This document shows, piece after piece, positions 1 through 58,070 of a stretch of DNA of 58,070 nucleotides. The stretch's first letter is position 1, and the number at the start of each line of letters is the position of its first letter. The notes beneath the pieces are model-generated. The model was given only the letters and a program-made list of their open reading frames with translations. It ran no database searches and was not told the origin of the DNA. Location: IMG/VR virus record IMGVR_UViG_3300048583_000114, positions 1 through 58,070 of that record. The stretch is one strand, 5' to 3'. A program made the position numbers and the translations under genes. The DNA is from a virus (lineage: Duplodnaviria > Caudoviricetes).

Positions 1-303
1 CAGTTCATCGAGCCAGTACAGCAGCTCGTCATCGCTGCGCGTATCCGCCACGCCGTCGTCGATGATCGCCTTCAGCAGTTCGTAGGTACGCTGGATGGCG
101 GTCCGCTCGGGGCCGGTCTCCGGCAGTGCAGCCAGCCGGGCGTCGATCATCGCGTGACACTCGGCGTCGTCGTACCAGCCATGTCCGTCGCCGCGAAGCT
201 GGTCCCCGAACCCCTTGAGTTCCGCTTTGATCGCAAGCCGCAGGGCGGCGGGTTCCCCGATGGCCGAGAGTTCTTCCTTGGTGAGCGCGTGAATGCGGGC
301 CAT
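1..303 (-). CDS. Hypothetical protein, partial (second allele of 57420-57770)
   Basis: ATG at 303 just after the DUF1501 stop; MARIHALTKEELSAIGEPAALR..., runs off the window start. Confidence 0.75.
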   Translation of the reverse strand, partial: MARIHALTKEELSAIGEPAALRLAIKAELKGFGDQLRGDGHGWYDDAECHAMIDARLAALPETGPERTAIQRTYELLKAIIDDGVADTRSDDELLYWLDEL

Positions 304-603
304 GTCAGATGTCCAGTACGTCGCAGAAGTTGGAGAACCGGGTGCGGTTGACCATGATCGTGTTGCGCTCGGCCACGGTCAGGCCAAACCAGTCGAGAAT
401 CTGGTCATACACCTCCTCCAGCGAGCGATACGGGTACATGATCCCGCCGAGGTTGATGTCGCGGGTCCCCGTGCCATTGACAGAGATCGCTGCCGGCCAG
501 GGGCCGAGGATGCCGGTGCTTCCATCCACGCCAGCGCCACGCACTTTCCCGCCCGCAATGAACATGGCATAGGCCCATGCGTGATCCGTTCCAGCGCCGC
601 CCT
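1..603. repeat. Terminal direct repeat, copy 1 (diverged allele of 57468-58070); indicates a circular or permuted complete genome
   Basis: Ungapped match to 57468-58070; identical over 1-126 and 557-603, about 52 substitutions between (hand count). Confidence 0.95.
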
Positions 604-1777
604 GAGTCCACAATGTCCGGCCGAAATCGGTAGGGTCCGTGACCACTACGTCATCCCACACCCCGATGGCGATCATCGCGTTGCGGAATGCGGCAAGTCC
701 GTCGCCATACTGCTGCGCGAGGGATGTATAAGTGCCGTCACCCTCGAATCGGACCTTCTCGCTACCGTGCGTGTCGTAGTCTCCGATGGACGCAGCGATT
801 GCCATTCGGATGGGCAAAGCGCCTGCGTTTGCATCCACCGCCGCCTCGATCACCCGAGCGATGCGATGGAACATCGAATACCACCACCCCTTATCCGTCA
901 CTTGCCCGAACGCGGCATCGACTCCGTACAGCGGACCCCCCGCTCCGGGAATCGTGATCTGCACCGGATTCAGGAGGTTGCTGCCATCAAGGGCGGTCTG
1001 GAATGCAGACTTCCACCGCTGATGACGCGGGCTTGTCGGGCTGGCTGCAAGCGAGATCGCTTCCGCCAGCTTGTTCCGCACGTTCACGGATGTCGCTGTG
1101 ACGTGCATCGTCATGGCGACCTGCAGCCCGGCAGAAGACCCACTCGGACCAGCAGGCCCGAATCGGGGCAACGTGAACGGGGAGATCACATCACCCCGGT
1201 GCATCTGGTAGTGCGGAACATTCGGGTTGATGACGATGGTGTGAAGGTTCGAGAACGATGTCGCCAGTTCGTTCGTCGAGGACACTGTGTCCATCACCTG
1301 TCCGATCCATCCTGCGCTGCGCTTATCCAGAGTACCGTTCATGTTGATGTGATGCTCTTGAAAAGCATCGTGCGCACCAACCCCCAAAGGGAGACGGTAC
1401 GCCGTCCGGTAGTCAGGAATATCCGTCAGCCGGTCAGGCAGGGGTTCTTCCAGCACTCCACAATGCGGGACGATGGCGAGGTCGCCTTCAGTCCACGGCT
1501 TGCCTGCGCCAATCAGCCCTGAATAGTTTGGGTGCAAAGCAAAGTCCGGGCTGGTTCCGAGCTTGTTTGCCAGTGCGGCGAGGACGACCGCTTGGCTGTA
1601 CACCCCTGCGTTCTCGCCGTACCGATGCGCGGGACGATTTTGCCACCACTCCTCCAACTGGCTGCGGGTGGGGGCGTTCGTTGTCCCGAGTGGGACGAGT
1701 TTCGCGAAAAGACTCTCGCCACCGAATTTATAAGTGGTGACGAGGAAGCGATTCCCGGTAAGCGGAGATTGCGGCAT
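305..1777 (-). CDS. DUF1501-family protein (no Tat signal)
   Basis: Motifs LVTTYKFGG, GDYDTHG, TDFGRTL, GTDHAW, GGKVRG match the DUF1501 pattern (FLxGG, GGFDTH, SEFGRT, GTDHGW, GG.V.GG); ATG at 1777 overlaps the upstream TAA. Confidence 0.8.
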   Translation of the reverse strand: MPQSPLTGNRFLVTTYKFGGESLFAKLVPLGTTNAPTRSQLEEWWQNRPAHRYGENAGVYSQAVVLAALANKLGTSPDFALHPNYSGLIGAGKPWTEGDLAIVPHCGVLEEPLPDRLTDIPDYRTAYRLPLGVGAHDAFQEHHINMNGTLDKRSAGWIGQVMDTVSSTNELATSFSNLHTIVINPNVPHYQMHRGDVISPFTLPRFGPAGPSGSSAGLQVAMTMHVTATSVNVRNKLAEAISLAASPTSPRHQRWKSAFQTALDGSNLLNPVQITIPGAGGPLYGVDAAFGQVTDKGWWYSMFHRIARVIEAAVDANAGALPIRMAIAASIGDYDTHGSEKVRFEGDGTYTSLAQQYGDGLAAFRNAMIAIGVWDDVVVTDPTDFGRTLWTQGGAGTDHAWAYAMFIAGGKVRGAGVDGSTGILGPWPAAISVNGTGTRDINLGGIMYPYRSLEEVYDQILDWFGLTVAERNTIMVNRTRFSNFCDVLDI

Positions 1778-4080
1778 TAGATTTGCTCCATTGCTTGCGG
1801 CAGCATGTCTACGCAGGACAGGGCCAGCGCGGCGCGGCGATCCAACTTCATCGCGTTGTCCGGTGCTCCGTACTCGGCCGCCGAATCCAGCGCCGCTTGA
1901 TCCAGAATCTCGATCACCTTCAGCCGCGCAGCCGAGGGAATGGTCCGCCCGCACAAGACTACTTCGATGGCGCGGTCTACTAGCTGCGCATTTGTTGGGG
2001 ATCCAGCGACCATATAGGTCATGTCCCACACACCATGACGCCGGGTGAGAATCCCGGCATACGTTCCGTTCTTGCTGTGGTGTATCGAACCGCGAGGCAT
2101 TCCGTTCCAGAGCGCGAGAACACCCTCGGGGGTCCAGAGGCTTGCCGCCCGACCGAGATACCCATCGTCTATTTCGTAATCAAACGGGTAGTCGTTGAAC
2201 ACCGTGGCAGTGATGCCCCACTCGGCGGGGACTTTGCCTGGGCCGTTGTTGGCGGAGCCGGAGTCAACCCATCCGGTGTTCTCGACGCCCTCGAATAGCG
2301 AGGCGTTCAGGGGTCTCGCAAACTCGAAGGTGTACGTACCGGTGGTGCCGGTGTAGGCGGTGTTGAGGGTCAGCGTGGTGTTTGTTGCCCACGTTGCTGT
2401 GGCGGTAGAGAGTAGTCCTGTTCCACTGACCCGCCATGAGCCGTTGTGTGCCTGCAGCGGAAGATTGTCTCCAGCCGCCACAGTAGCGGTGGTGGAGCCG
2501 TTCGTCACGCTGACAGAACAGGTATACCCAAACTCAGCAACATCCCGCTGCTCTGCCGCACGCCACGCGGACGCGAGTGCCAGATGAATGTCGAGAGCGC
2601 GTCCGAACCGATCCGCGTCCTTGCTTGCAATCGTGCCCCGCGCCTCGGGGTCGAGGTAGATCGCGCGCATGATGTCGCGGACACTGCCACGCACGCCGAG
2701 CCCGTTGTCCTGCGCCGCCGCTACCACCCGCCGGACATACTGCGGGGTCGGATTCTCCGTCACCAACTCGCGAATGAAATGCAGGCAGAAGTAGACGAGG
2801 AATGTGTCGTGGTTGTACAGCCAATCGCAGACTTCTTCGATCTTGCCGTAGACGTTTTCGCCTTGAACGAACTTGGTTCCGAGCGTTGGGACCCCGCCGT
2901 AAGCCGCACGGGTGATCCCTGGAGTCGGCATGTCCACCGCGCCCCGGTAGTGATCTGTTGCCGTGCAAACAAGTTCCGCCGACGTGCCACTAAGGTTGAG
3001 GCCAGAAAACAGCCGCGCCGCATTCAGCACATCCAGATAGACGTAGGTAGGAATACGGTTTCCAAACGCATCCAACTTAAACGAGCCGTCAAGGTTTAGT
3101 TCCCACTGGCCGAGAGTGAACAACTGGAACAGTTCTCGGACCCAGTTCTGATTTGGCTCAACGTCATAAAGCTGAAACGCCGGTTCACGCCCTTTGTTGT
3201 TGATGTTGTCGAGAAACCACTGCGGGTAGCGCGCATACGCCAGCCATCGAACGTAGTCTTGAAGCGTGCCGTCCATCATGTCGAACAGGCTATTCTGCGT
3301 GCGCTCCCACGCGCGGCTCGTTGTCTCCGACAGGATGTTGCCGATTGCCAACTGCTTGTTCCAAGCGGCGACGATCCGCCCCCTGAACGTGTCCGGGCTG
3401 TGTCGCCAGACTAGCGAACGGTACTGCCACGAGGCAGCGAGCGAACGGCGGCCCGCGTTATCTCCCGCACCAGCTCCCTCGGTTATTACAGGGAATGTTC
3501 CTGCAGTGGCCGGAAATGCTCCCCCGTGGTAGCGGTAAGCGCCGTCGTACAGCAAGTCAAATTCTTCGCCAGCCGTCCGCCCGGACGACAGGAGCGTTTG
3601 CGCCTCCCCGGGGAACTCCCCGAAGCCAGCTTGCCGCAGGAACCGACGAGAGTCGGACAGGTCGGCAAACGCCACGTCGAAACCGGGGTCGTAGACCGGG
3701 TTGTATTCCGGCCCGGTGTAGCGCGCGTACACCCGAACGGTGCTGGTGCCACTGCCGCTGATCACACGCGCCTGAATGCCGACGATGCCGCGGGCGGTGA
3801 TCACCTCGTAGGTGTTCATCGCGTCTTCACGCAGGACTTCCCAACTCGCGTGGTCCGGGTCGAGCAGCGCGTTCACGTCGGTCGTGGTGTATATCGCGAC
3901 GATGTTTCCGTCCGGGTTCTTTTCGACCGTGACCGGGCGCGAGACCTCGTCGATGTCCCAGATCACGCCAGTCCCGTTGGCGGTCAACGTGCTGTCGATC
4001 GCGTCGCCGTTGGAGACGGCGGAGCCGCCCCCGCCGGTGCCTGTCTCTAGCTTTAGTCGAACCCTCGAACGGATGCCCAT
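1777..4080 (-). CDS. DUF1800-family protein with extra N-terminal and internal beta-rich modules
   Basis: RFLRQAGFG, PNQNWVRELFQLFTLG..LNLDGS, AARLFSG, LVTENPTPQYVRRV, RAIYLDPEAR are DUF1800 hallmarks; directly upstream of DUF1501. Confidence 0.8.
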   Translation of the reverse strand: MGIRSRVRLKLETGTGGGGSAVSNGDAIDSTLTANGTGVIWDIDEVSRPVTVEKNPDGNIVAIYTTTDVNALLDPDHASWEVLREDAMNTYEVITARGIVGIQARVISGSGTSTVRVYARYTGPEYNPVYDPGFDVAFADLSDSRRFLRQAGFGEFPGEAQTLLSSGRTAGEEFDLLYDGAYRYHGGAFPATAGTFPVITEGAGAGDNAGRRSLAASWQYRSLVWRHSPDTFRGRIVAAWNKQLAIGNILSETTSRAWERTQNSLFDMMDGTLQDYVRWLAYARYPQWFLDNINNKGREPAFQLYDVEPNQNWVRELFQLFTLGQWELNLDGSFKLDAFGNRIPTYVYLDVLNAARLFSGLNLSGTSAELVCTATDHYRGAVDMPTPGITRAAYGGVPTLGTKFVQGENVYGKIEEVCDWLYNHDTFLVYFCLHFIRELVTENPTPQYVRRVVAAAQDNGLGVRGSVRDIMRAIYLDPEARGTIASKDADRFGRALDIHLALASAWRAAEQRDVAEFGYTCSVSVTNGSTTATVAAGDNLPLQAHNGSWRVSGTGLLSTATATWATNTTLTLNTAYTGTTGTYTFEFARPLNASLFEGVENTGWVDSGSANNGPGKVPAEWGITATVFNDYPFDYEIDDGYLGRAASLWTPEGVLALWNGMPRGSIHHSKNGTYAGILTRRHGVWDMTYMVAGSPTNAQLVDRAIEVVLCGRTIPSAARLKVIEILDQAALDSAAEYGAPDNAMKLDRRAALALSCVDMLPQAMEQI

Positions 4081-4082
4081 GG

Positions 4083-4484
4083 TTACGCCTCCGGCAGCAC
4101 GTCGCCGAAGCCGGCGGCAGACACATCGACCTGTGTGCTCGTCGCGCAGGTGGCGACCAGCTCGCAGCTCTCGAACTCCGACAGCAGCAGGATCATGACC
4201 ATGTGCCCGTTTGCAGCCAGCGTGGTTGGGTCCGCCGAGGCGAACATGGTCACCGGGCCGGGGGTCTGGAAGTCGGCCGTCTGCGCCGGCGCATGCGCGC
4301 TGGGAACGACGCCGCCCCGGGTGGCCCGCAACCCGACGGTGAAGCCGGTCAGCGCCGCTGCGCCCACGTTCTCCAGCTGCACCGACATCGAGTCGACGTT
4401 CTGTGCATCGAGCACGGCCAGCACGGTCGGCGTCGAGGTGACTGTGATGCGCTGCCGGGTGTATTCACGAACGAGCCTGCTCAT
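4083..4484 (-). CDS. Hypothetical beta-rich protein, possibly virion-associated
   Basis: 133-aa ORF tightly packed in the late operon, AGGAG RBS. Confidence 0.7.
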   Translation of the reverse strand: MSRLVREYTRQRITVTSTPTVLAVLDAQNVDSMSVQLENVGAAALTGFTVGLRATRGGVVPSAHAPAQTADFQTPGPVTMFASADPTTLAANGHMVMILLLSEFESCELVATCATSTQVDVSAAGFGDVLPEA

Positions 4485-4492
4485 GGATGCTC

Positions 4493-4765
4493 CTACTTGT
4501 AGTAAGCCACGTTGACGACGGCAGTGCCGGTCTGGGAGATGATGCGGAGTTTCTGCAGCTGGGTGCTGAACACCCGCTCCACGTTGACCGCCAACGGCAT
4601 ACCGATCAGCGTGGTGGGGTCCACGCCGTCATCCCGCCAGCGGATGGCGTTTCCTGTGCACACGATGTGCGCGATGGTGGTGCCCGTGGGCACGGTCAGC
4701 GAGGCGGCCGTGGTCACGCTAAGCTGCTGGTAGCCATTCGGAATGGCGCAATCGAACGGAGTCAT
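4493..4765 (-). CDS. Small conserved phage protein, possibly virion-associated
   Basis: 90 aa, GYQQL...IRWRDDGVDPT...GMPL; follows the portal gene. Confidence 0.7.
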   Translation of the reverse strand: MTPFDCAIPNGYQQLSVTTAASLTVPTGTTIAHIVCTGNAIRWRDDGVDPTTLIGMPLAVNVERVFSTQLQKLRIISQTGTAVVNVAYYK

Positions 4766-4775
4766 CTGCTTCCCT

Positions 4776-6839
4776 CTAGGTAGCTGGCCCGGAGACCATC
4801 TGCTGTGCTTCCTGCGCCGGCGTCTGCGGCATCTCGGGCTTGGGCGGCTGGTTCTCCTGCCCCTGCCCCGTCTTCATCCCTTCGAGTTGGCCCTGCATCT
4901 GCTGCATCTGGGCCATGTGCGCCTGAAACTCCTCGACGCTGGGCACGGTGCCCGGCGCGAACTCCAGCCCCTTGGCCAGCTCGTGCAGCACGTTCACCAG
5001 CAGCGTCGGGGGCACCAGCTGCGACTGGATCGCCGGCAGCGCGATCTGCAGAAACTCAAGGCGCCGCTGGTTGAGCAGCTCCTTCAGCAGCAGGCCGCTC
5101 GCGCCCTTGGCTTGGATGAACGCATCGCCCTTGATCGACTCGTCCTCGCCATAGAGCATCAGCGAATAGTAGAGCCGCTCGATCGTCGGCACGATGATGT
5201 CGGTGTCGATGTTGTTGGCGACGTTCTTGATGCCCTTGTTGGCCGCATTCATCAGCATCGACAGGCCGGCCGCGGTCCGCCCCGCGCCCCCCACGTGCTG
5301 GTCGCCCATCATGTAGCGCGGCAGCGACGAGAACTCGTCTGCCAGCACCGAGAACTTGTCGAACACGCCGACCAGCTCGGCCGCGTTGCTGCTGGGCTGG
5401 TAGAACTCCACCGGTGGGCGGGAATCCGCCGACCCGAAGTCGCCGCTCTGCACGACCCACGAGCGCAGCGGGAAAATCTGCCGGATGTCCTCGCCGGCCG
5501 CCATCCGATCCTTGTTGATCATGATCTGCGGGCCGGAGGCGAGCGACATGTTGTTCATCAGCGCCCGCACGGAGGCGTTGCACACGGCCTGCACGTCGCG
5601 CAACTGCTCGCCCAGCCCCACACCCCAGAACGACCCGGGGAGCTTCTCCCAACTCGTCACGCTGTAGGGCACGCGCGCCAGCGGGTCATGGTTCAGCAGC
5701 GCCTTGATTGTGTACGGCCCGACCACCCACACGTTGGCCGGGTATTCGAGGTCCGGGTCCAGCCCCTCGGGGTCCATGCCGAAGTCGATCAGCATCTGCC
5801 CCTGTATCCGCCCCCAGAACTCCAGCGCCTCGATCGTCGGGTGCGGGTCCGCCGAGCCCATGGGCGACTGGTTGCCCAGCGCAGAGGCTTCTGCCGAGTC
5901 GACTGACTGGTAGCTCGACAGCCCGGTCTGGCCGTACTGCGCGAGTGCTGCCCTGATCTGCGCCTCGTCGAACCCCGGAGAGCCGATCATGGAGGCCAAG
6001 TCCCCGCGGGTCAGCTTGTGCCGCTCGATCACGTACGAGTCGGTCACAGTGGCCGCCATCGGCGCCGGGTAGATGTTGAACGGCGACACCCGCTCGAACA
6101 CGTAGGTGAGCTGGTCCTGCACCTGCGGCACAGTCTTGCCCGTGGCCGGGTCGTCGGTCCACTTCACCCGCTTGCGATTCCTCACCACCGGACCCTTCAG
6201 GATGCACGCCTTGAAGGTGGTGATGTCGCTGATGCACTCCTCCAGCGCCGTGTAGAAGTGCCCCTCGACGAGGATGTCATCGACGGCGCGCTCGGCCGCC
6301 TCTGCCTTGTTCTGCGCCTCCTGCCGGGCCGCTTCCTTGGCCTGCTTGAGCAGCTGGGCATGCAACCCCTCCAGCTCGCTGGGGTGCGGCGCCGGCAGCC
6401 CTGCCGCCATGCCCTGTTCCACCATCTGCGCGATCATCTGATCGACTCGCGCGCCCACATCCTGCGGCAGCGACGGCTCCGGCGAGGGCTTGATCGTGAA
6501 CGGCCGCTCGATCTGGAGGTAGATGTCCTTCAGCCACGACTGCGCGCCGCGCATCTTGGTCGCCCCGACACGGCTGTAGATGTCGCTGCCGCCGGGAATC
6601 TGCCGGATGGCTTCCTTGACCTCGGGGTCATACTCGGCGTTGCGCATCCGCAGCGCACGCAGGAGGTCTTCCTCGTGGTGCATCTGCTTGGCCGTGCGAG
6701 CCGCCGAAAAGCACTTCTGCACGTGCATCGCCAAGCCTTGGACGACCGGGTCGGTCGACGGGGACCGAGCGTCCGCCTCGGCCCGCTCCTGCGCAACCAG
6801 CTGGTCGTTACTCAGTACGCGGAGCAGTCCTGCGCTCAT
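4776..6839 (-). CDS. Portal protein (podoviral, P22-like)
   Basis: 687 aa directly downstream of terminase; ERVSPFNIYP, PGSFWGVG, GRTAAGLSMLM motifs; Gln/Pro-rich tail. Confidence 0.88.
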   Translation of the reverse strand: MSAGLLRVLSNDQLVAQERAEADARSPSTDPVVQGLAMHVQKCFSAARTAKQMHHEEDLLRALRMRNAEYDPEVKEAIRQIPGGSDIYSRVGATKMRGAQSWLKDIYLQIERPFTIKPSPEPSLPQDVGARVDQMIAQMVEQGMAAGLPAPHPSELEGLHAQLLKQAKEAARQEAQNKAEAAERAVDDILVEGHFYTALEECISDITTFKACILKGPVVRNRKRVKWTDDPATGKTVPQVQDQLTYVFERVSPFNIYPAPMAATVTDSYVIERHKLTRGDLASMIGSPGFDEAQIRAALAQYGQTGLSSYQSVDSAEASALGNQSPMGSADPHPTIEALEFWGRIQGQMLIDFGMDPEGLDPDLEYPANVWVVGPYTIKALLNHDPLARVPYSVTSWEKLPGSFWGVGLGEQLRDVQAVCNASVRALMNNMSLASGPQIMINKDRMAAGEDIRQIFPLRSWVVQSGDFGSADSRPPVEFYQPSSNAAELVGVFDKFSVLADEFSSLPRYMMGDQHVGGAGRTAAGLSMLMNAANKGIKNVANNIDTDIIVPTIERLYYSLMLYGEDESIKGDAFIQAKGASGLLLKELLNQRRLEFLQIALPAIQSQLVPPTLLVNVLHELAKGLEFAPGTVPSVEEFQAHMAQMQQMQGQLEGMKTGQGQENQPPKPEMPQTPAQEAQQMVSGPAT

Positions 6840-6867
6840 GCGCGTGTCCCGGGGTTAGCGATTGCTC

Positions 6868-6896
6868 ACTCTAACCCCCGTGGCTGGACGTGTCAA
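6868..6896 (-). promoter_or_regulatory. Putative sigma70 promoter for the portal/DUF1800/holin operon
   Basis: Minus strand TTGACA-17 nt-TAGAGT; the -10 overlaps an 8-bp inverted repeat GGGGTTAG/CTAACCCC (6851-6878). Confidence 0.55.
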
Positions 6897-6910
6897 CTAC
6901 AACGCCGTGA

Positions 6911-8305
6911 CTATACAGCCCAGCGACGTGGGACAGGGCGGGGCGTTGGCGCAAACACCCGGGAGTGGCTGGCTGCCGGCCCGAGGAACCACAGGCAGAG
7001 GTACTGGAAGGCGTCGGCGATGTGCGAAGCGTCGTCGGCCTTGTTGGGCTCATCAGCGAGCGTCCCGCCCCGCCGGGTGGCGTACCGGTACTCCCCTGCC
7101 AGCGCGCGGATGAGCCGTGTGCACCGGGGGTCGATCAGCAGCCCCGCCCGCCCGTCGATGGCATTGGCGAGCAGCTTCTCCACGGCCGTCAGCCGGATGC
7201 CGATCCGGTTGCTGCTGGCGGGCTTCACGTCGAACCCGGCCTGCTGGAACACCTTGATGGGTGAAGACTCACTTACCCCCTCGCGGCTCACCGCTGCGGG
7301 GTCGATGATCACCCGCGGCTTCACGCCGCTGAAGTGGGTGGTGATGTAGGGCAGCACGCGGGTCTCGACGAAGCGCTCCATGCCCATGCGATCGTCCGGG
7401 TCGAGCGCGATCTCGCCGAGGATGTGGCGGGTGCCGCGCGGGGTAGTCTGGCCGAACACAGCCCGGGGGGTGAGCCCTGCGTCGACACCCATCACCAGCG
7501 GGTGCGAGTCGCTCCTGACAAATGTCAGATTGTCCTTGGCGACGTGGAAGTCGCGCACGAAGGTGTCCTTGAACACCGGCTGCCCTTCCTTCGACGTGCC
7601 GTACTCGCCGTCGATCATCACCCGGACGTACTCGTCGGAGCGCCCGACGGGGTTGTAGTAGCCGGTGGGCAGGTTCTCGATGTTCTCGGCCTGCGGACTG
7701 CGCCCGGAGGGCTGCTTGAACACGCCCCAGTCGTTGGGGATGTTCTTCTCCATCATGTTGTAGAGCCACGTCCCCACCGCCGGCGGGTTGGTGTCGGCGA
7801 TGATGTACTTGTAGGTCGCCCCCGGCCCCATCTTCTTCGACGGGTAGCGACCGATCCGGCCGGTCATGCCCTCGTAGATGTCCGGGTCGATCTCCCGGAA
7901 CTCGTTGAAGTACGCCCCGGTCACCTCCAGCGACAGCAGCTTGCTCACGTCGTCGGCGTCATCGAGCGCCATGAACATGATCTCGCTGTGCACGTCGTTG
8001 AACGAGAGCACGTACTCCTTGTCGGTGGAGCGCCACTTGCCGAAGATGCCCGGCGGTATCCAGTCAAGGAACGACCGGATGGTGGTCGTCTTCAGCATCG
8101 GCATGGTGTTCCGTACGACCACGAACCGGCTGCGCCGCATGCCGTCGTTGTCCGGCGCCTGCTGCATGGCGGCCATCACGTGGTGGATCAGGCACCCGGA
8201 GGACTTGCCCGAGCCCTGCGGCCCCATGATGACCTTCGTCTCCGACCGGTCGAGCATGAACCGCTTGACCGTCTCCGGTGGCTTGTAGTCGAGCTGGTAG
8301 GCCAT
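6911..8305 (-). CDS. terL: Terminase large subunit
   Basis: Walker A GPQGSGKS, Walker B GAYFNE, motif III DTNPP, nuclease GVDAG and HIADAFQY; start taken at ATG 8305, overlapping the upstream TGA. Confidence 0.93.
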   Translation of the reverse strand: MAYQLDYKPPETVKRFMLDRSETKVIMGPQGSGKSSGCLIHHVMAAMQQAPDNDGMRRSRFVVVRNTMPMLKTTTIRSFLDWIPPGIFGKWRSTDKEYVLSFNDVHSEIMFMALDDADDVSKLLSLEVTGAYFNEFREIDPDIYEGMTGRIGRYPSKKMGPGATYKYIIADTNPPAVGTWLYNMMEKNIPNDWGVFKQPSGRSPQAENIENLPTGYYNPVGRSDEYVRVMIDGEYGTSKEGQPVFKDTFVRDFHVAKDNLTFVRSDSHPLVMGVDAGLTPRAVFGQTTPRGTRHILGEIALDPDDRMGMERFVETRVLPYITTHFSGVKPRVIIDPAAVSREGVSESSPIKVFQQAGFDVKPASSNRIGIRLTAVEKLLANAIDGRAGLLIDPRCTRLIRALAGEYRYATRRGGTLADEPNKADDASHIADAFQYLCLWFLGPAASHSRVFAPTPRPVPRRWAV

Positions 8306-8616
8306 CAGAGCGAGGTCATGTCGACAAAGCTGCCGCACGACGGGCACACCGCCTGAAGGTGCTCGGTCAGGTAGAACAGGTCATTGCCGCATCCGCACGC
8401 CCAGATGCTGACATCGCCCGGCGGCCCGCAGGCACCGGTCATGATCCCGGTCTCCCGGTGGCACTGCGGGCACTCATAGTAGTCGTTCGCCGTCCCCACA
8501 GGAGCGACCAGAATCCACTCGTGCTTGCACGACAGGCAGCGCGCCGGGCCGGACAGGTGCGGGTTGCGCTCCTCGCGAGCCTTGCACAGGGAGATGATGT
8601 TGGGCTCGTCGCTCAT
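8305..8616 (-). CDS. Small Cys-rich (zinc-ribbon) protein
   Basis: CLSC, CPQC, CGCG, CPSC in 103 aa; coupled to both neighbours. Confidence 0.7.
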   Translation of the reverse strand: MSDEPNIISLCKAREERNPHLSGPARCLSCKHEWILVAPVGTANDYYECPQCHRETGIMTGACGPPGDVSIWACGCGNDLFYLTEHLQAVCPSCGSFVDMTSL

Positions 8617-9059
8617 CCGAGGTTGATGTTCACGGCGACCACGTTGCCCGAGCCGACCGACTCCTCGTTCTTGGGCTCGTAGCGCGCCCAGCGCACGGTG
8701 TTGGCGATCATCTTCTCCTTGACCGCCGGCGGCACGTCCGGGTTGTGGATCATCTCGTACTGCACTAGCAGCAGCTGCTCGGCCTGCATCCGCGCCTTGG
8801 CGACGAAGCCGTAGCCGTTCTCGCGCAGCTCCGCCCGGTACTCGTTCACCAGTCGACAGAACGCCGGGTCGTCGAGCGCTGCGATCACCTCCTCGAACCG
8901 ACGGTCGTTTTCCTCGCAGAACGCATTGATGTCGAGCGACAGCCCTTCCCGGTTGCGGGCAATGGCGAGCGCAAGCTCCCGTCGATCGAGGTCTTCGAGC
9001 TGGGTCTGCAGCGTGGAGCTGTAGGTCGAGGCCGTGGCTAGCGAATTGGCGCTGCTCAT
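8613..9059 (-). CDS. Putative terminase small subunit
   Basis: 148-aa helical protein upstream of TerL, ending VAVNINLG; positional inference. Confidence 0.55.
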   Translation of the reverse strand: MSSANSLATASTYSSTLQTQLEDLDRRELALAIARNREGLSLDINAFCEENDRRFEEVIAALDDPAFCRLVNEYRAELRENGYGFVAKARMQAEQLLLVQYEMIHNPDVPPAVKEKMIANTVRWARYEPKNEESVGSGNVVAVNINLG

Positions 9060-9536
9060 GGGGCTCCAGTATGAAAAAGCCGTCCCCGCCGCATCGGCCA
9101 GCCCGCGGCGGGCTCGCTGTCCGGTAAGGAGGGACCGGTGGCCTTATCGGGGACGCTGAAACACAGTATTTCGACTGTTCGACTGCTCGTCAAGGCCAGT
9201 TTCGGCTGTCCGGGGGTGGCGGAGGGGGCTCCGGTTGACCGTGCCCGCTCCGCCGAGTGGGATTCTAGGCGATTTCGTTGGCGAATGCGCACTGGGAGAC
9301 CCGTTTCGCGGTGGATACGGTGCGTGCGAAGGGGAGAAGTGGGGGAAAACGGGCGGGAATGGGACGGCGAAGGGCAAAAATGTGTTGTTTACCATGTTAC
9401 CGAAAGCTGTGGGAGGGGAAAAATTTGGGAGCTAGGGAATAACAGGTGCAGCGGGCCACCCCCCGGTGTCCGCATACCCCCCGTCGGCCCCTCGGCGAGC
9501 GCCGCGAGCGCCGCGAGCGCGGGCGCGCGTGGGTTC

Positions 9537-9617
9537 CTAACTATCATTACCCCGCAACAGAGCAACAAGCTAACTATCATCACTGCTCTGAACAGAGGAA
9601 CGCTTGCTAACTATCAT
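9537..9617. repeat. Iteron-like cluster A: 3 x CTAACTATCAT
   Basis: Exact copies at 9537, 9570, 9607, with AACAGAG in the spacers. Confidence 0.9.
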
Positions 9618-9726
9618 CGTGGTGGTTGCATGCAATCAATGCTTCACCTTCGGTGGTTTATCACGTACACTTCAGTTACCGTATGCATATCGCATACGGA
9701 CTTTCGTACTTCACGGAGACAACATC

Positions 9727-10386
9727 ATGTCCAAGGCAATCAAAGCAATCAACGTGTTCGCTGGCGTGTCGGCAGGCTCGATGGTCAAGGCAGGCGCCGC
9801 GGTCGATGCCGCAGCCGGAACGCTCACGGCGTTGGCAATCAAGGCAGGCGCAGCGATGGCGAAAGCCGCGCCGGTCCTGAACGCCGACACGCCCGATCTG
9901 TCAAAGGCGATCAACGCGCGGGTTCGGTCGTACTTCTCCGTTGAGATCGGCCGGAAAGCGGCCGACGGCGAGGTACCCGGATTGGATAACGCCATCCGGG
10001 CGCTGTCCCGCGCGTTGGTAATCTTCGCATCGGGCGACAAGGTGTCGCCGCATGTCACATTCCGTGAGTTTGTCGCGAAGGCGAAGGACGCCCGGACGGC
10101 ACTCGGCATCGGCCGCAAGGTCGCGGCCGGTAAGACGGCGCCGGATCAGACGTTGACCGGTGAACCCGCATCGCCGACGCTGTCGGAGGCCGCGGATTAC
10201 TTCGCTTCGCTGCGCGAGTCAACACCCGAGGTTCGGACACAAGTCGCAACGTGGCTGCTGCGCCACATGTCGGCCGAGTCGCGTACCGCGCTCCTGCTGT
10301 CGCTTCAGGCGACCCCGGACGGCAAGCCGAAAGGCAAACGCGCGCCGCGCACCGGCAGCAACGCGCCGGAAACCGCGCCGCTGTAG
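9727..10386 (+). CDS. Hypothetical Ala/Lys-rich protein (first plus-strand gene)
   Basis: GGAG RBS, ATG 9727 (MSKAIKAINV), 219 aa, followed by a terminator. Confidence 0.8.
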   Translation: MSKAIKAINVFAGVSAGSMVKAGAAVDAAAGTLTALAIKAGAAMAKAAPVLNADTPDLSKAINARVRSYFSVEIGRKAADGEVPGLDNAIRALSRALVIFASGDKVSPHVTFREFVAKAKDARTALGIGRKVAAGKTAPDQTLTGEPASPTLSEAADYFASLRESTPEVRTQVATWLLRHMSAESRTALLLSLQATPDGKPKGKRAPRTGSNAPETAPL

Positions 10387-10394
10387 TCCGCTTC

Positions 10395-10422
10395 ACCCCG
10401 GGCCGATCGGCCCGGGGTTTTT
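10395..10422 (+). terminator. Rho-independent terminator
   Basis: Perfect palindrome ACCCCGGGCCGATCGGCCCGGGGT followed by a T-run, just after the stop at 10386. Confidence 0.85.
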
Positions 10423-10436
10423 CGCCGGTGCCGGCA

Positions 10437-10543
10437 CTAACTATCATTGGTCTGAACAGTAGTGGCTCTAACTATCATTGGTCTGAACAGTAGTGGCTCT
10501 AACTATCATCTCCCCCTAGAACAGAGGACGCGCTAACTATCAT
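10437..10543. repeat. Iteron-like cluster B: 4 x CTAACTATCAT including two exact 31-bp tandem units
   Basis: Copies at 10437, 10468, 10499, 10533; CTAACTATCATTGGTCTGAACAGTAGTGGCT x2. Confidence 0.92.
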
Positions 10544-10575
10544 CGGCACGCAGCCCGATGACCCGGCGCCGCGCC

Positions 10576-10684
10576 CTTGGTTGCGCAACCAAGCCGCCTC
10601 GCAAGCCTCGGTGGTCGATGACGTTTGGCCCCGCGTTCTCACTTTGTGCGAACCGCCGCTTCTCACAGTGTGGTTGCGCAACCA
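10576..10684. promoter_or_regulatory. Two copies of the genome-wide palindrome TGGTTGCGCAACCA
   Basis: 10578-10591 (extends to the 18-bp CTTGGTTGCGCAACCAAG) and 10671-10684. Confidence 0.75.
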
Positions 10685-10870
10685 GCACAGTCGATGACGT
10701 TGGGCAGGGGTCGACCTAGTCTCCACCCAGCCGCGCGTCGCCCGCTAATGCAACTGAGTTGCGCGGAAAACGGGGCGGGCGTTACCACGCTGCTTGGTGA
10801 CGTTGGGCAGCAAACTGCGTTCCGCCGGTGTTGTGCTTGGTCGGCGGCGCAGTGTCGCCCAGCGGACGTG

Positions 10871-11195
10871 ACATAGTAAATGCGTACCATGGAGCTTCCC
10901 GGCCGCATGGTAATTTATGCCGCAAAAAGCCACTGGTATGGCAGAAAATTACCAGATTTCGTTGTTACTTTACGGGTCCGTCAGCCGGACCGGGAAGAAA
11001 ATTACCAGTACTCTGTTGTATACCATGCAGTGGTATCAGTGGTATCAGCGGTAACTACCGTGGTAGGTACTACACCTGAATCGGTAATTTTCTTCCGGGC
11101 TGGTCAAAAAATAGGCAATTTTGCCCCAAATATTACCATTCTTTGTTGCTGATACCATCGGGATCGGGAAGCTCCATGGTACGCAATTACTATGT
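10871..11195. repeat. Nested inverted repeats in an AT-richer non-coding segment
   Basis: 31-bp arms 10871-10901 / 11165-11195 (1 mismatch); inner perfect 14-bp arms 10993-11006 / 11083-11096. Confidence 0.9.
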
Positions 11196-11449
11196 TACCA
11201 TTTCGGGGCTTCGACAGATCGACTGAATAATCAATGGCTTAGGAAGGTAACTATTACGACTGATACTAATCTTTTAGGGGCTAATATGCTAATTTTCTTC
11301 CCGCTCGACCAAGTAGGGTCCACATCTCTCGACTTTGTCTTGGGCTTACGGCCGCGAAAAGTAACATGGTAACAGCCGCCGCCGCCCGAAAAGTTGTCGA
11401 CCCTTGTTTTCCCGGCTGGCAGAAAATTACCATATTAACACCCCCTGTA

Positions 11450-11477
11450 TTGACATAACTACCCATTGTGGTATAAT
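11450..11477 (+). promoter_or_regulatory. Consensus sigma70 early promoter P1
   Basis: TTGACA-16 nt-TATAAT with extended -10 TG. Confidence 0.85.
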
Positions 11478-11597
11478 ACTAGCTGGGGTAAGAGACACCA
11501 CATTTTCCTCCCCCAAGTTGCTACCACCCCGGCCACCTTGGTTGCACGCAACCAAGCCGCCCCGCTCCCTCTTTTCTTCCCCACACAGGAGTCGATC

Positions 11598-11942
11598 ATG
11601 GGTCGTCCCCGCAAGCCTCAGTCCCCACCACTCGTTCTCACAATGTCGAAACAGCAGCGACGCAGCGTCGCCGCCGTGCAGACCATCGTCAACCAGCCCG
11701 TCGACCCCGTATCCAGTCGCATCCGCCACCTGCACATCGACCATCCCCCCGGCGCGTCCAACCTCTGCTTCATGTGCGCCGCCGACAGCGCCAAGAGTTT
11801 CATGCACATGCTGGCTGGCCCCGCCGAGCAGTTCGCCAGCGGTCGACACCCGCGCGTGACCGTTCGCACCGTTGGTTGCGCAACCAATGGCCGCTCGCTG
11901 TGCTCCAGCTGCGGCCGCCCGCTCGACGCCAGACTGACGTGA
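11598..11942 (+). CDS. Hypothetical protein with AT-hook-like GRPRK N-terminus and CxxC...CxxC
   Basis: AGGAG RBS, ATG 11598; MGRPRKP, CFMC, CSSC. Confidence 0.7.
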   Translation: MGRPRKPQSPPLVLTMSKQQRRSVAAVQTIVNQPVDPVSSRIRHLHIDHPPGASNLCFMCAADSAKSFMHMLAGPAEQFASGRHPRVTVRTVGCATNGRSLCSSCGRPLDARLT

Positions 11943-11963
11943 ACCTGCGCAAGGAGATCGACA

Positions 11964-12266
11964 ATGCCAGTCCCCAGTAGCTACAGGCTGCAACCAGCCG
12001 ACCGGGTGATGCTCGAACGCCTGTTCCTCATGTGCCAGATGGCAGGCCATTACGTGTTTCACCCCCTCGACCGCGAACCGTTCGTGCGCTGCTTCATCCT
12101 CGACTTCGCCCCGAACAGCATCTTCAGCAGTGAACACGTCGACGTGTCCATCTTCAACGGCCATCTGATCGTCGAGCGGGGCGAGGCAATGACCGCCGGA
12201 GATACCGTCGTCCGCGCGCAGAACCTGCTCGCCCCGATGATGTGCGCCCTGCACACCAGCCCCTGA
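11964..12266 (+). CDS. MAG-motif family protein 1
   Basis: LERLFLMCQMAGHY; AAGGAG RBS. Confidence 0.8.
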   Translation: MPVPSSYRLQPADRVMLERLFLMCQMAGHYVFHPLDREPFVRCFILDFAPNSIFSSEHVDVSIFNGHLIVERGEAMTAGDTVVRAQNLLAPMMCALHTSP

Positions 12267-12314
12267 CCCAGTAACACCCTTCACCCACGCTGCACCACCA
12301 CAGGAGACTTGACC

Positions 12315-12458
12315 ATGCGCTTCGCCATCACCCTGTTCCTGCTCGCCCTGCTCTCCGCCGGCGGCACCCACATCGCCCTCCAGTTCGCCGACCACCTGAT
12401 CGGCTACACGCTGGCCCAGCACACCATTGATCGCGCAACCAGTGGGATGCGGCCATGA
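12315..12458 (+). CDS. Small membrane or secreted peptide (47 aa)
   Basis: AGGAG RBS; MRFAITLFLLALLSAGG...; ATGA overlap with the next gene; not in the ORF track. Confidence 0.6.
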   Translation: MRFAITLFLLALLSAGGTHIALQFADHLIGYTLAQHTIDRATSGMRP

Positions 12459-12766
12459 CCATCCCCGAACAGATGCGCCACGTGGCAAACATGCTGCGCA
12501 TGGCCGGGCTGGAGGTCGCCTGCGCGGAGCTATCCTTCGAGTCGCTGAACGACATACCTGACGAGAGGCCGGCCGAGAAGGCGCGGCTGTGGGTCTACCC
12601 CAAGGGCGACAGCTTCATCGGCTCCGCGACGGTGTGGTTCTATGCCAATCGACCCGTGCGGGTATCGGACGGAGCCAGCCAGCGCAGCGCGCGCACGCTT
12701 GTCGACGTTGTCGTCGGCATCTTCAACGCATCGACCTATGGAGCACACGGCCATGCCCACCCCTGA
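12455..12766 (+). CDS. MAG-motif family protein 2
   Basis: MRHVANMLRMAGLEV. Confidence 0.8.
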   Translation: MTIPEQMRHVANMLRMAGLEVACAELSFESLNDIPDERPAEKARLWVYPKGDSFIGSATVWFYANRPVRVSDGASQRSARTLVDVVVGIFNASTYGAHGHAHP

Positions 12767-13361
12767 CCACAACACCCCCGCCCACCACATGCGCATCCGC
12801 GCCCTCAAGGAGATCATCCGTCGACCGTACGACGGTCTCTATCATCGGCGCTTGCTGATGGCCGACGGCGCACTGATGTGCCCGGAGTGCGCATACGACA
12901 ACTACAAGCCGATCCTGCAGGCTTGCGCGCAGAGCGCCTACGGCACCCGCAACGACTGGCTGTGCGAGGAACACATCGTCACCGACACGTCTCACTGGCA
13001 CGGCCGCGACGACACCGGTGAGAATTTTCCCTGCTGCGTGCAATGCCAAGAACTGCTGCCGGCCAACTACACCGCGGCGCAGCGGCAGCGGGACTGGTCG
13101 CTGAACGCACGGCTGTACGACATGCTGGTCATGGCCGGCAAGGACGAACGACTGGGCAGCAACGCTCGCAAGTACCGGTCGATCGTCTACTTCGACATGG
13201 ACCCGCGCAGTAGCGACTCGACGGACTTGGTCACGGTCGCCATGGTCAAGGGCACGCTGCGCTACCTGCATGTCCACTGGTCGGTCGCCCCCGCCGTGCA
13301 TGCCCTGATCGAACCCATGGTCGCAGCACTGGTTGCGCAACCAGAGGAGACACAGCCATGA
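12753..13361 (+). CDS. Zn-finger-like N-domain fused to MAG-motif domain (member 3)
   Basis: CPEC...CVQC followed by ARLYDMLVMAGKD; GGAG RBS before ATG 12753. Confidence 0.75.
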   Translation: MPTPDHNTPAHHMRIRALKEIIRRPYDGLYHRRLLMADGALMCPECAYDNYKPILQACAQSAYGTRNDWLCEEHIVTDTSHWHGRDDTGENFPCCVQCQELLPANYTAAQRQRDWSLNARLYDMLVMAGKDERLGSNARKYRSIVYFDMDPRSSDSTDLVTVAMVKGTLRYLHVHWSVAPAVHALIEPMVAALVAQPEETQP

Positions 13362-13471
13362 CCTTCGACGAGATGGATCGCTGCATTAAGCGCCTGCAGA
13401 CCGTGCAGCGCATGGTCGCCCAGCTGCGGGCCGAGGATGCTGCCAACGACAACGAGGAGACCCAGTCATGA
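13358..13471 (+). CDS. Small coiled-coil peptide (37 aa)
   Basis: GAGGAG RBS; MTFDEMDRCIKRLQTVQRMV...; ATGA overlaps at both ends. Confidence 0.55.
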   Translation: MTFDEMDRCIKRLQTVQRMVAQLRAEDAANDNEETQS

Positions 13472-14100
13472 CCAACATCGACATCTGCGAACGCATCAAG
13501 GACATCTGCACCATGGCCGGCGTCCCGGTCGAGTACGCCAAGCCGGACTGGCACTACACGCAGGTGCCACGCTTGGGAGAGGACTGCCGTGCGTTCTTCC
13601 AGATCGACAACAAGGGACGGCTGTACGTGGCCGTGGATCACGAAGACCCCGCGGTGCGCTCACTGGTGGAGAATGCCTACCAGCTGGTGACCTCCAGCGT
13701 GACGAGCTTTACTATCATCGAGCCGGAGCCGCCGCATGTGCCATCCGCAGATGCGCGCAGCCGGACTGACGGGGGCCTGTCCCTACTGCTGTCCGACCAG
13801 TGGGGCAGCGAGATGCCCCGCGGGTTCGTCACCCAGATCGACCTGCGCACCTTCTGGGGCATTCGCCCGACGGACGTGGCCATCTGCTCGCAGCCGGACC
13901 ACCCGCACGTGTGGGACGCATGGCAAGACATCGTCGACCGCGCCATCCACCGGGTGAACATCGACGGGCAGACGTACGACTTCTACCTGTACGAGAACGG
14001 CAACCTTTGGCTGGCGTGCAACAAGCTGCTCACGGCAGAAGAACGTCGCTCGCTCTACGATGATTGCGCAACCAGCGAGTACGACGAGGAGGACGCATGA
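13468..14100 (+). CDS. MAG-motif domain fused to a C-terminal acidic domain (member 4)
   Basis: ICERIKDICTMAGVP; 210 aa. Confidence 0.8.
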   Translation: MTNIDICERIKDICTMAGVPVEYAKPDWHYTQVPRLGEDCRAFFQIDNKGRLYVAVDHEDPAVRSLVENAYQLVTSSVTSFTIIEPEPPHVPSADARSRTDGGLSLLLSDQWGSEMPRGFVTQIDLRTFWGIRPTDVAICSQPDHPHVWDAWQDIVDRAIHRVNIDGQTYDFYLYENGNLWLACNKLLTAEERRSLYDDCATSEYDEEDA

Positions 14101-14483
14101 ACCCGTTGGATGAAATAGACAAGCAGGCCGATGTGATCCGGCGCGCTGCCGACATGATGTGCATGGCCGGGTTGTTCCCGTCTGTGGGAGGCACGGACTA
14201 CCCGAACAAGCTGTCGAGTGAGGTGCTGGCGAGGCGCGGCAACCTGTGGGTCAGGGAACGGCGCGAGGACTTAATCACGGAGTCGTACACCGTGATGTTC
14301 GACTTCCACTCGCGGTCGATCTCCGTGCGCAAGGACGGCGCCAGCGGGCAGTACACGGAACAGCTGCGGGCGGGCCATGTGCGGTTCGCCGTGCACGACA
14401 CTGCCATCTACTCAAAGGGTAACGACGAAGCGCTGCGGCACATGGTCCACGAGGCGCACCGGCTGATTAGGGAGGAATCATGA
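14097..14483 (+). CDS. MAG-motif family protein 5
   Basis: IRRAADMMCMAGLF; GGAGG RBS, ATGA overlap. Confidence 0.8.
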   Translation: MNPLDEIDKQADVIRRAADMMCMAGLFPSVGGTDYPNKLSSEVLARRGNLWVRERREDLITESYTVMFDFHSRSISVRKDGASGQYTEQLRAGHVRFAVHDTAIYSKGNDEALRHMVHEAHRLIREES

Positions 14484-14764
14484 CGACACCGATGAAGATC
14501 GTGCGCCTGCGACGCGATGCGGCCGCGTTGCTGGAGCAAGCAGGGACAATGCTGAATTTGGCTGGCATGCAAACTTCCTTCTATCCCTCGGTACCTGCGT
14601 TGTGGGTCCGCGCTGGAGATGACGATGGCGCCCTTGGCGGGCTACGAGTCGGGATTATCCATAGCAGAGGGGAGATCAGGTTCACTTTCTCAACCGACTG
14701 TGACGAGAAAGTTGCTGCGGTGGCTCGCTTGGTTGTAAAGCAACTGCGCAAGGAGGAATCATGA
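14480..14764 (+). CDS. MAG-motif family protein 6
   Basis: LEQAGTMLNLAGMQ. Confidence 0.8.
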   Translation: MTTPMKIVRLRRDAAALLEQAGTMLNLAGMQTSFYPSVPALWVRAGDDDGALGGLRVGIIHSRGEIRFTFSTDCDEKVAAVARLVVKQLRKEES

Positions 14765-15018
14765 CCCTTCACAAAGCCCAGCAGCGGGAGCTGCTGACCC
14801 GGCTGTACGCCATGTGCACCATGGCTGGGTATGGTTGCCGACTGGTGCCGGCGCTGCCTTCGTTGTGGGTGGCAGGCCGCGTGCGGGTAGACGTGCAACG
14901 CTCCGGCAAGCTACTCACATACCCGGTCGGATTGTTCGACGACGAGCCGGAGGAAGCCATCAAGATCATCGCGCTCGTCAAGGCGTCGTACGAACAACTG
15001 CGCAAGGAGTTCCCATGA
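14761..15018 (+). CDS. MAG-motif family protein 7
   Basis: LTRLYAMCTMAGYGC. Confidence 0.8.
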   Translation: MTLHKAQQRELLTRLYAMCTMAGYGCRLVPALPSLWVAGRVRVDVQRSGKLLTYPVGLFDDEPEEAIKIIALVKASYEQLRKEFP

Positions 15019-15305
15019 GGAAGCCTCCGCTCAAGGCCGCGCAACGACGCGCCATCCTGCACCGGCTGGTCTCCATGTACACCATGGCGGGGTACGACTG
15101 CGACACCGCCGACTCGTGCTACCTCGCGTGGGTTCGCCAGCGAGGCAGTACCTCACTCGACAGCTTGTTCGAGGGCGTGCGGCTGGAGGTCACCCGCGTC
15201 GGCAACGTGCAGAGTGAGGTGCACTTCGCGCGGGAGTTCCATGTGAAGGTGCTGGAGATGCTACGCGTGGCCGCGCCGATGATCTACAAGGAGGTGGTGG
15301 CATGA
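15015..15305 (+). CDS. MAG-motif family protein 8
   Basis: LHRLVSMYTMAGYDC. Confidence 0.8.
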   Translation: MRKPPLKAAQRRAILHRLVSMYTMAGYDCDTADSCYLAWVRQRGSTSLDSLFEGVRLEVTRVGNVQSEVHFAREFHVKVLEMLRVAAPMIYKEVVA

Positions 15306-15562
15306 GTGCCAAGCTACTGACGGACCGACTGGCGATGGTTGCGCAATCAGCGGGGTTCGAGCTGGAGTATCTGCCGCTGGTCGAGTCCCAGATCGAGTGC
15401 CCGCAGCTGATCATCAACAATCCGCGCAACGAGTATGAGTGGGTCTCCGTCTACATCGAAGATGGCGCGGGCAACCTGCGCGTGTTTTCATCTGTCGAGG
15501 GTATTTCGCTGCGGCATTGGACCCAGACGACTATCACCGCGCTGATGAAGGAGGAGACATGA
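15302..15562 (+). CDS. MAG-motif family protein 9
   Basis: TDRLAMVAQSAGFE. Confidence 0.78.
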   Translation: MSAKLLTDRLAMVAQSAGFELEYLPLVESQIECPQLIINNPRNEYEWVSVYIEDGAGNLRVFSSVEGISLRHWTQTTITALMKEET

Positions 15563-15837
15563 TCGCATCGTGGCAGGAACTGACCGACCGCGTGAAGCTC
15601 GCACTGGAGATGGCCGGATACGTGGTCGAGCACGCCCCGTATTCCGACTCGAAGCTGTACGTGTGCCCGCCTAGCTGGGATCGCACTGGGCGGTGGATAC
15701 CCGTGTGGGTAGGGGCATTCCCGGAGGTTTCCTCGTGTGGCGACAACGACCCTGACGCGGCCGTGCTGCGGCAGCTGGTCACCGACATCTACCGGCACCT
15801 GTTGGAGGAGACATGTGTTCACGAATACAGGCTTTAG
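15559..15837 (+). CDS. MAG-motif family protein 10
   Basis: TDRVKLALEMAGYV. Confidence 0.8.
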   Translation: MIASWQELTDRVKLALEMAGYVVEHAPYSDSKLYVCPPSWDRTGRWIPVWVGAFPEVSSCGDNDPDAAVLRQLVTDIYRHLLEETCVHEYRL

Positions 15838-16073
15838 CCGAGCGGCTGCAGGACATGGCCAAGCTGGCGGGGCATGCCACCACGCTCCTTCCCGAGTCGG
15901 CATCGTCTTGGCCTGTGCTGATCGTTCGTGATGTGGTCGTTCGCAGGCAGCTGGCGAGGGCCATCGTGAACGACGACATGAACGAGCTGTCGCTGGACAC
16001 CAGCGGCGATGAAGCGATCTGCATATGGCTGCGCATGGTGTTCGACCAGCTCGTCGCACAGGAGGGGAGATGA
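15813..16073 (+). CDS. MAG-motif family protein 11
   Basis: AERLQDMAKLAGHA. Confidence 0.78.
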   Translation: MCSRIQALAERLQDMAKLAGHATTLLPESASSWPVLIVRDVVVRRQLARAIVNDDMNELSLDTSGDEAICIWLRMVFDQLVAQEGR

Positions 16074-16333
16074 AACCCACAGAGCGAACCGAGCGCGTGG
16101 CAGACATGCTGCGCATGGCAGGCTACGGCGTGCGCGTGTCGCCCGGACTCAGTAGCAACCGACTGGTGGTGCGCATTCCGGTGATGGAGTCGAGTCTGGA
16201 GGTGGCCGTGTGGATCGACAGCCCGGAGCCCTACATCAGCTTCTTGGCTGATGTCCTGCCCGACAACCACGGCCCCCGGCTGCGCTCGTTGGTCGAGGAA
16301 TGCTGTCGACAACTGGCGGAGGAGAGATCATGA
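16070..16333 (+). CDS. MAG-motif family protein 12
   Basis: TERVADMLRMAGYGV. Confidence 0.8.
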   Translation: MKPTERTERVADMLRMAGYGVRVSPGLSSNRLVVRIPVMESSLEVAVWIDSPEPYISFLADVLPDNHGPRLRSLVEECCRQLAEERS

Positions 16334-16622
16334 CCCAGAACGAGTTTGCCGAGCGGCTGGCCTTGGTGCTGGTCATGGCGGGGTATGCGATCGACCGGGT
16401 AGGTGCGACGCTCTACTGGAGGTACTGGAGGACTAGCGAGCGGGCCATAGGGAGCCTGCGATCATGGACAGTCAAGATCAGCATCACACCAGCTGGGGAG
16501 GCCGTCATGGACCGCGCAAACGCTGCCGATCCGCTGCCGATCCGCTGCCGATCGAGTTCGTCACCTTGGTATTGAACACAGCGGCTGCGCTTAGGGAGGA
16601 AGCATGGGCGACAAAGAACTGA
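16330..16622 (+). pseudogene. MAG-motif family protein 13, frameshifted by an 11-bp triplication (current stop at 16575)
   Basis: AERLALVLVMAGYA; CGCTGCCGATC x3 at 16521-16553; with two units the frame would run to TGA 16620-16622. Confidence 0.65.
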
Positions 16623-16635
16623 CGAAGGAGGGACA

Positions 16636-16905
16636 ATGAACAAGGCGCAGAGTGCGGCGCACGTGGCCCGCATAGACCGCATGGCGACCGTGCTGCAGAT
16701 GGCGGGGTACCGCGTGCAGCGGGTGAAGTGGAAGCTGTTTGTGAACCTGCCAACGACTGAGCTGGCCTTCGTGCCGTTCACGGTGTACCCAGATCAGGTA
16801 GTGGGCAGCTTCGGCCACTTATCCCGCGCTGTGCGCGACGAGGGAGCGGCTGTGATGAAGCTACTAGCGGAAGCTTTCGAGCTGACGAAGGAGAAGGCGC
16901 AATGA
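16636..16905 (+). CDS. MAG-motif family protein 14
   Basis: IDRMATVLQMAGYRV. Confidence 0.8.
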   Translation: MNKAQSAAHVARIDRMATVLQMAGYRVQRVKWKLFVNLPTTELAFVPFTVYPDQVVGSFGHLSRAVRDEGAAVMKLLAEAFELTKEKAQ

Positions 16906-17234
16906 GCACCGAGGTACTGCATCTAAAGCACTCGCTATCATCCGACGACGCGCGGGCGCTGCTGGAGCGCGCCGAGATGCAGTGCAGGATGGCCGGCATG
17001 CACACCCGGCTCACGTTGCGGATCACCGAGGGCTTGCACGGGATGCTGCTGGCCAGCCTGACCAACGAGGAGGTGAACGACCGGACCCAGTCCGTGGTCG
17101 ACTGCGCGCTGCTGCTGATCGCCGGCGACGAGCTGGCTACTGCCCACAACTCGTCCGAGGAGGCGTCCGCCGAGGTACTCAACACCATCGTGCAGTCCCT
17201 GCTCACAACCTATACAACACAGGAGGTGTATTGA
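16902..17234 (+). CDS. MAG-motif family protein 15
   Basis: LERAEMQCRMAGMH. Confidence 0.78.
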   Translation: MSTEVLHLKHSLSSDDARALLERAEMQCRMAGMHTRLTLRITEGLHGMLLASLTNEEVNDRTQSVVDCALLLIAGDELATAHNSSEEASAEVLNTIVQSLLTTYTTQEVY

Positions 17235-17258
17235 CATAACAACCTAGCAGAGTATAAT
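17231..17258 (+). promoter_or_regulatory. Consensus sigma70 promoter P2
   Basis: TTGACA-16 nt-TATAAT; shares TGTATTGACATAAC and GTATAATAC with P1. Confidence 0.85.
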
Positions 17259-17358
17259 ACATACTTCGCCGGGGAGTTTGCTGACTATTCGGCGAAGCGC
17301 AACACACTGGTTGCGCAACCAACACACTTCATATACTTCACATCAAGGAGATGCAAGC

Positions 17359-18420
17359 ATGGCAAGCAAAGAGAACGCCGCAGTGTCCGGGTCGTCGATC
17401 GGGTTCAAGGATGCAGTCGAGCTGATCGCCGGCCTCGCCCGCCACGATGTGCGGCACGTCGTGTACCTCGAAGGTGCTCCGGGCGACGGCAAGACGGCAG
17501 CTGCTGTCGAGGCTGCCTACGAGATGGGCTTCGAGTCCGACGAGATCATGCTGGTGCGGCCGTCGCTGCACGAGTCGGTCGACTACAGCGGGGCACTGTT
17601 CGTCGAGCAGGGCACGGCGCGCTGGGCGCCCATGGAGCTGATGAAGCGCATGACCGAGAAGCGCGCCTTCGTGGTCATCGACGAGATGGCCGACGCTCCT
17701 GTGATGACGCAGAACGTCATGTGCGGCGTCGTGTACGACCGGATGCTGTCCGGGCTGGTGTTCCATCCCGAGACCGTGTTCGTGCTCACCGGCAACCGCA
17801 CGATCGACCGCAGCGGCGCCAACCGGGTGGTGACCAAGCTGTACAACCGGGTGTGCCTGCGCACCTTCGTCGCGAACGTCGATGACTGGAGCACGTGGGC
17901 AGACGCGCAGGAGGGGTTCGTGCCGTGGGTGTCGGCGTTCCACCGGTACAACCGGGGCGAGTACTTCAGCAAGTTCGACCCGGCCGAGCGGCAGTCCCCC
18001 ACGCCGCGCCAGTGGGAGAAGGTCGCCATCCTGCCCGATGAGCTGCCGGCGAAAATCCACATGCACGCGGTCTGCGGGTACGTGGGTGACGCCGCGGCGG
18101 CCGCCTACGGTGCCTTCCGGGCGCACAAGGCGAGCCTGCCGACCCGCGAGGAGGTCGAGAAGTCGCCGGACACCGCCACCCTCCCCGCGGGGCTGGATGC
18201 GCAGTGGGCCGTGGCTGCGGCTGTCGCGCAGTGGCTAGGCGCGAAGAACGCCGCCAAGCTCGCCGAGTACATCGTCCGGCTGCCGAAAGACCTGCAGATG
18301 ATGATCTGGACCAGCGCCCCGCGCCGCCCCGGCAACGAGACGCTGATCACCCACGAGGCGTGGCTCAAGGCGACCTGTGCGCTCAGCGGGTCGTTGCAGA
18401 AAGCCAAGGCCGGCAAGTAG
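17359..18420 (+). CDS. AAA+ ATPase (MoxR-like)
   Basis: Walker A GAPGDGKT, Walker B VVIDE, TGNR..DR sensor, PTPRQW. Confidence 0.88.
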   Translation: MASKENAAVSGSSIGFKDAVELIAGLARHDVRHVVYLEGAPGDGKTAAAVEAAYEMGFESDEIMLVRPSLHESVDYSGALFVEQGTARWAPMELMKRMTEKRAFVVIDEMADAPVMTQNVMCGVVYDRMLSGLVFHPETVFVLTGNRTIDRSGANRVVTKLYNRVCLRTFVANVDDWSTWADAQEGFVPWVSAFHRYNRGEYFSKFDPAERQSPTPRQWEKVAILPDELPAKIHMHAVCGYVGDAAAAAYGAFRAHKASLPTREEVEKSPDTATLPAGLDAQWAVAAAVAQWLGAKNAAKLAEYIVRLPKDLQMMIWTSAPRRPGNETLITHEAWLKATCALSGSLQKAKAGK

Positions 18421-18486
18421 TTCCAGTGCTTCACCGGGCTGGTTGCGCAACCAGTCCCCCACCATCCTTTACTTCTGGAGAATGCA

Positions 18487-19329
18487 ATGACCAACGAAAT
18501 GCAACTTCCCCTGTCCCGCAAGGCCGTGCTGGTTCGCTGCAAGCTGTCGCTGCTCAACGTGTATGTGGGAGACGCCAAGGTGACCCACGAGGTCGACCAG
18601 CAGAACGGCGTGCACGGCGCCGGGCGCTACTCCAAGCGGCTGTTCAAGGGCTGCAAGCCGGTCGAGGACGCGCTGTCCGCCTACCGCGAGGTCTACGCCT
18701 ATGTCCGCAAGGCCACCGTGCCGTGGGACACCGGCTACGGGCTGCTGCCGTCGGCCAAGCTGCTGGAGTTCGGCGCGAAGTTCGGCTCGCTCAAGGCGAC
18801 CGCCCAGTCGCTGCGCGACGCGCTGGTCCCGCAGTGGGACGCGCTGGTTGCCGCCGACATCGCTCGCCTCGGGCCGCTGGGTTCCGAGTCCGACTACCCC
18901 GCCAGCCCGGTGGGCCGGTTCGACGTGTCGTACCTGATGACGCCCGTGCCGGAGGAGGGTGACTTCCGCGTCACCATGACCGATCTGGACCGTGCGGCGT
19001 TCCGCGAGGCGCTGAAGGATGCCGAGGACACGGTCGTGACCAACCTGCGGGAGTCGCTGCTGGAGCCCCTCAAGAAGGCCGTGCAGACACTCGGCGTGCC
19101 GGACGGGGAGAAGGGTGGCAAGTTCCACGACACGCTCATCACGAACATCGTGGAGGCCGCGCAGCGTGCTCTGGACCTGAACCTGACCGGCGACCCGCAG
19201 GTCGAGACGCTGGCCAAGGAGGCGCTGGCCGTGGCCGCGCCGTTCGCCGATGCGGTCGACGTGGTTCGCCGGGTGCCCTCCGTCCGCCAGTCGGTGCGGG
19301 GCAAGCTGTCCAACATCTGCGCGATGTAA
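18487..19329 (+). CDS. Conserved phage protein of the AAA/VWA module (DUF3150-like)
   Basis: 280-aa helical protein (GRYSKRL, TVPW..GYGLLP) between the AAA and VWA genes; family label tentative. Confidence 0.6.
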   Translation: MTNEMQLPLSRKAVLVRCKLSLLNVYVGDAKVTHEVDQQNGVHGAGRYSKRLFKGCKPVEDALSAYREVYAYVRKATVPWDTGYGLLPSAKLLEFGAKFGSLKATAQSLRDALVPQWDALVAADIARLGPLGSESDYPASPVGRFDVSYLMTPVPEEGDFRVTMTDLDRAAFREALKDAEDTVVTNLRESLLEPLKKAVQTLGVPDGEKGGKFHDTLITNIVEAAQRALDLNLTGDPQVETLAKEALAVAAPFADAVDVVRRVPSVRQSVRGKLSNICAM

Positions 19330-19339
19330 GGAGACTGAC

Positions 19340-20512
19340 ATGAGCTTGGATCAAACCATGGAGGACGCCCGCCTGCTGCTGGCGTTCGATCACCCGTTCT
19401 TCTCGGCGCTGTTCGCCGGGAGCAAGGTGCAACTCGTCGACGATCTGGAAGCCGTCATCGGCATGCCGGCCCCGGCCTGCTGCACGACCCGCAACCGGCT
19501 GATGTTCTGCCGCAAGCGGCTGGCCACCGCGACGGCCCCGGCGGTGATGTTCGTCACCGGGCACGAGGCGCTGCACGCAGCGCTTCACCACACCCAGTCG
19601 CATGTGGCAGATGCCCGGCCCGACGCCCGGCTGCGCAACATGGCCATGGACTTCGTCATCAACGATATGCTGATCGACTGCGGGCTCAAGATGCCGGAGG
19701 GTGAGCTGCGCGGGCTGCATCGCCCGGGCAAGGAAGACCGGCTCAAGTCGTGGATCGAGGTCTACGACGAGCTGGAGCAGAGCGGCGAGGGTGGCAAGGG
19801 GGGCGGTGCCGGCGACAAGTTCATCGACTTGGTGTCCGACCCGGACGGCGACCCGTCCCCGGCCGAGCGTGACCAGATCGAGATGGAGGCCAAGGTCACG
19901 CTGGCCACGGCTGCCAAGCTGGCGCAGGATGTGGGCAAGGTGCCGGCGTCGCTCAAGCGCATGGTCGACGAGGCGCTCAACCCCAAGCTGCCGTGGTGGG
20001 CGATTCTGGAGCCGTTCATGACCGGGTTGATGAAGCAGGAGGTGTCGTGGTCCCGCCCGCATCGGCGCTACCTGTGGCAGGGCATCTACCTGCCCTCGGC
20101 GATCGACGAGCCGCGGCTGTCCCACGTCGGGCTGGTGATCGACACCAGCGGATCGATCGGGGCTGCGGAGCTGGGTCTGTACCAGACCCAGATCAACCGC
20201 ATCTTCGAGACCTGCCGCCCGGCCAAGGTCACGGTCGTATACGCCGATGCGCGGGTCAACCACGTCGACACGTTCGAGGATGATGATTTCCCCGTGCAGC
20301 TCAGCCCGCATGGCGGGGGCGGCACCGACTTCCGGCCGGCCGTCCGGTGGTTCGAGGCGGAGGGCGAGCCGCCCGAGGTCGTCGTGTACCTGACTGACGG
20401 CTACGGTAACTTCCCCGAGCGGGCGCCGTCGTTCCCGATGGTATGGTGCATCACAACCAACGTAGTTGCCCCACACGGCGTAACCATCCACACTGACCTG
20501 AAAGGAGCGTGA
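19340..20512 (+). CDS. DUF2201-type metallopeptidase-VWA protein
   Basis: HEALH zincin motif, NMAMDFVIN; MIDAS DTSGS, GGGTDF, TDGYG. Confidence 0.88.
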   Translation: MSLDQTMEDARLLLAFDHPFFSALFAGSKVQLVDDLEAVIGMPAPACCTTRNRLMFCRKRLATATAPAVMFVTGHEALHAALHHTQSHVADARPDARLRNMAMDFVINDMLIDCGLKMPEGELRGLHRPGKEDRLKSWIEVYDELEQSGEGGKGGGAGDKFIDLVSDPDGDPSPAERDQIEMEAKVTLATAAKLAQDVGKVPASLKRMVDEALNPKLPWWAILEPFMTGLMKQEVSWSRPHRRYLWQGIYLPSAIDEPRLSHVGLVIDTSGSIGAAELGLYQTQINRIFETCRPAKVTVVYADARVNHVDTFEDDDFPVQLSPHGGGGTDFRPAVRWFEAEGEPPEVVVYLTDGYGNFPERAPSFPMVWCITTNVVAPHGVTIHTDLKGA

Positions 20513-20745
20513 TGCCACGATACAACCCAGCCGAGGGCAACGGCGTATACTTGCGGCTGTGGGAAGAATGGTCCCTCAGTCAGTTCGGTACGCTGTTGCC
20601 GATCACTGACATCTCACTCGACGCGGACGCGGGGTACAGCTACCTGATCCACACTGGCCCCGTGACTACGTTGTCCGGTGTCACCTACCGGTCCGCACGA
20701 CTACCGATCGAGTACAAGGAGATTCCCCATGCCCTCAAGTGCTGA
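20512..20745 (+). CDS. Hypothetical protein
   Basis: AAGGAG RBS, coupled to the upstream stop. Confidence 0.55.
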   Translation: MPRYNPAEGNGVYLRLWEEWSLSQFGTLLPITDISLDADAGYSYLIHTGPVTTLSGVTYRSARLPIEYKEIPHALKC

Positions 20746-21022
20746 GCGGCCAGCGAGAACGCCGCTGGCCTCCCCGGAGCTGCTGTCCCGGGTCAAGCGC
20801 ATCGAGACGAAGCTGACCCGCCTCGCCGAAGCGTTCCACGTGCAGGTCGCAGACACGGCCGACGGCATCACCGTCGACACGACTGCCCGGCGCGTGACGC
20901 TGCCCACCACCAACCGCACCTTTGCCAGCGTGCTCACCGCGCTGACCGAAGCAGGTGCCGTCGCCGGTGACATGTACGTCATCGTCGTTGACGGCGACTC
21001 CGTCGCAACCCTGCGGGTGTGA
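20729..21022 (+). CDS. Hypothetical protein
   Basis: AAGGAG RBS, MPSSAERP... Confidence 0.65.
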   Translation: MPSSAERPARTPLASPELLSRVKRIETKLTRLAEAFHVQVADTADGITVDTTARRVTLPTTNRTFASVLTALTEAGAVAGDMYVIVVDGDSVATLRV

Positions 21023-21043
21023 CCCGCGCAACAGGAGCAACAT

Positions 21044-21403
21044 ATGGACGACATCAACGAACAAGACCTGACCCTCGCAGTGGCAACCGGTGCCGGCCTG
21101 CCGCCGCCGGTGAAGGCCACGCCCCCGCGATCCGTCGTGAGCATGCCGGGACTGGTCGACCGACTGCGGCTGCTCACCCCGGGCATGATGCAGGCGATCC
21201 AGATTCCGGCGACGCTGTCCGCGTCGCAGGTGCAGGCGCTGCGCTCCCGCATCCTCGTTTCGGCGAAGCGGGTATTCCCGGCGGGCACGGTCCCTATCAC
21301 CCGGCGCAACACGGCCAACAGCACGCTGGAGGTGTACTGCATGACCGAGGCGGACGCCGAGCCGTACCGGCGCGGGCCGATGCCGAAGGAGACCACGTCA
21401 TGA
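21044..21403 (+). CDS. Hypothetical protein
   Basis: AGGAG RBS, 119 aa. Confidence 0.65.
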   Translation: MDDINEQDLTLAVATGAGLPPPVKATPPRSVVSMPGLVDRLRLLTPGMMQAIQIPATLSASQVQALRSRILVSAKRVFPAGTVPITRRNTANSTLEVYCMTEADAEPYRRGPMPKETTS

Positions 21404-21522
21404 TGACCCAGTTCCACATCATCCAGACGAAGCAAGGCCGGTACCTTGTCTTGACCGGCACGTCGACGTTCGACCTCATGTGGGGCTTCGGCCGCGTGAT
21501 GCGTCGGTGGGAGGTCGCATGA
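21400..21522 (+). CDS. Small hypothetical protein (40 aa)
   Basis: AAGGAG RBS, ATGA overlaps. Confidence 0.5.
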   Translation: MMTQFHIIQTKQGRYLVLTGTSTFDLMWGFGRVMRRWEVA

Positions 21523-21743
21523 TGACGCAACCCGACGGCACTGTGGCCGGTGCCATCGCCTACCTGAAGGCACGCGGCAAGTGGCAGGGCGCCGACGACA
21601 CGCAGTGGCGCCCACGGTCTGCCGCGAAGACCAACGTGGCCCGCACCTTCATCGAAGTGGCCAAGGAGACCGCTGACTCCGACGAGCCGCTGATCATCAC
21701 CCCGGGGCTGCGTCGGCTGGCCTCGGTGACGCGCAAGCGCTGA
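21519..21743 (+). CDS. Hypothetical protein
   Basis: GGAGG RBS, ATGA overlap. Confidence 0.6.
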   Translation: MMTQPDGTVAGAIAYLKARGKWQGADDTQWRPRSAAKTNVARTFIEVAKETADSDEPLIITPGLRRLASVTRKR

Positions 21744-21765
21744 TTGCGCAACCAAGGAGAACGAG

Positions 21766-22014
21766 ATGAGCGGTGACCCGAAGCCGGCGGTTGTCGTCCG
21801 CAAGTGCGTCGACTGCGGCAACGTGCAGCGTGTCCGGTCAGCAGCATCCCGGTGGAATGATGACGGAACGGCGGCGTACTATTTCGGCAGTGCGTACGAC
21901 TTCTGCAACAAGTGCGACGGGTCGATGGAGACTGTCGCCGATACGAAAGGACACGATGAGCAAACTCACGGAAACCCCGCGGCTGCGCAAGGAAGTGACC
22001 CGCGTCCTCAATGA
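21766..22014 (+). CDS. Small zinc-ribbon protein
   Basis: CVDC...CNKC; AAGGAG RBS directly after a palindrome copy. Confidence 0.55.
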   Translation: MSGDPKPAVVVRKCVDCGNVQRVRSAASRWNDDGTAAYYFGSAYDFCNKCDGSMETVADTKGHDEQTHGNPAAAQGSDPRPQ

Positions 22015-22135
22015 CCTGCGTACGGCGCACACGCAGGTGCAACTGGCAGGCTACGCTGGCGATGCGGCGGACCTGCGCACCATGATCGACATCATCATCG
22101 CAGCGGTCGAGTGGGAAGACGGCCGCGAACCCTGA
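21956..22135 (+). CDS. Hypothetical protein
   Basis: AAAGGA RBS; MSKLTETPRLRKEV... Confidence 0.55.
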   Translation: MSKLTETPRLRKEVTRVLNDLRTAHTQVQLAGYAGDAADLRTMIDIIIAAVEWEDGREP

Positions 22136-22190
22136 GCATCACCCCGCTGTAACACCACGCTTCACACTACCCTTTACCAAGGAGAACACC

Positions 22191-22637
22191 ATGGCTTCAA
22201 AGAACAAGCTTCGTCCTTCGTTCGAGGATCAGCTCGAACTGCACAACTTCCTGCTCGGGCACAAGACGCAGCTGGAGGCGATGCAGCGCACCGAGGGCAA
22301 TGCGTGGATCGCCAAGAACTTCACCGGCTTCGCGCCCAAGTCGACGATCGAGAAGGCCGCGCGCCGGGCTGGGATCAAGTACAAGCGCGTCCCCGCCGGT
22401 GCCGCGCTCGTAGGCTACCCCCGCATCCCCGCCGCGCGCAGGGCAGAGTCGACCCCCGGCCGGTCCACGGCACACTACGTGGCGCTCGCACTGCGCGAGT
22501 TGCTGATCCGGTTGGGTGAGCCGGTGCCGGGCTATCTACACTACATCTGCAGCAACAAGGCCATCGCGGACGTGTACGAGGAGTTCGAGAAGGAGCGGGC
22601 CGCGCTGCGGGAGAAGCTGCCGGCCGAGAGGGGCTGA
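22191..22637 (+). CDS. Hypothetical basic protein, possible DNA-binding
   Basis: AAGGAG RBS, 148 aa, directly upstream of the polymerase. Confidence 0.65.
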   Translation: MASKNKLRPSFEDQLELHNFLLGHKTQLEAMQRTEGNAWIAKNFTGFAPKSTIEKAARRAGIKYKRVPAGAALVGYPRIPAARRAESTPGRSTAHYVALALRELLIRLGEPVPGYLHYICSNKAIADVYEEFEKERAALREKLPAERG

Positions 22638-22638
22638 T

Positions 22639-24486
22639 ATGGACCGGCTGCCGCGCATTGCGCTGGACTTCGAGACGTACTACGACAAGCGCACCTACTC
22701 GCTCAGACTGATGACGACCGAGGAGTACATCCGCGACAGCCGGTTCCAAGTCATCGGGTTCTCGCTGGTCAGCGAGAGTGGTGCACGCAAGTGGGTCACC
22801 GGCCCGGACGATCACATCCGCGCCGAGCTGGCCAAGGTGCCGTGGGACAAGGTTGCGGTCGTCGCCCACAACGCTCCGTTCGACGGTGCCATCCTCACAT
22901 GGCGCTACGGCTTCAAGCCGGCGCAGTGGATCGACACACTCGGCGCGAGCCGGGCGTTGTATTCCTGCGCACCCAGTCACTCGCTGGATGCGATGGCAAT
23001 GCACCACCTGATGCCGGAGAAGCACGCCGGCGCGCTCGATGAGTGGGACGGGGTCCGCCGGGAGCAGGGCACCCCGCAGATGTTGCACCGCATGGGCGAA
23101 TACTGCATGCACGACGCCACACTGGCGATGGCATTGGCCCTGCTGTACGAGGACCGGCTGCCGTGGATGGAGTGGCGCCTGATCGACATCACTACCCGCA
23201 TGTTCACCGAGCCTATGTTCGACGGCGACGCGCCACTGTTCGATGCGCTCGCCCAGAAGGAGATCACCCGGACCGATGAGCTGCTGCGCTCGCTGAAGAC
23301 CGATGCCAAGGCACTGGGGTCGAACGATGCCTTCGCGGCGCTACTGGAGCAGATGGGCGTCGAGCCGCCGCGCAAGACCAGCCCGACCACTGGCAAGGAG
23401 GTCTACGCCTTCGCCAAGACCGACCCCGGCATGCAGGAGTTGCTGGAGGGCGCCGATGCGGACGTGGCGCTGCTGGCCGAGGCGCGGCTGCGCGTGAAGT
23501 CGACCAACGTGGTGACCCGGTCGCAGCGCATGGCTGACATTGCCCGCCGCGGGAAGATACCGATCCCGCTCAATTACTGGGGCGCCATGGTCACCGGCCG
23601 GCACTCCGGTGGCGGCAAGATGAACGCGCTCAACCTGCACGTGAAGTCCGGCATCCGCTCCGGGTTCCGCGCACCCCCGGGGTATGTGGTGATCAGCGGC
23701 GACTCCGCGCAGATCGAGTTGCGGTCGACCCTGTACCTGTCGAGGGAGGATGCGCCGCTGGAGATTCTTCGTGCCGGGGGCGACCTGTACAAGGACACGG
23801 CGGCCAAGCTGTTCAGTGTGCCGATAGAACAAGTGCAGCCGCCCCAGCGCAAGGTGGGCAAGATCGCTGACCTGTCGCTGCAGTACGGCGCCGGCGACAA
23901 GACGTTCAAGGGCATGCTGCGCAAGGAGGGCGTGCACAAGGACATCCCCGGGGTCGACCTAGACCTGCTGGCGCGGAACACGGTGTTCGGCTACCGGGCG
24001 TCCAAGCTGATGGTGGTGAAGCAGTGGGAACGCGCCGCCGCGGCGCTGTCGTCCATGCGGCATGGTCGCTCCGGGTATCTGGATCAGCGCGGCATCGTGC
24101 GGTTCGAGGGCAACACGTTCGCCATTCCCGGCTACCCGCCGGTGGAGTACGCTGACCTGCGATTCGATCGCAGCGATGACGGGCGGATCGAGTTTGCATA
24201 CACCCGCGGGCGATTCAGGCGCCGGCTGTACGGCCCGAAGGTAGTCGAGAACATGGTGCAGTATTTCGCACGTATGATCGTCATGCTGCAGACGGTCATG
24301 TACGCCGAGCGGTTCCCCGTGCACCTGTCGGTGTACGACGAGATCGTGTCGGTCGTGCCCGAGGACGTGGCGGAGGAGGCCGCCCGGTACATGCAGGAGT
24401 GCCTGTCAACCACGCCGCTGTTCTGCACTGACCTGCCCGTGAAGGGGGAGGTACACATCGGCCCAACCTTCGGAGATGTGAAGTGA
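22639..24486 (+). CDS. polA: DNA polymerase, family A, with 3'-5' exonuclease
   Basis: ExoI DFET, ExoII HNAPFD, ExoIII YCMHD; motif A DSAQIELR, motif B KIADLSLQYG, motif C VYDEI. Confidence 0.93.
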   Translation: MDRLPRIALDFETYYDKRTYSLRLMTTEEYIRDSRFQVIGFSLVSESGARKWVTGPDDHIRAELAKVPWDKVAVVAHNAPFDGAILTWRYGFKPAQWIDTLGASRALYSCAPSHSLDAMAMHHLMPEKHAGALDEWDGVRREQGTPQMLHRMGEYCMHDATLAMALALLYEDRLPWMEWRLIDITTRMFTEPMFDGDAPLFDALAQKEITRTDELLRSLKTDAKALGSNDAFAALLEQMGVEPPRKTSPTTGKEVYAFAKTDPGMQELLEGADADVALLAEARLRVKSTNVVTRSQRMADIARRGKIPIPLNYWGAMVTGRHSGGGKMNALNLHVKSGIRSGFRAPPGYVVISGDSAQIELRSTLYLSREDAPLEILRAGGDLYKDTAAKLFSVPIEQVQPPQRKVGKIADLSLQYGAGDKTFKGMLRKEGVHKDIPGVDLDLLARNTVFGYRASKLMVVKQWERAAAALSSMRHGRSGYLDQRGIVRFEGNTFAIPGYPPVEYADLRFDRSDDGRIEFAYTRGRFRRRLYGPKVVENMVQYFARMIVMLQTVMYAERFPVHLSVYDEIVSVVPEDVAEEAARYMQECLSTTPLFCTDLPVKGEVHIGPTFGDVK

Positions 24487-25142
24487 AGTTTCCCATATCG
24501 TTTTCCCGGCTGGTCAAGATGGAGCAGTGCCCGGCGCAGTTCGAGGCGCTATACATCACCAAGGTCGTGCAGGACACAGGGTCGGAGGCATCGCGCCACG
24601 GCGACGTGGTGCACAAGGCGCTGCAGGTGGCAGTCGACACCGGCATGTCGCCAAGCGTGTTCCCCGAGGTGGTCAGGCCGCTGATCGAGTGGAAGCAGCG
24701 CCCGGGGGTGACGGTGCGCACCGAGCAGCAACTGGCCATCGACGAGAACCTGAAGCCCACCGACTGGTTCAGCAAGACCGCATGGTTCCGGGCGATTATC
24801 GACGTGAACGTGGTCGACGCCCCGCGCAACTTCGCCATGCAGCTCGACTGGAAGACCGGCAAGATCAAGCCCGAGGCGACCCAGCTGGCCATCTTCTCGC
24901 TGTTCGGGTTCATCTTCTACCCCGAGGTCGAGCGCATCAAGTCCGCCTATGTGTGGCTGGGGCACGGGCAGGTGACCGACATGATGATGAGCAGGAAGGA
25001 CGCTGCGGTTGCGTGGGATGCGCTGTCCCCGCGGCTGGAGCGGTACCAAGGGCACATCGACAGCGGAGACTTCCCGACGCGGCCGTCGGGGCTCTGCCCG
25101 TGGTGCCCGAAGAAACACCTGTGCCCGGATGCCCGGGTGTAG
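24483..25142 (+). CDS. PD-(D/E)xK Cas4-like exonuclease
   Basis: N-terminal QCP, IID...DWKTGK, C-terminal CPWCPKKHLCP. Confidence 0.85.
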   Translation: MKFPISFSRLVKMEQCPAQFEALYITKVVQDTGSEASRHGDVVHKALQVAVDTGMSPSVFPEVVRPLIEWKQRPGVTVRTEQQLAIDENLKPTDWFSKTAWFRAIIDVNVVDAPRNFAMQLDWKTGKIKPEATQLAIFSLFGFIFYPEVERIKSAYVWLGHGQVTDMMMSRKDAAVAWDALSPRLERYQGHIDSGDFPTRPSGLCPWCPKKHLCPDARV

Positions 25143-25174
25143 GCCACGCTGGTTGTGCAACCAAGGAGACTGAC

Positions 25175-25561
25175 ATGGGTGATCGAGTATTGCTGCAGTG
25201 CGTAGCCGGCCACGGCACGGCGAAGCAGGAGGTGGGGCCGGTGCTGTACTTGCACTGGGAGGGCGACAAAGCGCCGGATGTGGTGGCTGTGCTGGCCGAG
25301 CGGATGAAGGACCGCGGGTCGATCGGCGACGTGGTGTACTGCTCTGCCCGGCTGGTAGAGGCGGCACTCGACGCTTGCGGGCTGCGCGGGACAGACACCG
25401 GCATCGGCATGTGGAACCACGACACGCCGCTGACTGCCAAGGACTCGCACGGCGACGCCGGGTGCGTACTGATCCATGTTGACAAGAAGTTCCGTTGCGA
25501 CTGCATGGGCGGTTACCTGAAGACGGGCGCAGACGGGTTTCCGGCGATGGGGGGTGTGTGA
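25175..25561 (+). CDS. Conserved phage hypothetical protein
   Basis: MGDR...LYLHWEG; AAGGAG RBS after a palindrome copy. Confidence 0.7.
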   Translation: MGDRVLLQCVAGHGTAKQEVGPVLYLHWEGDKAPDVVAVLAERMKDRGSIGDVVYCSARLVEAALDACGLRGTDTGIGMWNHDTPLTAKDSHGDAGCVLIHVDKKFRCDCMGGYLKTGADGFPAMGGV

Positions 25562-25782
25562 TGAACGGAACCGACAAGACACTCGTATATGGGGTATGCA
25601 TCGTCGCGGTGCTGGTAATCGCGCTGGTTGGCATGAGCAACATGCGCGCCGCGAACGAAGCGCGGGCTATCGGCGAGGCCATCGAGGCCGGAGTGAACCC
25701 GATCGCTGCCCGGTGCGCAATCGTGGGGACGAACGGAATCGAGGCGCTGTGCTTGGCGGCGCTGCAGGAGGCCGAGCGATGA
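25561..25782 (+). CDS. Small membrane protein
   Basis: N-terminal hydrophobic helix VYGVCIVAVLVIALVG. Confidence 0.6.
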   Translation: MNGTDKTLVYGVCIVAVLVIALVGMSNMRAANEARAIGEAIEAGVNPIAARCAIVGTNGIEALCLAALQEAER

Positions 25783-25991
25783 AGCCCTTTGACCGGTGGT
25801 GGAAGCAGTGGCGGCGCCGGGTGTGGCGGCGCGGGTACGACTGTGCGGCCGGTGAGTTGCTACGCGGCGCGTCGCCTAGGTGCATTGAGGGGTTGTACGA
25901 CCTGTGCGACATCGAGGGTGGCGAGTATGCCGAGGGTATCCGCGAAGCCATCGCTGACTGGAACCGACTGGAGAGGAGGAGCAAGCAATGA
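25779..25991 (+). CDS. Hypothetical protein
   Basis: GGAGG RBS, ATGA overlaps. Confidence 0.55.
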   Translation: MKPFDRWWKQWRRRVWRRGYDCAAGELLRGASPRCIEGLYDLCDIEGGEYAEGIREAIADWNRLERRSKQ

Positions 25992-26278
25992 CAAATGACC
26001 CCACGAACCATCCCCTCTACCCCATCCTGATGGCGGTCATCGAGCAGGTGACCAAGGGCAAGGGCGAGCGGCACGGGGGCGAAGCGACGCCGTTCCTTGA
26101 GCAGCAGTGGACGACACTGGCGCGGGTGCACGGCCGGGGGTTTCTCACCGGGCAGGCGGCGAAGAAGCTGAACGAAGCCGTCGACCGAGGGCTGCAGGAC
26201 GTGGCGTTCGAGCGCGAGGTGCTGGGTGCCATCGCGTACATCGGCATGGCTGTGCTGTTCGACCGAGGAGAGGTGTGA
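25988..26278 (+). CDS. Conserved phage hypothetical protein
   Basis: KGKGERH...FLEQ...GFLTGQAAKK..E...EVLGAI. Confidence 0.7.
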   Translation: MTNDPTNHPLYPILMAVIEQVTKGKGERHGGEATPFLEQQWTTLARVHGRGFLTGQAAKKLNEAVDRGLQDVAFEREVLGAIAYIGMAVLFDRGEV

Positions 26279-26448
26279 TGATCGAAATCCTGACTGTGCT
26301 GGGGACCATCGGCGGCCTGTTGTTCTTGGCGCTGATCGTCGGCGTGATCCTGCTGGCGGTGTTCTGCCTGATCGTTGGATACGTCGGCTGTCGGATCGGG
26401 CGGCGCGTGATGCAAATCGAAGCGATGGAAGGGAGGATTCCGCGATGA
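26278..26448 (+). CDS. Small membrane protein
   Basis: Long hydrophobic stretch, 56 aa. Confidence 0.55.
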   Translation: MIEILTVLGTIGGLLFLALIVGVILLAVFCLIVGYVGCRIGRRVMQIEAMEGRIPR

Positions 26449-26813
26449 GCAAAAAGCCAACCCGAGATCGGTGCAAGGAAGCGGTGTACGCCCCGGGCAT
26501 GTTCCGCAGTTCGCAGTGTGCGAAGTACGCGGTGAAGGAGGGCTACTGCGCGCAGCACCACCCCGACGCGGTGAAGGCTCGGCAAGAGAAGTCGATGGAG
26601 ACGTACAAGGCAAAGCAGGAAGCCGAGCGGAGTCGATACAAAGCATACGGCGACGCGCTGCTCAGGGAAGAACTCGCCGCCGCGAAGGCGGATGCGGAGA
26701 GGTATCGGTGGCTACGAATGAATCGTCTTTGGCTCAAGGCGAATCTGCCTATGCTAGCCGCGCCACAGTTAGATGCCGCCATCGACGCCGCCATCGCCAA
26801 GGAGAAGGCATGA
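26445..26813 (+). CDS. Hypothetical protein with a DAERYRWLR...LDAAID phage module
   Basis: C..C..CxxH N-terminus plus the common phage accessory motif DAERYRWLR. Confidence 0.65.
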   Translation: MSKKPTRDRCKEAVYAPGMFRSSQCAKYAVKEGYCAQHHPDAVKARQEKSMETYKAKQEAERSRYKAYGDALLREELAAAKADAERYRWLRMNRLWLKANLPMLAAPQLDAAIDAAIAKEKA

Positions 26814-27070
26814 CCACGATGCAAGACCAGTCGCGCAAGTTCTCCGGCGCATTGCAGGCCGTGCCGACTCTGGAGCAGGTCACCGCCGGGTCGGTCCTAC
26901 GCATAGCCGATGCCGTCGAGAAGATGGCGGCGAATTACGACATCCTGCGCGATGACCGCGACTACTGGAAAGCGAGATGCGCGCGGTACGAACAGTTACT
27001 TGACATAGAGCGCCGTCGAACGGCCGTGCTGCGCGGAGTCGTCAAGCGGATGAAGGAGAAAGCATCGTGA
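26810..27070 (+). CDS. Hypothetical coiled-coil protein
   Basis: ATGA overlap, RIADAVEKMA. Confidence 0.6.
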   Translation: MTTMQDQSRKFSGALQAVPTLEQVTAGSVLRIADAVEKMAANYDILRDDRDYWKARCARYEQLLDIERRRTAVLRGVVKRMKEKAS

Positions 27071-27369
27071 TCACCATCACCGAAGTGATCGAGCAGTGCG
27101 CGAAGATGGTCGAACCAACCGATGCACACCGAAACAACCCATACGACTACATCAGCGGCAGAGAGGCAGTGGAGGTGCTAGAGCTTCTTGCTAACAACAT
27201 CCGCGCCCTCGCCGCGCAGTATGAAGGCTGCATCGTGGCGGATGGTGAGCCGGTAGCCGAAGTCAAGCGGTATCAACAATGGGCGTGCGACGTTGTATTG
27301 GTTGATGCCGGCACGCACGAAGAACTCGCCGGCAAACTTCTTTACCTCGCCAAGGAGCCAAAGCCATGA
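27067..27369 (+). CDS. Hypothetical protein
   Basis: AAGGAG RBS, GTG start overlapping the upstream stop. Confidence 0.55.
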   Translation: MITITEVIEQCAKMVEPTDAHRNNPYDYISGREAVEVLELLANNIRALAAQYEGCIVADGEPVAEVKRYQQWACDVVLVDAGTHEELAGKLLYLAKEPKP

Positions 27370-27902
27370 CCGAGAAGAACCATTGCCTATCCGGTGACGT
27401 GTGCAATACGCCCATCGCTTGCATCGAGAAGGGTTGCCACATCGTGCGCGAAGCAAAGAAAGAAATGACCGAGCCGATCAAGCTGCCGCCTTTTAGTCCG
27501 AATCTGCGGGTAAGCGAAAGACAGCGCGAGTTTGCGCAAGACTACGCCCGCCTCGCCGTCGAGCAGGCAACGGCGGAGTTGCGGGCGGAGTTGGCGGCTG
27601 TGACAGAACGGGCTGAGAATTTGGACCGTGCGAAAGAGTTTATGCGCTGTGCCCTGTCAGTAAGAACTGACGAGCGCGACGAAGCCCGTGCCGAACTGGC
27701 GCGGCTGACGACTTTGCGGCCGATTAAGACTGCGCCGACAGACGGCACGGAAATCATGCTCTACAACGGCAAGCGCCGGGCTACCGGCTTCTACGGTAAG
27801 CCAGAAGGTTGGGCCAACCCGAAGATGTTTATCTGGCCCTACATCAAAGTGAACCCGACCCACTGGACCCCGCTCCCGCCCGTGAAGGAGGCAGACAAGT
27901 GA
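27366..27902 (+). CDS. Coiled-coil protein with DUF551-like C-terminus
   Basis: PIKTAPTDGT...PTHWTPLP. Confidence 0.65.
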   Translation: MTEKNHCLSGDVCNTPIACIEKGCHIVREAKKEMTEPIKLPPFSPNLRVSERQREFAQDYARLAVEQATAELRAELAAVTERAENLDRAKEFMRCALSVRTDERDEARAELARLTTLRPIKTAPTDGTEIMLYNGKRRATGFYGKPEGWANPKMFIWPYIKVNPTHWTPLPPVKEADK

Positions 27903-28093
27903 GCAACAGATATATGACCAACCTCGGCCGCAAATGGGTCGGGTACAAGTTTCCTCGCCCGTGGAAATACTGGCACATACGATGGGCGTCCAAGCGCGGC
28001 GGTGCGCGGTGGGCATACAACTTTCCGCAGTCTTGCCCTGAATGGGCTTGCCAGCATTGCCGACCTGTGGCCGGAAAGAGGGCAGACAAATGA
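27899..28093 (+). CDS. Hypothetical Trp/basic protein
   Basis: GGAGG RBS, GTG start, CQHC. Confidence 0.45.
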   Translation: MSNRYMTNLGRKWVGYKFPRPWKYWHIRWASKRGGARWAYNFPQSCPEWACQHCRPVAGKRADK

Positions 28094-28342
28094 GCGACAT
28101 CGAAGTGATCTGCGCAACTATCGTGCTTGTAGTCGGAATTCTTGCTGCTGCGTGGATGAACCGATGATGCGGCGCTATAGATTGCATGCGGCGCTTCACC
28201 GAAATAACCAGCGGACGCGAGCAAATCCGTACTCGTTAAAACGTGTATGGGGCAGCGGCATGCGCGTTGCTTGCGGATGGGCGTGCGCTGCGTGTCTGCC
28301 GATGCGGATCAGAACGAGGGCGAAGATGATGAGGAAACTACG

Positions 28343-28681
28343 ATGAGCGCCGGCGAATGGGCTTTTGCTAGCTTCTTTCTAATATGGGCAGGTTGGCTAG
28401 TTGTTGCGGTTGCGTTATGCCGCCGATCAGGGAGGCCGCCAGTGCGCTATCCGCGGCCTCTTAGGGCCGAGTGCGAACCGCAGCACGCCAACGAAGACGG
28501 CTGGACGGATTGGATAACGCCTGTTACGTCCGGCTACCTGATGCAGTGCTGCGACTGCAAGCTGATCCACGAAGTCGAGTTCCGGGTAGCGCATCGGGTT
28601 AACGGCGGTGCTGACGAATACACCGTCGAGGACGCAGACTTCCGCGCGCAGTTCAGGATGCGCAGAAAGGCAACGCCATGA
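28343..28681 (+). CDS. Membrane-anchored protein with CCDC motif
   Basis: N-terminal TM helix; DGWTDWITP...YLMQCCDCKLIH. Confidence 0.6.
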   Translation: MSAGEWAFASFFLIWAGWLVVAVALCRRSGRPPVRYPRPLRAECEPQHANEDGWTDWITPVTSGYLMQCCDCKLIHEVEFRVAHRVNGGADEYTVEDADFRAQFRMRRKATP

Positions 28682-28923
28682 CCCCACGCGGACGCAAAGC
28701 CGTCGCCCGCACGCTGCGAGAGTGGGCTGCCGCGCATGAGCTAGGAAAAGCACCCCGCATTGATCTATCCAAGATGCCGCTCTACTTGGCGGCGCGGGCG
28801 CATTCGCACTCGTTTACGGTGCACGTCAGCGAACGCCGCATCGTAGAATCGCTTACAGGCAAAGAACTCGCCACCGGCCTGCTGCTGGCTGCGGCGGTGA
28901 TTGAGGCGGGGGATTCGGCGTGA
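28678..28923 (+). CDS. Hypothetical protein
   Basis: ATGA overlap, 81 aa. Confidence 0.5.
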   Translation: MTPRGRKAVARTLREWAAAHELGKAPRIDLSKMPLYLAARAHSHSFTVHVSERRIVESLTGKELATGLLLAAAVIEAGDSA

Positions 28924-29062
28924 CCCCCAAGCGCTGCATCCAGTGTCGCTCCCGTCTGGCTGTGGCTACACTGTACCGCGGAGGCAAGCGTCAGCCCCGG
29001 TGTGCGGAGTGCATCGCCGCGCGCAAGCGTGCGGAGGCGCGCAACAAGAAGGAGGGTAAGTG

Positions 29063-29218
29063 ATGGATGCGTATGAGCGTCTGGTATTCCCGAAGTACGT
29101 AGGGTCGTACCGCGTTGGTGGTAACACCGGTGTGCTGCTTATGTTGGTGCGCAAGCCCTGCTGGTTCCGCCGCACTATGGTTCGGCTGGTGCTGGGCTGG
29201 GAGTGGGTAGACGGATGA
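29063..29218 (+). CDS. Small hypothetical protein (51 aa)
   Basis: GGAGG RBS; ...KPCWFRRTMVRLVLGWEWVD; ATGA overlap with VRR-NUC. Confidence 0.5.
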   Translation: MDAYERLVFPKYVGSYRVGGNTGVLLMLVRKPCWFRRTMVRLVLGWEWVDG

Positions 29219-29526
29219 CCCCCATCCGCAACGAGCGGGGAGTCAAAGCCCGGGTCAAGACGATACTTAATTCTTACGGGCCGAGAGTCTGGTACTACAT
29301 GCCAGTGCCCGGTGGCTATGGCCGATCAGGTGTGCCAGACTTCGTTGGTTGCGCAAACAAGCGGTTCTTCAGCATCGAGACCAAGTTCGGCGGCAACCAG
29401 CCGACCCTGCACCAGTCGCAGGAACTCGCCGCCATAAAGGTTGCCGGGGGCTTGGCGTTTGTCATCGACGAGACGAACGTGGAAGGGCTGTCCATCGCCA
29501 TGGACCTGATCCTGCGAGAAACCTAG
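29215..29526 (+). CDS. VRR-NUC domain nuclease (Holliday-junction-resolvase-like)
   Basis: E..VK, GVPDF, IETK, PT..Q, AGGLAFVI. Confidence 0.88.
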   Translation: MTPIRNERGVKARVKTILNSYGPRVWYYMPVPGGYGRSGVPDFVGCANKRFFSIETKFGGNQPTLHQSQELAAIKVAGGLAFVIDETNVEGLSIAMDLILRET

Positions 29527-29534
29527 GAGACATC

Positions 29535-29753
29535 ATGGAGTACGACGAGTCGACGCCGGAACCTGTACCGGCGCCGTTCACCGAAGCAGAGGTCGCAATC
29601 CTGACCCGCATGACCGAGTATCTGGAAGCGGACGCCAACCGCCGAGAAGCGCTGCGGCTGGAGTGGCGAGCCCGCCGGGCGATGCCGGAGACTGCCACCG
29701 AGCGACGCAAGGCTACGCGGGACGCGGACTTGGCACGGCTGCGGGAGCAGTGA
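29535..29753 (+). CDS. Hypothetical protein
   Basis: AGGAG RBS, 72 aa. Confidence 0.55.
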   Translation: MEYDESTPEPVPAPFTEAEVAILTRMTEYLEADANRREALRLEWRARRAMPETATERRKATRDADLARLREQ

Positions 29754-31297
29754 TGCAACTGGTCGGTGACAAGCTGGTGTTCCCGGTGGTGGACACCTCG
29801 AACCTGCTGCAGGCGATACCGCATGCACGCTCACTGATGCACAACGGGCAGCTGCTCGCTGCCGTGCCGCATGGGCTCGACGAGACGCTGGTGCTGCGCA
29901 ACCTAGGCTACGAGCCGCCAGCCCCGCTGGAGCGCACCTACACATGGCCGGGCCGGTATACGCCCATGCCGCACCAGATCGCTACCGCATCGTTCCTGTC
30001 GCTGCGCAGGCGGGCCATGGTGCTGTCCTCGATGGGCACGGGCAAGACCATCAGCTCGCTGTGGGCAGCGGACTACCTGCTGCGCAGCAAGCACGCCACG
30101 CGGGTGCTGGTGGTAGCCAAGCTGTCGACCGTTCGCCCGGTGTGGGCACGGGAGATGGCGGCGTCGTTCCCCTACCGCACGCTGCATGTGCTGGTCGGTG
30201 ACAAGGCGAAGCAACACCGGGTGCTGGGGAATGTGCAGGACGGCGACTGGGCGGTCATCAACCACGACGGGTTCACCGGGCTCACGCAGCACCTGCGCAA
30301 GTTCGACCTGATCATCTACGATGAGGCGACCGCGGTGAAGACTACCGGGTCGATCCGGTTCCGCCGACTGTTCCGGTTTGTCGAGGAGAACAAGCCGTGG
30401 CTGTGGCTGCTCACCGGCACGCCGATCACGCAGACTCCGATGGATGCGTGGGCCTATGGCCGACTACTGGCCAGCCCCGCGCTGCCCCGGTCGAAGGCGA
30501 CCTTTGAAGACCTTGTCATGAACAAGGTGTCGAAGTTCAAGTCCGTCCCCCGGCCCAACGCCATCGCCGAATGCCAGAAGGTGCTCCAGCCGTCGATCCG
30601 GTTCTCGCTCGACGAGTGCGTGGCGCTGCCACCGCAGGTCATGGTGTACCGCGAATCCACTTTGTCCAAGACGCAGGCGGCGGTGTTCGCGGAGATGAAG
30701 GCCACGGCTGCCATCGCAGCGCACCAGATCACGGCGGCCAATGCGGCGGTCGTGGTGACCAAGCTGCTGCAGGTGTGCTGTGGCTGCGTCTACACCTCCG
30801 GCGGGGTCGTGCGCACGGCGGTCATCGACGCCGAGCAGAGGCTCACGACGCTGATGGATGTGCTGGACGAGGCGGGGGGCAAGGTTGTAGTGTTCGTACC
30901 CTTCCGCGCGGTTCTCGACTGGCTGGAAACTGCATTGACACAACGCGGCTATAGCGTAGCATCTGTCCATGGCGATGTGCCCGAGACGGAGCGCAGCAGG
31001 CGGTTCCATGCGTTCCAGCACGACGAGCATCCGCACTTCCTTCTCGCGCACCCGACAGTCGCCTCCCACGGGCACACACTGACGCGGGCGCAGACCGCGG
31101 TGTGGTACGTCCCGACGCATAGCCTAGAGACATACGAACAAGCCAACGCGCGCATCCAGCGCATTGGCACCACAGCAAGAACGCAGGTGGTGCACCTGCT
31201 GGCTACCTCGTTCGAGCGCGGCTTGTACACCCGGCTGCAGAACAAGCAGTCTGTCCTTAACGATTTTCTTGACCTAGTGAAGGGGGTAAACGAATGA
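29753..31297 (+). CDS. SNF2-family (SF2) helicase
   Basis: MGTGKT, YDEA, LTGTP, QANARIQRIG. Confidence 0.92.
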   Translation: MQLVGDKLVFPVVDTSNLLQAIPHARSLMHNGQLLAAVPHGLDETLVLRNLGYEPPAPLERTYTWPGRYTPMPHQIATASFLSLRRRAMVLSSMGTGKTISSLWAADYLLRSKHATRVLVVAKLSTVRPVWAREMAASFPYRTLHVLVGDKAKQHRVLGNVQDGDWAVINHDGFTGLTQHLRKFDLIIYDEATAVKTTGSIRFRRLFRFVEENKPWLWLLTGTPITQTPMDAWAYGRLLASPALPRSKATFEDLVMNKVSKFKSVPRPNAIAECQKVLQPSIRFSLDECVALPPQVMVYRESTLSKTQAAVFAEMKATAAIAAHQITAANAAVVVTKLLQVCCGCVYTSGGVVRTAVIDAEQRLTTLMDVLDEAGGKVVVFVPFRAVLDWLETALTQRGYSVASVHGDVPETERSRRFHAFQHDEHPHFLLAHPTVASHGHTLTRAQTAVWYVPTHSLETYEQANARIQRIGTTARTQVVHLLATSFERGLYTRLQNKQSVLNDFLDLVKGVNE

Positions 31298-31701
31298 CGG
31301 GCGCAGTCACGCTGGACGCAGCCGTCACGAAGTTTCTGGACATCCGCAAGCAGATCGACGCGATCGAGCGGGAGACCAAGGCCAAGGTGGCGCCGATGAA
31401 GGAATCGCTCGCCATGCTGGAGGCGTGGATCACGCGGGAAGCCGATGCACAGGGACTGAAGACGGTAGCGACCAAGGCCGGCACCGGCTACTGGTCGACG
31501 CATGCCACGGTGTCCATCGCCGATGGCAATCTGTTCTGGGAATATGTCCGCAACAACGACGCATGGGAGCTGGTCGAGAAGCGGGCATCGAAGACGGGTG
31601 TGGAGGCTCACATCCAAGGCACGGGCGAGGCGCCCCCCGGGTTGAACATCAACCGCCGGCGCGTATTCAATGTACGGTCTACTCAGGGAGAGCAAGAATG
31701 A
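31294..31701 (+). CDS. Conserved phage replication-module protein
   Basis: Coiled-coil N-terminus, TKAGT, LVEKRASK, PPGL; typical neighbour of SNF2/PolA. Confidence 0.7.
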   Translation: MTGAVTLDAAVTKFLDIRKQIDAIERETKAKVAPMKESLAMLEAWITREADAQGLKTVATKAGTGYWSTHATVSIADGNLFWEYVRNNDAWELVEKRASKTGVEAHIQGTGEAPPGLNINRRRVFNVRSTQGEQE

Positions 31702-32813
31702 CCACCGATGTAACCCTGCAAGTCCCCGCACACATCGCCGCGCGGGTCGCTGCGCGCAACGCGAACGGGCGGACCAAGTCGGAAGTCGCGGCACAGATCG
31801 ACGCCAGCAACCCGACGCCGAAGATCAGCATCCGCGCCTCGCGCTTCCGCATCGTGACCAACGGCGAGGAGACCATGATCGGCTCCGAGATGCTGGGCGT
31901 GATCGTGGGTGGCAACCCCGCTACCAGCCGCGCGTACTACGCGGAGAAGTACGTGTCGGGCGACTCCGGCCCGCCGACCTGCAGCTCGGTCAACGGCAAG
32001 ACCCCGGACGCCAACATCGCAGCGCCGGTGTCGCAGCAGTGCGCTGCCTGCCCGAATCAGGTCCGCGGGTCGAAGATTCTCCCCTCCGGCGCGCAGGGCA
32101 CGCTGTGCTCCCCGTACAAGCTGCTGGCGGTCGTGCCGCTGGTGCAGGGGGTGGGTCTGGCGCCCTACCAGCTGTCGGTGCCGGTGACCGGCCTGTCGGC
32201 GCTGCGTGAGTACGTGAACAAGTTGGCCAACTACGGGCTGTCGCCGGAGGAGGTCATCACCAAGTTCACGTTCGACGACGAGGCGTCCTTCCCGCTGCTG
32301 CAGTTCGACCAGCACGGGTTCGTGCCGGAGACCGCGCTCGGCCAGATCGACGCGATCGTGTCGAGCCCCGAGGTGAAGGAGGTCACGTGGGTCAACCCGC
32401 CGGCCCTGCCGCAGGTGGCCGCCCCCGCAGCGGTGGCGCAGATCGCAGCGCCGGTTGCTGCAACCATCCCGGCCCCGGTGGCACCCGCAGCAGCCCCGGC
32501 TGCGCTCGCGCAGTTGTTCCCGGCAGCAGCCCCCGCACCGGCCCCGGTGGCAGCCCCCGCGCCGGTCGTCGCGTCCCCGGAGGCGTTGTTCGCCGCAGCA
32601 GCGCCCGCAGCGCAGGTGCAGGCAGCAGTCGAGGCAGTCGCCGCCCAGCCCCTCCCCGCCCCGGTTCTCGGTGCATCCCCGCCGCCGCGTCCCCGGCGCG
32701 CTCGGGTCACCGTCGACCAGCCCGCAGAAGCGCCCGCAGCGCAGGTGCAGGCAACCGCAGAGCCGGCCGCACCGGATCAGCTGGAGGCGAAGATCGCCGC
32801 ATTGTTCGCCTGA
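31698..32813 (+). CDS. Putative ssDNA-binding or annealing protein with Ala/Pro-rich tail
   Basis: PKISI..SRFR, PTCSS.NG..PD, CAACP...GS, VITKFTFD; position between helicase and primase. Confidence 0.55.
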   Translation: MTTDVTLQVPAHIAARVAARNANGRTKSEVAAQIDASNPTPKISIRASRFRIVTNGEETMIGSEMLGVIVGGNPATSRAYYAEKYVSGDSGPPTCSSVNGKTPDANIAAPVSQQCAACPNQVRGSKILPSGAQGTLCSPYKLLAVVPLVQGVGLAPYQLSVPVTGLSALREYVNKLANYGLSPEEVITKFTFDDEASFPLLQFDQHGFVPETALGQIDAIVSSPEVKEVTWVNPPALPQVAAPAAVAQIAAPVAATIPAPVAPAAAPAALAQLFPAAAPAPAPVAAPAPVVASPEALFAAAAPAAQVQAAVEAVAAQPLPAPVLGASPPPRPRRARVTVDQPAEAPAAQVQATAEPAAPDQLEAKIAALFA

Positions 32814-32836
32814 CGCGGTAGCATCGGCTTGATCCC

Positions 32837-32865
32837 CCGGGGGCCGCTGGCCCCCGGTTCTTTCT
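32837..32865 (+). terminator. Rho-independent terminator
   Basis: CCGGGGGCC-GCT-GGCCCCCGG followed by TTCTTTCT. Confidence 0.75.
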
Positions 32866-32877
32866 GCGGAGGCGCGT

Positions 32878-35778
32878 ATGGGAATGGATTTGCGCGGGTT
32901 CTTCGGGCGGACGCTGCCGCCGGAAGGGCGATACGTGTTGCTCGTGATCCGGTCGAGTGGGGCACGATTCAACATCCAGACAGAATCACTCGATGAACTG
33001 GTCGACATGGTCGACACGATGGACCGTCGAGCGGACACGACGGTGTACCACGCGGTAGGTGCATTCGCCGACAGCATCATCACCGGCGAGAAGGTCCGCA
33101 GGCTGCAGGAGGATGCGCGAGCGTTCCGCACGCTGGCGATGGATGTGGACGTGGGGGCAGGCAAGCCCTACCAGACGCAGCAGGAAGCCGCCCTCGCCGT
33201 GCTCAGGGCCGCAGCGGACAGCGGGATGCCGGAGCCGATGCTGGTGTCTTCCGGCTACGGGGTGCACGTCTACTGGCCCATGTCCGCGGATGTCGACCCG
33301 GCGCAGTGGGTGCAGATGTCGACCCAGCTGCTGGCGCTGATGCGTCACACCGGCGTGCAGGTCGATGCGAGCAAGGTGCGTGACCCGTCGATGGTGCTGC
33401 GCCCGCCGGGCAGCAACAACAAGAAGCGCGACCCGTGGGTGCCGGTGCGCGTCGTGCAGGAGGGGTCGATCACTGCCCCGGCCGACCTGCAGATGGTGCT
33501 GGCCAATGCGCCAGCGGAAGTCGTGGCAACCCTCACCGCCCCCGCCGCCAAGGTGGCAGCGCCCCTGTCCAGCATTGCCAGTGCGATCGTAGGCGACGCA
33601 CCGGAGTACCCGCCGCTGGCCCCCGCCGACATGGAGCCTCAGTGCGCGCAGCTGGCTGAAGCCGCTGCGACCGGGTTCGCCGGCAACTACAAGGCGTGGA
33701 TCACCGCGCTGACGGTGGCGAAGTTCTGCGAAGACCCGCTCGACGCAGCCCATCGGTGGTCCGAGCATGCCCCCGACTACGACGCAGCCGAGACCGAGCG
33801 CGTGCTGTCGACACTGCATGCCACCGGCCCGTCGCTGTGCCAGACCTTCGCCCTGCACAACCCGTCGGGGTGCGCAGCCTGCCCGCACAACGGCAAGATT
33901 CGCAGCGTGGCTGCGTTGTCCGGTGCGTCTCTACCAACAACTGTGCCGGTGCCGCCTGCGGCGCTGGTTGCGCAACCAGCCGCTACCCTGACCCTGCCAC
34001 CCGGCTACGTCACCGCCAACCGGGCGATCTATCGCGTCATCGACGGCGTGCGCGATCTGGTCATCGAGTACCCGCTGATCGTCATCTCGCACACGACCGA
34101 GGTCAGTCAGACGACGGAGGCCCGTTGCGCAGAGATCATGGCGGACATACCGTCGGAGGGATGGCGGACATTCCTGATCCCCATGAAGGCCCTGTACGGG
34201 CGCGACACGGAGCTGGCCGAGGCGCTGGCGAGTCGTGGCGTGTACCTACCCAAGGGAAGGACCGCACGTGTTGGAGCGTACATCGTGGACTACCTGAAGC
34301 AACTGCAGCAGGCAGCAGCCGCAGCCGAGGTGTACCGGCAGATGGGCTGGTCGGCGCGGGAGGATGTGTTCGTGGCAGGGTCGACTGCCTATACTGCGAC
34401 GGGCAGCGCGCCGTGTCGCGTCGGAGACCGGGTCCGCAGCATTTCCGGGTCGTTCCGCACCGAGGGGCAACTCGCCAACTGGAGCGCGGCGGCCAACGTG
34501 TACAACTCGCCTGAGCTTCGCATGCACGCCTTTTGTCTGCTGGCGATGATGGGCGCCCCGCTGATGCGCGGCTCGGGACTGGATGCCGCGGTGCTGTACA
34601 TGTACAGCCCGCAGTCAGGCACCGGCAAGTCGACCACCGGCCTGCTCGGGCTGTCAGCCTTCGGGGAACCCGGCCGGATGAAGATGCAGGCGGCCGATAC
34701 CCACAACGCGATGATGATGCGCTTCTCGCTGCACGGCTCGACACCGGCCTACATCGACGAAGTGACCACGATGGACGACGAGCAGATGCGCATGCTGCTC
34801 CTTCAGGTCACCCACGGGCAGCAGCGCGCCCGGCTGCACTCGGATGCGTCGTTGCATGACGCAGTGCAGTGGAACACGATCGTGGCGGCTAGCGGCAACC
34901 GGGACATCCACGCCGGGCTGGCAGCAGCAGCGAACAACGAGGGAGCGCAGATGCGGGTGCTGCAGGTAACCCTGCCCCCGACGGCGACGTTCTCGCGGAC
35001 CAACGCGGGCGCGCGGATCAGCGCCCTGATCGACTCGAACTACGGCCACGCCGGCCCGATGCTGGCGCAGGAGATCATCCGCATGGGTGGGCCGGGCAAG
35101 CTGTTCCGCGCGGCCGAGGAGTCGATGGATGCGACATACAAGTTCCGGTTCGAGGGGCCGGAGCGGTTCTGGCGGGCCATCGCGGTGTGCGCCTATGCGG
35201 CCGGCACGCTGGCCAACCGGATGGGGCTGGTGCAGCTCGACGTGCCGGCGATCATGAAGGCAGCGGTCGAGAACGTGGACATCCTGCGGTCGTCGGTGCG
35301 CGAGGGTGCGCTCGACGGCATCGACCTTGTCGGCGAGTTCGTCCGGCAGCTGGCGCCGCAGATCGTAGTGATGAAGCACAATCAGGACAGCGGGCTGCAG
35401 ACACCGCAGTACGTGCCGCCAACAGGCGAGGTGGTGGGCAGGCTCGACGCGCTATGCACGAACCGGGTCAGCTTCTCCGGTGGTTCCCTGCACATATCCA
35501 GCAGCGCGCTGCAGCAGTGGGCGCGCAAGCGGGGGACCGATCAGGCGACGATCCTGACGCAACTGATGCGCGACGGGGTGGCAGTTGTGCGGCCGAGCAC
35601 GGCGAGCCCCAACAAGGTCACGCTGACTCGTGGGACGGGTTCCCTCGGGACGGCAGTGAGGTGCTACTCGATCAGCCTGACGCACCCGCGTCTGATGAGC
35701 GCGATCGGGAGCAGTTTCGACAACAAGCAGCCAGCAATCGCACCACTGCAGGTGGTGCCGGCAAACGCTGCACAATAG
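32878..35778 (+). CDS. Primase-helicase (AEP/RepB-like primase, PriCT-like, Zn, DUF927/SF3-like helicase)
   Basis: MDVD, SSGYGVHVYW, VLRPPGS.N, C..F..NP.GC..CP, Walker A SGTGKST, YIDE. Confidence 0.88.
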   Translation: MGMDLRGFFGRTLPPEGRYVLLVIRSSGARFNIQTESLDELVDMVDTMDRRADTTVYHAVGAFADSIITGEKVRRLQEDARAFRTLAMDVDVGAGKPYQTQQEAALAVLRAAADSGMPEPMLVSSGYGVHVYWPMSADVDPAQWVQMSTQLLALMRHTGVQVDASKVRDPSMVLRPPGSNNKKRDPWVPVRVVQEGSITAPADLQMVLANAPAEVVATLTAPAAKVAAPLSSIASAIVGDAPEYPPLAPADMEPQCAQLAEAAATGFAGNYKAWITALTVAKFCEDPLDAAHRWSEHAPDYDAAETERVLSTLHATGPSLCQTFALHNPSGCAACPHNGKIRSVAALSGASLPTTVPVPPAALVAQPAATLTLPPGYVTANRAIYRVIDGVRDLVIEYPLIVISHTTEVSQTTEARCAEIMADIPSEGWRTFLIPMKALYGRDTELAEALASRGVYLPKGRTARVGAYIVDYLKQLQQAAAAAEVYRQMGWSAREDVFVAGSTAYTATGSAPCRVGDRVRSISGSFRTEGQLANWSAAANVYNSPELRMHAFCLLAMMGAPLMRGSGLDAAVLYMYSPQSGTGKSTTGLLGLSAFGEPGRMKMQAADTHNAMMMRFSLHGSTPAYIDEVTTMDDEQMRMLLLQVTHGQQRARLHSDASLHDAVQWNTIVAASGNRDIHAGLAAAANNEGAQMRVLQVTLPPTATFSRTNAGARISALIDSNYGHAGPMLAQEIIRMGGPGKLFRAAEESMDATYKFRFEGPERFWRAIAVCAYAAGTLANRMGLVQLDVPAIMKAAVENVDILRSSVREGALDGIDLVGEFVRQLAPQIVVMKHNQDSGLQTPQYVPPTGEVVGRLDALCTNRVSFSGGSLHISSSALQQWARKRGTDQATILTQLMRDGVAVVRPSTASPNKVTLTRGTGSLGTAVRCYSISLTHPRLMSAIGSSFDNKQPAIAPLQVVPANAAQ

Positions 35779-35788
35779 GAGAACCAAC

Positions 35789-36100
35789 ATGGCAACGAGA
35801 ACACCGCCCGGACGCACCGGGCTCATCAAGCTGGTCGACGAGATCAGCAGGCTGAAGCGGCCGGAGTACGTGGACGAAGATGACTTCTCAGACGCGCCAC
35901 CCGCAGTGAAGCGGGCCAAGACCGCTCGGGATACTGCGCGGGAGATCATCCGGGCATGGAACGAGAAGCGAAGCAAGGCATACGAGGAGCGAGTCGACAA
36001 GCTCCACGCCGAGTCCCGGCGCATCCGGCTGGTGATCGAGACCGGGACGCTGGACGAAGCCCGCAAGGCGATCGAGGCGTTCGAGCGGGCGAAGTTCTGA
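35789..36100 (+). CDS. Hypothetical protein (last plus-strand gene)
   Basis: AGGAG RBS, 103 aa, converges on the HNH gene. Confidence 0.65.
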   Translation: MATRTPPGRTGLIKLVDEISRLKRPEYVDEDDFSDAPPAVKRAKTARDTAREIIRAWNEKRSKAYEERVDKLHAESRRIRLVIETGTLDEARKAIEAFERAKF

Positions 36101-36101
36101 C

Positions 36102-36335
36102 CTAGCGGCGCCCGCGGTTCTCGCTCTTGCTCATCACGCGCAAGTTGCTGCGGGCGTTGCTTCCACCCTTGTCGATCGGATGCTTGTGGTCGACATCCTT
36201 GCCGTCGCCCTTGCGGACGGCACCTTCCTTCTCCATGATCGACCGGGCCGCGTTGCGCTGTGCCCGGTTTTCTTTTTGTTCGGGCTTGCTGTGGTACTCC
36301 CGGTACTCCTTAGCGTAGTCACGTGCCTTGGCCAT
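36102..36335 (-). CDS. HNH endonuclease
   Basis: DVDHKHPIDKGGSN...NLR...NR. Confidence 0.85.
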   Translation of the reverse strand: MAKARDYAKEYREYHSKPEQKENRAQRNAARSIMEKEGAVRKGDGKDVDHKHPIDKGGSNARSNLRVMSKSENRGRR

Positions 36336-39300
36336 TATTGCTGCTTCTCCTTGATCTTCTCGTGAAGTCGATCGTACTGCTCGGCGATGAACTGCTGCAG
36401 CTCCGCCGGGTCAGGGTTGCCGCGAGCGTACTGGTCACGCACATGCTTGCTGATCGCCGCCCGGGTGTCCGATAGCATCCCACGAATCGCCGATGACTGG
36501 AACGCCTGTGCTTCAGCCAGCGGCTGTTCGCTCAGCCGGAACCCGAGGAGCGCTGCCAGCGCAATTGCCTTCGACGGCTCGTTGCCGAGGATGGTCATTT
36601 TCTCGTCGATGAGCGTATCCATCGCCTTGCCGAAGTCGGCCGAGCCGGGCACCACGAAGAAGTTGGGCATCATCGACTTCCACATGTGGTGGATGCTGGC
36701 GTTGACCTTCTCGGTGGCGCTGTCGGTCGGCCCGTGGATGTCCTTGCTGCGGAAGAAGTCCCGTCCGAACATCGACTCGACCACGTTGACCACCGGGCCG
36801 GATGGCATGAACGCCTGCATGAACGGCACGCCCATCAGCCCAGTCTGGCTGGGGTCGAGGATGCCGCCCAGCGGGATGAACGGCCGCACGTCCATGTAGA
36901 CCGGGTTGTCCCCGAACGGCATGCGGATCACCTTCGGCGCGTTGATTAGGCCCGGCAGCAGCGGGCCTTTCTGGTCGTCGCGCAACAGCTTCGCTTCGCG
37001 CTCCCGGTCCTCATCATCGAGGCCGAGGAGTGCGTATGATAGCGCGTGCGTTGCGTACAGCGCAGTGGTCAGCGTGGCGAGCTTCCACGGTCGGGTGAGC
37101 GCGATCTGCGCGAACGCCGGGATCATCCGGTACGGCCACGACACGAACGGCAGCACGGTCGCACGGGCGACGTTCACCCACGGCGCGCGGATGTCGTAGT
37201 TGAGGAACGCATCGCGAGCAAACTCCGAGGCCCGGACCCGGTCCCCGTCGTAGCGCACGAGCGCATCCATGTAGGCGGCCAGCCGGAACACGTCGTCCTC
37301 GGCTGCGTACAGCGCGCTGGCGATGTCATCGGCCTGCCCAGCCTTGGTCCGCGCCCACTGCACACCGGGCGACTGCGTGATGCCGTTGATGAGAAGCGAC
37401 GCCGAACCCAGCGCGCCGGCTTGGTTGGGCGCCTTGGCGAAGGCTTTCTTGGCGTCGTCGAGCAGCTGGGTCAGCTCGTCGCGGCGCAGCTCGTTGACCG
37501 AGTACGACCCGAGGTCGGCACCGCTGGTCTGGAACTCGCGCAGGATCGCCGCATGCTCCGGCTTCTTCGGGTCCAGCATAACCTGCAGCGCCTCGATGAC
37601 CCGCTCGGCCGGCACGTCGTTCAGGAACGCCAGCGAGATGTTCGATACGCTGTTGGCGATGTGCGTCTTCGGCGACCACTTGGTCTTGACCGCCTTCCAC
37701 CACTGCGTCATCGGGGTGACGAACGGGATCACCGGCTGGCGGGTGTAGTAGGGGCGCAGGTCGTACCAAACGGTCGCCGGCACGTACATGCCGGACAGCG
37801 CACCGTACTTCTTGGCCACTGTTCCCGGCAGCGTCGTCTCCGGCACCTTCACCCACTGGCGTGTGTTCACGGCAACGAAGAACGACTTGGTGTCGTCCAG
37901 CTCCTTCGCCGAGATGAGCGTAGCCTGCCCGGACTGCTGCAGCGCCTCGAACTCGTCGGCGGTGATCGCGACGCCGTCTTTCATGTTGCTGCCGTAGGCA
38001 AGAAACGAGAACATTTCCGCCCGGGCGACTTCCTTCGACATCAGCTCCAGCGTGATCGCCATGTTGTAGAGCGGGTCTTCGATCTCGCCCAGCGCCTTGC
38101 GCTCGTCCGTCGTCAGGTCAGCGCGCAGCAGCACCCGCTCCGGGGTGGCATGCTGCAGGTCGATGTGCCACTCGCGGCTGGTGTCGGCAACGTAGTCCTG
38201 CGGGATCGGCGTGCCCTTCTTGATGAACCGCTGCTGCGACTTCTCGCGCTCGGGGCGGACGTTGGCCGGCAGCACCCGGATGTACACGTCCCCGTCCTGC
38301 ATCGGACCGTAGGCGGCGACCAGATCGTCGCGCGAGACGAAGTGCCGCAGCCCGCGCATCTTGGCGATGTCGAGCTTGTTGCCCCGGCCGGAGTACACCC
38401 CACCGGTCGCCTCGAACTCCTCCAGCTTGCTCAGGTAGCTGCGGTGCAGGTAGGCAAACTCGTTCTTCGCGAACGTCTGCTTGTCGAGCAGGTTCAGGTT
38501 GACCATGGCCGCGCCCAGATCGCGGATGGCGGACCGGGCGTTAGTGAGCACTTCCTTCTCGCGGGCGCTGAAGCCGGTGTTGGGGTCGGCCATCATGGCG
38601 TCCCATGCCGCGGGCGACTGCAGCGCGGTCTGCACGATCACCTTCTGCGGCGGAGTCATCGCCGACAACTCGTGGAGCACGTCGTACACCAGCCGGGATG
38701 CAGGCTGGCTCACGCGCATCTGTACGTCGATTTCCTTGCGAATCTGGTCTTCCGGCACACCATACCGGTCGATGAGGCCGACACCGACCACGTCGATCCA
38801 GTCCTGCACGATGGGCGGGGCCTTGGTGTAGGCAGCACGCATCAGCGCGCCGGTCTTCGACGACAGCAGGGCGGCCAGCTTGGGCCAGCCGATGAACTCG
38901 AAGCCTGCCTTGTAGATGCTGTCGATCGCACGCAGAACCGACAGGCCCACCGACAGGCTGGTGTACTTGCGCTCCCGGGTACGGATCGGGCTCATCGCCG
39001 TGGTCCGGTCGCGGAAGTCGGCGCCGACTGCGCGCGCCATGGGGGAGGTCATGACCTTGCCGCGGATGCGCGGGGTGGTCGAGTCGTACGGGGCGAGCAG
39101 GGGGCTGGCCGGCGGCCCGGGGGCGGCGCCAGCGGCGTAGTTCGGCTTCATCGCGGTGAACCCGATGTCCGAGTCGAACACGTCCGCCCGCGGACGGTCA
39201 TTTGCCCCTTCGTACTGCCCCGGATCGGTCGTGCCGCCCTTCTTCGTGTTGCGCGGCGGCGCTGGCGCCATCGTTTCGACGGCTTCGAGGATGGCAGCAG

Positions 39301-42300
39301 ACGTGACCAGAATCTCCTTGGCCAGCGTGTCGTTCGGGATGCCCATGATGCGCGCCCACGACTGCACGAACACGTCCCACAGGTTCTTGGCCATTTTCAC
39401 GAGGCTGAGCTTCTTGCTCAGCTCGGGCGTGACCTTCATCTCCTTGAGTACGCGCTGCAGCGCCGGGTCGGTCATCGAGTAGGCGAGCATCTCCTTGACC
39501 TTGCCCAGCTGATCGAGCTTGCCAGCCAACAGCGCCTCGATGCCGCTCATCGACTGGCCGGAGGCTTGGTTGGTCAGCCCGAGGCGATCTGCGTGGCCGC
39601 GCGCTTCTGCCGCGCGAGCGGCGAAGTCGTTGGCCAGCGCAAGCATGCGGTTGAACAGCGGGCTGCCCACGTTGTCCGCCGCCCACACCGCGGTGGCTGC
39701 GTGCACACCTTCGTGCAGCGCGTAGCTCCAGTACGCCCCGTTCGAGGAGATAGTGATCGTCGGGTCTTGCTTGCCCGGCACACCCGGCACGAACGCAGCG
39801 ACGGCGCTGGGGGGCAGCGTGCCATCCTCCAGCTTCACCTTCGGGTTGAAGTTGATCCGCAACAGCGCGTTGGCGAGCGTTGCCTCGATCGGTGACAGGT
39901 CGCGCATGGCCAGATACCGCAGCAGCGCGCGGTAGCCGGTGTACTTGGTCGGCTTGCCGAACTCCCCGAACTTCCCATCGAGGATGTCCTGCAGCTTGTC
40001 CATGGCCACGTTGCCTGCTTCGACCTTGCCCCGGATCACATCGGTGAACACCGGCTGCAGCGCGCGGGTGCCATCGGCGTTGAGCGAGCCCATGCGGTAC
40101 TGGTGCCACAGCGCAGCGAAGCGGGTCACCGCCGGCGAGTCGCTGGCCGGCGTCGCCGCCTTGGCCACGCCCAGCAGGTAGTTGATGTCCGCCTCGCCGT
40201 GCTCCTCGACCAGCGCCGAGAAGTAGCTGTTCGCCTGCATCGTGAGAGCGCGTATCGCTTCGACTTGCTGCGCAGTCGACTCGCTGGCCTTGGCAGCAAC
40301 CTTGGTGAACGGAGAGGTGTCGCCCAGCTTGTCCGTGGCCGAGCGCGGTCCCAGCTTCTGCGCGAGGCTGCTTATCAACTTGCCGAGCTTCTCGGCGATG
40401 CCGTTAAACTCGGCGCCGCCAACGACTTCCAGCGCGTACTCGGTGTCCGCATCCAGATCGAGGCCCGGGCCATCCGCCTTGGTGATCTCGCCGGTTTCTT
40501 CGTCGACCTCGTCGTCCAGCAGCATCTTGGCGACGGACTTCGTGGCGGGCTTCTTGCCTTTGCCACCGGCGGCGTAGTTCGGCGCATCGACGCGCCCGAC
40601 CAGATTACCGGCCAGCACATCGGGGTCGACTTCCACCCGCTTCAGCGCGTCGGCCACCGCGGCGCGGTAGGCCATCGGCACCGCCTTGCGCATCGCCTTC
40701 TGGAACTCCGGCGTCAGGTCGTAGTCGGTCAATGCGCCGATCGCCCGCGCAGCAGCCCGTGCCACGGCGTTGCGTTGCCGGCCCGGGGGGACGTTGCCCA
40801 CGGCGGCGAACATGGCCGCCAGCCGCTCGGGCAGGGTCTTGATGTCGCCGGCAGGCGTGTCGGCTTTCTCGTCGTACACCTTGGTGACTGCAGCGCGCAG
40901 CTCTTTCGGCGGCAGCGCCTTGGCCGTCATCGGCGTGGGCGCCGGGGCCAGCAGGTCGCTGGCCAGTGCCTTGCCCTGCTCCTTGGCTTCGGCCTTGGTC
41001 ACCTTGTCGGTGGTGCGCTCGCCAGCGGGCTTCTCGGCCGGGGCCGAGGGCTTCGGTGCCTTCTGCTCGGCCGTGGCCTTCTCTGCAGCTGCGACTTCTC
41101 CACGGATGCGCTCGGCAACCGCTGCCGCTTCGAGCTGCGCGGCGCGCTCCTTCTTCGACATCGCCTTGGCCGGCTTGGCGGCGGGCTTCTCTGCAGCCGG
41201 TTTCTTGGCCTTCGCCGCGACCTTCTCCTTGACGGGCGCTGGTTGCGCAACCGGCGCAGTCTTGGCAGCGGCCGGCTTCTTCGCTTTCGTTGCGATGTGT
41301 TCACGCAGTTTGGTGGCCGCAGCGGTCATCTTGCCGGCGAACTCGTCAGCTACCTGCGCCAGCCCCGTCGAAACAGGCGGCGGGGTTACAGGGCTTGTAA
41401 CCTCCGTCGGGGCCGCGGCGAGTTCTTCCTGCAGCTGCGCTTGCAGGTCTTCCTCGGTCTCCGGCGCAGCACGCTTGGCCTTAACACGAGTATTTGCAGC
41501 GACCGCCTTGGTTTTCGCCGCAGTCGTTGGTTGCGCAACCGGCGCGGTAGCAGCGAGTGCAGCCTTCGCCCGCTTGGCCTTGCCGCGGACCTTGGCACCA
41601 GTGCCCAGAGCGGGCGCAGCCGGAGCGGTAGTCGTGGTCGGACCTTCTCCTGCAGGAGCCGCAGGCTGCGCAGCCGGAGGCTCGGTCGGGGGTGTGCCCT
41701 GCCGACCCTTGGCCAGACGCTTGGCCGTGGCGGTCTTGTCCGCAGCGGAGAATGCGCCCTCTACCGGCAGCTCTCGACCTTCGACGATGCCGGCCTGATC
41801 GAACAGCGAGCCGGGAGACTCCGGGCCGACCATGTCGCTTGGCGGGTTGCTCAGCAGCGCGCCCGGACCCATCGGGATGGCCTGCGCCGGCGCCATCGGC
41901 TCGGTCATCGGCGTGCCGAACAGGTCACCCTGCGTCGGCTGCAGGCCGAACAGCTCCATCTGGCGCGGGTCGATCTCGGGCATGCGCGACACCGTCGGCG
42001 GCACGACCTCACCGGGAACCTGCGGACCTTGGAACTGCGGATCGTCGGGGAACAGCTGACCGTTGGGCGCCGGCGGCCGGGGCGGGTTGTAGAACCTCGG
42101 GTCGACCTGCGGGGTCTCGGGCGGGCGCGGGCGGCCAGCAGCACCAGCAACACCACCAGCGAGGGCACCGGGCAGCGCCCCGAACACGGCGGCGGTGGCG
42201 AAGTTCTCCTTCGACTGGTCGTTCCAGAACGTCTGCTCCGGGTTGACCGCCATGCGGCCGACCTGTTCCAGCATCGTCTGTCCCAGCTCACCGGCAGACT

Positions 42301-43783
42301 CGCCGGCAGCGGTGATTCCAGCCTGCGCAGCGCCGCCGCGGGCACGTGATAGCAGGTTGGTCGCCATGCTAGCACCGGGCTGCACGACCCCACCCTTGAG
42401 CGCACCGGTAAGCGCCTTGGGCACGAGCCCGCCGACGCCGACCATGTTGGCCGCAGCGTAGGGCACGGCGAGCGCCGCCGCGCTCAGCATGTCGGTCGAT
42501 CCTGCCTCATCCAGCTGGCCGCTGAGCACCGCGCCGATCGCGGACGGATACCCTGCTGCACCGCCTGCGGCGCTGGCGATGACCATGCCCACGCGCTTCT
42601 CGGCCTGCTCCCGCGCCATGTACGCGGGCAGTCCCTTCGTGCGGATCAGGTTGTCTTCGACTGCGGTAACGGCACGCAGCACCGCCGGCGCGCGCCGGGC
42701 GGCCATGGTAGCCAGTCCTGCACCGGTGAGAATCTCGGCCATGTACGGCGCCGACTGCACCAGCAGGTTGAGCGCTGCCTCGGGTGCGTTGGTCAGGGTC
42801 AGGTCGGCCAGCCGCTGCGGCGAGGTGTTGCGAGCGCTCAGCTCCTGTCGGTACAGGTCACCCTGCGCCGCGCTGTCGGCCAACGACGATGCGAGCGAGT
42901 CAGCACCCACCGCGCGGGCAGCACCGGAACCCAGTGAGCGCCAGCCGTCGGTATACCCGGACATGCCAGCCGCAAACGACTTGCCCAGATTCGAGCTGGG
43001 GACGGTCGCCTCGACCTCCTTCTCGAACTGATCGGGGTACATCGGCGTAAACCCCGCCGGGATCGGCGCACCGGCAGGCTGGGTATGCCACCCCTCGCGC
43101 GCCGCGCGCAGCAGCAGGCCCGAGTCCTTCGCCGGGTCGATGATCTGCCCGTTGATGAAGTAGCGCCCCTTGGCGTCCTTGCCGACGGGCGTGGGTGCCT
43201 GCTGCGGACGGCCGGCACGATCGGTTGCGGGGGGCGGGGCGCCGAAAGCGGTCATGTACTGCAGCACTGCCGGGACATACGCACGGGTTTCGGAGTGCAG
43301 CGCGCGCTTCTTGGCCAGAACCTTGTCGAGGTTGCCTTCGCCGGTGTTGTACGCGGCGATGGCCTTGGTCATGTCCCCGCCGTACCGCTCAGCCAGTTTG
43401 ACCAGATACCGCGCGGCACCGTCGATCGACGATGCCGGATCGAGCGGGTCGACGCCGTACTGCTTGGCCGTGGCCGGCATGAACTGCATCAGCCCGGTAG
43501 CACCGGCGGAGCTTTTCCGCTTGCCCGACACGACGTTCGGGTCACCGCCGGATTCCTGCGCAGCGATGGCAGCGAGCAGGTTGCGCGGCAGGCCGTACTT
43601 GTCCTCGGTCTCGGCGAACAGCTGGGCGAACGGCTGCAAACCGCGTGGCAGCGCACCACCCACCGGCGCCGGAGGAGCAGCCGGCGCTGGAGCAGGCGCA
43701 CCCGGCATGGAGAATCCGGGGATGGCCGCCTGCGGCTCGGGCTGCGCCGGGCCGGTGGTGAACGACCGGGTGAGTCCTACCAT
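36335..43783 (-). CDS. Giant internal virion/ejection protein: N-terminal lytic transglycosylase, central HExxH module
   Basis: QESGG, GATGLMQFMP, AAYNTG (SLT); ALHEGVHAAT; long helical C-terminus; 2482 aa. Confidence 0.85.
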   Translation of the reverse strand: MVGLTRSFTTGPAQPEPQAAIPGFSMPGAPAPAPAAPPAPVGGALPRGLQPFAQLFAETEDKYGLPRNLLAAIAAQESGGDPNVVSGKRKSSAGATGLMQFMPATAKQYGVDPLDPASSIDGAARYLVKLAERYGGDMTKAIAAYNTGEGNLDKVLAKKRALHSETRAYVPAVLQYMTAFGAPPPATDRAGRPQQAPTPVGKDAKGRYFINGQIIDPAKDSGLLLRAAREGWHTQPAGAPIPAGFTPMYPDQFEKEVEATVPSSNLGKSFAAGMSGYTDGWRSLGSGAARAVGADSLASSLADSAAQGDLYRQELSARNTSPQRLADLTLTNAPEAALNLLVQSAPYMAEILTGAGLATMAARRAPAVLRAVTAVEDNLIRTKGLPAYMAREQAEKRVGMVIASAAGGAAGYPSAIGAVLSGQLDEAGSTDMLSAAALAVPYAAANMVGVGGLVPKALTGALKGGVVQPGASMATNLLSRARGGAAQAGITAAGESAGELGQTMLEQVGRMAVNPEQTFWNDQSKENFATAAVFGALPGALAGGVAGAAGRPRPPETPQVDPRFYNPPRPPAPNGQLFPDDPQFQGPQVPGEVVPPTVSRMPEIDPRQMELFGLQPTQGDLFGTPMTEPMAPAQAIPMGPGALLSNPPSDMVGPESPGSLFDQAGIVEGRELPVEGAFSAADKTATAKRLAKGRQGTPPTEPPAAQPAAPAGEGPTTTTAPAAPALGTGAKVRGKAKRAKAALAATAPVAQPTTAAKTKAVAANTRVKAKRAAPETEEDLQAQLQEELAAAPTEVTSPVTPPPVSTGLAQVADEFAGKMTAAATKLREHIATKAKKPAAAKTAPVAQPAPVKEKVAAKAKKPAAEKPAAKPAKAMSKKERAAQLEAAAVAERIRGEVAAAEKATAEQKAPKPSAPAEKPAGERTTDKVTKAEAKEQGKALASDLLAPAPTPMTAKALPPKELRAAVTKVYDEKADTPAGDIKTLPERLAAMFAAVGNVPPGRQRNAVARAAARAIGALTDYDLTPEFQKAMRKAVPMAYRAAVADALKRVEVDPDVLAGNLVGRVDAPNYAAGGKGKKPATKSVAKMLLDDEVDEETGEITKADGPGLDLDADTEYALEVVGGAEFNGIAEKLGKLISSLAQKLGPRSATDKLGDTSPFTKVAAKASESTAQQVEAIRALTMQANSYFSALVEEHGEADINYLLGVAKAATPASDSPAVTRFAALWHQYRMGSLNADGTRALQPVFTDVIRGKVEAGNVAMDKLQDILDGKFGEFGKPTKYTGYRALLRYLAMRDLSPIEATLANALLRINFNPKVKLEDGTLPPSAVAAFVPGVPGKQDPTITISSNGAYWSYALHEGVHAATAVWAADNVGSPLFNRMLALANDFAARAAEARGHADRLGLTNQASGQSMSGIEALLAGKLDQLGKVKEMLAYSMTDPALQRVLKEMKVTPELSKKLSLVKMAKNLWDVFVQSWARIMGIPNDTLAKEILVTSAAILEAVETMAPAPPRNTKKGGTTDPGQYEGANDRPRADVFDSDIGFTAMKPNYAAGAAPGPPASPLLAPYDSTTPRIRGKVMTSPMARAVGADFRDRTTAMSPIRTRERKYTSLSVGLSVLRAIDSIYKAGFEFIGWPKLAALLSSKTGALMRAAYTKAPPIVQDWIDVVGVGLIDRYGVPEDQIRKEIDVQMRVSQPASRLVYDVLHELSAMTPPQKVIVQTALQSPAAWDAMMADPNTGFSAREKEVLTNARSAIRDLGAAMVNLNLLDKQTFAKNEFAYLHRSYLSKLEEFEATGGVYSGRGNKLDIAKMRGLRHFVSRDDLVAAYGPMQDGDVYIRVLPANVRPEREKSQQRFIKKGTPIPQDYVADTSREWHIDLQHATPERVLLRADLTTDERKALGEIEDPLYNMAITLELMSKEVARAEMFSFLAYGSNMKDGVAITADEFEALQQSGQATLISAKELDDTKSFFVAVNTRQWVKVPETTLPGTVAKKYGALSGMYVPATVWYDLRPYYTRQPVIPFVTPMTQWWKAVKTKWSPKTHIANSVSNISLAFLNDVPAERVIEALQVMLDPKKPEHAAILREFQTSGADLGSYSVNELRRDELTQLLDDAKKAFAKAPNQAGALGSASLLINGITQSPGVQWARTKAGQADDIASALYAAEDDVFRLAAYMDALVRYDGDRVRASEFARDAFLNYDIRAPWVNVARATVLPFVSWPYRMIPAFAQIALTRPWKLATLTTALYATHALSYALLGLDDEDREREAKLLRDDQKGPLLPGLINAPKVIRMPFGDNPVYMDVRPFIPLGGILDPSQTGLMGVPFMQAFMPSGPVVNVVESMFGRDFFRSKDIHGPTDSATEKVNASIHHMWKSMMPNFFVVPGSADFGKAMDTLIDEKMTILGNEPSKAIALAALLGFRLSEQPLAEAQAFQSSAIRGMLSDTRAAISKHVRDQYARGNPDPAELQQFIAEQYDRLHEKIKEKQQ

Positions 43784-44877
43784 GAGGTCGGGTCCGAGAA
43801 GAAGAACGGCGAACGGCCCGCCGCCGAGCCGGGCGGCGCGGCAGGTGCCGCGGGAGCGGCGGGGGCAGCTCCGGGCTGGAGACCTTGCGGCGGCGCCGGT
43901 ACCGGTGTCCTGACGCCGGTGTTGCGATCCATGCGCTCGATGCCGCGCGGGGAGGACAGCACGGCGGCACCACCCATCGGGTCCATGGTCACAGTCGGTG
44001 CACGGGTTTCCGCTTCGAGCAGGATGCGCTGCTCCTGCTGCGTCAGCTCGTACCCGGCTTTCAGCTTGTCACGGAGCAGGTTCACCTGCGCCTCGAACTG
44101 CTTGGCAGCGAGCGCGTTGCGCCCCTCGGCGGTCTTGGATGCGCGAATGGTCATCAGCTGCGCGAAGATGGCAGGGTTGGCCAGCGCCGACAGGTCTTCG
44201 ACCATCGCCTCCATGGTGCCGTCGACTTCCTTGCCATCGTCGTACCGGAACTTCAGGGTGTTGTTCGGACCGCGAGCGAACGCGACGATCTGCCGGCCGG
44301 TTGGCGCGGCGTGGTTGTACACGTCGATCGCTGCCTTGATGTCACCCGCCACGAGCCGCCGGATGCCTTCCTGCGCCAGCTCGCCGTTGCGGCGCATGGT
44401 CATGTCGAAGTAGGCAGCGCGATGCTTCTGCGCGTCCTCGTTCAGCCCCAGTGCCGCCGCGGCGCGCTCGGAAAACTGCTCGATGCGGATGGCGTCATCG
44501 AACATCGACCGCGGGCGCTGGCTCTGGTAGTCCTCGAACGCCAGCCCGGGAGCGGGCTTCGTTGCTGGCGCCGTTGGCGCGGGCTTGGCTGCTCCGCTGG
44601 CCGGCGCAGGCGCTGGCTTACCCGCCGGGTGCGTGACCTCGATGACCGTCGGCGAAGACGGCGCGACCGCAGCTGCGCTCGGCGGCATGGGCGGGCCGGC
44701 CGGATTCACTGCGTCGGTCATGATGCGACGCGGCGCTGCACGGTGCGGTTGCAGCATCGCCGGGCTGCCGGCGGCGGCCAGTTCTTCCTCATACGACCGG
44801 GCGAACGTAGGGTCGCCGGCCGGCGCGCGCATGTTGTGCGGGTTGACCCGCGCGAAGTCGATCGCGGAAGCCATCAC
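43777..44877 (-). CDS. Putative internal virion (ejection) protein
   Basis: Ala/Pro-rich, positioned in the ejection gene block. Confidence 0.6.
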   Translation of the reverse strand: MMASAIDFARVNPHNMRAPAGDPTFARSYEEELAAAGSPAMLQPHRAAPRRIMTDAVNPAGPPMPPSAAAVAPSSPTVIEVTHPAGKPAPAPASGAAKPAPTAPATKPAPGLAFEDYQSQRPRSMFDDAIRIEQFSERAAAALGLNEDAQKHRAAYFDMTMRRNGELAQEGIRRLVAGDIKAAIDVYNHAAPTGRQIVAFARGPNNTLKFRYDDGKEVDGTMEAMVEDLSALANPAIFAQLMTIRASKTAEGRNALAAKQFEAQVNLLRDKLKAGYELTQQEQRILLEAETRAPTVTMDPMGGAAVLSSPRGIERMDRNTGVRTPVPAPPQGLQPGAAPAAPAAPAAPPGSAAGRSPFFFSDPTSW

Positions 44878-45536
44878 TTACCCCCTTCCGGCTGCATGTA
44901 CTTCTCCTTGAGCCGGTCGAAGAACTCCGTGCCCTTGGCGCGCACGACCGCCGCCGGGACGACGTATTCCCCATCGCTCAGCGCAGCGGGACGCTGGCCG
45001 TCGATCATCGCCGGGATGCTGTCGCTGGTGCCGGTCCCCGGGCCTTCCACCGGCCCGCCCTGATTGAACGGCACCGGCTTGGCCATGGGCATCGGCAGCG
45101 CCTGCATCGGAAAGGTCTGCGCACCCTGCGGCGCGGGCGCCGGCGGCGGGGCCATTTCCTCAGCATCGGGTTGCTGCATGTCTTCGTACAGCCGGAGCCA
45201 GATCGACGGGAACTGCTCCCCGCCTACCATCGCATCGTCGTAGATGCCGTCGAACGCCGACTCCCCGGGCGGCGGCATGGCCGGCGCCGCAGGCTTGGCA
45301 CCCGGTGCGGCCGGAGCGGGCATGGCAGCCGGCGCAGCGCCGCCGGTGGCAGGCTGGTACAGGCCGCGAGCGAACTCCTCCTGAGCGCGGCGAAGCGTGC
45401 GCCGGCGCATCATCATCTCGTCCATCTCATTCAGCTGCGAAGTCTCTGCCCGGTCGCGCCGGTCCCGGGCATCCAGATCGCGGATGGCCGAGTTGGCAAT
45501 ACCCATCGACTGCAAGAAGCTCATGATGCCCCCCAT
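44874..45536 (-). CDS. Putative internal virion protein
   Basis: GGPVEGPGTGTSDSIPA...LSDGEYVV, a motif common in phage virion proteins. Confidence 0.65.
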   Translation of the reverse strand: MGGIMSFLQSMGIANSAIRDLDARDRRDRAETSQLNEMDEMMMRRRTLRRAQEEFARGLYQPATGGAAPAAMPAPAAPGAKPAAPAMPPPGESAFDGIYDDAMVGGEQFPSIWLRLYEDMQQPDAEEMAPPPAPAPQGAQTFPMQALPMPMAKPVPFNQGGPVEGPGTGTSDSIPAMIDGQRPAALSDGEYVVPAAVVRAKGTEFFDRLKEKYMQPEGGK

Positions 45537-46297
45537 CCGTAGCGGCTCATCTGCTGGCGCAGCCGCCGCATCATCTCCTCCTCGAACTGCGACGTGCGCT
45601 CATCCCGATCGTACGCATCGACCGACAGCCACGGCTGTCGGAACGCCTGCGCCGTGTCGGCCACTTCCTGCCGATACTGCCGATCGGTCTCACGGCCTGC
45701 AAGCGTCAGGCCACCCGCCGCCGAGCCGTAGATGCTGGCCGGAACACCATAGTTGGGCGCCATGTTGAGCGGCGCCAGCGCGCGAGTCGTGGCAGCGTCA
45801 CCCTGCTCCTGCCGGGACCGCAGCGCGGCGTTGAGTGTGGTCAGGTACGACGGCACGGCGCTGGCCCCCAGCGCGCCCATCGCGGCCCCGTAGGCGCCGG
45901 AGGTGGGGTCCACACCCATGCTCCCCAGCTGCCGCTGCACCGCGCCGGTCTGCGCTGCCTGATTGGCGGCAAAGTCTGCCGTCACCTGATCCATCACCTG
46001 CGACAGGTCGGCACCGGTGCCAATGGTGCGCGCCCGGTTCAGGTTGTCGATCGCGCCGGGCAGGTAGTAGCTGTTGAACGCATTGGCCTGCTGGTCGGCG
46101 AACGCCGCCTGCCGGCCGGCAAGGTTTGCCGTCTGCTGGTACAGCGGGATGGCCGCCTCCGCCGCGCGGGTGGCCTGCGGCTTCTTGACGATCAGGGACG
46201 TGAACAGCGACGGGATGGCGTCCTTGGCCACCCGCCCCAGCGGGCCGGCGAAGGCCCGGCTGGCACCATCGAGGAAGCTCGAACCGAAGTCGCTCAC
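45521..46297 (-). CDS. Putative DNA pilot/ejection protein
   Basis: Ala/Gln-rich helical, MGVDPTSG motif. Confidence 0.6.
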   Translation of the reverse strand: MSDFGSSFLDGASRAFAGPLGRVAKDAIPSLFTSLIVKKPQATRAAEAAIPLYQQTANLAGRQAAFADQQANAFNSYYLPGAIDNLNRARTIGTGADLSQVMDQVTADFAANQAAQTGAVQRQLGSMGVDPTSGAYGAAMGALGASAVPSYLTTLNAALRSRQEQGDAATTRALAPLNMAPNYGVPASIYGSAAGGLTLAGRETDRQYRQEVADTAQAFRQPWLSVDAYDRDERTSQFEEEMMRRLRQQMSRYGWGAS

Positions 46298-47241
46298 TGG
46301 AACACCCCCGTGTTCTTGCCGGTGCTCATGCGAGTCGGGCGCAGGTTGATGGCACCCGTGCTACCAGAGGGCATGCCCGGCGCGTTTGGCGTGCCGGTGA
46401 TGAACGGCTGCGAGTCACCGAGGTTGGCGTTCACCGGTGCGCCCGGTGCTGCGCGCTCCATGTTGAACGCGGAGATGCCCCCGCCGCCCAGCGTAGCCGG
46501 CTGCGGAGCCGACATGCCGCCGGTGGCGCCCGGTGCGTAGGCGCTGCTCATGTCCGGCGCGGACGGCGCGGTCAGCTTGTCGACCAGTGCCATGCCGAGG
46601 TTGGTGGCGATCTGGGTGCCCATCTTGTTGCCGAACGACCCGATGGCCCCGGGCAGCGAGTCTGCGAACGACGGGGTGGCCCCGCCAAACGACCCGCCGC
46701 GCGCCGAGAACCCCACCTTGTCGGCCGTGTCCAGTACAAAGCCCTGCCCGGTGTTCGACCCACCCGGCGCCTTGAAGCCCAGCCCCGAGTCGCCCCCGCC
46801 GATCGACGTGCCCCCACCACCCATGGCGCCGGACAGCCAGTCCACCGCAGTCGATCCGGCCGTGGTCATCGCATCGCCGGTAACTGCACCGCCGATCGCA
46901 CCCCCCAGCCCGCCCTTGATCGCGCCTGCGAGGCCGCCGATGCCTGCCCCGAGCAGGTTGCCGGAGCCGAGCGATGCCAGCGGAGCCAGCGTCCCTGTCT
47001 GCGCAACCTGCGTAGCAGTGCCCAGCAACGAGCCGGGCTGCGCGCCGAAGTACCCCGTGGCCGCGCCGAGCGCCGCACCCTTCAGGCCCCCGCCACCGGA
47101 TGCTCCCAGCCCCGCGCCCAGCGCGCCAGCAGCCCAGCCAGCATTCGCCGCCGTCATCAGACCGAAGCCTACCGGTCCCAGCGCCAAGCCAACTGCCGAC
47201 GGCAGGACGCTCTTGATCAGTGATTTCGCTTTACCGCCCAT
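46294..47241 (-). CDS. Gly-rich putative DNA injection protein
   Basis: MGGK start with GAGG RBS; hydrophobic Gly/Ala repeats. Confidence 0.6.
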   Translation of the reverse strand: MGGKAKSLIKSVLPSAVGLALGPVGFGLMTAANAGWAAGALGAGLGASGGGGLKGAALGAATGYFGAQPGSLLGTATQVAQTGTLAPLASLGSGNLLGAGIGGLAGAIKGGLGGAIGGAVTGDAMTTAGSTAVDWLSGAMGGGGTSIGGGDSGLGFKAPGGSNTGQGFVLDTADKVGFSARGGSFGGATPSFADSLPGAIGSFGNKMGTQIATNLGMALVDKLTAPSAPDMSSAYAPGATGGMSAPQPATLGGGGISAFNMERAAPGAPVNANLGDSQPFITGTPNAPGMPSGSTGAINLRPTRMSTGKNTGVFQ

Positions 47242-47659
47242 CGTCGACCTCCAGTTCAAGGACCGCCGCCGCGCGGGCAAAGCCCAGCCGCATCCACAGC
47301 CGCTCCGTTCCGGCGCTGGTCGCCTCTGCCCGGATCACGGAACAGCGCTGCTCGCGCGCCCAGTCCAGCAGGGACGGCAGCCACTCGCCGATCCATTCAC
47401 CGGTGGCGGACAGCACCACGGCAATGTTGCGCATCGGCCCGATGTGGGTCTGGCACAAGGCCCACCCATGGATCGTGGCCGTCTCGTCTTCGTCGTCCAT
47501 GGCGCCCAGCAGGGTGAGCTGGTCGTTGCACAGCAGCAGTCGGCAGATGTCCGGCGTCAGGTCGAGCGCAGAGCGACCCATGCCCGCGACAAGGCGCTCG
47601 CCCCACTCGGGCCAGAGGGTCTCGATGTCGGCTGGCTGGGCCTGCACTAGATACTTCAC
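47231..47659 (-). CDS. GNAT-like tail assembly protein
   Basis: WAREQRC..I, W.RLGF; usual position after the tail tube in podoviruses. Confidence 0.5.
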   Translation of the reverse strand: MKYLVQAQPADIETLWPEWGERLVAGMGRSALDLTPDICRLLLCNDQLTLLGAMDDEDETATIHGWALCQTHIGPMRNIAVVLSATGEWIGEWLPSLLDWAREQRCSVIRAEATSAGTERLWMRLGFARAAAVLELEVDDGR

Positions 47660-47922
47660 GGCTTCATCTCCGCTAGAAGCGCCCGAACGGTGTCGGCTAG
47701 CGCTTGCGTTGATGCCGCGAGGGCTGCCAGCGTTGTTCCGTTGATGCTGCCCGGATACGCTGTCTCGATGTCTCCCCGTAGTATCGCATGGTTACCCCGG
47801 TCCCCTGCAAGTGCTGCAAGGAGTTCGACGTTCTCTTTCAGGCTGGCCAAGAAGTCGATCAGCTCCGGGTTGTCCAGCGACCCGGGCACCGACGGTAGCG
47901 CAACAAAGTCCCTACGCGGCAT
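47656..47922 (-). CDS. Hypothetical tail-associated protein
   Basis: LPSVP...FLASLKENVELL; follows the tail tube gene. Confidence 0.6.
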   Translation of the reverse strand: MPRRDFVALPSVPGSLDNPELIDFLASLKENVELLAALAGDRGNHAILRGDIETAYPGSINGTTLAALAASTQALADTVRALLAEMKP

Positions 47923-50221
47923 CGAGTTGCTCCAGTTGGTAGGGGGTCTCGGCGATCAGCACGGCGTCTATGTCCAGCGCGGCGCTCACGCGGAACGACC
48001 ACGTGTCTGCCCGGAACCCCGTCGGCAGGCGGAAGGTGGTGTCCAGCGCGACGAACCGCTGCCAGTACAGGTTGCCGTCGACGTAGACCTGAAACAGCAC
48101 TGATTGCGAGGCCGAGATCAGCGGGCGAAGGTAATCACCCGCAACTTCCAGCGTGGCCACGTCCGCGCCGGCGACATCCCCACCGAGGTCGGTGAGCGCT
48201 TCGTTGGCGGCGATGATCGCCGCGAGGGCTGCTTCTGGGTCCACGTCGGTCCGTCCGTAGATGCGCGCTGCGCCGAGGTTGGAGGGCTTCGCCAGCGAGA
48301 ACTCCTTGCTGTGCCAGTCCTGCACCGCGTAGGGCTCGTCCGGGTGGTCCCACAGGTCGAGGTCCGATCCCAGCACGAAGAAGAACTCGCCAGTGGTCAG
48401 ATCGGAGTAGCCGGCGTCGGCATAGATGTCGGTGCGCACCAGCAACGGCAGCCGGTCCGACGCGCTCTGGAAGATGAACGACTCGCGGGTGCCGTCCGGC
48501 CGGGTGAAGTGGCCGAAGTATTTGCCGTCGTAGAAGCGCCCGTACAGCGTCTCGGGATAGAACTCGCGCCAGTCATCCCGGGTCATCAGCTGCGCCGTGG
48601 CGAGGCGAGGCGCCACACCGGACACATAGACCAGCCCCTCGTAGGAGGCGTACAGCACGCCGGCGCCCATGTTCACCATCGACCGCTTACTCACGCACGG
48701 GTACGGCACGTCCAGCAGTCGCATCGTCACCGAGGACGGATGGTTGCCGGAGGCCAGATACGGACGCCCCTGCGTCGCCACCACGACCGAGTTACCCACG
48801 GCGCCCAGCGCCACGATCGGCGTGTCGGTCGCGTACCGGTAGGCCGGCGGCCACGCCCACGGCTTGTTCGGCTCGCTGAAGCACAGCTCGTTGCCGCGGA
48901 AGCCGGCGGTCATGCCGTTGGTCAGGTTGATGATGCCCTTCAGGTCGGCGGGCGGCGCGTCGAAGAACGTCGACTCCAGCACCTCGCCCAGCCCAGAGTC
49001 GACCACGTTGTCGGTAAACGACCCGCTGGAGCCCAGCAGCGTGATCTCGGTCACGAACTGGTAGAACGTGCCGCGGTTGCCGGTGTTGGTCCGGTACAGG
49101 CGAATCTTCTTGATGTTGTGGTTGCCCGCCGGCGGCGCCGTGGGCAGCCCGCTGACCACCACCCGCTGGCCCGAGGTGTGCACCAGCAGCGCGCTCGTCG
49201 CCGAGGGCTTGGACTGCTCGCCCCACTCCGACACCCATGTGTACACCCACGTCTTGAAGCCACTGGTGATCGTCGATGCGCCGAACGCGGTTCCGTTGCA
49301 GGTGATGACCCCGACCTCGCCGGACTTGATCACGAGCGACGCGGCGCCGTTGATAAGCTCGCCGCCGGTGGTGTTGACCGTCAGGTCGCCGGTGCCCAGA
49401 TTGCGCACCACGGCGATGAAGGTGGCCGTGAGGGTAGCCGCTGCACTCAGCGTGAGCGTCCATGGCGTAGACGTGCAATCAATCGTCTTGCCAGAGTCCG
49501 CCGCGAGTACGGTGTATGTCGTCGCCTTGGGCAGTGAGTCGTAGGCAACGGTCGGTGGCGTGGTGGGCGCAGGAAGCCCCAGATCGAAGTGGTCATAGGG
49601 GTACTGGGTGACCACACCGGCCGCCCATGCGGTGGTGGAGATGGACTTGACCAGCACCTTCTGCCCGGGCAGCACGGTGAAGGACGTGCCGCCGTTGATC
49701 GTGTCGCCGCCGGTGCGCTGGATCGTGATGTTGCCCGAGGCCGCGTCGTTGTGCACGACGACTGCCCACTGCGGCCCGACCGTGTTCGCCAGAAACAGCG
49801 TGACGGTATAGGGCGCGGACACATACCGGATGGTCTTCTGGTAGTCGCCGATGACCGCCGTGTAGCTGGCCACCCGGTCGTTCACCACCCGGAACGTGGC
49901 GCGGGCGATGTCGGTCGTCTTCGGCACCCCGTCGCCGGTGTAGTAGATGCGCGTGTCGGTGATGCCGGCGACCGCCGCACGCACCACATCCACGTCGTTC
50001 GCCCACATCATCCAGTAGTAGGTGCCCGACTCGCTGAACGGGAACAGCGTCTTCGCGTTGGGGATGGAGGCTGCGAGGATGCGCTGCGGCTTGCGATACG
50101 GAATCAGCGCACCGGAGGTGATCTTGCAGTTGCGGGCGATCTGCCCGTAGCCGTCAGGCAGCAGGCGTGGGGCGACCCGCGGAGCTTCCCCGCCAAAGCG
50201 GTTCAGCTTGATTCCGATCAC
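47912..50221 (-). CDS. Tail tube/nozzle (packaged-DNA stabilisation) protein with inserted repeated modules
   Basis: FGGEAPR...LLP, YTWVSEWGEQSKPS, IRLYR, FSEP..PWAWP, CVSKRS, WHSKEF, FRLP; GTG start at 50221. Confidence 0.78.
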   Translation of the reverse strand: MIGIKLNRFGGEAPRVAPRLLPDGYGQIARNCKITSGALIPYRKPQRILAASIPNAKTLFPFSESGTYYWMMWANDVDVVRAAVAGITDTRIYYTGDGVPKTTDIARATFRVVNDRVASYTAVIGDYQKTIRYVSAPYTVTLFLANTVGPQWAVVVHNDAASGNITIQRTGGDTINGGTSFTVLPGQKVLVKSISTTAWAAGVVTQYPYDHFDLGLPAPTTPPTVAYDSLPKATTYTVLAADSGKTIDCTSTPWTLTLSAAATLTATFIAVVRNLGTGDLTVNTTGGELINGAASLVIKSGEVGVITCNGTAFGASTITSGFKTWVYTWVSEWGEQSKPSATSALLVHTSGQRVVVSGLPTAPPAGNHNIKKIRLYRTNTGNRGTFYQFVTEITLLGSSGSFTDNVVDSGLGEVLESTFFDAPPADLKGIINLTNGMTAGFRGNELCFSEPNKPWAWPPAYRYATDTPIVALGAVGNSVVVATQGRPYLASGNHPSSVTMRLLDVPYPCVSKRSMVNMGAGVLYASYEGLVYVSGVAPRLATAQLMTRDDWREFYPETLYGRFYDGKYFGHFTRPDGTRESFIFQSASDRLPLLVRTDIYADAGYSDLTTGEFFFVLGSDLDLWDHPDEPYAVQDWHSKEFSLAKPSNLGAARIYGRTDVDPEAALAAIIAANEALTDLGGDVAGADVATLEVAGDYLRPLISASQSVLFQVYVDGNLYWQRFVALDTTFRLPTGFRADTWSFRVSAALDIDAVLIAETPYQLEQLDAA

Positions 50222-52323
50222 AGCACACGCACCCACGCCCGGCCGTCGGGCAGAACCTTCCACACCTTGCCGACGACATGCGGGTCATCCCCCGACGTGG
50301 TAGCCGCTGGCAGAATCTTGCCGTCCGCGCCGCGCGCAGCCCGAACGTACTCACCGCCATAGGAGCCCTTCAGGTTCACCGGCACCTGCCCGGCGAACGA
50401 CAGCTGAACGTACCGGCTCTCGTCATCCCCCTCGGCGATCTCCGCGCCCACGAATGCCGGCGCCGTCGAGACGATCATGAAGGAGTGCGCCAGCGCGTGC
50501 TGGTCGGTCACCTCGCCATAACCGTCGATGCCCACGACATCGCCGGGGGCTACCGGGCCGCAGTCTGTGCGCTTGCGTACGCACTCGGCATAGTCCAACC
50601 CCCCACCGACAATCGTGCCGCCGGCCGTGATCGACCGCCCCGTGCTGGTCACGGTGCCGAGCTTGAGCACCGCGGCGCCTGCGTTCCATCCGGCGCCATC
50701 GGCCGTGTAGAACGACGTGTTCTGGTAGATGCCGGACTTGAAGCCGATGCGCAGAATCTCCTCGCCGGCGCTCACTGCCTTGTCACCAGACAGCGAGTGG
50801 AACACCCCGCCCGGCAAACCCGCAGCCCGCGCGCCCGCGTAGATGCGATCCGCCGCCACCGTGGCGGCGTTGAACGTGCGCTTGCCAAGATCGGTGCCTT
50901 CGGCGTAGCCCAGCTCGTCGCCGAGGTACACGCCGTGCTCGATGTACATGCGGTTGGTGTTCTCGGTGGTGGCGAACACGCCAGCGCTGACCGTGGCCAG
51001 CCCGAGGCGACCACGCGGGTCGTTCGGGTTCGGGTCGAGAATCTCCGCGTTGATGCCGGCGTACACTGCATCCACGCCCAGTGAACCCGTCAAGCGCCCA
51101 GCGAAGGCGATGTTGCCCGTCGGGCTGTTCACCGGCGGGTTGGCGATGTCGCGGCAGATGAGCATCGTCGGGCCGGCATCGAGCTGATCGTTGCCGCCCG
51201 CGTCGATTTGGACATATGGGGGCAGCGCGTAGCCGGAGCCGCCGAGCCCCAGCGTGATGCCAGTGACCGAGCGGTCTTGGTACGCCGTGGCCGTTGCGCC
51301 ACTGCCACCGCCGCCAGTGATCGACACGCCCGGCGTGCTGGTGTACCCGGTGCCCTTATTGAACAGGTGGATGCCGGTGACGATCCCGCCCTTGACCACA
51401 GCGGCCGCAGTCGCACCAGACCCGCCGCCGCCACTGATCGTCACAGTTGGTGCGCTGGTGTAGCCGCTGCCGCCGTTCGTGACCTTGATGTAGTAGAGCG
51501 GCACTGCTCCGCCGGTGATCGTCGTGGTCGCCGTGGCCCCGCTGCCGGGACCGCCGTTCGCCGGGATGAACGTAACCGCCGGCGCCGTGTTGTACCCGCG
51601 GCCGCCGAGCTGAAGGGTCACCGCACTCACCGCGTCGCCGGTCAGCGTCGACGTGGCCCACGCACCGAGGCGCTTGTTGTTGTTGCTGATCCAGTAGATG
51701 TTCTGTGCGTTCTGGAACCAGAAGTCCGAATCGCACCCGTACGGCTGCCCGCCGTTGGCGAACCCTTGGTTCGGCACCAGCGTGATGCCCGGCTCGACGC
51801 GGTTGTAGTCGTAGTTGTCGAAGATGCGGATCAGCGCACGCTTGCTGGAGAACGACCCGTCCGCGCTCAGGTTGTTCTGCAGCTCGATGCCCCCGCCCGG
51901 CAGGCCGAGCACACCGGTGACGCCCGACACCGCCGACCAGCGGAACAGGCCGCTTTCGTCGTCATCCAGCGTGGAGTTGTCGAACTTGAACGTGTCGACC
52001 GCCGTGATGTCGTTGGAGTCGACGAACTCCGAGAAGTCCTGCGCGGTCACCCGGTGCGACACGACGCTGCCGCTGGCGAAGGCCGTGGGCGTGGTGCCTT
52101 CCTGCCCGCGCACGATGGTCAGTACATCGCCCGACCGCGCCGTGCACTGGCAGATTTCGCGCACCGTGGTCGTGACATTGACCAGCACCAGCCGGAAGGT
52201 TTCCCCGACGCCCAGCGACGGGAACCGCGAGCCATGACCGGAGGCCACCGTCAGCGTCAGGTCGGAATCCGAGATGCCCGACGCGAGCGTCGAGCTGGCG
52301 AAGTTGGCGAATTTGCGAGCCAT
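50218..52323 (-). CDS. Tail fibre/spike protein
   Basis: N-terminal FANFASSTLA...RGQEGT anchor, several GGSGYT.APTV repeats, C-terminal G.DYAE chaperone/autoproteolytic-like domain. Confidence 0.75.
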   Translation of the reverse strand: MARKFANFASSTLASGISDSDLTLTVASGHGSRFPSLGVGETFRLVLVNVTTTVREICQCTARSGDVLTIVRGQEGTTPTAFASGSVVSHRVTAQDFSEFVDSNDITAVDTFKFDNSTLDDDESGLFRWSAVSGVTGVLGLPGGGIELQNNLSADGSFSSKRALIRIFDNYDYNRVEPGITLVPNQGFANGGQPYGCDSDFWFQNAQNIYWISNNNKRLGAWATSTLTGDAVSAVTLQLGGRGYNTAPAVTFIPANGGPGSGATATTTITGGAVPLYYIKVTNGGSGYTSAPTVTISGGGGSGATAAAVVKGGIVTGIHLFNKGTGYTSTPGVSITGGGGSGATATAYQDRSVTGITLGLGGSGYALPPYVQIDAGGNDQLDAGPTMLICRDIANPPVNSPTGNIAFAGRLTGSLGVDAVYAGINAEILDPNPNDPRGRLGLATVSAGVFATTENTNRMYIEHGVYLGDELGYAEGTDLGKRTFNAATVAADRIYAGARAAGLPGGVFHSLSGDKAVSAGEEILRIGFKSGIYQNTSFYTADGAGWNAGAAVLKLGTVTSTGRSITAGGTIVGGGLDYAECVRKRTDCGPVAPGDVVGIDGYGEVTDQHALAHSFMIVSTAPAFVGAEIAEGDDESRYVQLSFAGQVPVNLKGSYGGEYVRAARGADGKILPAATTSGDDPHVVGKVWKVLPDGRAWVRVL

Positions 52324-52955
52324 CAGGCAAACCTCCGAAGTTGCGGGTGCGACGTGCGGCCCACGTTGCCGCGATTACCGGCCGCCATTCCATCCGTGAT
52401 CGCGCGGTTCCATAGCGCGAGCTGAACCTTCACCGTGTCGACATCCCGCCACGGCACGTTGGGCTGGGCTGCCAGCATCCACGCCGCGCCGGCGATGATG
52501 CCCTCGCGGTACCGGTCGATAATGGCGTCCGCCAGTCCGGCAGCAGCGCGCGTGGGCGCGGCCGTGTAGGCGATCACCAACGCGCTCGACACGGTCTCGT
52601 TCGGAATCGGGTGCAGCACGGCCTGCGTCCAGCTGGGGAACCGGATGGTGTTCGGCGCACCGGTAGCGGCCATCAGCCGGTCGGTATCTAGCGTGGTGGC
52701 CAGATCAACGACGCGCAGCGGGGCGCCGAGGTACGTCGCATGCTGGACCGTGCGCACCTCCACATCCGTAGGCAGGGTCAGGGTGTATGTCGAGGTGTTC
52801 GCCACGACGTTGATCGGGGCAAAGCTCAGTCGGTAGGCGTCGGTGCGGATGAAGAACTCGCGCGCCGCGCGCTGCAAGGCGTTGACAATGACCGGCTGCG
52901 GGCACCCGCCCACCAGCACATTCACGTCGGGTACCAGCGTCGTGTATGCAGCCAT
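52323..52955 (-). CDS. Head-tail adaptor/connector
   Basis: GCP..V...L..AAREF, I.AGA...L...PNVPW; position. Confidence 0.65.
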   Translation of the reverse strand: MAAYTTLVPDVNVLVGGCPQPVIVNALQRAAREFFIRTDAYRLSFAPINVVANTSTYTLTLPTDVEVRTVQHATYLGAPLRVVDLATTLDTDRLMAATGAPNTIRFPSWTQAVLHPIPNETVSSALVIAYTAAPTRAAAGLADAIIDRYREGIIAGAAWMLAAQPNVPWRDVDTVKVQLALWNRAITDGMAAGNRGNVGRTSHPQLRRFA

Positions 52956-53590
52956 TACTTGCCTTTCTGCTGGTTGCCGGCGTCCTCGTCATCGCTCAGG
53001 GCGCGCACCTGCAGCGACACGCCGAGCGCTTCCATGGCCCGCTGGTAGAACTTGTCCGCACGACCCGACATCACATTCTCGTTGTCGCCCCACTCCACTT
53101 CGGCCACCAGCATGTCGGCCGCCACCGGCAGGTAGCGATCGTCCAGCGGCAGCTGGTCGCCCAGCGCAGTCTCCGACGGCGCGATGGTGTACTCAGTCAC
53201 CAGAAGCTCGTCTCCCACCGCGGGCGGGTAGACGAAGAACACAGACGGGTTGCGCGGGTGGCGCACCCAGTTCACCGGCGGTGCCGGCGTGGCAGAGCGC
53301 CAGCTCGGCGCCTGCCGGTCCAGCGTCCCGCGATCAACTTCATCCACCACGGTGCCGCCGGCTACTTGGAAGATTTCCACCACACGCCCGCGGTTGGGAA
53401 CCGTCTGGATCGTGCCGGGGATGCAGGCAATGTTGCCGATGGTGGTGAACAGGTCCGGGCGGGCGATCGAGATGCGCAGCATCGCACGATGCAGGTACTT
53501 CGACAGCACCGCGTCGGAGTACCGCAGGAACGTAGCGTCCTCGTCCTGCAGCGTGGTGCGTGCCAGCTCGATAACCTGTGCCGGGGTCAT
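52955..53590 (-). CDS. Head-tail adaptor (DUF6682-like)
   Basis: LQDED...RYSD, RPDLF, FFVYPP. Confidence 0.65.
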   Translation of the reverse strand: MTPAQVIELARTTLQDEDATFLRYSDAVLSKYLHRAMLRISIARPDLFTTIGNIACIPGTIQTVPNRGRVVEIFQVAGGTVVDEVDRGTLDRQAPSWRSATPAPPVNWVRHPRNPSVFFVYPPAVGDELLVTEYTIAPSETALGDQLPLDDRYLPVAADMLVAEVEWGDNENVMSGRADKFYQRAMEALGVSLQVRALSDDEDAGNQQKGK

Positions 53591-53898
53591 TTCAGGATCG
53601 CATCGGCCACGGGCGAGACCGTAGCGCCATCGAGGCGAGCCAGCGCTTCATTGATGCCGCTGGTGCTGCCGGGCATCTGCGCCGGGAGTTCTTCGAGCGC
53701 CTTCACTCTGCGCGGGCGGCGGGACACCACGGAGGGGATCGCCTGCACCAGCTCGGCCATCGAATCGGACATCACCGGGGCGTAGCCTTCTTCCCACGGC
53801 AGCGGGCCGACCCACGGCTGGTAATCGGTTTCGTTGGCAGCCAGCGTATCGTTCCACGGGATGCACTCCCCGCTGGCCAGTTGACGAAGGTAGGGCAT
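53587..53898 (-). CDS. Hypothetical protein
   Basis: GGAG RBS, 103 aa, after the capsid terminator. Confidence 0.6.
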   Translation of the reverse strand: MPYLRQLASGECIPWNDTLAANETDYQPWVGPLPWEEGYAPVMSDSMAELVQAIPSVVSRRPRRVKALEELPAQMPGSTSGINEALARLDGATVSPVADAILK

Positions 53899-53909
53899 GT
53901 ATGTCTCCG

Positions 53910-53940
53910 AAAAAGACCCGGGGGCATTGCGGCCCCCGGG
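53910..53940 (-). terminator. Rho-independent terminator after the capsid genes
   Basis: Minus strand CCCGGGGGC-CGCAAT-GCCCCCGGG-TCTTTTT. Confidence 0.8.
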
Positions 53941-53997
53941 CTGAATCCCGCGGCTGGGGGAGGAGGAACCAGCGCGGGTGATCGCACTACCTGCCGG

Positions 53998-54441
53998 TTA
54001 CGACACCTCGCGCGGCGAGATCAGCAGCATCCAGACACTGATCTTGCCGTTGGTCATCGCGGCGGTGTTGATGGTGAGGCGCAGGTACGTCTGGGTGATG
54101 TACGCCTCGGCCGCCGAGAACGGCGCGGCCATGAACGACGCCGCCGCCCCGACTGCTGCCTTCGGGTTCAGCGAGGCGTTCAGGTACTGGGTGGCACCTG
54201 CCACGTCACCCAGCGACAGCGTGGGCGAGTTGGCGGTGGTATCGGGCACCAGAACCTCGATGCCCGCGGTCAGCACCATGGAGCCGGCCGGAATGGCGAA
54301 CACGTCGAACGTGTCGGCCGCGGCCTTGTTGGCGGTGATGGTGTTGAAGTCGATCGTGCGCTTCAACAGGCTCACCGAGTTGCTGGTGTACGGAGCACCC
54401 GGCCCTACGGACGTGGTGGACTCCAGAACGGTGTTTGGCAT
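53998..54441 (-). CDS. Putative capsid decoration/cement protein
   Basis: 147-aa beta-rich protein (IPAGSMVL) right after the MCP. Confidence 0.6.
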   Translation of the reverse strand: MPNTVLESTTSVGPGAPYTSNSVSLLKRTIDFNTITANKAAADTFDVFAIPAGSMVLTAGIEVLVPDTTANSPTLSLGDVAGATQYLNASLNPKAAVGAAASFMAAPFSAAEAYITQTYLRLTINTAAMTNGKISVWMLLISPREVS

Positions 54442-54462
54442 GATTGAATCTCCGGTGAGGGA

Positions 54463-55383
54463 TTACTGACGGACGTAGGCGCGGGCCAGAGCATCGCCCT
54501 TGACGATCTTGTAGCCGTAGACCTGCAGGCCACGCATGATCGTGCCGAACGTCGACTCGCCGCGGAGGGTCTCGGTGTTCGTGAACTGCGACGCGAACGC
54601 GAGGCCGACCTGATGACCGGCGAGTATGTCGTGGGTAGTGACGCCGTCGGTGTAGCGGCCAAGCAGGTTGCTGACGTACACCGTGAAGCGGTCGATCATC
54701 CCGACGCGCCCGTTGCGCATGATCGAGGTGCCGTCACCCGCCAGCGAGGCATCCTTGAGGTCGGACTTCTTGATCAGCGCCGCGGCCCACGCCGGCATGA
54801 CCACGAAGCGGCCGGTCTCGGGGATGTTCTGCTCATCCAGCACGGTGCCGAGGTCGACGATCTTGTCGAGGATGTTGCTCTTGGTCAGCTGGAACGGCGA
54901 ACCGGTGACGCCGAGGTCGATGCTCTGCGAGATGCGCCCCGCCGTCGCGCCGCGGTTGGCGGCAACGATGTCGGTACTCACCGCGACGTTGAGCAGCACG
55001 TCGGAGTCGATGGTGATCTTCAGCTGCTCGGATGCGTCGGACGACCACATGTTCATCTGGTCGATGTCGTTCTGCACCTTCGCCACGTCATCGAGCACGA
55101 CTTGGAAATACTTGCCCTTGTCGATGTTCAGCTCGACGATCGGCGACTCAGGGCGGTCGACCGTCAGGTTCTGGTTCATCACGTAGTTGCGGATGACGAT
55201 GCTGGGGACGGTGCGAATCTTGACCTTGTCGCCCATCGACTTGATCTCGCCCTCGTAGGTCGAGTTCGAGATGAACGGCAGGACGCTGGCGTCGTAGAAC
55301 TTCTCCAGCAGTTTGCCGGACCAGATTTCTGGGGTGAAGGTACCCGAGTAATTCGGGGTACCGGGCGCGGCTGCGTACGGCAT
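54463..55383 (-). CDS. Major capsid protein
   Basis: FTPEIWSGKLL, YEGEI...GDKVKI, G.IDRF.VY.SN, RGLQVYG. Confidence 0.9.
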   Translation of the reverse strand: MPYAAAPGTPNYSGTFTPEIWSGKLLEKFYDASVLPFISNSTYEGEIKSMGDKVKIRTVPSIVIRNYVMNQNLTVDRPESPIVELNIDKGKYFQVVLDDVAKVQNDIDQMNMWSSDASEQLKITIDSDVLLNVAVSTDIVAANRGATAGRISQSIDLGVTGSPFQLTKSNILDKIVDLGTVLDEQNIPETGRFVVMPAWAAALIKKSDLKDASLAGDGTSIMRNGRVGMIDRFTVYVSNLLGRYTDGVTTHDILAGHQVGLAFASQFTNTETLRGESTFGTIMRGLQVYGYKIVKGDALARAYVRQ

Positions 55384-55405
55384 GATGGACCTCGTTGGTT
55401 ATGCG

Positions 55406-56440
55406 TCAGGCGGGGATGACCCGTCCTTCAGCTTGAGCTTTGAAGATGTCCGCCTCGATCCGCGCTGCTTCCGGCCCCTTCGCACGGCCTGCGACCTTGT
55501 CGTCGTAGAACCGCTTGATCTCCGAAGGGTGCCACATCCGGCCTTCGCCACGGGAGGTGGGCGGCGGTGCTTCTCCGCGCCGGGTCTCCGGGGTAGCTTG
55601 GTCGGCAAGTGTCCGCCGGGCCGGCTGTTGCTGCTGAGCCGGGTTCGTGTATTTCGCAGCACCGGGCCACGCGAAGAAGTACCGCGCCACCCGTTCTGCT
55701 GCCCACGCTTGCACAGCGCTGTCGAAGTCAGCCTTGAGGGGCCGACCGGTCAGCGGGTTCTCGGATTGCAGCCATTCGATGAACTCCAGATCGTTGTTCC
55801 ACGCTTCCAGATTCGGCACGAGCGCGGAGAGCTGGCTGTAGAAAGCCTGCTGCTTCTGCTCGGCTGATTCGGTCGCGACACCACGAACTGTGTCTTCGAG
55901 TTGCTTGTTGCGCTGCGCCAGTTCCTGAACCGTGCGCTGGAGCGATGCTGCCAGCTCCTTTGCTTCGTTCAATTCGGCGCCGACCACTTCTCGGGCCTTG
56001 CGCCCCACGACATCCAGAAATTCGGGCTGGTACTCCGCGATTTCTTCGGGGGTAAGGCCAGAGGCGGCAGGCGCCGTGCGCGCTGCAAGCCGTCTTTCCA
56101 GCTCGTCCAACCGGGCTGCGAGGTCACGGTTGTCCGATTGCAGGCGGGCGTTGGCTTGCGTCAACTCCTCGCGTGCGTCCAACAGGGGCTTGTGCATCCC
56201 CTGCAGGGTACGAAACTGTCTGAACAAGGCGTCGTATTCCGCCTTGGAAACTACCTCTCCGTCGATCTGCGCGGGCCGCGGGGGGCGCGCTTCGATCGCT
56301 TCGACATACTCCGGGGGCACACCTGTGTCCGTCGATTGTGGTGCCGGGGGTGCGTCCTCTGCAGCGGCCGGGGCCGTTGCTTCGCGGATCAGTCGGTCGG
56401 CTTCAGCAGCCGCATCTGCTACTTGCTTAGGCAGGGCCAT
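55406..56440 (-). CDS. Capsid scaffolding protein
   Basis: Coiled-coil, FRTLQGM, FIEWL, I..AQAEGRV C-terminus; directly upstream of the MCP. Confidence 0.75.
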   Translation of the reverse strand: MALPKQVADAAAEADRLIREATAPAAAEDAPPAPQSTDTGVPPEYVEAIEARPPRPAQIDGEVVSKAEYDALFRQFRTLQGMHKPLLDAREELTQANARLQSDNRDLAARLDELERRLAARTAPAASGLTPEEIAEYQPEFLDVVGRKAREVVGAELNEAKELAASLQRTVQELAQRNKQLEDTVRGVATESAEQKQQAFYSQLSALVPNLEAWNNDLEFIEWLQSENPLTGRPLKADFDSAVQAWAAERVARYFFAWPGAAKYTNPAQQQQPARRTLADQATPETRRGEAPPPTSRGEGRMWHPSEIKRFYDDKVAGRAKGPEAARIEADIFKAQAEGRVIPA

Positions 56441-56443
56441 ATC

Positions 56444-56704
56444 CTAGCTCTTGGTCAGCGCCCGCTCACACTCAGCGGGCAGTTGGAGAATCCGCTCCAG
56501 CGCCTCCACAGCCCCTTGGCTGCGGAAGATGGTCGGCGTATCGGTCGACGTGTTCAGGCGCGTCTGCGCCCGGTCACGTTCGTCACGAATGGACTTGGCG
56601 AACTCTGCCCACCCCATCGAGCGCGACAGCAGCACCACGGCGCGCGCCTGCTCCGGGCTCAACTGCCCCGGCATTGCAAACCGCTGTGGAACGACTGTGC
56701 TCAT
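56444..56704 (-). CDS. Small head-associated protein
   Basis: IFRSQG motif; first gene of the head operon. Confidence 0.6.
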   Translation of the reverse strand: MSTVVPQRFAMPGQLSPEQARAVVLLSRSMGWAEFAKSIRDERDRAQTRLNTSTDTPTIFRSQGAVEALERILQLPAECERALTKS

Positions 56705-56739
56705 GGTTACTCTGTCAGTAGTGAGCGCTCACCCGTGAG

Positions 56740-56768
56740 ATGCTGCTCTACCCACGTGTACTTGTCAA
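56740..56768 (-). promoter_or_regulatory. Possible late promoter for the head operon
   Basis: Minus strand TTGACA-17 nt-CAGCAT (weak -10), followed by the palindrome GTGAGCGCTCAC at 56721-56732. Confidence 0.35.
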
Positions 56769-56773
56769 CAAAA

Positions 56774-57067
56774 TCAGAACGGCAGAGAGTCGCTGTGTCG
56801 GCGGAACATAGACCGAGGGATGCCGCTTTTCCACCGCCGCATGTCAGTCAGTAAATACACCGCAACGACAGTCAGCCCCGCCGCATCTGTCAGTGTGTGC
56901 GTCCCGCCCGCCAGCGTCTCCAGTCCACGGGCTGCCGCCCAGCCAGCCATCCCGATGTAGCACAGGATCACCAGCGGGTTGTGGGCCTTGAACGACACGA
57001 GCGACAGCCGGCAGATCACGCACATGATCACCGCAGTGCCGCTAATCAGAATGATCAGCGCAAGCAT
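56774..57067 (-). CDS. Holin-like membrane protein
   Basis: 97 aa, three hydrophobic segments, basic C-terminus; ATG 57067 overlaps the upstream TAA. Confidence 0.6.
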   Translation of the reverse strand: MLALIILISGTAVIMCVICRLSLVSFKAHNPLVILCYIGMAGWAAARGLETLAGGTHTLTDAAGLTVVAVYLLTDMRRWKSGIPRSMFRRHSDSLPF

Positions 57068-57423
57068 TACCTGTCTCCGAATTTTTGCAGCCGCTTCGCG
57101 GCTGCTTCGACTGCGCTCTGCAGGAACAGCTGCGCGCCGAATCCAATGAAGAACGCGCTGGACACCAGCGCGCCTCGGCTTCCCGGGGTTGATGCCATCT
57201 CCGCCAGCCCGTGCGCCGTAGCGCTGGCTGCCACCGTCGATGCTGCCACGGCAATGGCAGACTTCACGGTGTTGGTCGGCTTGTCGTCGAAGGCCAGTCG
57301 CACCAGCGCTCCCAGCATCCCCCAGACGACGGCGTAGTAATCCACGCCGATCAGCGCGATCGAGATGGCGGAAAGAGAGGCGGCTATGGCCACCGCTCCG
57401 GTTGATGTTGCCGGGTCGCTCAC
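57067..57423 (-). CDS. Holin-like membrane protein
   Basis: 118 aa, 3-4 hydrophobic segments, AFFIGFGAQ, basic tail. Confidence 0.6.
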   Translation of the reverse strand: MSDPATSTGAVAIAASLSAISIALIGVDYYAVVWGMLGALVRLAFDDKPTNTVKSAIAVAASTVAASATAHGLAEMASTPGSRGALVSSAFFIGFGAQLFLQSAVEAAAKRLQKFGDR

Positions 57424-57770
57424 TCCGCGTCCTGCTCCGGCGCCAGATCACCCCGACGCACGCCACTCAGTTCATCGAGCCAGTACAGCAGCTCGTCATC
57501 GCTGCGCGTATCCGCCACGCCGTCGTCGATGATCGCCTTCAGCAGTTCGTAGGTACGCTGGATGGCGGTCCGCTCGGGGCCGGTCTCCGGCAGCGCAGCC
57601 AGCCGGGCGTCGATCAGCTCGTGGCACTTCGCATCGTCGTACCAGCCGTGACCGTCGTCGAGAAGTTGGTCGCCGAACCCCCTGAGTTCCGCGTTGATAG
57701 CGGCCCGCAGGACGGCTGAATCGCCGATGGCCGCGAGTTCATCCTTGGTGAGCGCGTGAATGCGAGCCAT
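57420..57770 (-). CDS. Hypothetical acidic protein (116 aa) between DUF1501 and the holin-like genes
   Basis: ATG 57770; two alleles in the window keep the frame open. Confidence 0.75.
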   Translation of the reverse strand: MARIHALTKDELAAIGDSAVLRAAINAELRGFGDQLLDDGHGWYDDAKCHELIDARLAALPETGPERTAIQRTYELLKAIIDDGVADTRSDDELLYWLDELSGVRRGDLAPEQDAE

Positions 57771-58070
57771 GTCAGATGTCCAGTACGTCGACGAAGTTGG
57801 AAAACCGAGTGCGGTTGACCATGATCGCATTGCGCTCGGCCACGGTCAGGCCAAACCAGCCGAGAATCTGGTCATACACTTCCTCAAGCGAGCGATACGG
57901 ATACATGATTCCGCCGAGGTTGATGTCGCGGGTTCCCGTACCGTTAACAGAGATCGCCGCCGGCCAAGGTCCGAGGATGCCGGTGCTGCCGTCAACGCCA
58001 GCGCCGCGCACCTTCCCGCCAGAAATGAACATGGCATAGGCCCATGCGTGATCCGTTCCAGCGCCGCCCT
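57468..58070. repeat. Terminal direct repeat, copy 2
   Basis: Ungapped match to 1-603. Confidence 0.95.
57772..58070 (-). CDS. DUF1501 protein C-terminus, second allele (partial)
   Basis: Near-identical translation to the C-terminus of 305-1777. Confidence 0.85.
   Translation of the reverse strand, partial: GGAGTDHAWAYAMFISGGKVRGAGVDGSTGILGPWPAAISVNGTGTRDINLGGIMYPYRSLEEVYDQILGWFGLTVAERNAIMVNRTRFSNFVDVLDI

Follow-up and report, generated by a model that had tools for sequence, protein, structure and literature searches.

This locus raises the question of what a phage does with two adjacent genes whose bacterial relatives carry envelope-targeting signals. The window, by which we mean the whole 58,070-nucleotide stretch analyzed, belongs to an uncultured podovirus, and its late operon contains a DUF1800 gene (1777-4080, minus strand) followed by a DUF1501 gene (305-1777, minus strand). 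Bacterial DUF1800-DUF1501 pairs are described as being of unknown function in the relevant passages of two papers (PMC5122149, PMC6653060), and a literature search found no paper on phage-borne pairs. The features on which the argument draws are the following.

1-303, minus strand: first 101 codons of g116, cut by the contig end and matching 57468-57770
305-1777, minus strand: DUF1501 protein, 490 aa (PF07394, E 6.1e-16, 59 bits)
1777-4080, minus strand: DUF1800 protein, 767 aa (PF08811, E 1.5e-23, 84.1 bits)
2311-2535, minus strand: predicted internal beta insert of the DUF1800 protein, aa ~516-590
3676-4080, minus strand: predicted clade-specific N-terminal beta-sandwich of the DUF1800 protein, aa 1-135
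4083-4484, minus strand: g133, a small beta protein that accompanies the DUF1800 gene
4493-4765, minus strand: g90, a small beta-rich protein (GC3 0.87)
4776-6839, minus strand: portal protein, the upstream anchor (PF23899 SU10_portal, 4.5e-11; phrog_332, 7.1e-58)
54463-55383, minus strand: major capsid protein, the downstream anchor (phrog_267, 4e-50; PF25209)
55406-56440, minus strand: scaffold-position protein (phrog_13678, 1.8e-24)
56444-56704, minus strand: g86, an ORF (GC3 0.80) that precedes the scaffold gene and encodes a small soluble protein
56774-57067, minus strand: TM2, a 97-aa holin-like membrane protein
57067-57423, minus strand: TM118, a small holin-like membrane protein
57420-57770, minus strand: full copy of g116, 116 aa, acidic (pI 4.4), starting MARIHAL
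57468-58070, no strand assigned: second copy of window positions 1-603, 91% identical (52 mismatches over 603 ungapped positions)

The gene order is portal, g90, g133, the DUF1800-DUF1501 pair, and then the scaffold gene and the capsid protein of phrog_267. As the sequence-only reading had proposed, the pair lies downstream of the portal and is translationally coupled, the TAA stop of DUF1800 (1779-1777) overlapping the ATG of DUF1501 (1777-1775) in a TAATG. The contig end overlap, the two downstream membrane-protein genes and the loss of Asp and Ser residues described below go beyond that reading. The portal is 36% identical to that of Rhizobium phage RHph_TM3_14A, the capsid protein is 53% identical to its counterpart in the same phage, and the scaffold-position protein shares 29% identity with the 343-aa product encoded ahead of the RHph_TM3_14A capsid gene. 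Of the two small genes that separate the pair from the portal, g90 had no match in Pfam, PHROG or NCBIfam. The ESM Atlas look-alikes of g133 are viral hypothetical proteins of 127-132 aa; its nearest named families, Bbp16 and XepA, are leads only.

Searches against Pfam gave significant matches for both proteins of the pair. The PF08811 match (cut-off 26.1 bits) spans aa 147-731 of the DUF1800 protein, and the PF07394 match (cut-off 27) is confined to profile positions 250-340 (of 390), corresponding to aa ~330-425 of the DUF1501 protein. The predicted model of the DUF1501 protein (pLDDT 85, pTM 0.90) has an alkaline-phosphatase-superfamily fold; VIA placed 67 chains at Z of at least 8, with Z 15.5 to choline sulfatase 7pth_A over 254 aligned residues. 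PbgA (6xlp) was also among the matches, at Z 13.2. Close relatives number 15 for DUF1501 and 9 for DUF1800. The clade is small (about 10 DUF1800 and 16 DUF1501 sequences) and known from metagenomes only. In the DUF1501 match list, E jumps from 7e-91 to 9e-14, the nearest aligned bacterial sequences are ~23-25% identical, and the window clade stands alone on a long branch of the tree. These data support the view that the phage pair are diverged members of the bacterial DUF1800 and DUF1501 families.

The clade has lost both export signals. No clade DUF1501 sequence (0/16) has the twin-arginine leader found in all seven bacterial sequences of the same alignment, bearing out the earlier remark that this leader is missing, and Tat-like motifs occur in most of 18 further bacterial DUF1501 proteins. 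The DUF1800 protein has no signal peptide, lipobox or hydrophobic segment; a lipobox was present in 7/7 bacterial DUF1800 proteins read. The clade has gained the N-terminal beta-sandwich and the internal insert. Thus the pair is a phage-adapted lineage of a bacterial pair made up of a DUF1800 lipoprotein and a Tat-exported DUF1501 protein, and, since both signals are gone, it has been re-routed. With these signals and two normally invariant active-site residues lost, this copy of a widespread bacterial envelope module probably serves the phage in a new way.

The proposal that a host envelope enzyme pair had been recruited therefore stands as to its envelope origin, given the bacterial signals and the family matches, but the word "enzyme" is doubtful for this clade because two residues kept in 25/25 bacterial DUF1501 sequences, the beta1 Asp and the Ser of the Ser-His motif, have given way to others in 16/16 clade sequences. 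Clade members have GGES and GAHD where bacterial proteins have GGxD and SH. The other metal-ligand motifs, D335/H337 and D398/H399, are kept, and three acidic residues (E21, D333 and D381) are newly invariant. Ser135 appears to be the counterpart of the nucleophile, from its N-terminal place on helix 136-145 in the predicted model and from what is general in the superfamily. The DUF1800 protein lacks bacterial D310, E311 and H398. Its motif reads PNQNWVRE in place of bacterial PDEN[FY]ARE, with N at position 310 in 10/11 phage-clade sequences versus D in 23/24 bacterial ones, and Q at position 311 in 11/11 versus E in 21/24 (P0011, a protein of an uncultured Caudovirales phage, is counted as phage in these tallies). 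This difference had been pointed out from the sequence; the second one named with it, TDFGRT versus SEFGRT, is normal family variation. The DUF1501 proteins are strongly conserved, with 95 invariant columns among the 16 clade sequences, and the testable part of the pair, 99 codons in two strain variants, shows strong purifying selection, with pN/pS at 0.08.

The N-terminal extension of the DUF1800 protein was correctly read as beta-rich: its predicted strands occupy aa 30-119, ahead of the Pfam match, in a model with pLDDT 73. A phmmer search of 1.84 billion representatives gave 15 matches to this domain and detected no homologue outside the clade. Six were single, full-domain and N-terminal, to the DUF1800 proteins P0007, P0008, P0106, P0108 and P0110 and to the 222-aa P0107, which has no Pfam match; the other nine aligned in several stretches with WD40-repeat or unrelated proteins. 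Structural matches were at background (YomS, Z 7.4; XepA, Z 6.7), and most of its structural look-alikes in the ESM Atlas come from viruses. The internal insert, with predicted strands at aa 517-588, is present in 9/10 aligned clade sequences (it is missing from P0010), but the likeness to tail-fibre modules once suggested for it was not confirmed: no Pfam family matched at E of 0.1 or below, and the sole chain at Z of at least 8 was 8eci_2, a 124-aa chain of a phage Bridgette capsid entry, which Foldseek also matched. VIA aligned the two at Z 8.9 (rmsd 1.8, 74 residues, 24% identity, model range 516-680), a score that exceeds background only modestly for a beta domain of 74 residues.

Phage carriage of the pair is wider than this clade. 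IMG/VR scans found 17 further DUF1800 loci, and the DUF1800-DUF1501 order is kept in 15, the other two being cut by contig ends. Most of these loci are signal-less and have virion, packaging or lysis genes as neighbors, and only L031 has a Tat leader. In 10/17, the pair is no more than a few genes from terminase, portal, capsid, decoration or tail-fibre genes. The beta1 Asp or the Ser is replaced in 6/15 other signal-less viral DUF1501 copies, and the tree calls for at least four separate replacement events, the window clade included. Locus L004 has, in order, a capsid protein (phrog_371, 4.6e-125), genes for 157-aa and 102-aa proteins, a g133 homologue (44% identical, E 1.9e-30) and, directly downstream of it, a DUF1800 relative at 57% identity. 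The unit of g133 and DUF1800 is found next to head genes in two phages with unrelated backbones.

We tentatively prefer the reading that the pair is a virion-borne, envelope-binding module. Late in infection, the two proteins would fold in the cytoplasm and assemble into a putative complex. The added beta modules may fix this complex to the virion, with the capsid as the likeliest site, where it would bind, and not cleave, the envelope component on which the bacterial pair acts, and so serve as an accessory adhesin. This reading is suggested by the head-gene context in two backbones, by the capsid-entry chain as the insert's one structural match, by the mostly viral look-alikes of the N-terminal domain and by the 10/17 pairs near virion or packaging genes. 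Binding without catalysis would fit the loss of Asp and Ser from proteins that are so strongly conserved, and the replacements in other viral copies point the same way. PbgA, the lipopolysaccharide-binding protein, would be a precedent that has this fold and no catalytic role. Against the virion-borne binder, the N-terminal domain has no outside homologue and belongs to no known capsid- or tail-attachment family, and the same slot holds non-structural cargo in L030, the nearest IMG/VR relative found by portal query. Lysis cassettes, too, usually sit beside terminase or tail fibres, which weakens the argument from neighboring genes.

It is nearly as likely that the pair forms with g116, TM118 and TM2 a lysis or egress cassette for a late envelope factor, a role close to the lysis module of the sequence-only reading, to which the two holin-like genes lend new support. 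The signal-less proteins would fold in the cytoplasm and enter the periplasm once holin-type proteins opened the inner membrane, acting there by, for example, outer-membrane destabilization, receptor masking or destruction of receptors on debris. Loss of both export signals follows canonical endolysin logic, and the genes form an unbroken chain: the TAATG within the pair, a 1-nt spacer between the DUF1501 stop and g116, a GTGA in which the GTG start of TM118 overlaps the g116 stop, and a TAATG in which the ATG of TM2 overlaps the TM118 stop. The 136-aa ORF version of g116 had no match in Pfam, PHROG or NCBIfam. TM118 ends in a basic C terminus and has hydrophobic stretches at ~aa 11-27, 31-45, 56-70 and 86-100; TM2 has an N-terminal transmembrane segment, a pI of 9.7 and a net charge of +4 in its last 25 residues. 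Among the coding-like small ORFs of the late operon, they are the sole candidates with several hydrophobic segments. A comparison of 54 window ORFs with PHROGs found no endolysin, holin or spanin family except for the SLT domain of a 2482-aa internal virion protein and a weak phrog_971 match (6.5e-4) in a 220-aa protein at 44874-45536. In IMG/VR, a single gene separates the L040 pair from the holin upstream of it (phrog_785, 1.9e-25), genes for two transmembrane proteins and for an Rz-like spanin (phrog_312, 9e-20) come after the pair in L041, and the pair abuts a small transmembrane protein in L032, L033 and L035. The last transmembrane motif of TM118 is shared with a 139-aa protein of L041 (pairwise E 0.003, 21 residues), a weak lead. 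The two chained holin-like genes and the 5/17 loci with a membrane or lysis neighbor fit release by holins better than they fit a virion-borne binder. However, a lytic enzyme is hard to square with the loss of Asp and Ser and of DUF1800 D310, E311 and H398, and the alkaline-phosphatase fold is not known as a peptidoglycan hydrolase fold. Nothing in the window matched holin families PF07332 or PF11351, and a word search of 5.8 billion proteins returned no homologue of TM118 besides itself. The portal-scaffold slot is unusual for lysis genes, 12/17 IMG/VR loci have no adjacent membrane protein, and TM118 and TM2 may be the phage's holins beside unrelated cargo.

We consider it unlikely that the pair is cytoplasmic late cargo (a moron) that stays away from the envelope and acts inside the infected cell, for example by modifying a cytoplasmic metabolite or the proteins of the virion. 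Such a role would suit the missing export signals and the slot between portal and scaffold, a cargo site that in L030 (portal 56% identical) holds a methyltransferase/MptE-like protein, a second methyltransferase and an RCC1-repeat protein and in RHph_TM3_14A three small genes only. It would also suit the GC3 of the pair, 0.72-0.73 versus 0.87-0.92 for portal, terminase, g90 and g133, but values of 0.70-0.80 are common to g116, TM118, TM2, g86 and the scaffold gene, so the pair is not singled out by its GC3. Against this reading, surface-exposed proteins typically have such added beta-sandwich modules and the CBM-like or long extensions seen in other phage copies, and the bacterial relatives examined carry envelope-targeting signals.

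An assembly chimera or a decaying, functionless host fragment, as might be suspected from the pair's place at one end of a record that IMG/VR classes as "linear" and from its GC3 below that of its upstream neighbors, is very improbable and was rejected, because the contig is a circular assembly whose overlapping ends (91% identity in a genome search), where the assembly continues past its starting point into a strain variant, put phage genes on both flanks, the upstream junction with g133 and the portal being continuous, the downstream DUF1501-g116 junction being present twice in variants that differ at 52/603 positions, both reading frames being intact, pN/pS being 0.08, and four of the DUF1501 relatives pairing with DUF1800 relatives reported on contigs of matching length (11227, 5545, 42694 and 48882 bases).

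Known systems resemble this locus in part. The Bridgette decoration protein Gp7 binds as dimers round pentons, according to the preprint text (bioRxiv 10.1101/2022.09.09.507160), and from the chain size and that text we infer that the 124-residue 8ECI chain is Gp7 of this Arthrobacter phage. The likeness is a structural superposition, and Gp7 is a free 125-aa protein whereas the window domain is an insert in an 84-kDa helical DUF1800 protein. Lambda-type holin-endolysin(-spanin) cassettes likewise place signal-less proteins, which in the window would have their action in the envelope, beside small, basic-tailed membrane proteins in overlapping late genes; unlike them, the window block has no peptidoglycan-hydrolase fold, recognized holin family or spanin, and the catalytic residues of its putative enzyme are replaced.

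The IMG/VR pairs L032-L047 are signal-less and pair-ordered like the window pair, but they are about as distant from it as bacterial pairs (25-43% identity, best segment). Their DUF1800 proteins are without the N-terminal domain and the insert, 12/17 keep PDEN[FY]ARE, and most of these lineages keep both Asp and Ser. P0011 (CAB4142875.1 / A0A6J5M749), the sole viral DUF1800 in BFVD (E 2.7e-20), has the PNQN motif and no lipobox, as in the window, and falls in the same wider clade as P0010. It differs in its length of 568 aa and in having no insert and, as annotated, no N-terminal beta domain, and it is 31% identical over 52% of the window DUF1800 query. Bacterial pairs have the same two families in the same order, with DUF1800 upstream on the same strand in 16/18 alphaproteobacterial DUF1501 loci and a natural DUF1800-DUF1501 fusion of 1279 aa (P0055), and they share the alkaline-phosphatase-superfamily fold with D335/H337 and D398/H399. 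The window pair departs from them in having neither lipobox nor Tat leader, in its N-terminal domain and insert, in PNQN for PDEN, in the replaced Asp and Ser and the added E21, D333 and D381, and in its place in a phage late operon.

Both proteins of the pair belong to the families named in the sequence-only reading. The 767-aa product matched the Pfam DUF1800 profile (PF08811) at 84.1 bits, clearing the gathering threshold of 26.1 (E = 1.5e-23, profile positions 2–398 of 419). The 490-aa product matched DUF1501 (PF07394) at 59 bits (gathering threshold 27, E = 6.1e-16) over profile positions 250–340 of 390 only, and a second profile search confirmed this match at 59.7 bits. No family was found in PHROGs or NCBIfam for the pair or for the small flanking genes g90, g133 and g116. 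The genes of the block, in minus-strand order, are:

6911–8347, minus strand: large terminase, before the portal
4776–6839, minus strand: portal, after the terminase
4493–4765, minus strand: g90, a small protein, after the portal
4083–4484, minus strand: g133, a small protein, directly before DUF1800
1777–4080, minus strand: DUF1800 protein, 767 aa
305–1777, minus strand: DUF1501 protein, 490 aa
57420–57770, minus strand: g116, whose first 101 codons are also at 1–303
57067–57423, minus strand: TM118, a small membrane protein, 118 aa
56774–57067, minus strand: TM2, a small membrane protein, 97 aa
56444–56704, minus strand: g86, between TM2 and the scaffold-position gene
55406–56440, minus strand: scaffold-position protein, upstream of the major capsid gene
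54463–55383, minus strand: major capsid protein (phrog_267)

IMG/VR classes the 58,070-base record as linear and 93% complete. Positions 57468–58070 of the window are a 91% identical copy of positions 1–603, with 52 ungapped mismatches in 603 nucleotides; the genome is probably circular or permuted and ∼57.5 kb long, the assembly having run once round into a co-occurring strain variant. Because the record ends overlap in this way, the capsid-side genes are placed downstream of DUF1501. The junction from DUF1501 to g116 is present twice, in two variants, and the upstream junction is continuous, which together rule out a host chimera. When the variants were compared, the last 99 codons of DUF1501 differed at 23 codons, 19 of them synonymously (pN/pS 0.08), and the first 101 codons of g116 at 24, with 11 synonymous (pN/pS 0.35).

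The translational coupling proposed for the pair is exact, DUF1800 and DUF1501 overlapping as TAATG, and it extends into a longer chain: a 1-nt spacer separates DUF1501 from g116, g116 and TM118 overlap as GTGA, and TM118 and TM2 again as TAATG. No promoters or terminators beyond chance were found inside the block, and ARAGORN detected no tRNA or tmRNA genes in the whole window. GC3 was considered as a mark of recent transfer and dropped, the scaffold gene and the small downstream genes being equally low. Directly after the capsid gene, a minus-strand 147-aa ORF (53998–54441, GC3 0.90), which a 163-aa plus-strand ORF overlaps, is probably a real gene in the usual slot for decoration or head-completion proteins.

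The structural genes of the window resemble those of SU10/HMO-2011-type podoviruses, with SU10 portal and adaptor families and a phrog_267 capsid protein. A 2482-aa protein (36335–43783, minus strand) carries an N-terminal SLT lytic-transglycosylase domain (PF01464, 2e-26) and probably serves as the internal virion protein that this podovirus ejects. In the early region, the plus strand encodes, a short distance apart (17278–18420 and 19250–20512), a MoxR-like AAA ATPase (phrog_1297) and a protein of the DUF2201 metallopeptidase/VWA type, a duo of bacterial kind.

The DUF1800 protein differs from its bacterial relatives at conserved positions, as the sequence-only reading had pointed out. The PDEN[FY]ARE motif has become PNQN in the phage clade, with N310 in 10 of 11 members and Q311 in all 11, versus D in 23/24 and E in 21/24 bacterial sequences at the corresponding positions. 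The His of the HxxGxK stretch is present in 23/24 bacterial sequences and 0/11 of the clade. All seven bacterial DUF1800 proteins examined for it have a lipobox (LxxCGGG); this N-terminal lipoprotein signal is typical of that set and lies outside the Pfam definition. The window protein is without a hydrophobic segment.

The clade has also gained domains. The predicted beta-rich N-terminal extension appeared in the model as a beta-sandwich with strands at aa 30–119, and a second beta domain is inserted at ∼aa 516–590 in 9 of 10 aligned clade members. Neither has a Pfam family, and the whole DUF1800 protein has no PHROG family. A search of 1.84 billion representatives with the N-terminal domain gave 15 matches. 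Six were single full-domain matches at the N-terminus, in five DUF1800 proteins and a 222-aa protein without a Pfam match; the other nine were spurious, hitting WD40-repeat or unrelated proteins in multiple short stretches each. The domain thus had no reliable homologue outside the clade among these representatives. A check for paralogy among the domain, g90 and g133 yielded just one 15-residue match (E = 0.027), which is not significant, and PDB sequence searches returned nothing significant for the domain, for g133, or for the C-terminal extension of DUF1501 at L032, one of the IMG/VR viral loci compared. Both added domains had been likened to tail-fibre modules; the phage's own fibre (50218–52323) has an N-terminus (phrog_8469/6427) different from that of the DUF1800 protein. 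The insert superposed on a chain of 124 residues in 8ECI, the capsid entry of phage Bridgette (8eci_2; Z 8.9, rmsd 1.8 Å, 24% identity over the 74 residues of a small domain), the only chain at Z ≥ 8. From its length and the preprint's description, this chain appears to be the decoration protein Gp7. The helical core of DUF1800 gave no Foldseek match at E ≤ 0.001, and its VIA list was filled by beta domains, leaving the core barely probed.

DUF1501 has undergone parallel changes. The twin-arginine leader, which the sequence-only reading had found missing, is absent from all 16 clade members and present in all 7 bacterial sequences aligned with them. The model of the window protein (pLDDT 85, pTM 0.90) has an alkaline-phosphatase-superfamily fold; its VIA matches, each with ∼250 residues aligned, include choline sulfatase (7pth_A, Z 15.5), PafA (5too, Z 15.3) and NPP (7mw8, Z 14.7). 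To compare active sites, we set the 16 clade members against 25 bacterial sequences, 7 found by homology search and 18 taken from a sample of 61 alphaproteobacterial genomes, 14 of which had the family. In all 25 bacterial proteins, strand beta1 ends in an Asp (GGxD) and the helix that follows begins with Ser-His. The clade carries Ser (14), Glu (1) or Asn (1) at the Asp position, and Ala instead of the Ser in 16/16. By position and from knowledge of the superfamily, we infer that the replaced residues are its metal ligand and nucleophile. The DxH and (T/S)(D/E)H metal-ligand motifs persist: none of the 23 aligned sequences varies at D335, H337, D398 or H399, and the 18 further bacterial ones keep these residues, two of them with E at 398. 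The clade has in addition acquired new invariant acidic residues. The change of PDEN to PNQN and the loss of the conserved His in DUF1800 parallel these replacements.

Close relatives of the pair are all metagenomic. Word-indexed searches found 9 for DUF1800 (31–65% identity, 630–883 aa) and 15 for DUF1501 (41–73% identity), the DUF1501 match list leaping from E = 7e-91 to 9e-14. In four cases a DUF1800 and a DUF1501 match were reported from contigs of identical length (11,227, 5,545, 42,694 and 48,882 bases), which suggests that the pair travels together. A metagenome scan recovered one 3.7-kb fragment, and clade-specific patterns found no clade member in IMG/VR. Genomes representing 185,579 species, one per species, contained none either, at most a distant Sphingomonadaceae gene. 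The only viral DUF1800 in BFVD is A0A6J5M749 (P0011), whose source is an uncultured Caudovirales phage; none of DUF1800, DUF1501 and P0011 had a tblastn match among 50,697 phage records. One metagenomic protein of 1279 aa (P0055) naturally joins the two families in a single chain, DUF1800 first; its motifs are canonical, and no Tat leader separates the parts. In the Rosetta-stone sense, it hints that the two act as one unit. The accessible parts of the DUF1800 and DUF1501 literature we found do not describe a phage-borne pair, and PMC5418858 offers an incidental weak CDD match for a 61-aa phage protein.

Family-wide alignment searching of IMG/VR identified 17 loci with DUF1800. DUF1501 lies downstream in 14 and is fused in one; the remaining two are cut by contig ends. 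We compared the viral DUF1800 ORFs by motif matching, with 4 of the 17 loci giving no match to the pattern. One of the two active-site residues is replaced in 6 of 15 viral DUF1501 proteins: Asp to Cys at L037 and L041, Ser to Ala at L035, L043 and L045, and Ser to Asn at L040. On a FastTree tree that was midpoint-rooted and whose support values were not read, these replacements and those of the window clade trace to four or more distinct events, every one of them in viral proteins without signals. L034, which has a lipobox, sits next to a transposase and resembles the flank of a prophage. The only Tat leader among the viral loci is at L031. L031 and L046 lie on one 322.5-kb IMG/VR contig that has two DUF1800-DUF1501 pairs, one with signal peptides, including this Tat leader, and the other signal-less, with long extensions and adjoining tail-fibre genes. 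Long extra regions of up to ∼650 aa in DUF1800 or DUF1501 occur at L032 (3617–6907), L035 (7326–9188), L046 (5200–10339) and L047 (5443–10142), and L036 has an N-terminal domain that, judged by eye only, is CBM-like.

The sequence-only observation thus holds and has been extended. The interpretation offered with it, a host envelope enzyme pair recruited as a virion appendage or as a lysis or surface-modifying module, stands in part: the pair derives from a bacterial envelope module and has been re-routed. We tentatively favor a virion-borne, non-catalytic module that binds the envelope, while holding this at less than even probability. The reading is drawn from the addition of phage-type beta modules, from the loss of predicted catalytic residues under strong selection, and from the position of the g133-DUF1800 unit, which adjoins head genes in two backbones. 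The capsid gene at L004 (phrog_371) is unrelated, and after it come a relative of DUF1800 (57% identity) and a homologue of g133 (44%). Genes for terminase, portal, capsid, decoration or tail-fibre proteins lie no more than a few genes from the pair in 10 of the 17 viral loci. L038 shares the scaffold and capsid families of the window (major capsid protein E = 5.5e-74); there, a canonical pair follows the capsid gene.

The genes chained to the pair may point to another role. TM118 and TM2 resemble holins in their small size, hydrophobic segments and basic tails (net charge of the last 25 residues +2 and +4, respectively). Among 54 window ORFs scanned against PHROGs, TM118 and TM2 not among them, there was no dedicated endolysin, holin or spanin family; the exceptions were the SLT domain of the internal virion protein and a weak phrog_971 match (6.5e-4). 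The two holin families tried, PF07332 and PF11351, had no match in the window, and no homologue of TM118 was found. In a genome without a recognized family of this kind, TM118 and TM2 are the best holin candidates. One gene separates the pair from a preceding holin at L040, and the pair directly adjoins a small membrane protein at L032, L033 and L035. At L041 (8737–11505), a lysis cassette adjoins a signal-less pair: downstream are a 236-aa ORF, two membrane proteins (139 and 109 aa) and an Rz-like spanin whose gene has an embedded lipoprotein-like ORF. The 139-aa protein and TM118 have their last transmembrane motif in common (E = 0.003); TM2 and the 109-aa protein showed no similarity. The pair could be a late envelope factor released through holins, a reading that we hold only slightly less probable than the favored one and that draws on the loss of both export signals and on the membrane genes chained to the pair.

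A bolder form of this idea, which we consider improbable, is that DUF1800, DUF1501, g116, TM118 and TM2 make up a phage egress cassette of a novel type. In this view, a Tat/lipoprotein complex of the periplasm that has lost its export signals would enter the envelope through holin lesions, where its re-tooled metal site would act on or clamp a component of the outer envelope, such as lipopolysaccharide or a phospho- or sulfo-glycan. The cassette would then take over a step usually left to endolysin partners or spanins.

In L030, the nearest IMG/VR relative by portal query (portal 56% identical), the portal-to-scaffold slot holds methyltransferases and an MptE-like enzyme, and on these contents the post-portal slot is a cargo hot spot. 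The region (10111–15868) encodes two small phrog_644 proteins, a 525-aa methyltransferase/MptE-like protein, a second methyltransferase and an RCC1-repeat protein. That the pair is itself cytoplasmic cargo, which its lack of export signals and the cargo in the equivalent slot of L030 would allow, we consider unlikely.

To our knowledge, DUF1800 and DUF1501 are very widespread in bacteria and always paired; no function has been reported for either in the literature we found. Phages rarely retain large genes without a use. Because its export signals have been removed, beta modules added and a predicted catalytic centre rewired under strong selection, the phage pair offers a compact, testable system for what DUF1800-DUF1501 binds or does. 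If it is the virion-borne module that we tentatively favor, it may represent a new class of adhesin built from a pseudo-enzyme pair; it may instead prove to be a new lysis or egress factor, and the egress cassette, if real, would also open a first route to the function of two very large families that have none assigned. The beta1 Asp and the Ser of DUF1501 have been lost repeatedly, and only in viral copies lacking signals, which provides a new comparative hint about its active site. Among deposited phages, the nearest are the RHph_TM3_14A group of Rhizobium phages, with 36% identity in the portal and 53% in the capsid protein; their gap between portal and scaffold contains three small genes only.

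Follow-up and report, generated by a model that had tools for sequence, protein, structure and literature searches.

The window analysed, 58,070 bp of DNA, is a whole phage genome. The phage appears lytic, judging from the scanned open reading frames (ORFs), in which neither Pfam nor PHROGs recognised a repressor, helix-turn-helix (HTH) or integrase family. Its rightward early/replication arm covers positions 9060–36100, or 46.6% of the genome, and contains four promoter regions: two clusters of promoter-like CTAACTATCAT boxes and two perfect TTGACA-16-TATAAT sites (Table 1). Gene 9727, behind the first cluster, forms a one-gene unit: its three promoter boxes are followed by a variant palindrome where transcription presumably starts, and the gene by a strong terminator at 10395–10418.

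The palindrome in question, TGGTTGCGCAACCA, is 14 bp long and occurs in seven exact copies. No exact copy was present in any of 100 dinucleotide shuffles, and Markov backgrounds of orders 1–5 predict 0.00035–0.0096 copies. When up to two mismatches are allowed, the number of copies rises to 15 (seven exact, seven with one mismatch, one with two), compared with 0.28 expected and a maximum of 2 in the shuffles. Two forms with a 2-nt central insertion bring the total to about 17. The occurrence of the palindrome described in the original prediction is thus real: the seven perfect and seven one-mismatch positions are all correct, and the looser variants announced at 11537–11556 and around 12428 correspond to the insertion form at 11539–11554 and the two-mismatch copy. 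A loose form with a 1-nt insertion is also present at 32453.

The centre of the palindrome is GCGC in 12 of the 15 copies with at most two mismatches, so that the dyad symmetry runs through it, and its length is 4 or 6 nt. Several copies had been said to extend to 16–22 bp. Judged by eye, longer symmetry is found at 33965 (18 bp) and 41240 (22 bp with one mismatch), but the extension is generally modest, the bases at −1 and +1 pairing in 8 of 17 sites.

Outside this genome, the exact 14-mer was found in 85 stretches of IMG/VR, and the 80 listed are all on different contigs. Two stretches among the matches listed hold three copies with 84-nt spacing, which are unrelated tandem repeats. The exact 16-mer, searched in one genome per species, gave at least 120 stretches, the 80 listed being single scattered matches on different contigs from diverse taxa. 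Since the listed matches of both searches are all on different contigs, no other multi-copy holder is known. A literature search for the motif found no paper.

Table 1. Copies of the palindrome, promoter regions of the arm and candidate genes for a binding protein
Feature	Coordinates	Strand	Context
First cluster, three CTAACTATCAT boxes, promoter-like (GAACAG-type −35, TATCAT −10)	9537..9617	+	Upstream of gene 9727
Variant copy TGGTTGC-AT-GCAATCA, 2-nt central insertion, one arm change	9623..9638	.	5 nt past −10-like TATCAT of third CTAACTATCAT box; 88 nt before start of gene 9727; pairs with copy 11539 as repeat D12
Gene 9727, candidate binder (gene logic only), basic orphan	9727..10386	+	219 aa, pI 10.0
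Second cluster, four CTAACTATCAT boxes, 31–34-nt spacing	10437..10543	+	Upstream of copies 10578 and 10671
Exact copy	10578..10591	.	In 1.2-kb non-coding region; 34 nt past last CTAACTATCAT box of second cluster
Exact copy	10671..10684	.	Non-coding; 93 nt after copy 10578
Perfect TTGACA-16-TATAAT promoter-like site, 12/12, sigma-70-type	11450..11477	+	
2-nt-insertion variant	11539..11554	.	62 nt after promoter 11450–11477; 43 nt before start of gene 11598
Gene 11598, candidate binder (gene logic only), two CxxC pairs	11598..11942	+	114 aa, pI 11.1
Exact copy	11873..11886	.	3' part of gene 11598–11942, read VGCATN
Two-mismatch copy	12428..12441	.	Last codons of gene 12315–12458; 13 nt before start 12455
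Exact copy	13330..13343	.	Followed by GAGGAGA and start 13358; overlaps end of gene 12753–13361
One-mismatch copy	14061..14074	.	End of gene 13468–14100; 22 nt before start 14097
One-mismatch copy	15336..15349	.	Inside gene 15302–15562, read MVAQS
Perfect TTGACA-16-TATAAT promoter-like site, 12/12	17231..17258	+	
Exact copy	17308..17321	.	Non-coding; 50 nt after promoter 17231–17258; 37 nt before start of MoxR-like ATPase gene 17359
Exact copy, 16-bp palindrome with flanks	18440..18453	.	Intergenic; 33 nt before start 18487
One-mismatch copy	21741..21754	.	Directly 5' of AGGAGA; 11 nt before start 21766
Gene 22191, candidate binder (weak lead), all-helical	22191..22637	+	148 aa, pI 9.8
One-mismatch copy (central C to T)	25150..25163	.	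Intergenic, directly 5' of AGGAGA; 11 nt before start 25175
One-mismatch copy	29346..29359	.	Within VRR-NUC-like gene 29215–29526
Exact copy, 18-bp palindrome with flanks	33965..33978	.	Within primase gene 32878–35778
One-mismatch copy	41240..41253	.	Within gene of 2482-aa virion protein (minus strand), encodes TAPVAQP
One-mismatch copy	41528..41541	.	Same deviation and peptide TAPVAQP as 41240

The placement of the copies is not random. Fifteen of the 17 are in the arm (P = 4.5e-4). The other two, 41240 and 41528, are in a stretch rich in Ala, Lys and Pro; they may be duplicates and hence not independent. Non-coding DNA, which makes up 5.6% of the genome, holds 8 of the 17 copies (P = 1.5e-6), and three further copies are found 13–22 nt before a start codon. 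With called starts, 7 of 17 copies are located within 45 nt upstream of a start, compared with 7.0% of positions (P = 8.9e-5); an earlier test without gene calls, in which random positions scored 52–72%, was uninformative. As had been predicted, copies 13330, 21741 and 25150 are directly followed by GAGGAGA or AGGAGA, with the start codon 11–14 nt on. Six of the 17 copies are deep inside genes. The intragenic copies had been described as read in different frames; two frames are used, giving VAQ[P/S] and [G/D]CA[T/N], and the third is not.

In the arm, each of the four promoter regions is followed by a copy 5–62 nt downstream. The probability of this arrangement is 1.6e-6 with a naive null; restricting the eight non-coding sites to the arm's 2889 nt of non-coding DNA raises it to 7.7e-4. 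The promoters P1 and P2 of the original prediction fit the perfect sites at 11450 and 17231. For the majority of copies no promoter-like sequence is nearby: a −10-like hexamer is found within 40 nt upstream of only 2 of 17, and the idea that the motif is itself a sigma-70 promoter was rejected for lack of a −10-like association. A virion RNA polymerase using hairpin promoters was likewise rejected, since the only families matched by the 2482-aa protein are transglycosylase and internal-virion ones.

A protein that could bind the palindrome was sought among the ORF translations. No DNA-binding or ParB family was found with Pfam (47 + 25) or PHROGs (44 + 41), in keeping with the earlier failure to recognise a CI-like repressor or ParB. 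The sole ATPase found is the MoxR-like AAA_5 protein, and nothing matched ParA; with both ParB and ParA absent from the ORF scans, the proposed parS-like reading is unsupported. The three genes that had been suggested as binders, 9727, 11598 and 22191, are all orphans and are still candidates only. The product of gene 9727 has no recognised domain or homologue, and its single-sequence AlphaFold model (pLDDT 45) is unusable. Gene 11598 is the first after promoter 11450, with a palindrome copy in its leader and another in its 3' part; its product gave weak treble-clef or zinc-ribbon hints (E 0.1–0.3) and no match in the Atlas search. The Atlas model of the 22191 product resembles HTH_21 clusters with TM scores of 0.32–0.48, all sub-threshold, and its AlphaFold single-sequence model (pLDDT 47) is also unusable. 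Homologue searches with the three proteins returned only the proteins themselves and one low-complexity match. A BLASTP comparison of gene presence and absence across 15 relatives yielded no gene that follows the motif, as homologues of the small early genes are not detectable. Pfam matches to HTH or zinc-finger families among 133 small proteins of G002, G006, G007 and G009 were scattered and not conserved in position.

Relatives of the phage proved to be distant. Megablast of the 10–30-kb region against named phages gave no match, the primase and ATPase retrieved no relatives from IMG/VR, nor did the ATPase and portal from metagenome contigs, and the DUF1800 protein had no match in species genomes. 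A search with the capsid protein yielded only distant kin (599 of 600 stretches confirmed, best identity 62%), the capsids of the relatives compared being 54–62% identical to that of this phage. A census of inverted 5-nt arms was made in 17 other genomes, seven of which exceed every randomisation: G002 (24 inverted repeats), G006 (22), G007 (68), G009 (19), G010 (19), G015 (15) and the Rhizobium phage RHph_TM3_14A (31). No such motif was detected in G001, G003 and G004, which are three of the five near-complete relatives fetched first, or in G012, G013 and Pseudomonas phage KPP25. A dispersed short inverted repeat of its own is thus present in at least seven of these 17 distant relatives, its half-site drifting with phylogeny. 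As the kin are distant, these motifs may not be homologous to the palindrome described here.

Within subclades set by capsid and terminase identity, the half-site changes stepwise, the pattern that co-evolution of the site with a reader carried by the phage would be expected to produce. The arms are identical in G007, G010 and RHph_TM3_14A, which belong to one subclade or are close to it. The centre measures 0 or 1 nt in G006 and G009 and 5 or 6 nt in G007. In four relatives the Shine-Dalgarno sequence is in the 3' arm or the centre of the repeat, with starts 1–10 nt away. Association with −10-like hexamers is no more than chance (for example, 3 of 25 in G002, compared with 12%). No literature naming the nearest Rhizobium phages was found.

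The explanation that we put forward, tentatively, is that the copies are duplex-DNA operator or roadblock sites of a phage-specific, probably dimeric regulator. We infer that a protein binds the sites, that it is of phage origin, and that it affects transcription. A sequence-specific, probably dimeric protein, whose gene is more likely to be in the phage than in the host, would read (Y)TGGTTGCGCAACCA(R) as double-stranded DNA. In the arm, roughly 15 copies would serve as operators and as roadblocks to transcription: copy 9623 overlaps the point where transcription of the first early gene presumably starts, every other promoter region has one copy 34–62 nt downstream, and the remaining arm copies are in short gaps before selected genes. 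Binding could switch down, or tune, the entire arm together, for example at the change from early to late expression. Several features count against such operators. The variable length of the centre, here and in the relatives, is awkward for a rigid dimer, and the three sites abutting AGGAGA would look like a translation-level element. The apparent lytic lifestyle also weighs against them, the best-known dispersed operators being those of temperate phages or plasmids. The same is true of the ORF scans that revealed no binder, of the scarcity of promoter-like sequence near most copies, and of the relatives in which no such motif was detected.

It is rather unlikely that the element acts as RNA, the transcribed palindrome forming a small hairpin in leaders or 5' of ribosome-binding sites that a phage or host protein reads. 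Such a hairpin could control translation, direct the processing of polycistronic RNA, stabilise 5' ends, or prevent termination as in the N/nut system. The seven start-proximal copies, three of them abutting AGGAGA, and the copy in the presumed leader of all four promoter regions would fit this role, as would the Shine-Dalgarno sequence often found within the motif of the relatives and the start-proximal repeats of G006 (12 of 22), G007 (25 of 69) and G015 (8 of 15). A variable centre is natural for a loop, and the central base in G006 is never T on the sense strand (A 5, C 5, G 6; n = 16). The predicted hairpin is weak, however, at −2.7 kcal/mol for the 14-mer and −5.3 kcal/mol with flanks, and the minimum-energy fold contains it at only 3 of 7 sites. 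Of the seven contexts, only 11539 (z −3.2) and 17308 (z −2.9) outdo shuffles with z ≤ −2.9, and the value at 17308 is due to a different pairing. Mismatches in the near-copies give A·C on the sense strand in five cases, G·U in one and another pair in one, and none is compensated. The centres of the TTACC-N6-GGTAA repeats in relatives do not covary either (27 of 88 Watson-Crick pairs, compared with 28.0 expected), and the 10-nt forms of G006 and G009 cannot fold (0.0 and −0.1 kcal/mol). The 6 of 17 copies deep in genes and the 43 of 68 repeats of G007 that are not start-proximal also speak against an RNA element, and there is no Rfam match; a tRNA or other known RNA family was rejected, none having been found. 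The boxB element of lambda N/nut, a small RNA dyad downstream of early promoters that differs in sequence, and in its reader, from phage to phage, is comparable in location. It is present in two copies per phage and needs a structured loop and boxA. The palindrome has about 17 copies, many far from promoters, and no boxA-like word near any site, the single one in the arm being at about 36.1 kb. Of the two readings offered originally, a dimeric protein is thus favoured and an RNA hairpin is weakened by the weak and inconsistent folding, the uncompensated variants, the copies deep in genes and the dyad that continues through the centre.

A non-transcriptional DNA site is also unlikely, be it a replication or recombination signal, a place of site-specific nicking, a loading site for compaction or partition, or a mark of self-identity read by a phage enzyme. 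The copies cluster most densely around a highly structured non-coding stretch (10.85–11.45 kb) and become sparser with distance, the gaps being 93–1972 nt up to 18.4 kb and 3.3–7.3 kb thereafter, and copies are also present within genes. Repeats are more evenly spaced than random in G007 (CV 0.58, 0 of 5000 simulations as low) and RHph_TM3_14A (CV 0.66, fraction 0.009), and the arms in G007 are nearly always perfect (69 perfect, 13 with one mismatch), which is more enzyme-like than regulator-like. In this phage the spacing is irregular (CV 0.98), and no ParB, recombinase or nickase family was found in the ORF scans beyond a 77-aa HNH protein (36102–36335), which falls below the Pfam family cut-off (E 0.0044) and whose occurrence among relatives does not follow that of the motif. 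Nor does such a site predict a copy after each of the four promoter regions. Sequence-specific nicks are documented in phage genomes, and in the sections available of PMC3517423 those of phages tf, phiKMV-like and T5 are at about 4–14 dispersed copies of a 7–19-nt consensus. They resemble the present sites in their dispersion, but they are asymmetric and on one strand, whereas the palindrome is present on both and would be cut on both. That the sites belong to a host protein, a global regulator or nucleoid-associated protein recruited or titrated by the phage, is improbable. The ORF scans revealed no recognisable phage binder, and a common host factor could explain the identical arms of G007, G010 and RHph_TM3_14A, but the drift of the half-site with phage phylogeny makes this earlier suggestion less likely, and the single scattered matches of the 16-mer in species genomes, among the 80 listed of at least 120, speak weakly against it. 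Very improbable is a selfish or neutral repeat, that is, a short palindromic cassette of motif and ribosome-binding site spread by recombination with no function of its own. Three copies do share the motif and AGGAGA, copies 10578 and 11539 have a further 11-nt 3' flank in common (repeat D9), and 41240 and 41528 look like one duplication. Beyond 14–16 bp, however, most copies have nothing in common, the intragenic copies in two frames must stem from point changes, and both the position downstream of every promoter region and the strictness with which relatives maintain their repeats speak for selection.

Temperate actinophages and plasmids are known to carry dispersed operator-like repeats; to our knowledge, such repeats have hardly been described in apparently lytic phages of Gram-negative hosts. 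If a phage protein does read the sites as operators, its regulon would comprise the first early gene, the zinc-finger-like gene, the MoxR-like ATPase module and several orphans, and the sites would be a lead to a new family of DNA-binding proteins. The related genomes with their own version, at least seven and one of them from a cultured Rhizobium phage, would form a natural series for the study of site and reader co-evolution.

Among known systems, the KorB operators of IncP plasmids and the dispersed ParB/SopB sites of plasmid prophages are about a dozen copies of a 13–16-bp palindrome on a replicon of about 60 kb, some at promoters and some far off, read by one dimeric global regulator of the ParB family. 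The dispersion of a palindrome of this size is similar here; the scanned ORFs differ in having no ParB-family or ParA match. The conserved inverted repeats that the phiC31 repressor binds, like the dispersed C1 operators of P1, are copies of one operator in intergenic regions over the early part of the genome, an arrangement similar to that of the palindrome in the present phage. Both phages are temperate with known repressors, whereas this one is apparently lytic with no recognisable repressor, and its site is symmetric where P1 operators are asymmetric. The stoperators of Cluster A mycobacteriophages, bound by the L5 repressor, are many genome-wide copies of one 13–14-bp site, largely in short intergenic gaps, that serve as roadblocks downstream of promoters. 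The 8 of 17 non-coding copies and the copy after each of four promoter regions resemble this arrangement. Stoperators, however, lack symmetry, follow the direction of transcription and come from temperate phages whose repressor is known, whereas the palindrome is perfectly symmetric and hence without orientation relative to transcription, in an apparently lytic phage in which no repressor, HTH or integrase family was recognised.

In the sections available of PMC3203893, stoperators are named as a contrast to the repeats of Cluster K mycobacteriophages, and the SAS of the latter is an asymmetric 13-bp word that holds the ribosome-binding site and is located 3–7 bp from the start codon. As far as the available text of PMC3203893 and PMC12699233 goes, SAS and ESAS are confined to the non-structural half, where they closely precede start codons; the ESAS consist of imperfect, inverted 17-bp arms around a variable spacer, their consensus varies between subclusters, and departures from it do not support RNA pairing. 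The palindrome differs from the SAS so described in being symmetric, in lacking a ribosome-binding site and in the distance of its start-proximal copies, 11–43 nt from starts. The confinement is similar, 15 of 17 copies being in the early/replication arm and the other two maybe one duplication. A variable spacer, a lineage-specific consensus and unpaired departures are also observed here and may correspond to the behaviour of the ESAS, but the arms are 5–7 nt instead of 17 and there is no relation in sequence or host, the Cluster K phages described being temperate siphoviruses of actinobacteria. The function of SAS and ESAS awaited experimental verification as of 2025, according to the part of PMC12699233 available, and the present repeats may shed light on these start-associated elements. 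A broader proposal is doubtful: that a clade of podophages of about 55–67 kb, including cultured Rhizobium phages, has an unrecognised genome-wide control, with 15–70 copies in each phage of its own 10–16-bp inverted repeat at starts and inside genes, a half-site drifting stepwise with phylogeny, and a fast-evolving phage protein as reader, its fold undetected by family libraries. The palindrome described here would be one instance of it, perhaps independently evolved. If true, this control would be the proteobacterial lytic-phage counterpart of the mycobacteriophage ESAS, and an experimentally tractable one.

The dispersed 14-bp palindrome is real and non-random, as the original prediction held. 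Seven exact copies and 15 copies with at most two mismatches were counted, against 0.00 and 0.28 expected from shuffles, and no other word of the genome is nearly as over-represented as the palindrome. The enrichment persists against a Markov background, with models of order 1–5 predicting just 0.00035–0.0096 exact copies. Two copies carry a 2-nt insertion: 11539, which came from a variable-centre scan that also yielded a loose copy at 32453, and 9623, which was found on reading the early control region; the tally used is 17 sites. Copies 41240 and 41528 of the late arm may be one duplication, hence not independent, because their one mismatch is identical and each encodes TAPVAQP within a stretch rich in Ala, Lys and Pro. 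That the palindrome is a neutral repeat is very improbable.

The entire record, a single contig of 58,070 bp, represents a podovirus-like phage by PHROG matches of the window ORFs, with a structural and an early/replication arm (see table). The 2482-aa internal virion protein carries a transglycosylase at its N-terminus. No named phage matches the window at the nucleotide level; among named phages, the closest relatives are Rhizobium phages RHph_TM3_14A, TM27A, TM27B and TM29 (53% for the capsid, 32% for the polymerase), which have the same gene order. No tRNA or Rfam family was found in the window. Paired genes for a DUF1501 protein (490 aa) and a DUF1800 protein (767 aa) lie within the structural arm (305–4080, minus strand), an unusual phage cargo with a counterpart in 0 of 15 relatives. 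At 9060–9200, a promoter scan returned a promoter-like TTGACG-17-AATACT (9193–9165, minus strand), followed, by eye, by a GC-rich dyad and T run just ahead of the first late-arm gene (start 9059); this may be a putative attenuator governing late genes. A paralogous family of about 14 small early genes (products of 81–210 aa) lies in tandem at 11964–17234 (plus strand). Its products share an N-terminal ...M-x-x-M-A-G-[YHLFM]... motif, match nothing in Pfam or PHROGs and have no homologue among the 15 relatives. A module at 17359–20512 (plus strand), present in most relatives holding the early arm, encodes a MoxR-like AAA_5 ATPase (10 of 15 relatives), a 280-aa protein (7 of 15) and a DUF2201 metallopeptidase/VWA protein (11 of 15).

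Inside 9060–36100 lie 15 of the 17 sites (P 4.5e-4). Eight fall in non-coding DNA (P 1.5e-6), a fraction that our own gene calls put at 5.6% of the genome. Three further sites fall within the final codons of a gene, the next start being 13–22 nt on, and six lie deeper within genes, in two reading frames. Copies abutting an AGGAGA ribosome-binding site, noted in the original prediction, were recovered: three sites are followed directly by (G)AGGAGA, with the start codon 11–14 nt further. Half-site-like words, GCGCAAC (17297–17303) and GCGCAA (21732–21737), occur 4–5 nt upstream of palindromes 17308 and 21741 and pair with them in predicted RNA folds; each may represent a third half-site or have arisen by chance.

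The early/replication arm has four promoter regions, namely two clusters of an 11-nt box and two perfect TTGACA-16-TATAAT sites. The box, CTAACTATCAT, occurs in seven exact copies against 0.07 expected, on the plus strand only. Boxes are spaced 31–37 nt, each with a -35-like GAACAG-like word 14–17 nt upstream, and the arrays are probably tandem early promoters with TATCAT as the -10 element. A palindrome lies downstream of each of the four regions, at 5, 34, 62 and 50 nt. A naive null gives this placement a probability of 1.6e-6, which rises to 7.7e-4 when the eight non-coding sites are restricted to the non-coding DNA of the arm. Upstream of the remaining sites, no promoter-like sequence was found. 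Long inverted repeats nested in one another make up, together with AAAATTACCA-type repeats, a 600-nt non-coding stretch of lower GC content (10850–11450); one pair, for instance, has 34-nt arms that are 94% complementary and separated by 263 nt. The predicted RNA fold of this stretch has an energy of -224.9 kcal/mol (z -10.5 relative to 20 shuffles), and Rfam gave no match. The stretch could serve as the replication origin or, lying past the second promoter array, be transcribed into a large structured RNA.

Features of the window and dominant inverted-repeat families of related genomes (G, distantly related IMG/VR contigs)
Feature	Position	Strand	Content
Structural arm	9059 down through record start, then 58070 down to 36102	minus	Large terminase, portal, major capsid, 2482-aa internal virion protein
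Early/replication arm	about 9.7–36.1 kb	plus	MoxR-like ATPase, DUF2201/VWA metallopeptidase, DNA polymerase, exonuclease, VRR-NUC-like nuclease, helicase, primase
CTAACTATCAT array of 3	9537–9617	plus	Exact copies
CTAACTATCAT array of 4	10437–10543	plus	Exact copies
Perfect TTGACA-16-TATAAT sites	11450 and 17231		
Candidate reader	9727–10386		One-gene unit; 219-aa basic protein
Candidate reader	11598–11942		Basic protein, two CxxC pairs; palindrome in leader and another in 3' part
G002 family			CACTA-GC-TAGTG, 24 copies
G006 family			ACTCC-(0/1)-GGAGT, 22 copies
G007 family			TTACC-N5/6-GGTAA, 68–69 copies
G009 family			CCTAC-(0-2)-GTAGG, 19 copies
G010 family			Arms as in G007, 19 copies
G015 family			TACCT-N3-AGGTA, 15 copies
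RHph_TM3_14A family	1–50000		Arms as in G007, 31 copies

Searches of the arm ORFs against Pfam and PHROGs detected neither a DNA-binding or ParB family nor a repressor or integrase family, in agreement with the earlier remark that no CI-like repressor or ParB is recognisable. Gene logic points to 9727–10386 and 11598–11942 as candidate readers, two of the three candidate binders originally put forward. In the former unit, the gene is preceded by three promoter boxes and by a variant palindrome where transcription presumably starts, and is followed by a strong terminator (a 53-nt segment folds at -26 kcal/mol). For the third, the gene at 22191, a sub-threshold resemblance to HTH_21 is the sole structural hint. 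No homologue was found for any of them, so that all three are orphans, and the predicted models of 9727 and 22191 are too poor for use. Other candidates in the arm are ORFs 26445, 27899 and 28920, which are small, basic and zinc-finger-like.

The sites had been proposed to bind a dimeric protein or to form an RNA hairpin signal; the former is preferred, and several tests speak against a functional hairpin. The predicted folding energy is -2.7 kcal/mol for the 14-mer and -5.3 kcal/mol for the 16-mer. The palindrome's own hairpin belongs to the minimum-energy fold in context at 3 of 7 sites, and only two contexts are clearly better than shuffles, one via other pairing. On the sense strand, the one-mismatch copies give A.C five times, G.U once and another mismatch once, none compensated. 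The symmetry also continues across the centre, which a loop would not require. In favour of a role in RNA or translation, the sites adjoin ribosome-binding sites and sit in leaders, and the centre varies in length (4 or 6 nt). Duplex DNA is the likelier reading, although this is not settled, and an RNA-level element appears unlikely. As the best-supported reading, with less than even confidence, we tentatively regard the sites as an operator or roadblock set in duplex DNA: a dimeric regulator, probably phage-encoded, would bind the palindromes and, once bound, would act on the early/replication arm. That the sites serve some other DNA-level role is rather unlikely.

The repeats of related genomes bear on whether the predicted binder belongs to the phage or the host. 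No close relative was found in the collections searched (IMG/VR, metagenome contigs). A census counted 5-nt inverted arms around centres of 0–6 nt in fifteen IMG/VR contigs, which share the capsid protein at 54–62% identity, and in 50-kb stretches of the cultured phage RHph_TM3_14A and of Pseudomonas phage KPP25. In seven genomes (see table), the counts exceed the highest value that 20 Markov-1 randomisations gave for any arm (maxima 5–11). The excess is marginal in G005 (12 vs 9) and G004 (12 vs 11); in G008, G011 and G014 a family emerges only when the arms are 6 nt long (7, 5 and 4 copies vs 0.01–0.04 expected), and the census found none in G001, G003, G012, G013 and KPP25. The window is not outlying in this census, partly since the filter removed two-letter arms, and its repeat evidence is the 14-mer test. 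Repeats lie at most 45 nt upstream of called starts in G002 (14/25), G006 (12/22), G007 (25/69), G015 (8/15) and G009 (6/19), against a baseline of 6–8% of positions; the figures of G006, G007 and G015 are inflated because the motif itself supplies the ribosome-binding site, by its 3' arm or centre, as in RHph_TM3_14A. This enrichment is absent in G010 (3/19) and G008 (1/9). The 10-nt forms of G006 and G009 are unable to fold (0.0 and -0.1 kcal/mol), the centres of 88 TTACC-N6-GGTAA sites pair at chance level (27 vs 28.0), and arm perfection is near-universal (69 perfect vs 13 one-mismatch forms in G007). At early gene starts of G007 and RHph_TM3_14A, the ribosome-binding site is in the centre and the start codon 1–5 nt past the repeat; spacing of the repeats is more even than random (CV 0.58 and 0.66, respectively).

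Identity matrices define the subclades {G002, G005, G006, G009}, {G007, G010, G015}, {G008, G011, G014} and {G001, G012}, inside which half-sites shift by single steps (TCCCTAC, TCACTAC, CCACTAG, TTACTCC; TTACC, TACCTC; TCACAC, TTACTC, TTACAG). Co-evolution of the site with a phage-borne reader would give such a stepwise drift, and a host factor accounts for it less readily; a host-factor site is quite improbable. The window's phage is an outlier of the group, with a half-site unlike those of its relatives, whose motifs are analogous to its palindrome and may be of separate descent. It is this clade-wide, drifting family of analogous repeats that gives the palindrome wider interest. G002 also encodes a 75-aa protein (L297:16857-17084, minus strand) that matches the Acb2/Tad1 hairpin domain (E 1.9e-18); this family comprises nucleotide sponges with an anti-defence role.

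Dispersed operators are found in temperate phages (L5 stoperators, phiC31 and P1 operators), and IncP plasmids carry KorB sites; the palindrome sites behave like both. Yet the palindrome lacks a defining feature of stoperators, ParB/KorB systems, nut sites, nick sites and SAS. Stoperators are asymmetric, whereas the palindrome is symmetric, and their phages encode a repressor, while none was found among the arm ORFs; nor was the ParB that ParB/KorB systems need. Lambda nut sites combine a stable hairpin with boxA, and the window's sites have neither. The likeness to nut sites and phage nick sites is of lesser degree. Nick sites are confined to one strand while the palindrome occurs on both (PMC3517423), and the SAS of Cluster K mycobacteriophages are asymmetric, unlike the palindrome (PMC3203893). 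The closest likeness in placement and unexplained status is to the Cluster K ESAS, inverted repeats whose function had yet to be verified experimentally in 2025 (PMC12699233). Pope et al. considered the ESAS likelier to be DNA-binding sites, since departures from the consensus fail to support RNA pairing (PMC3203893).
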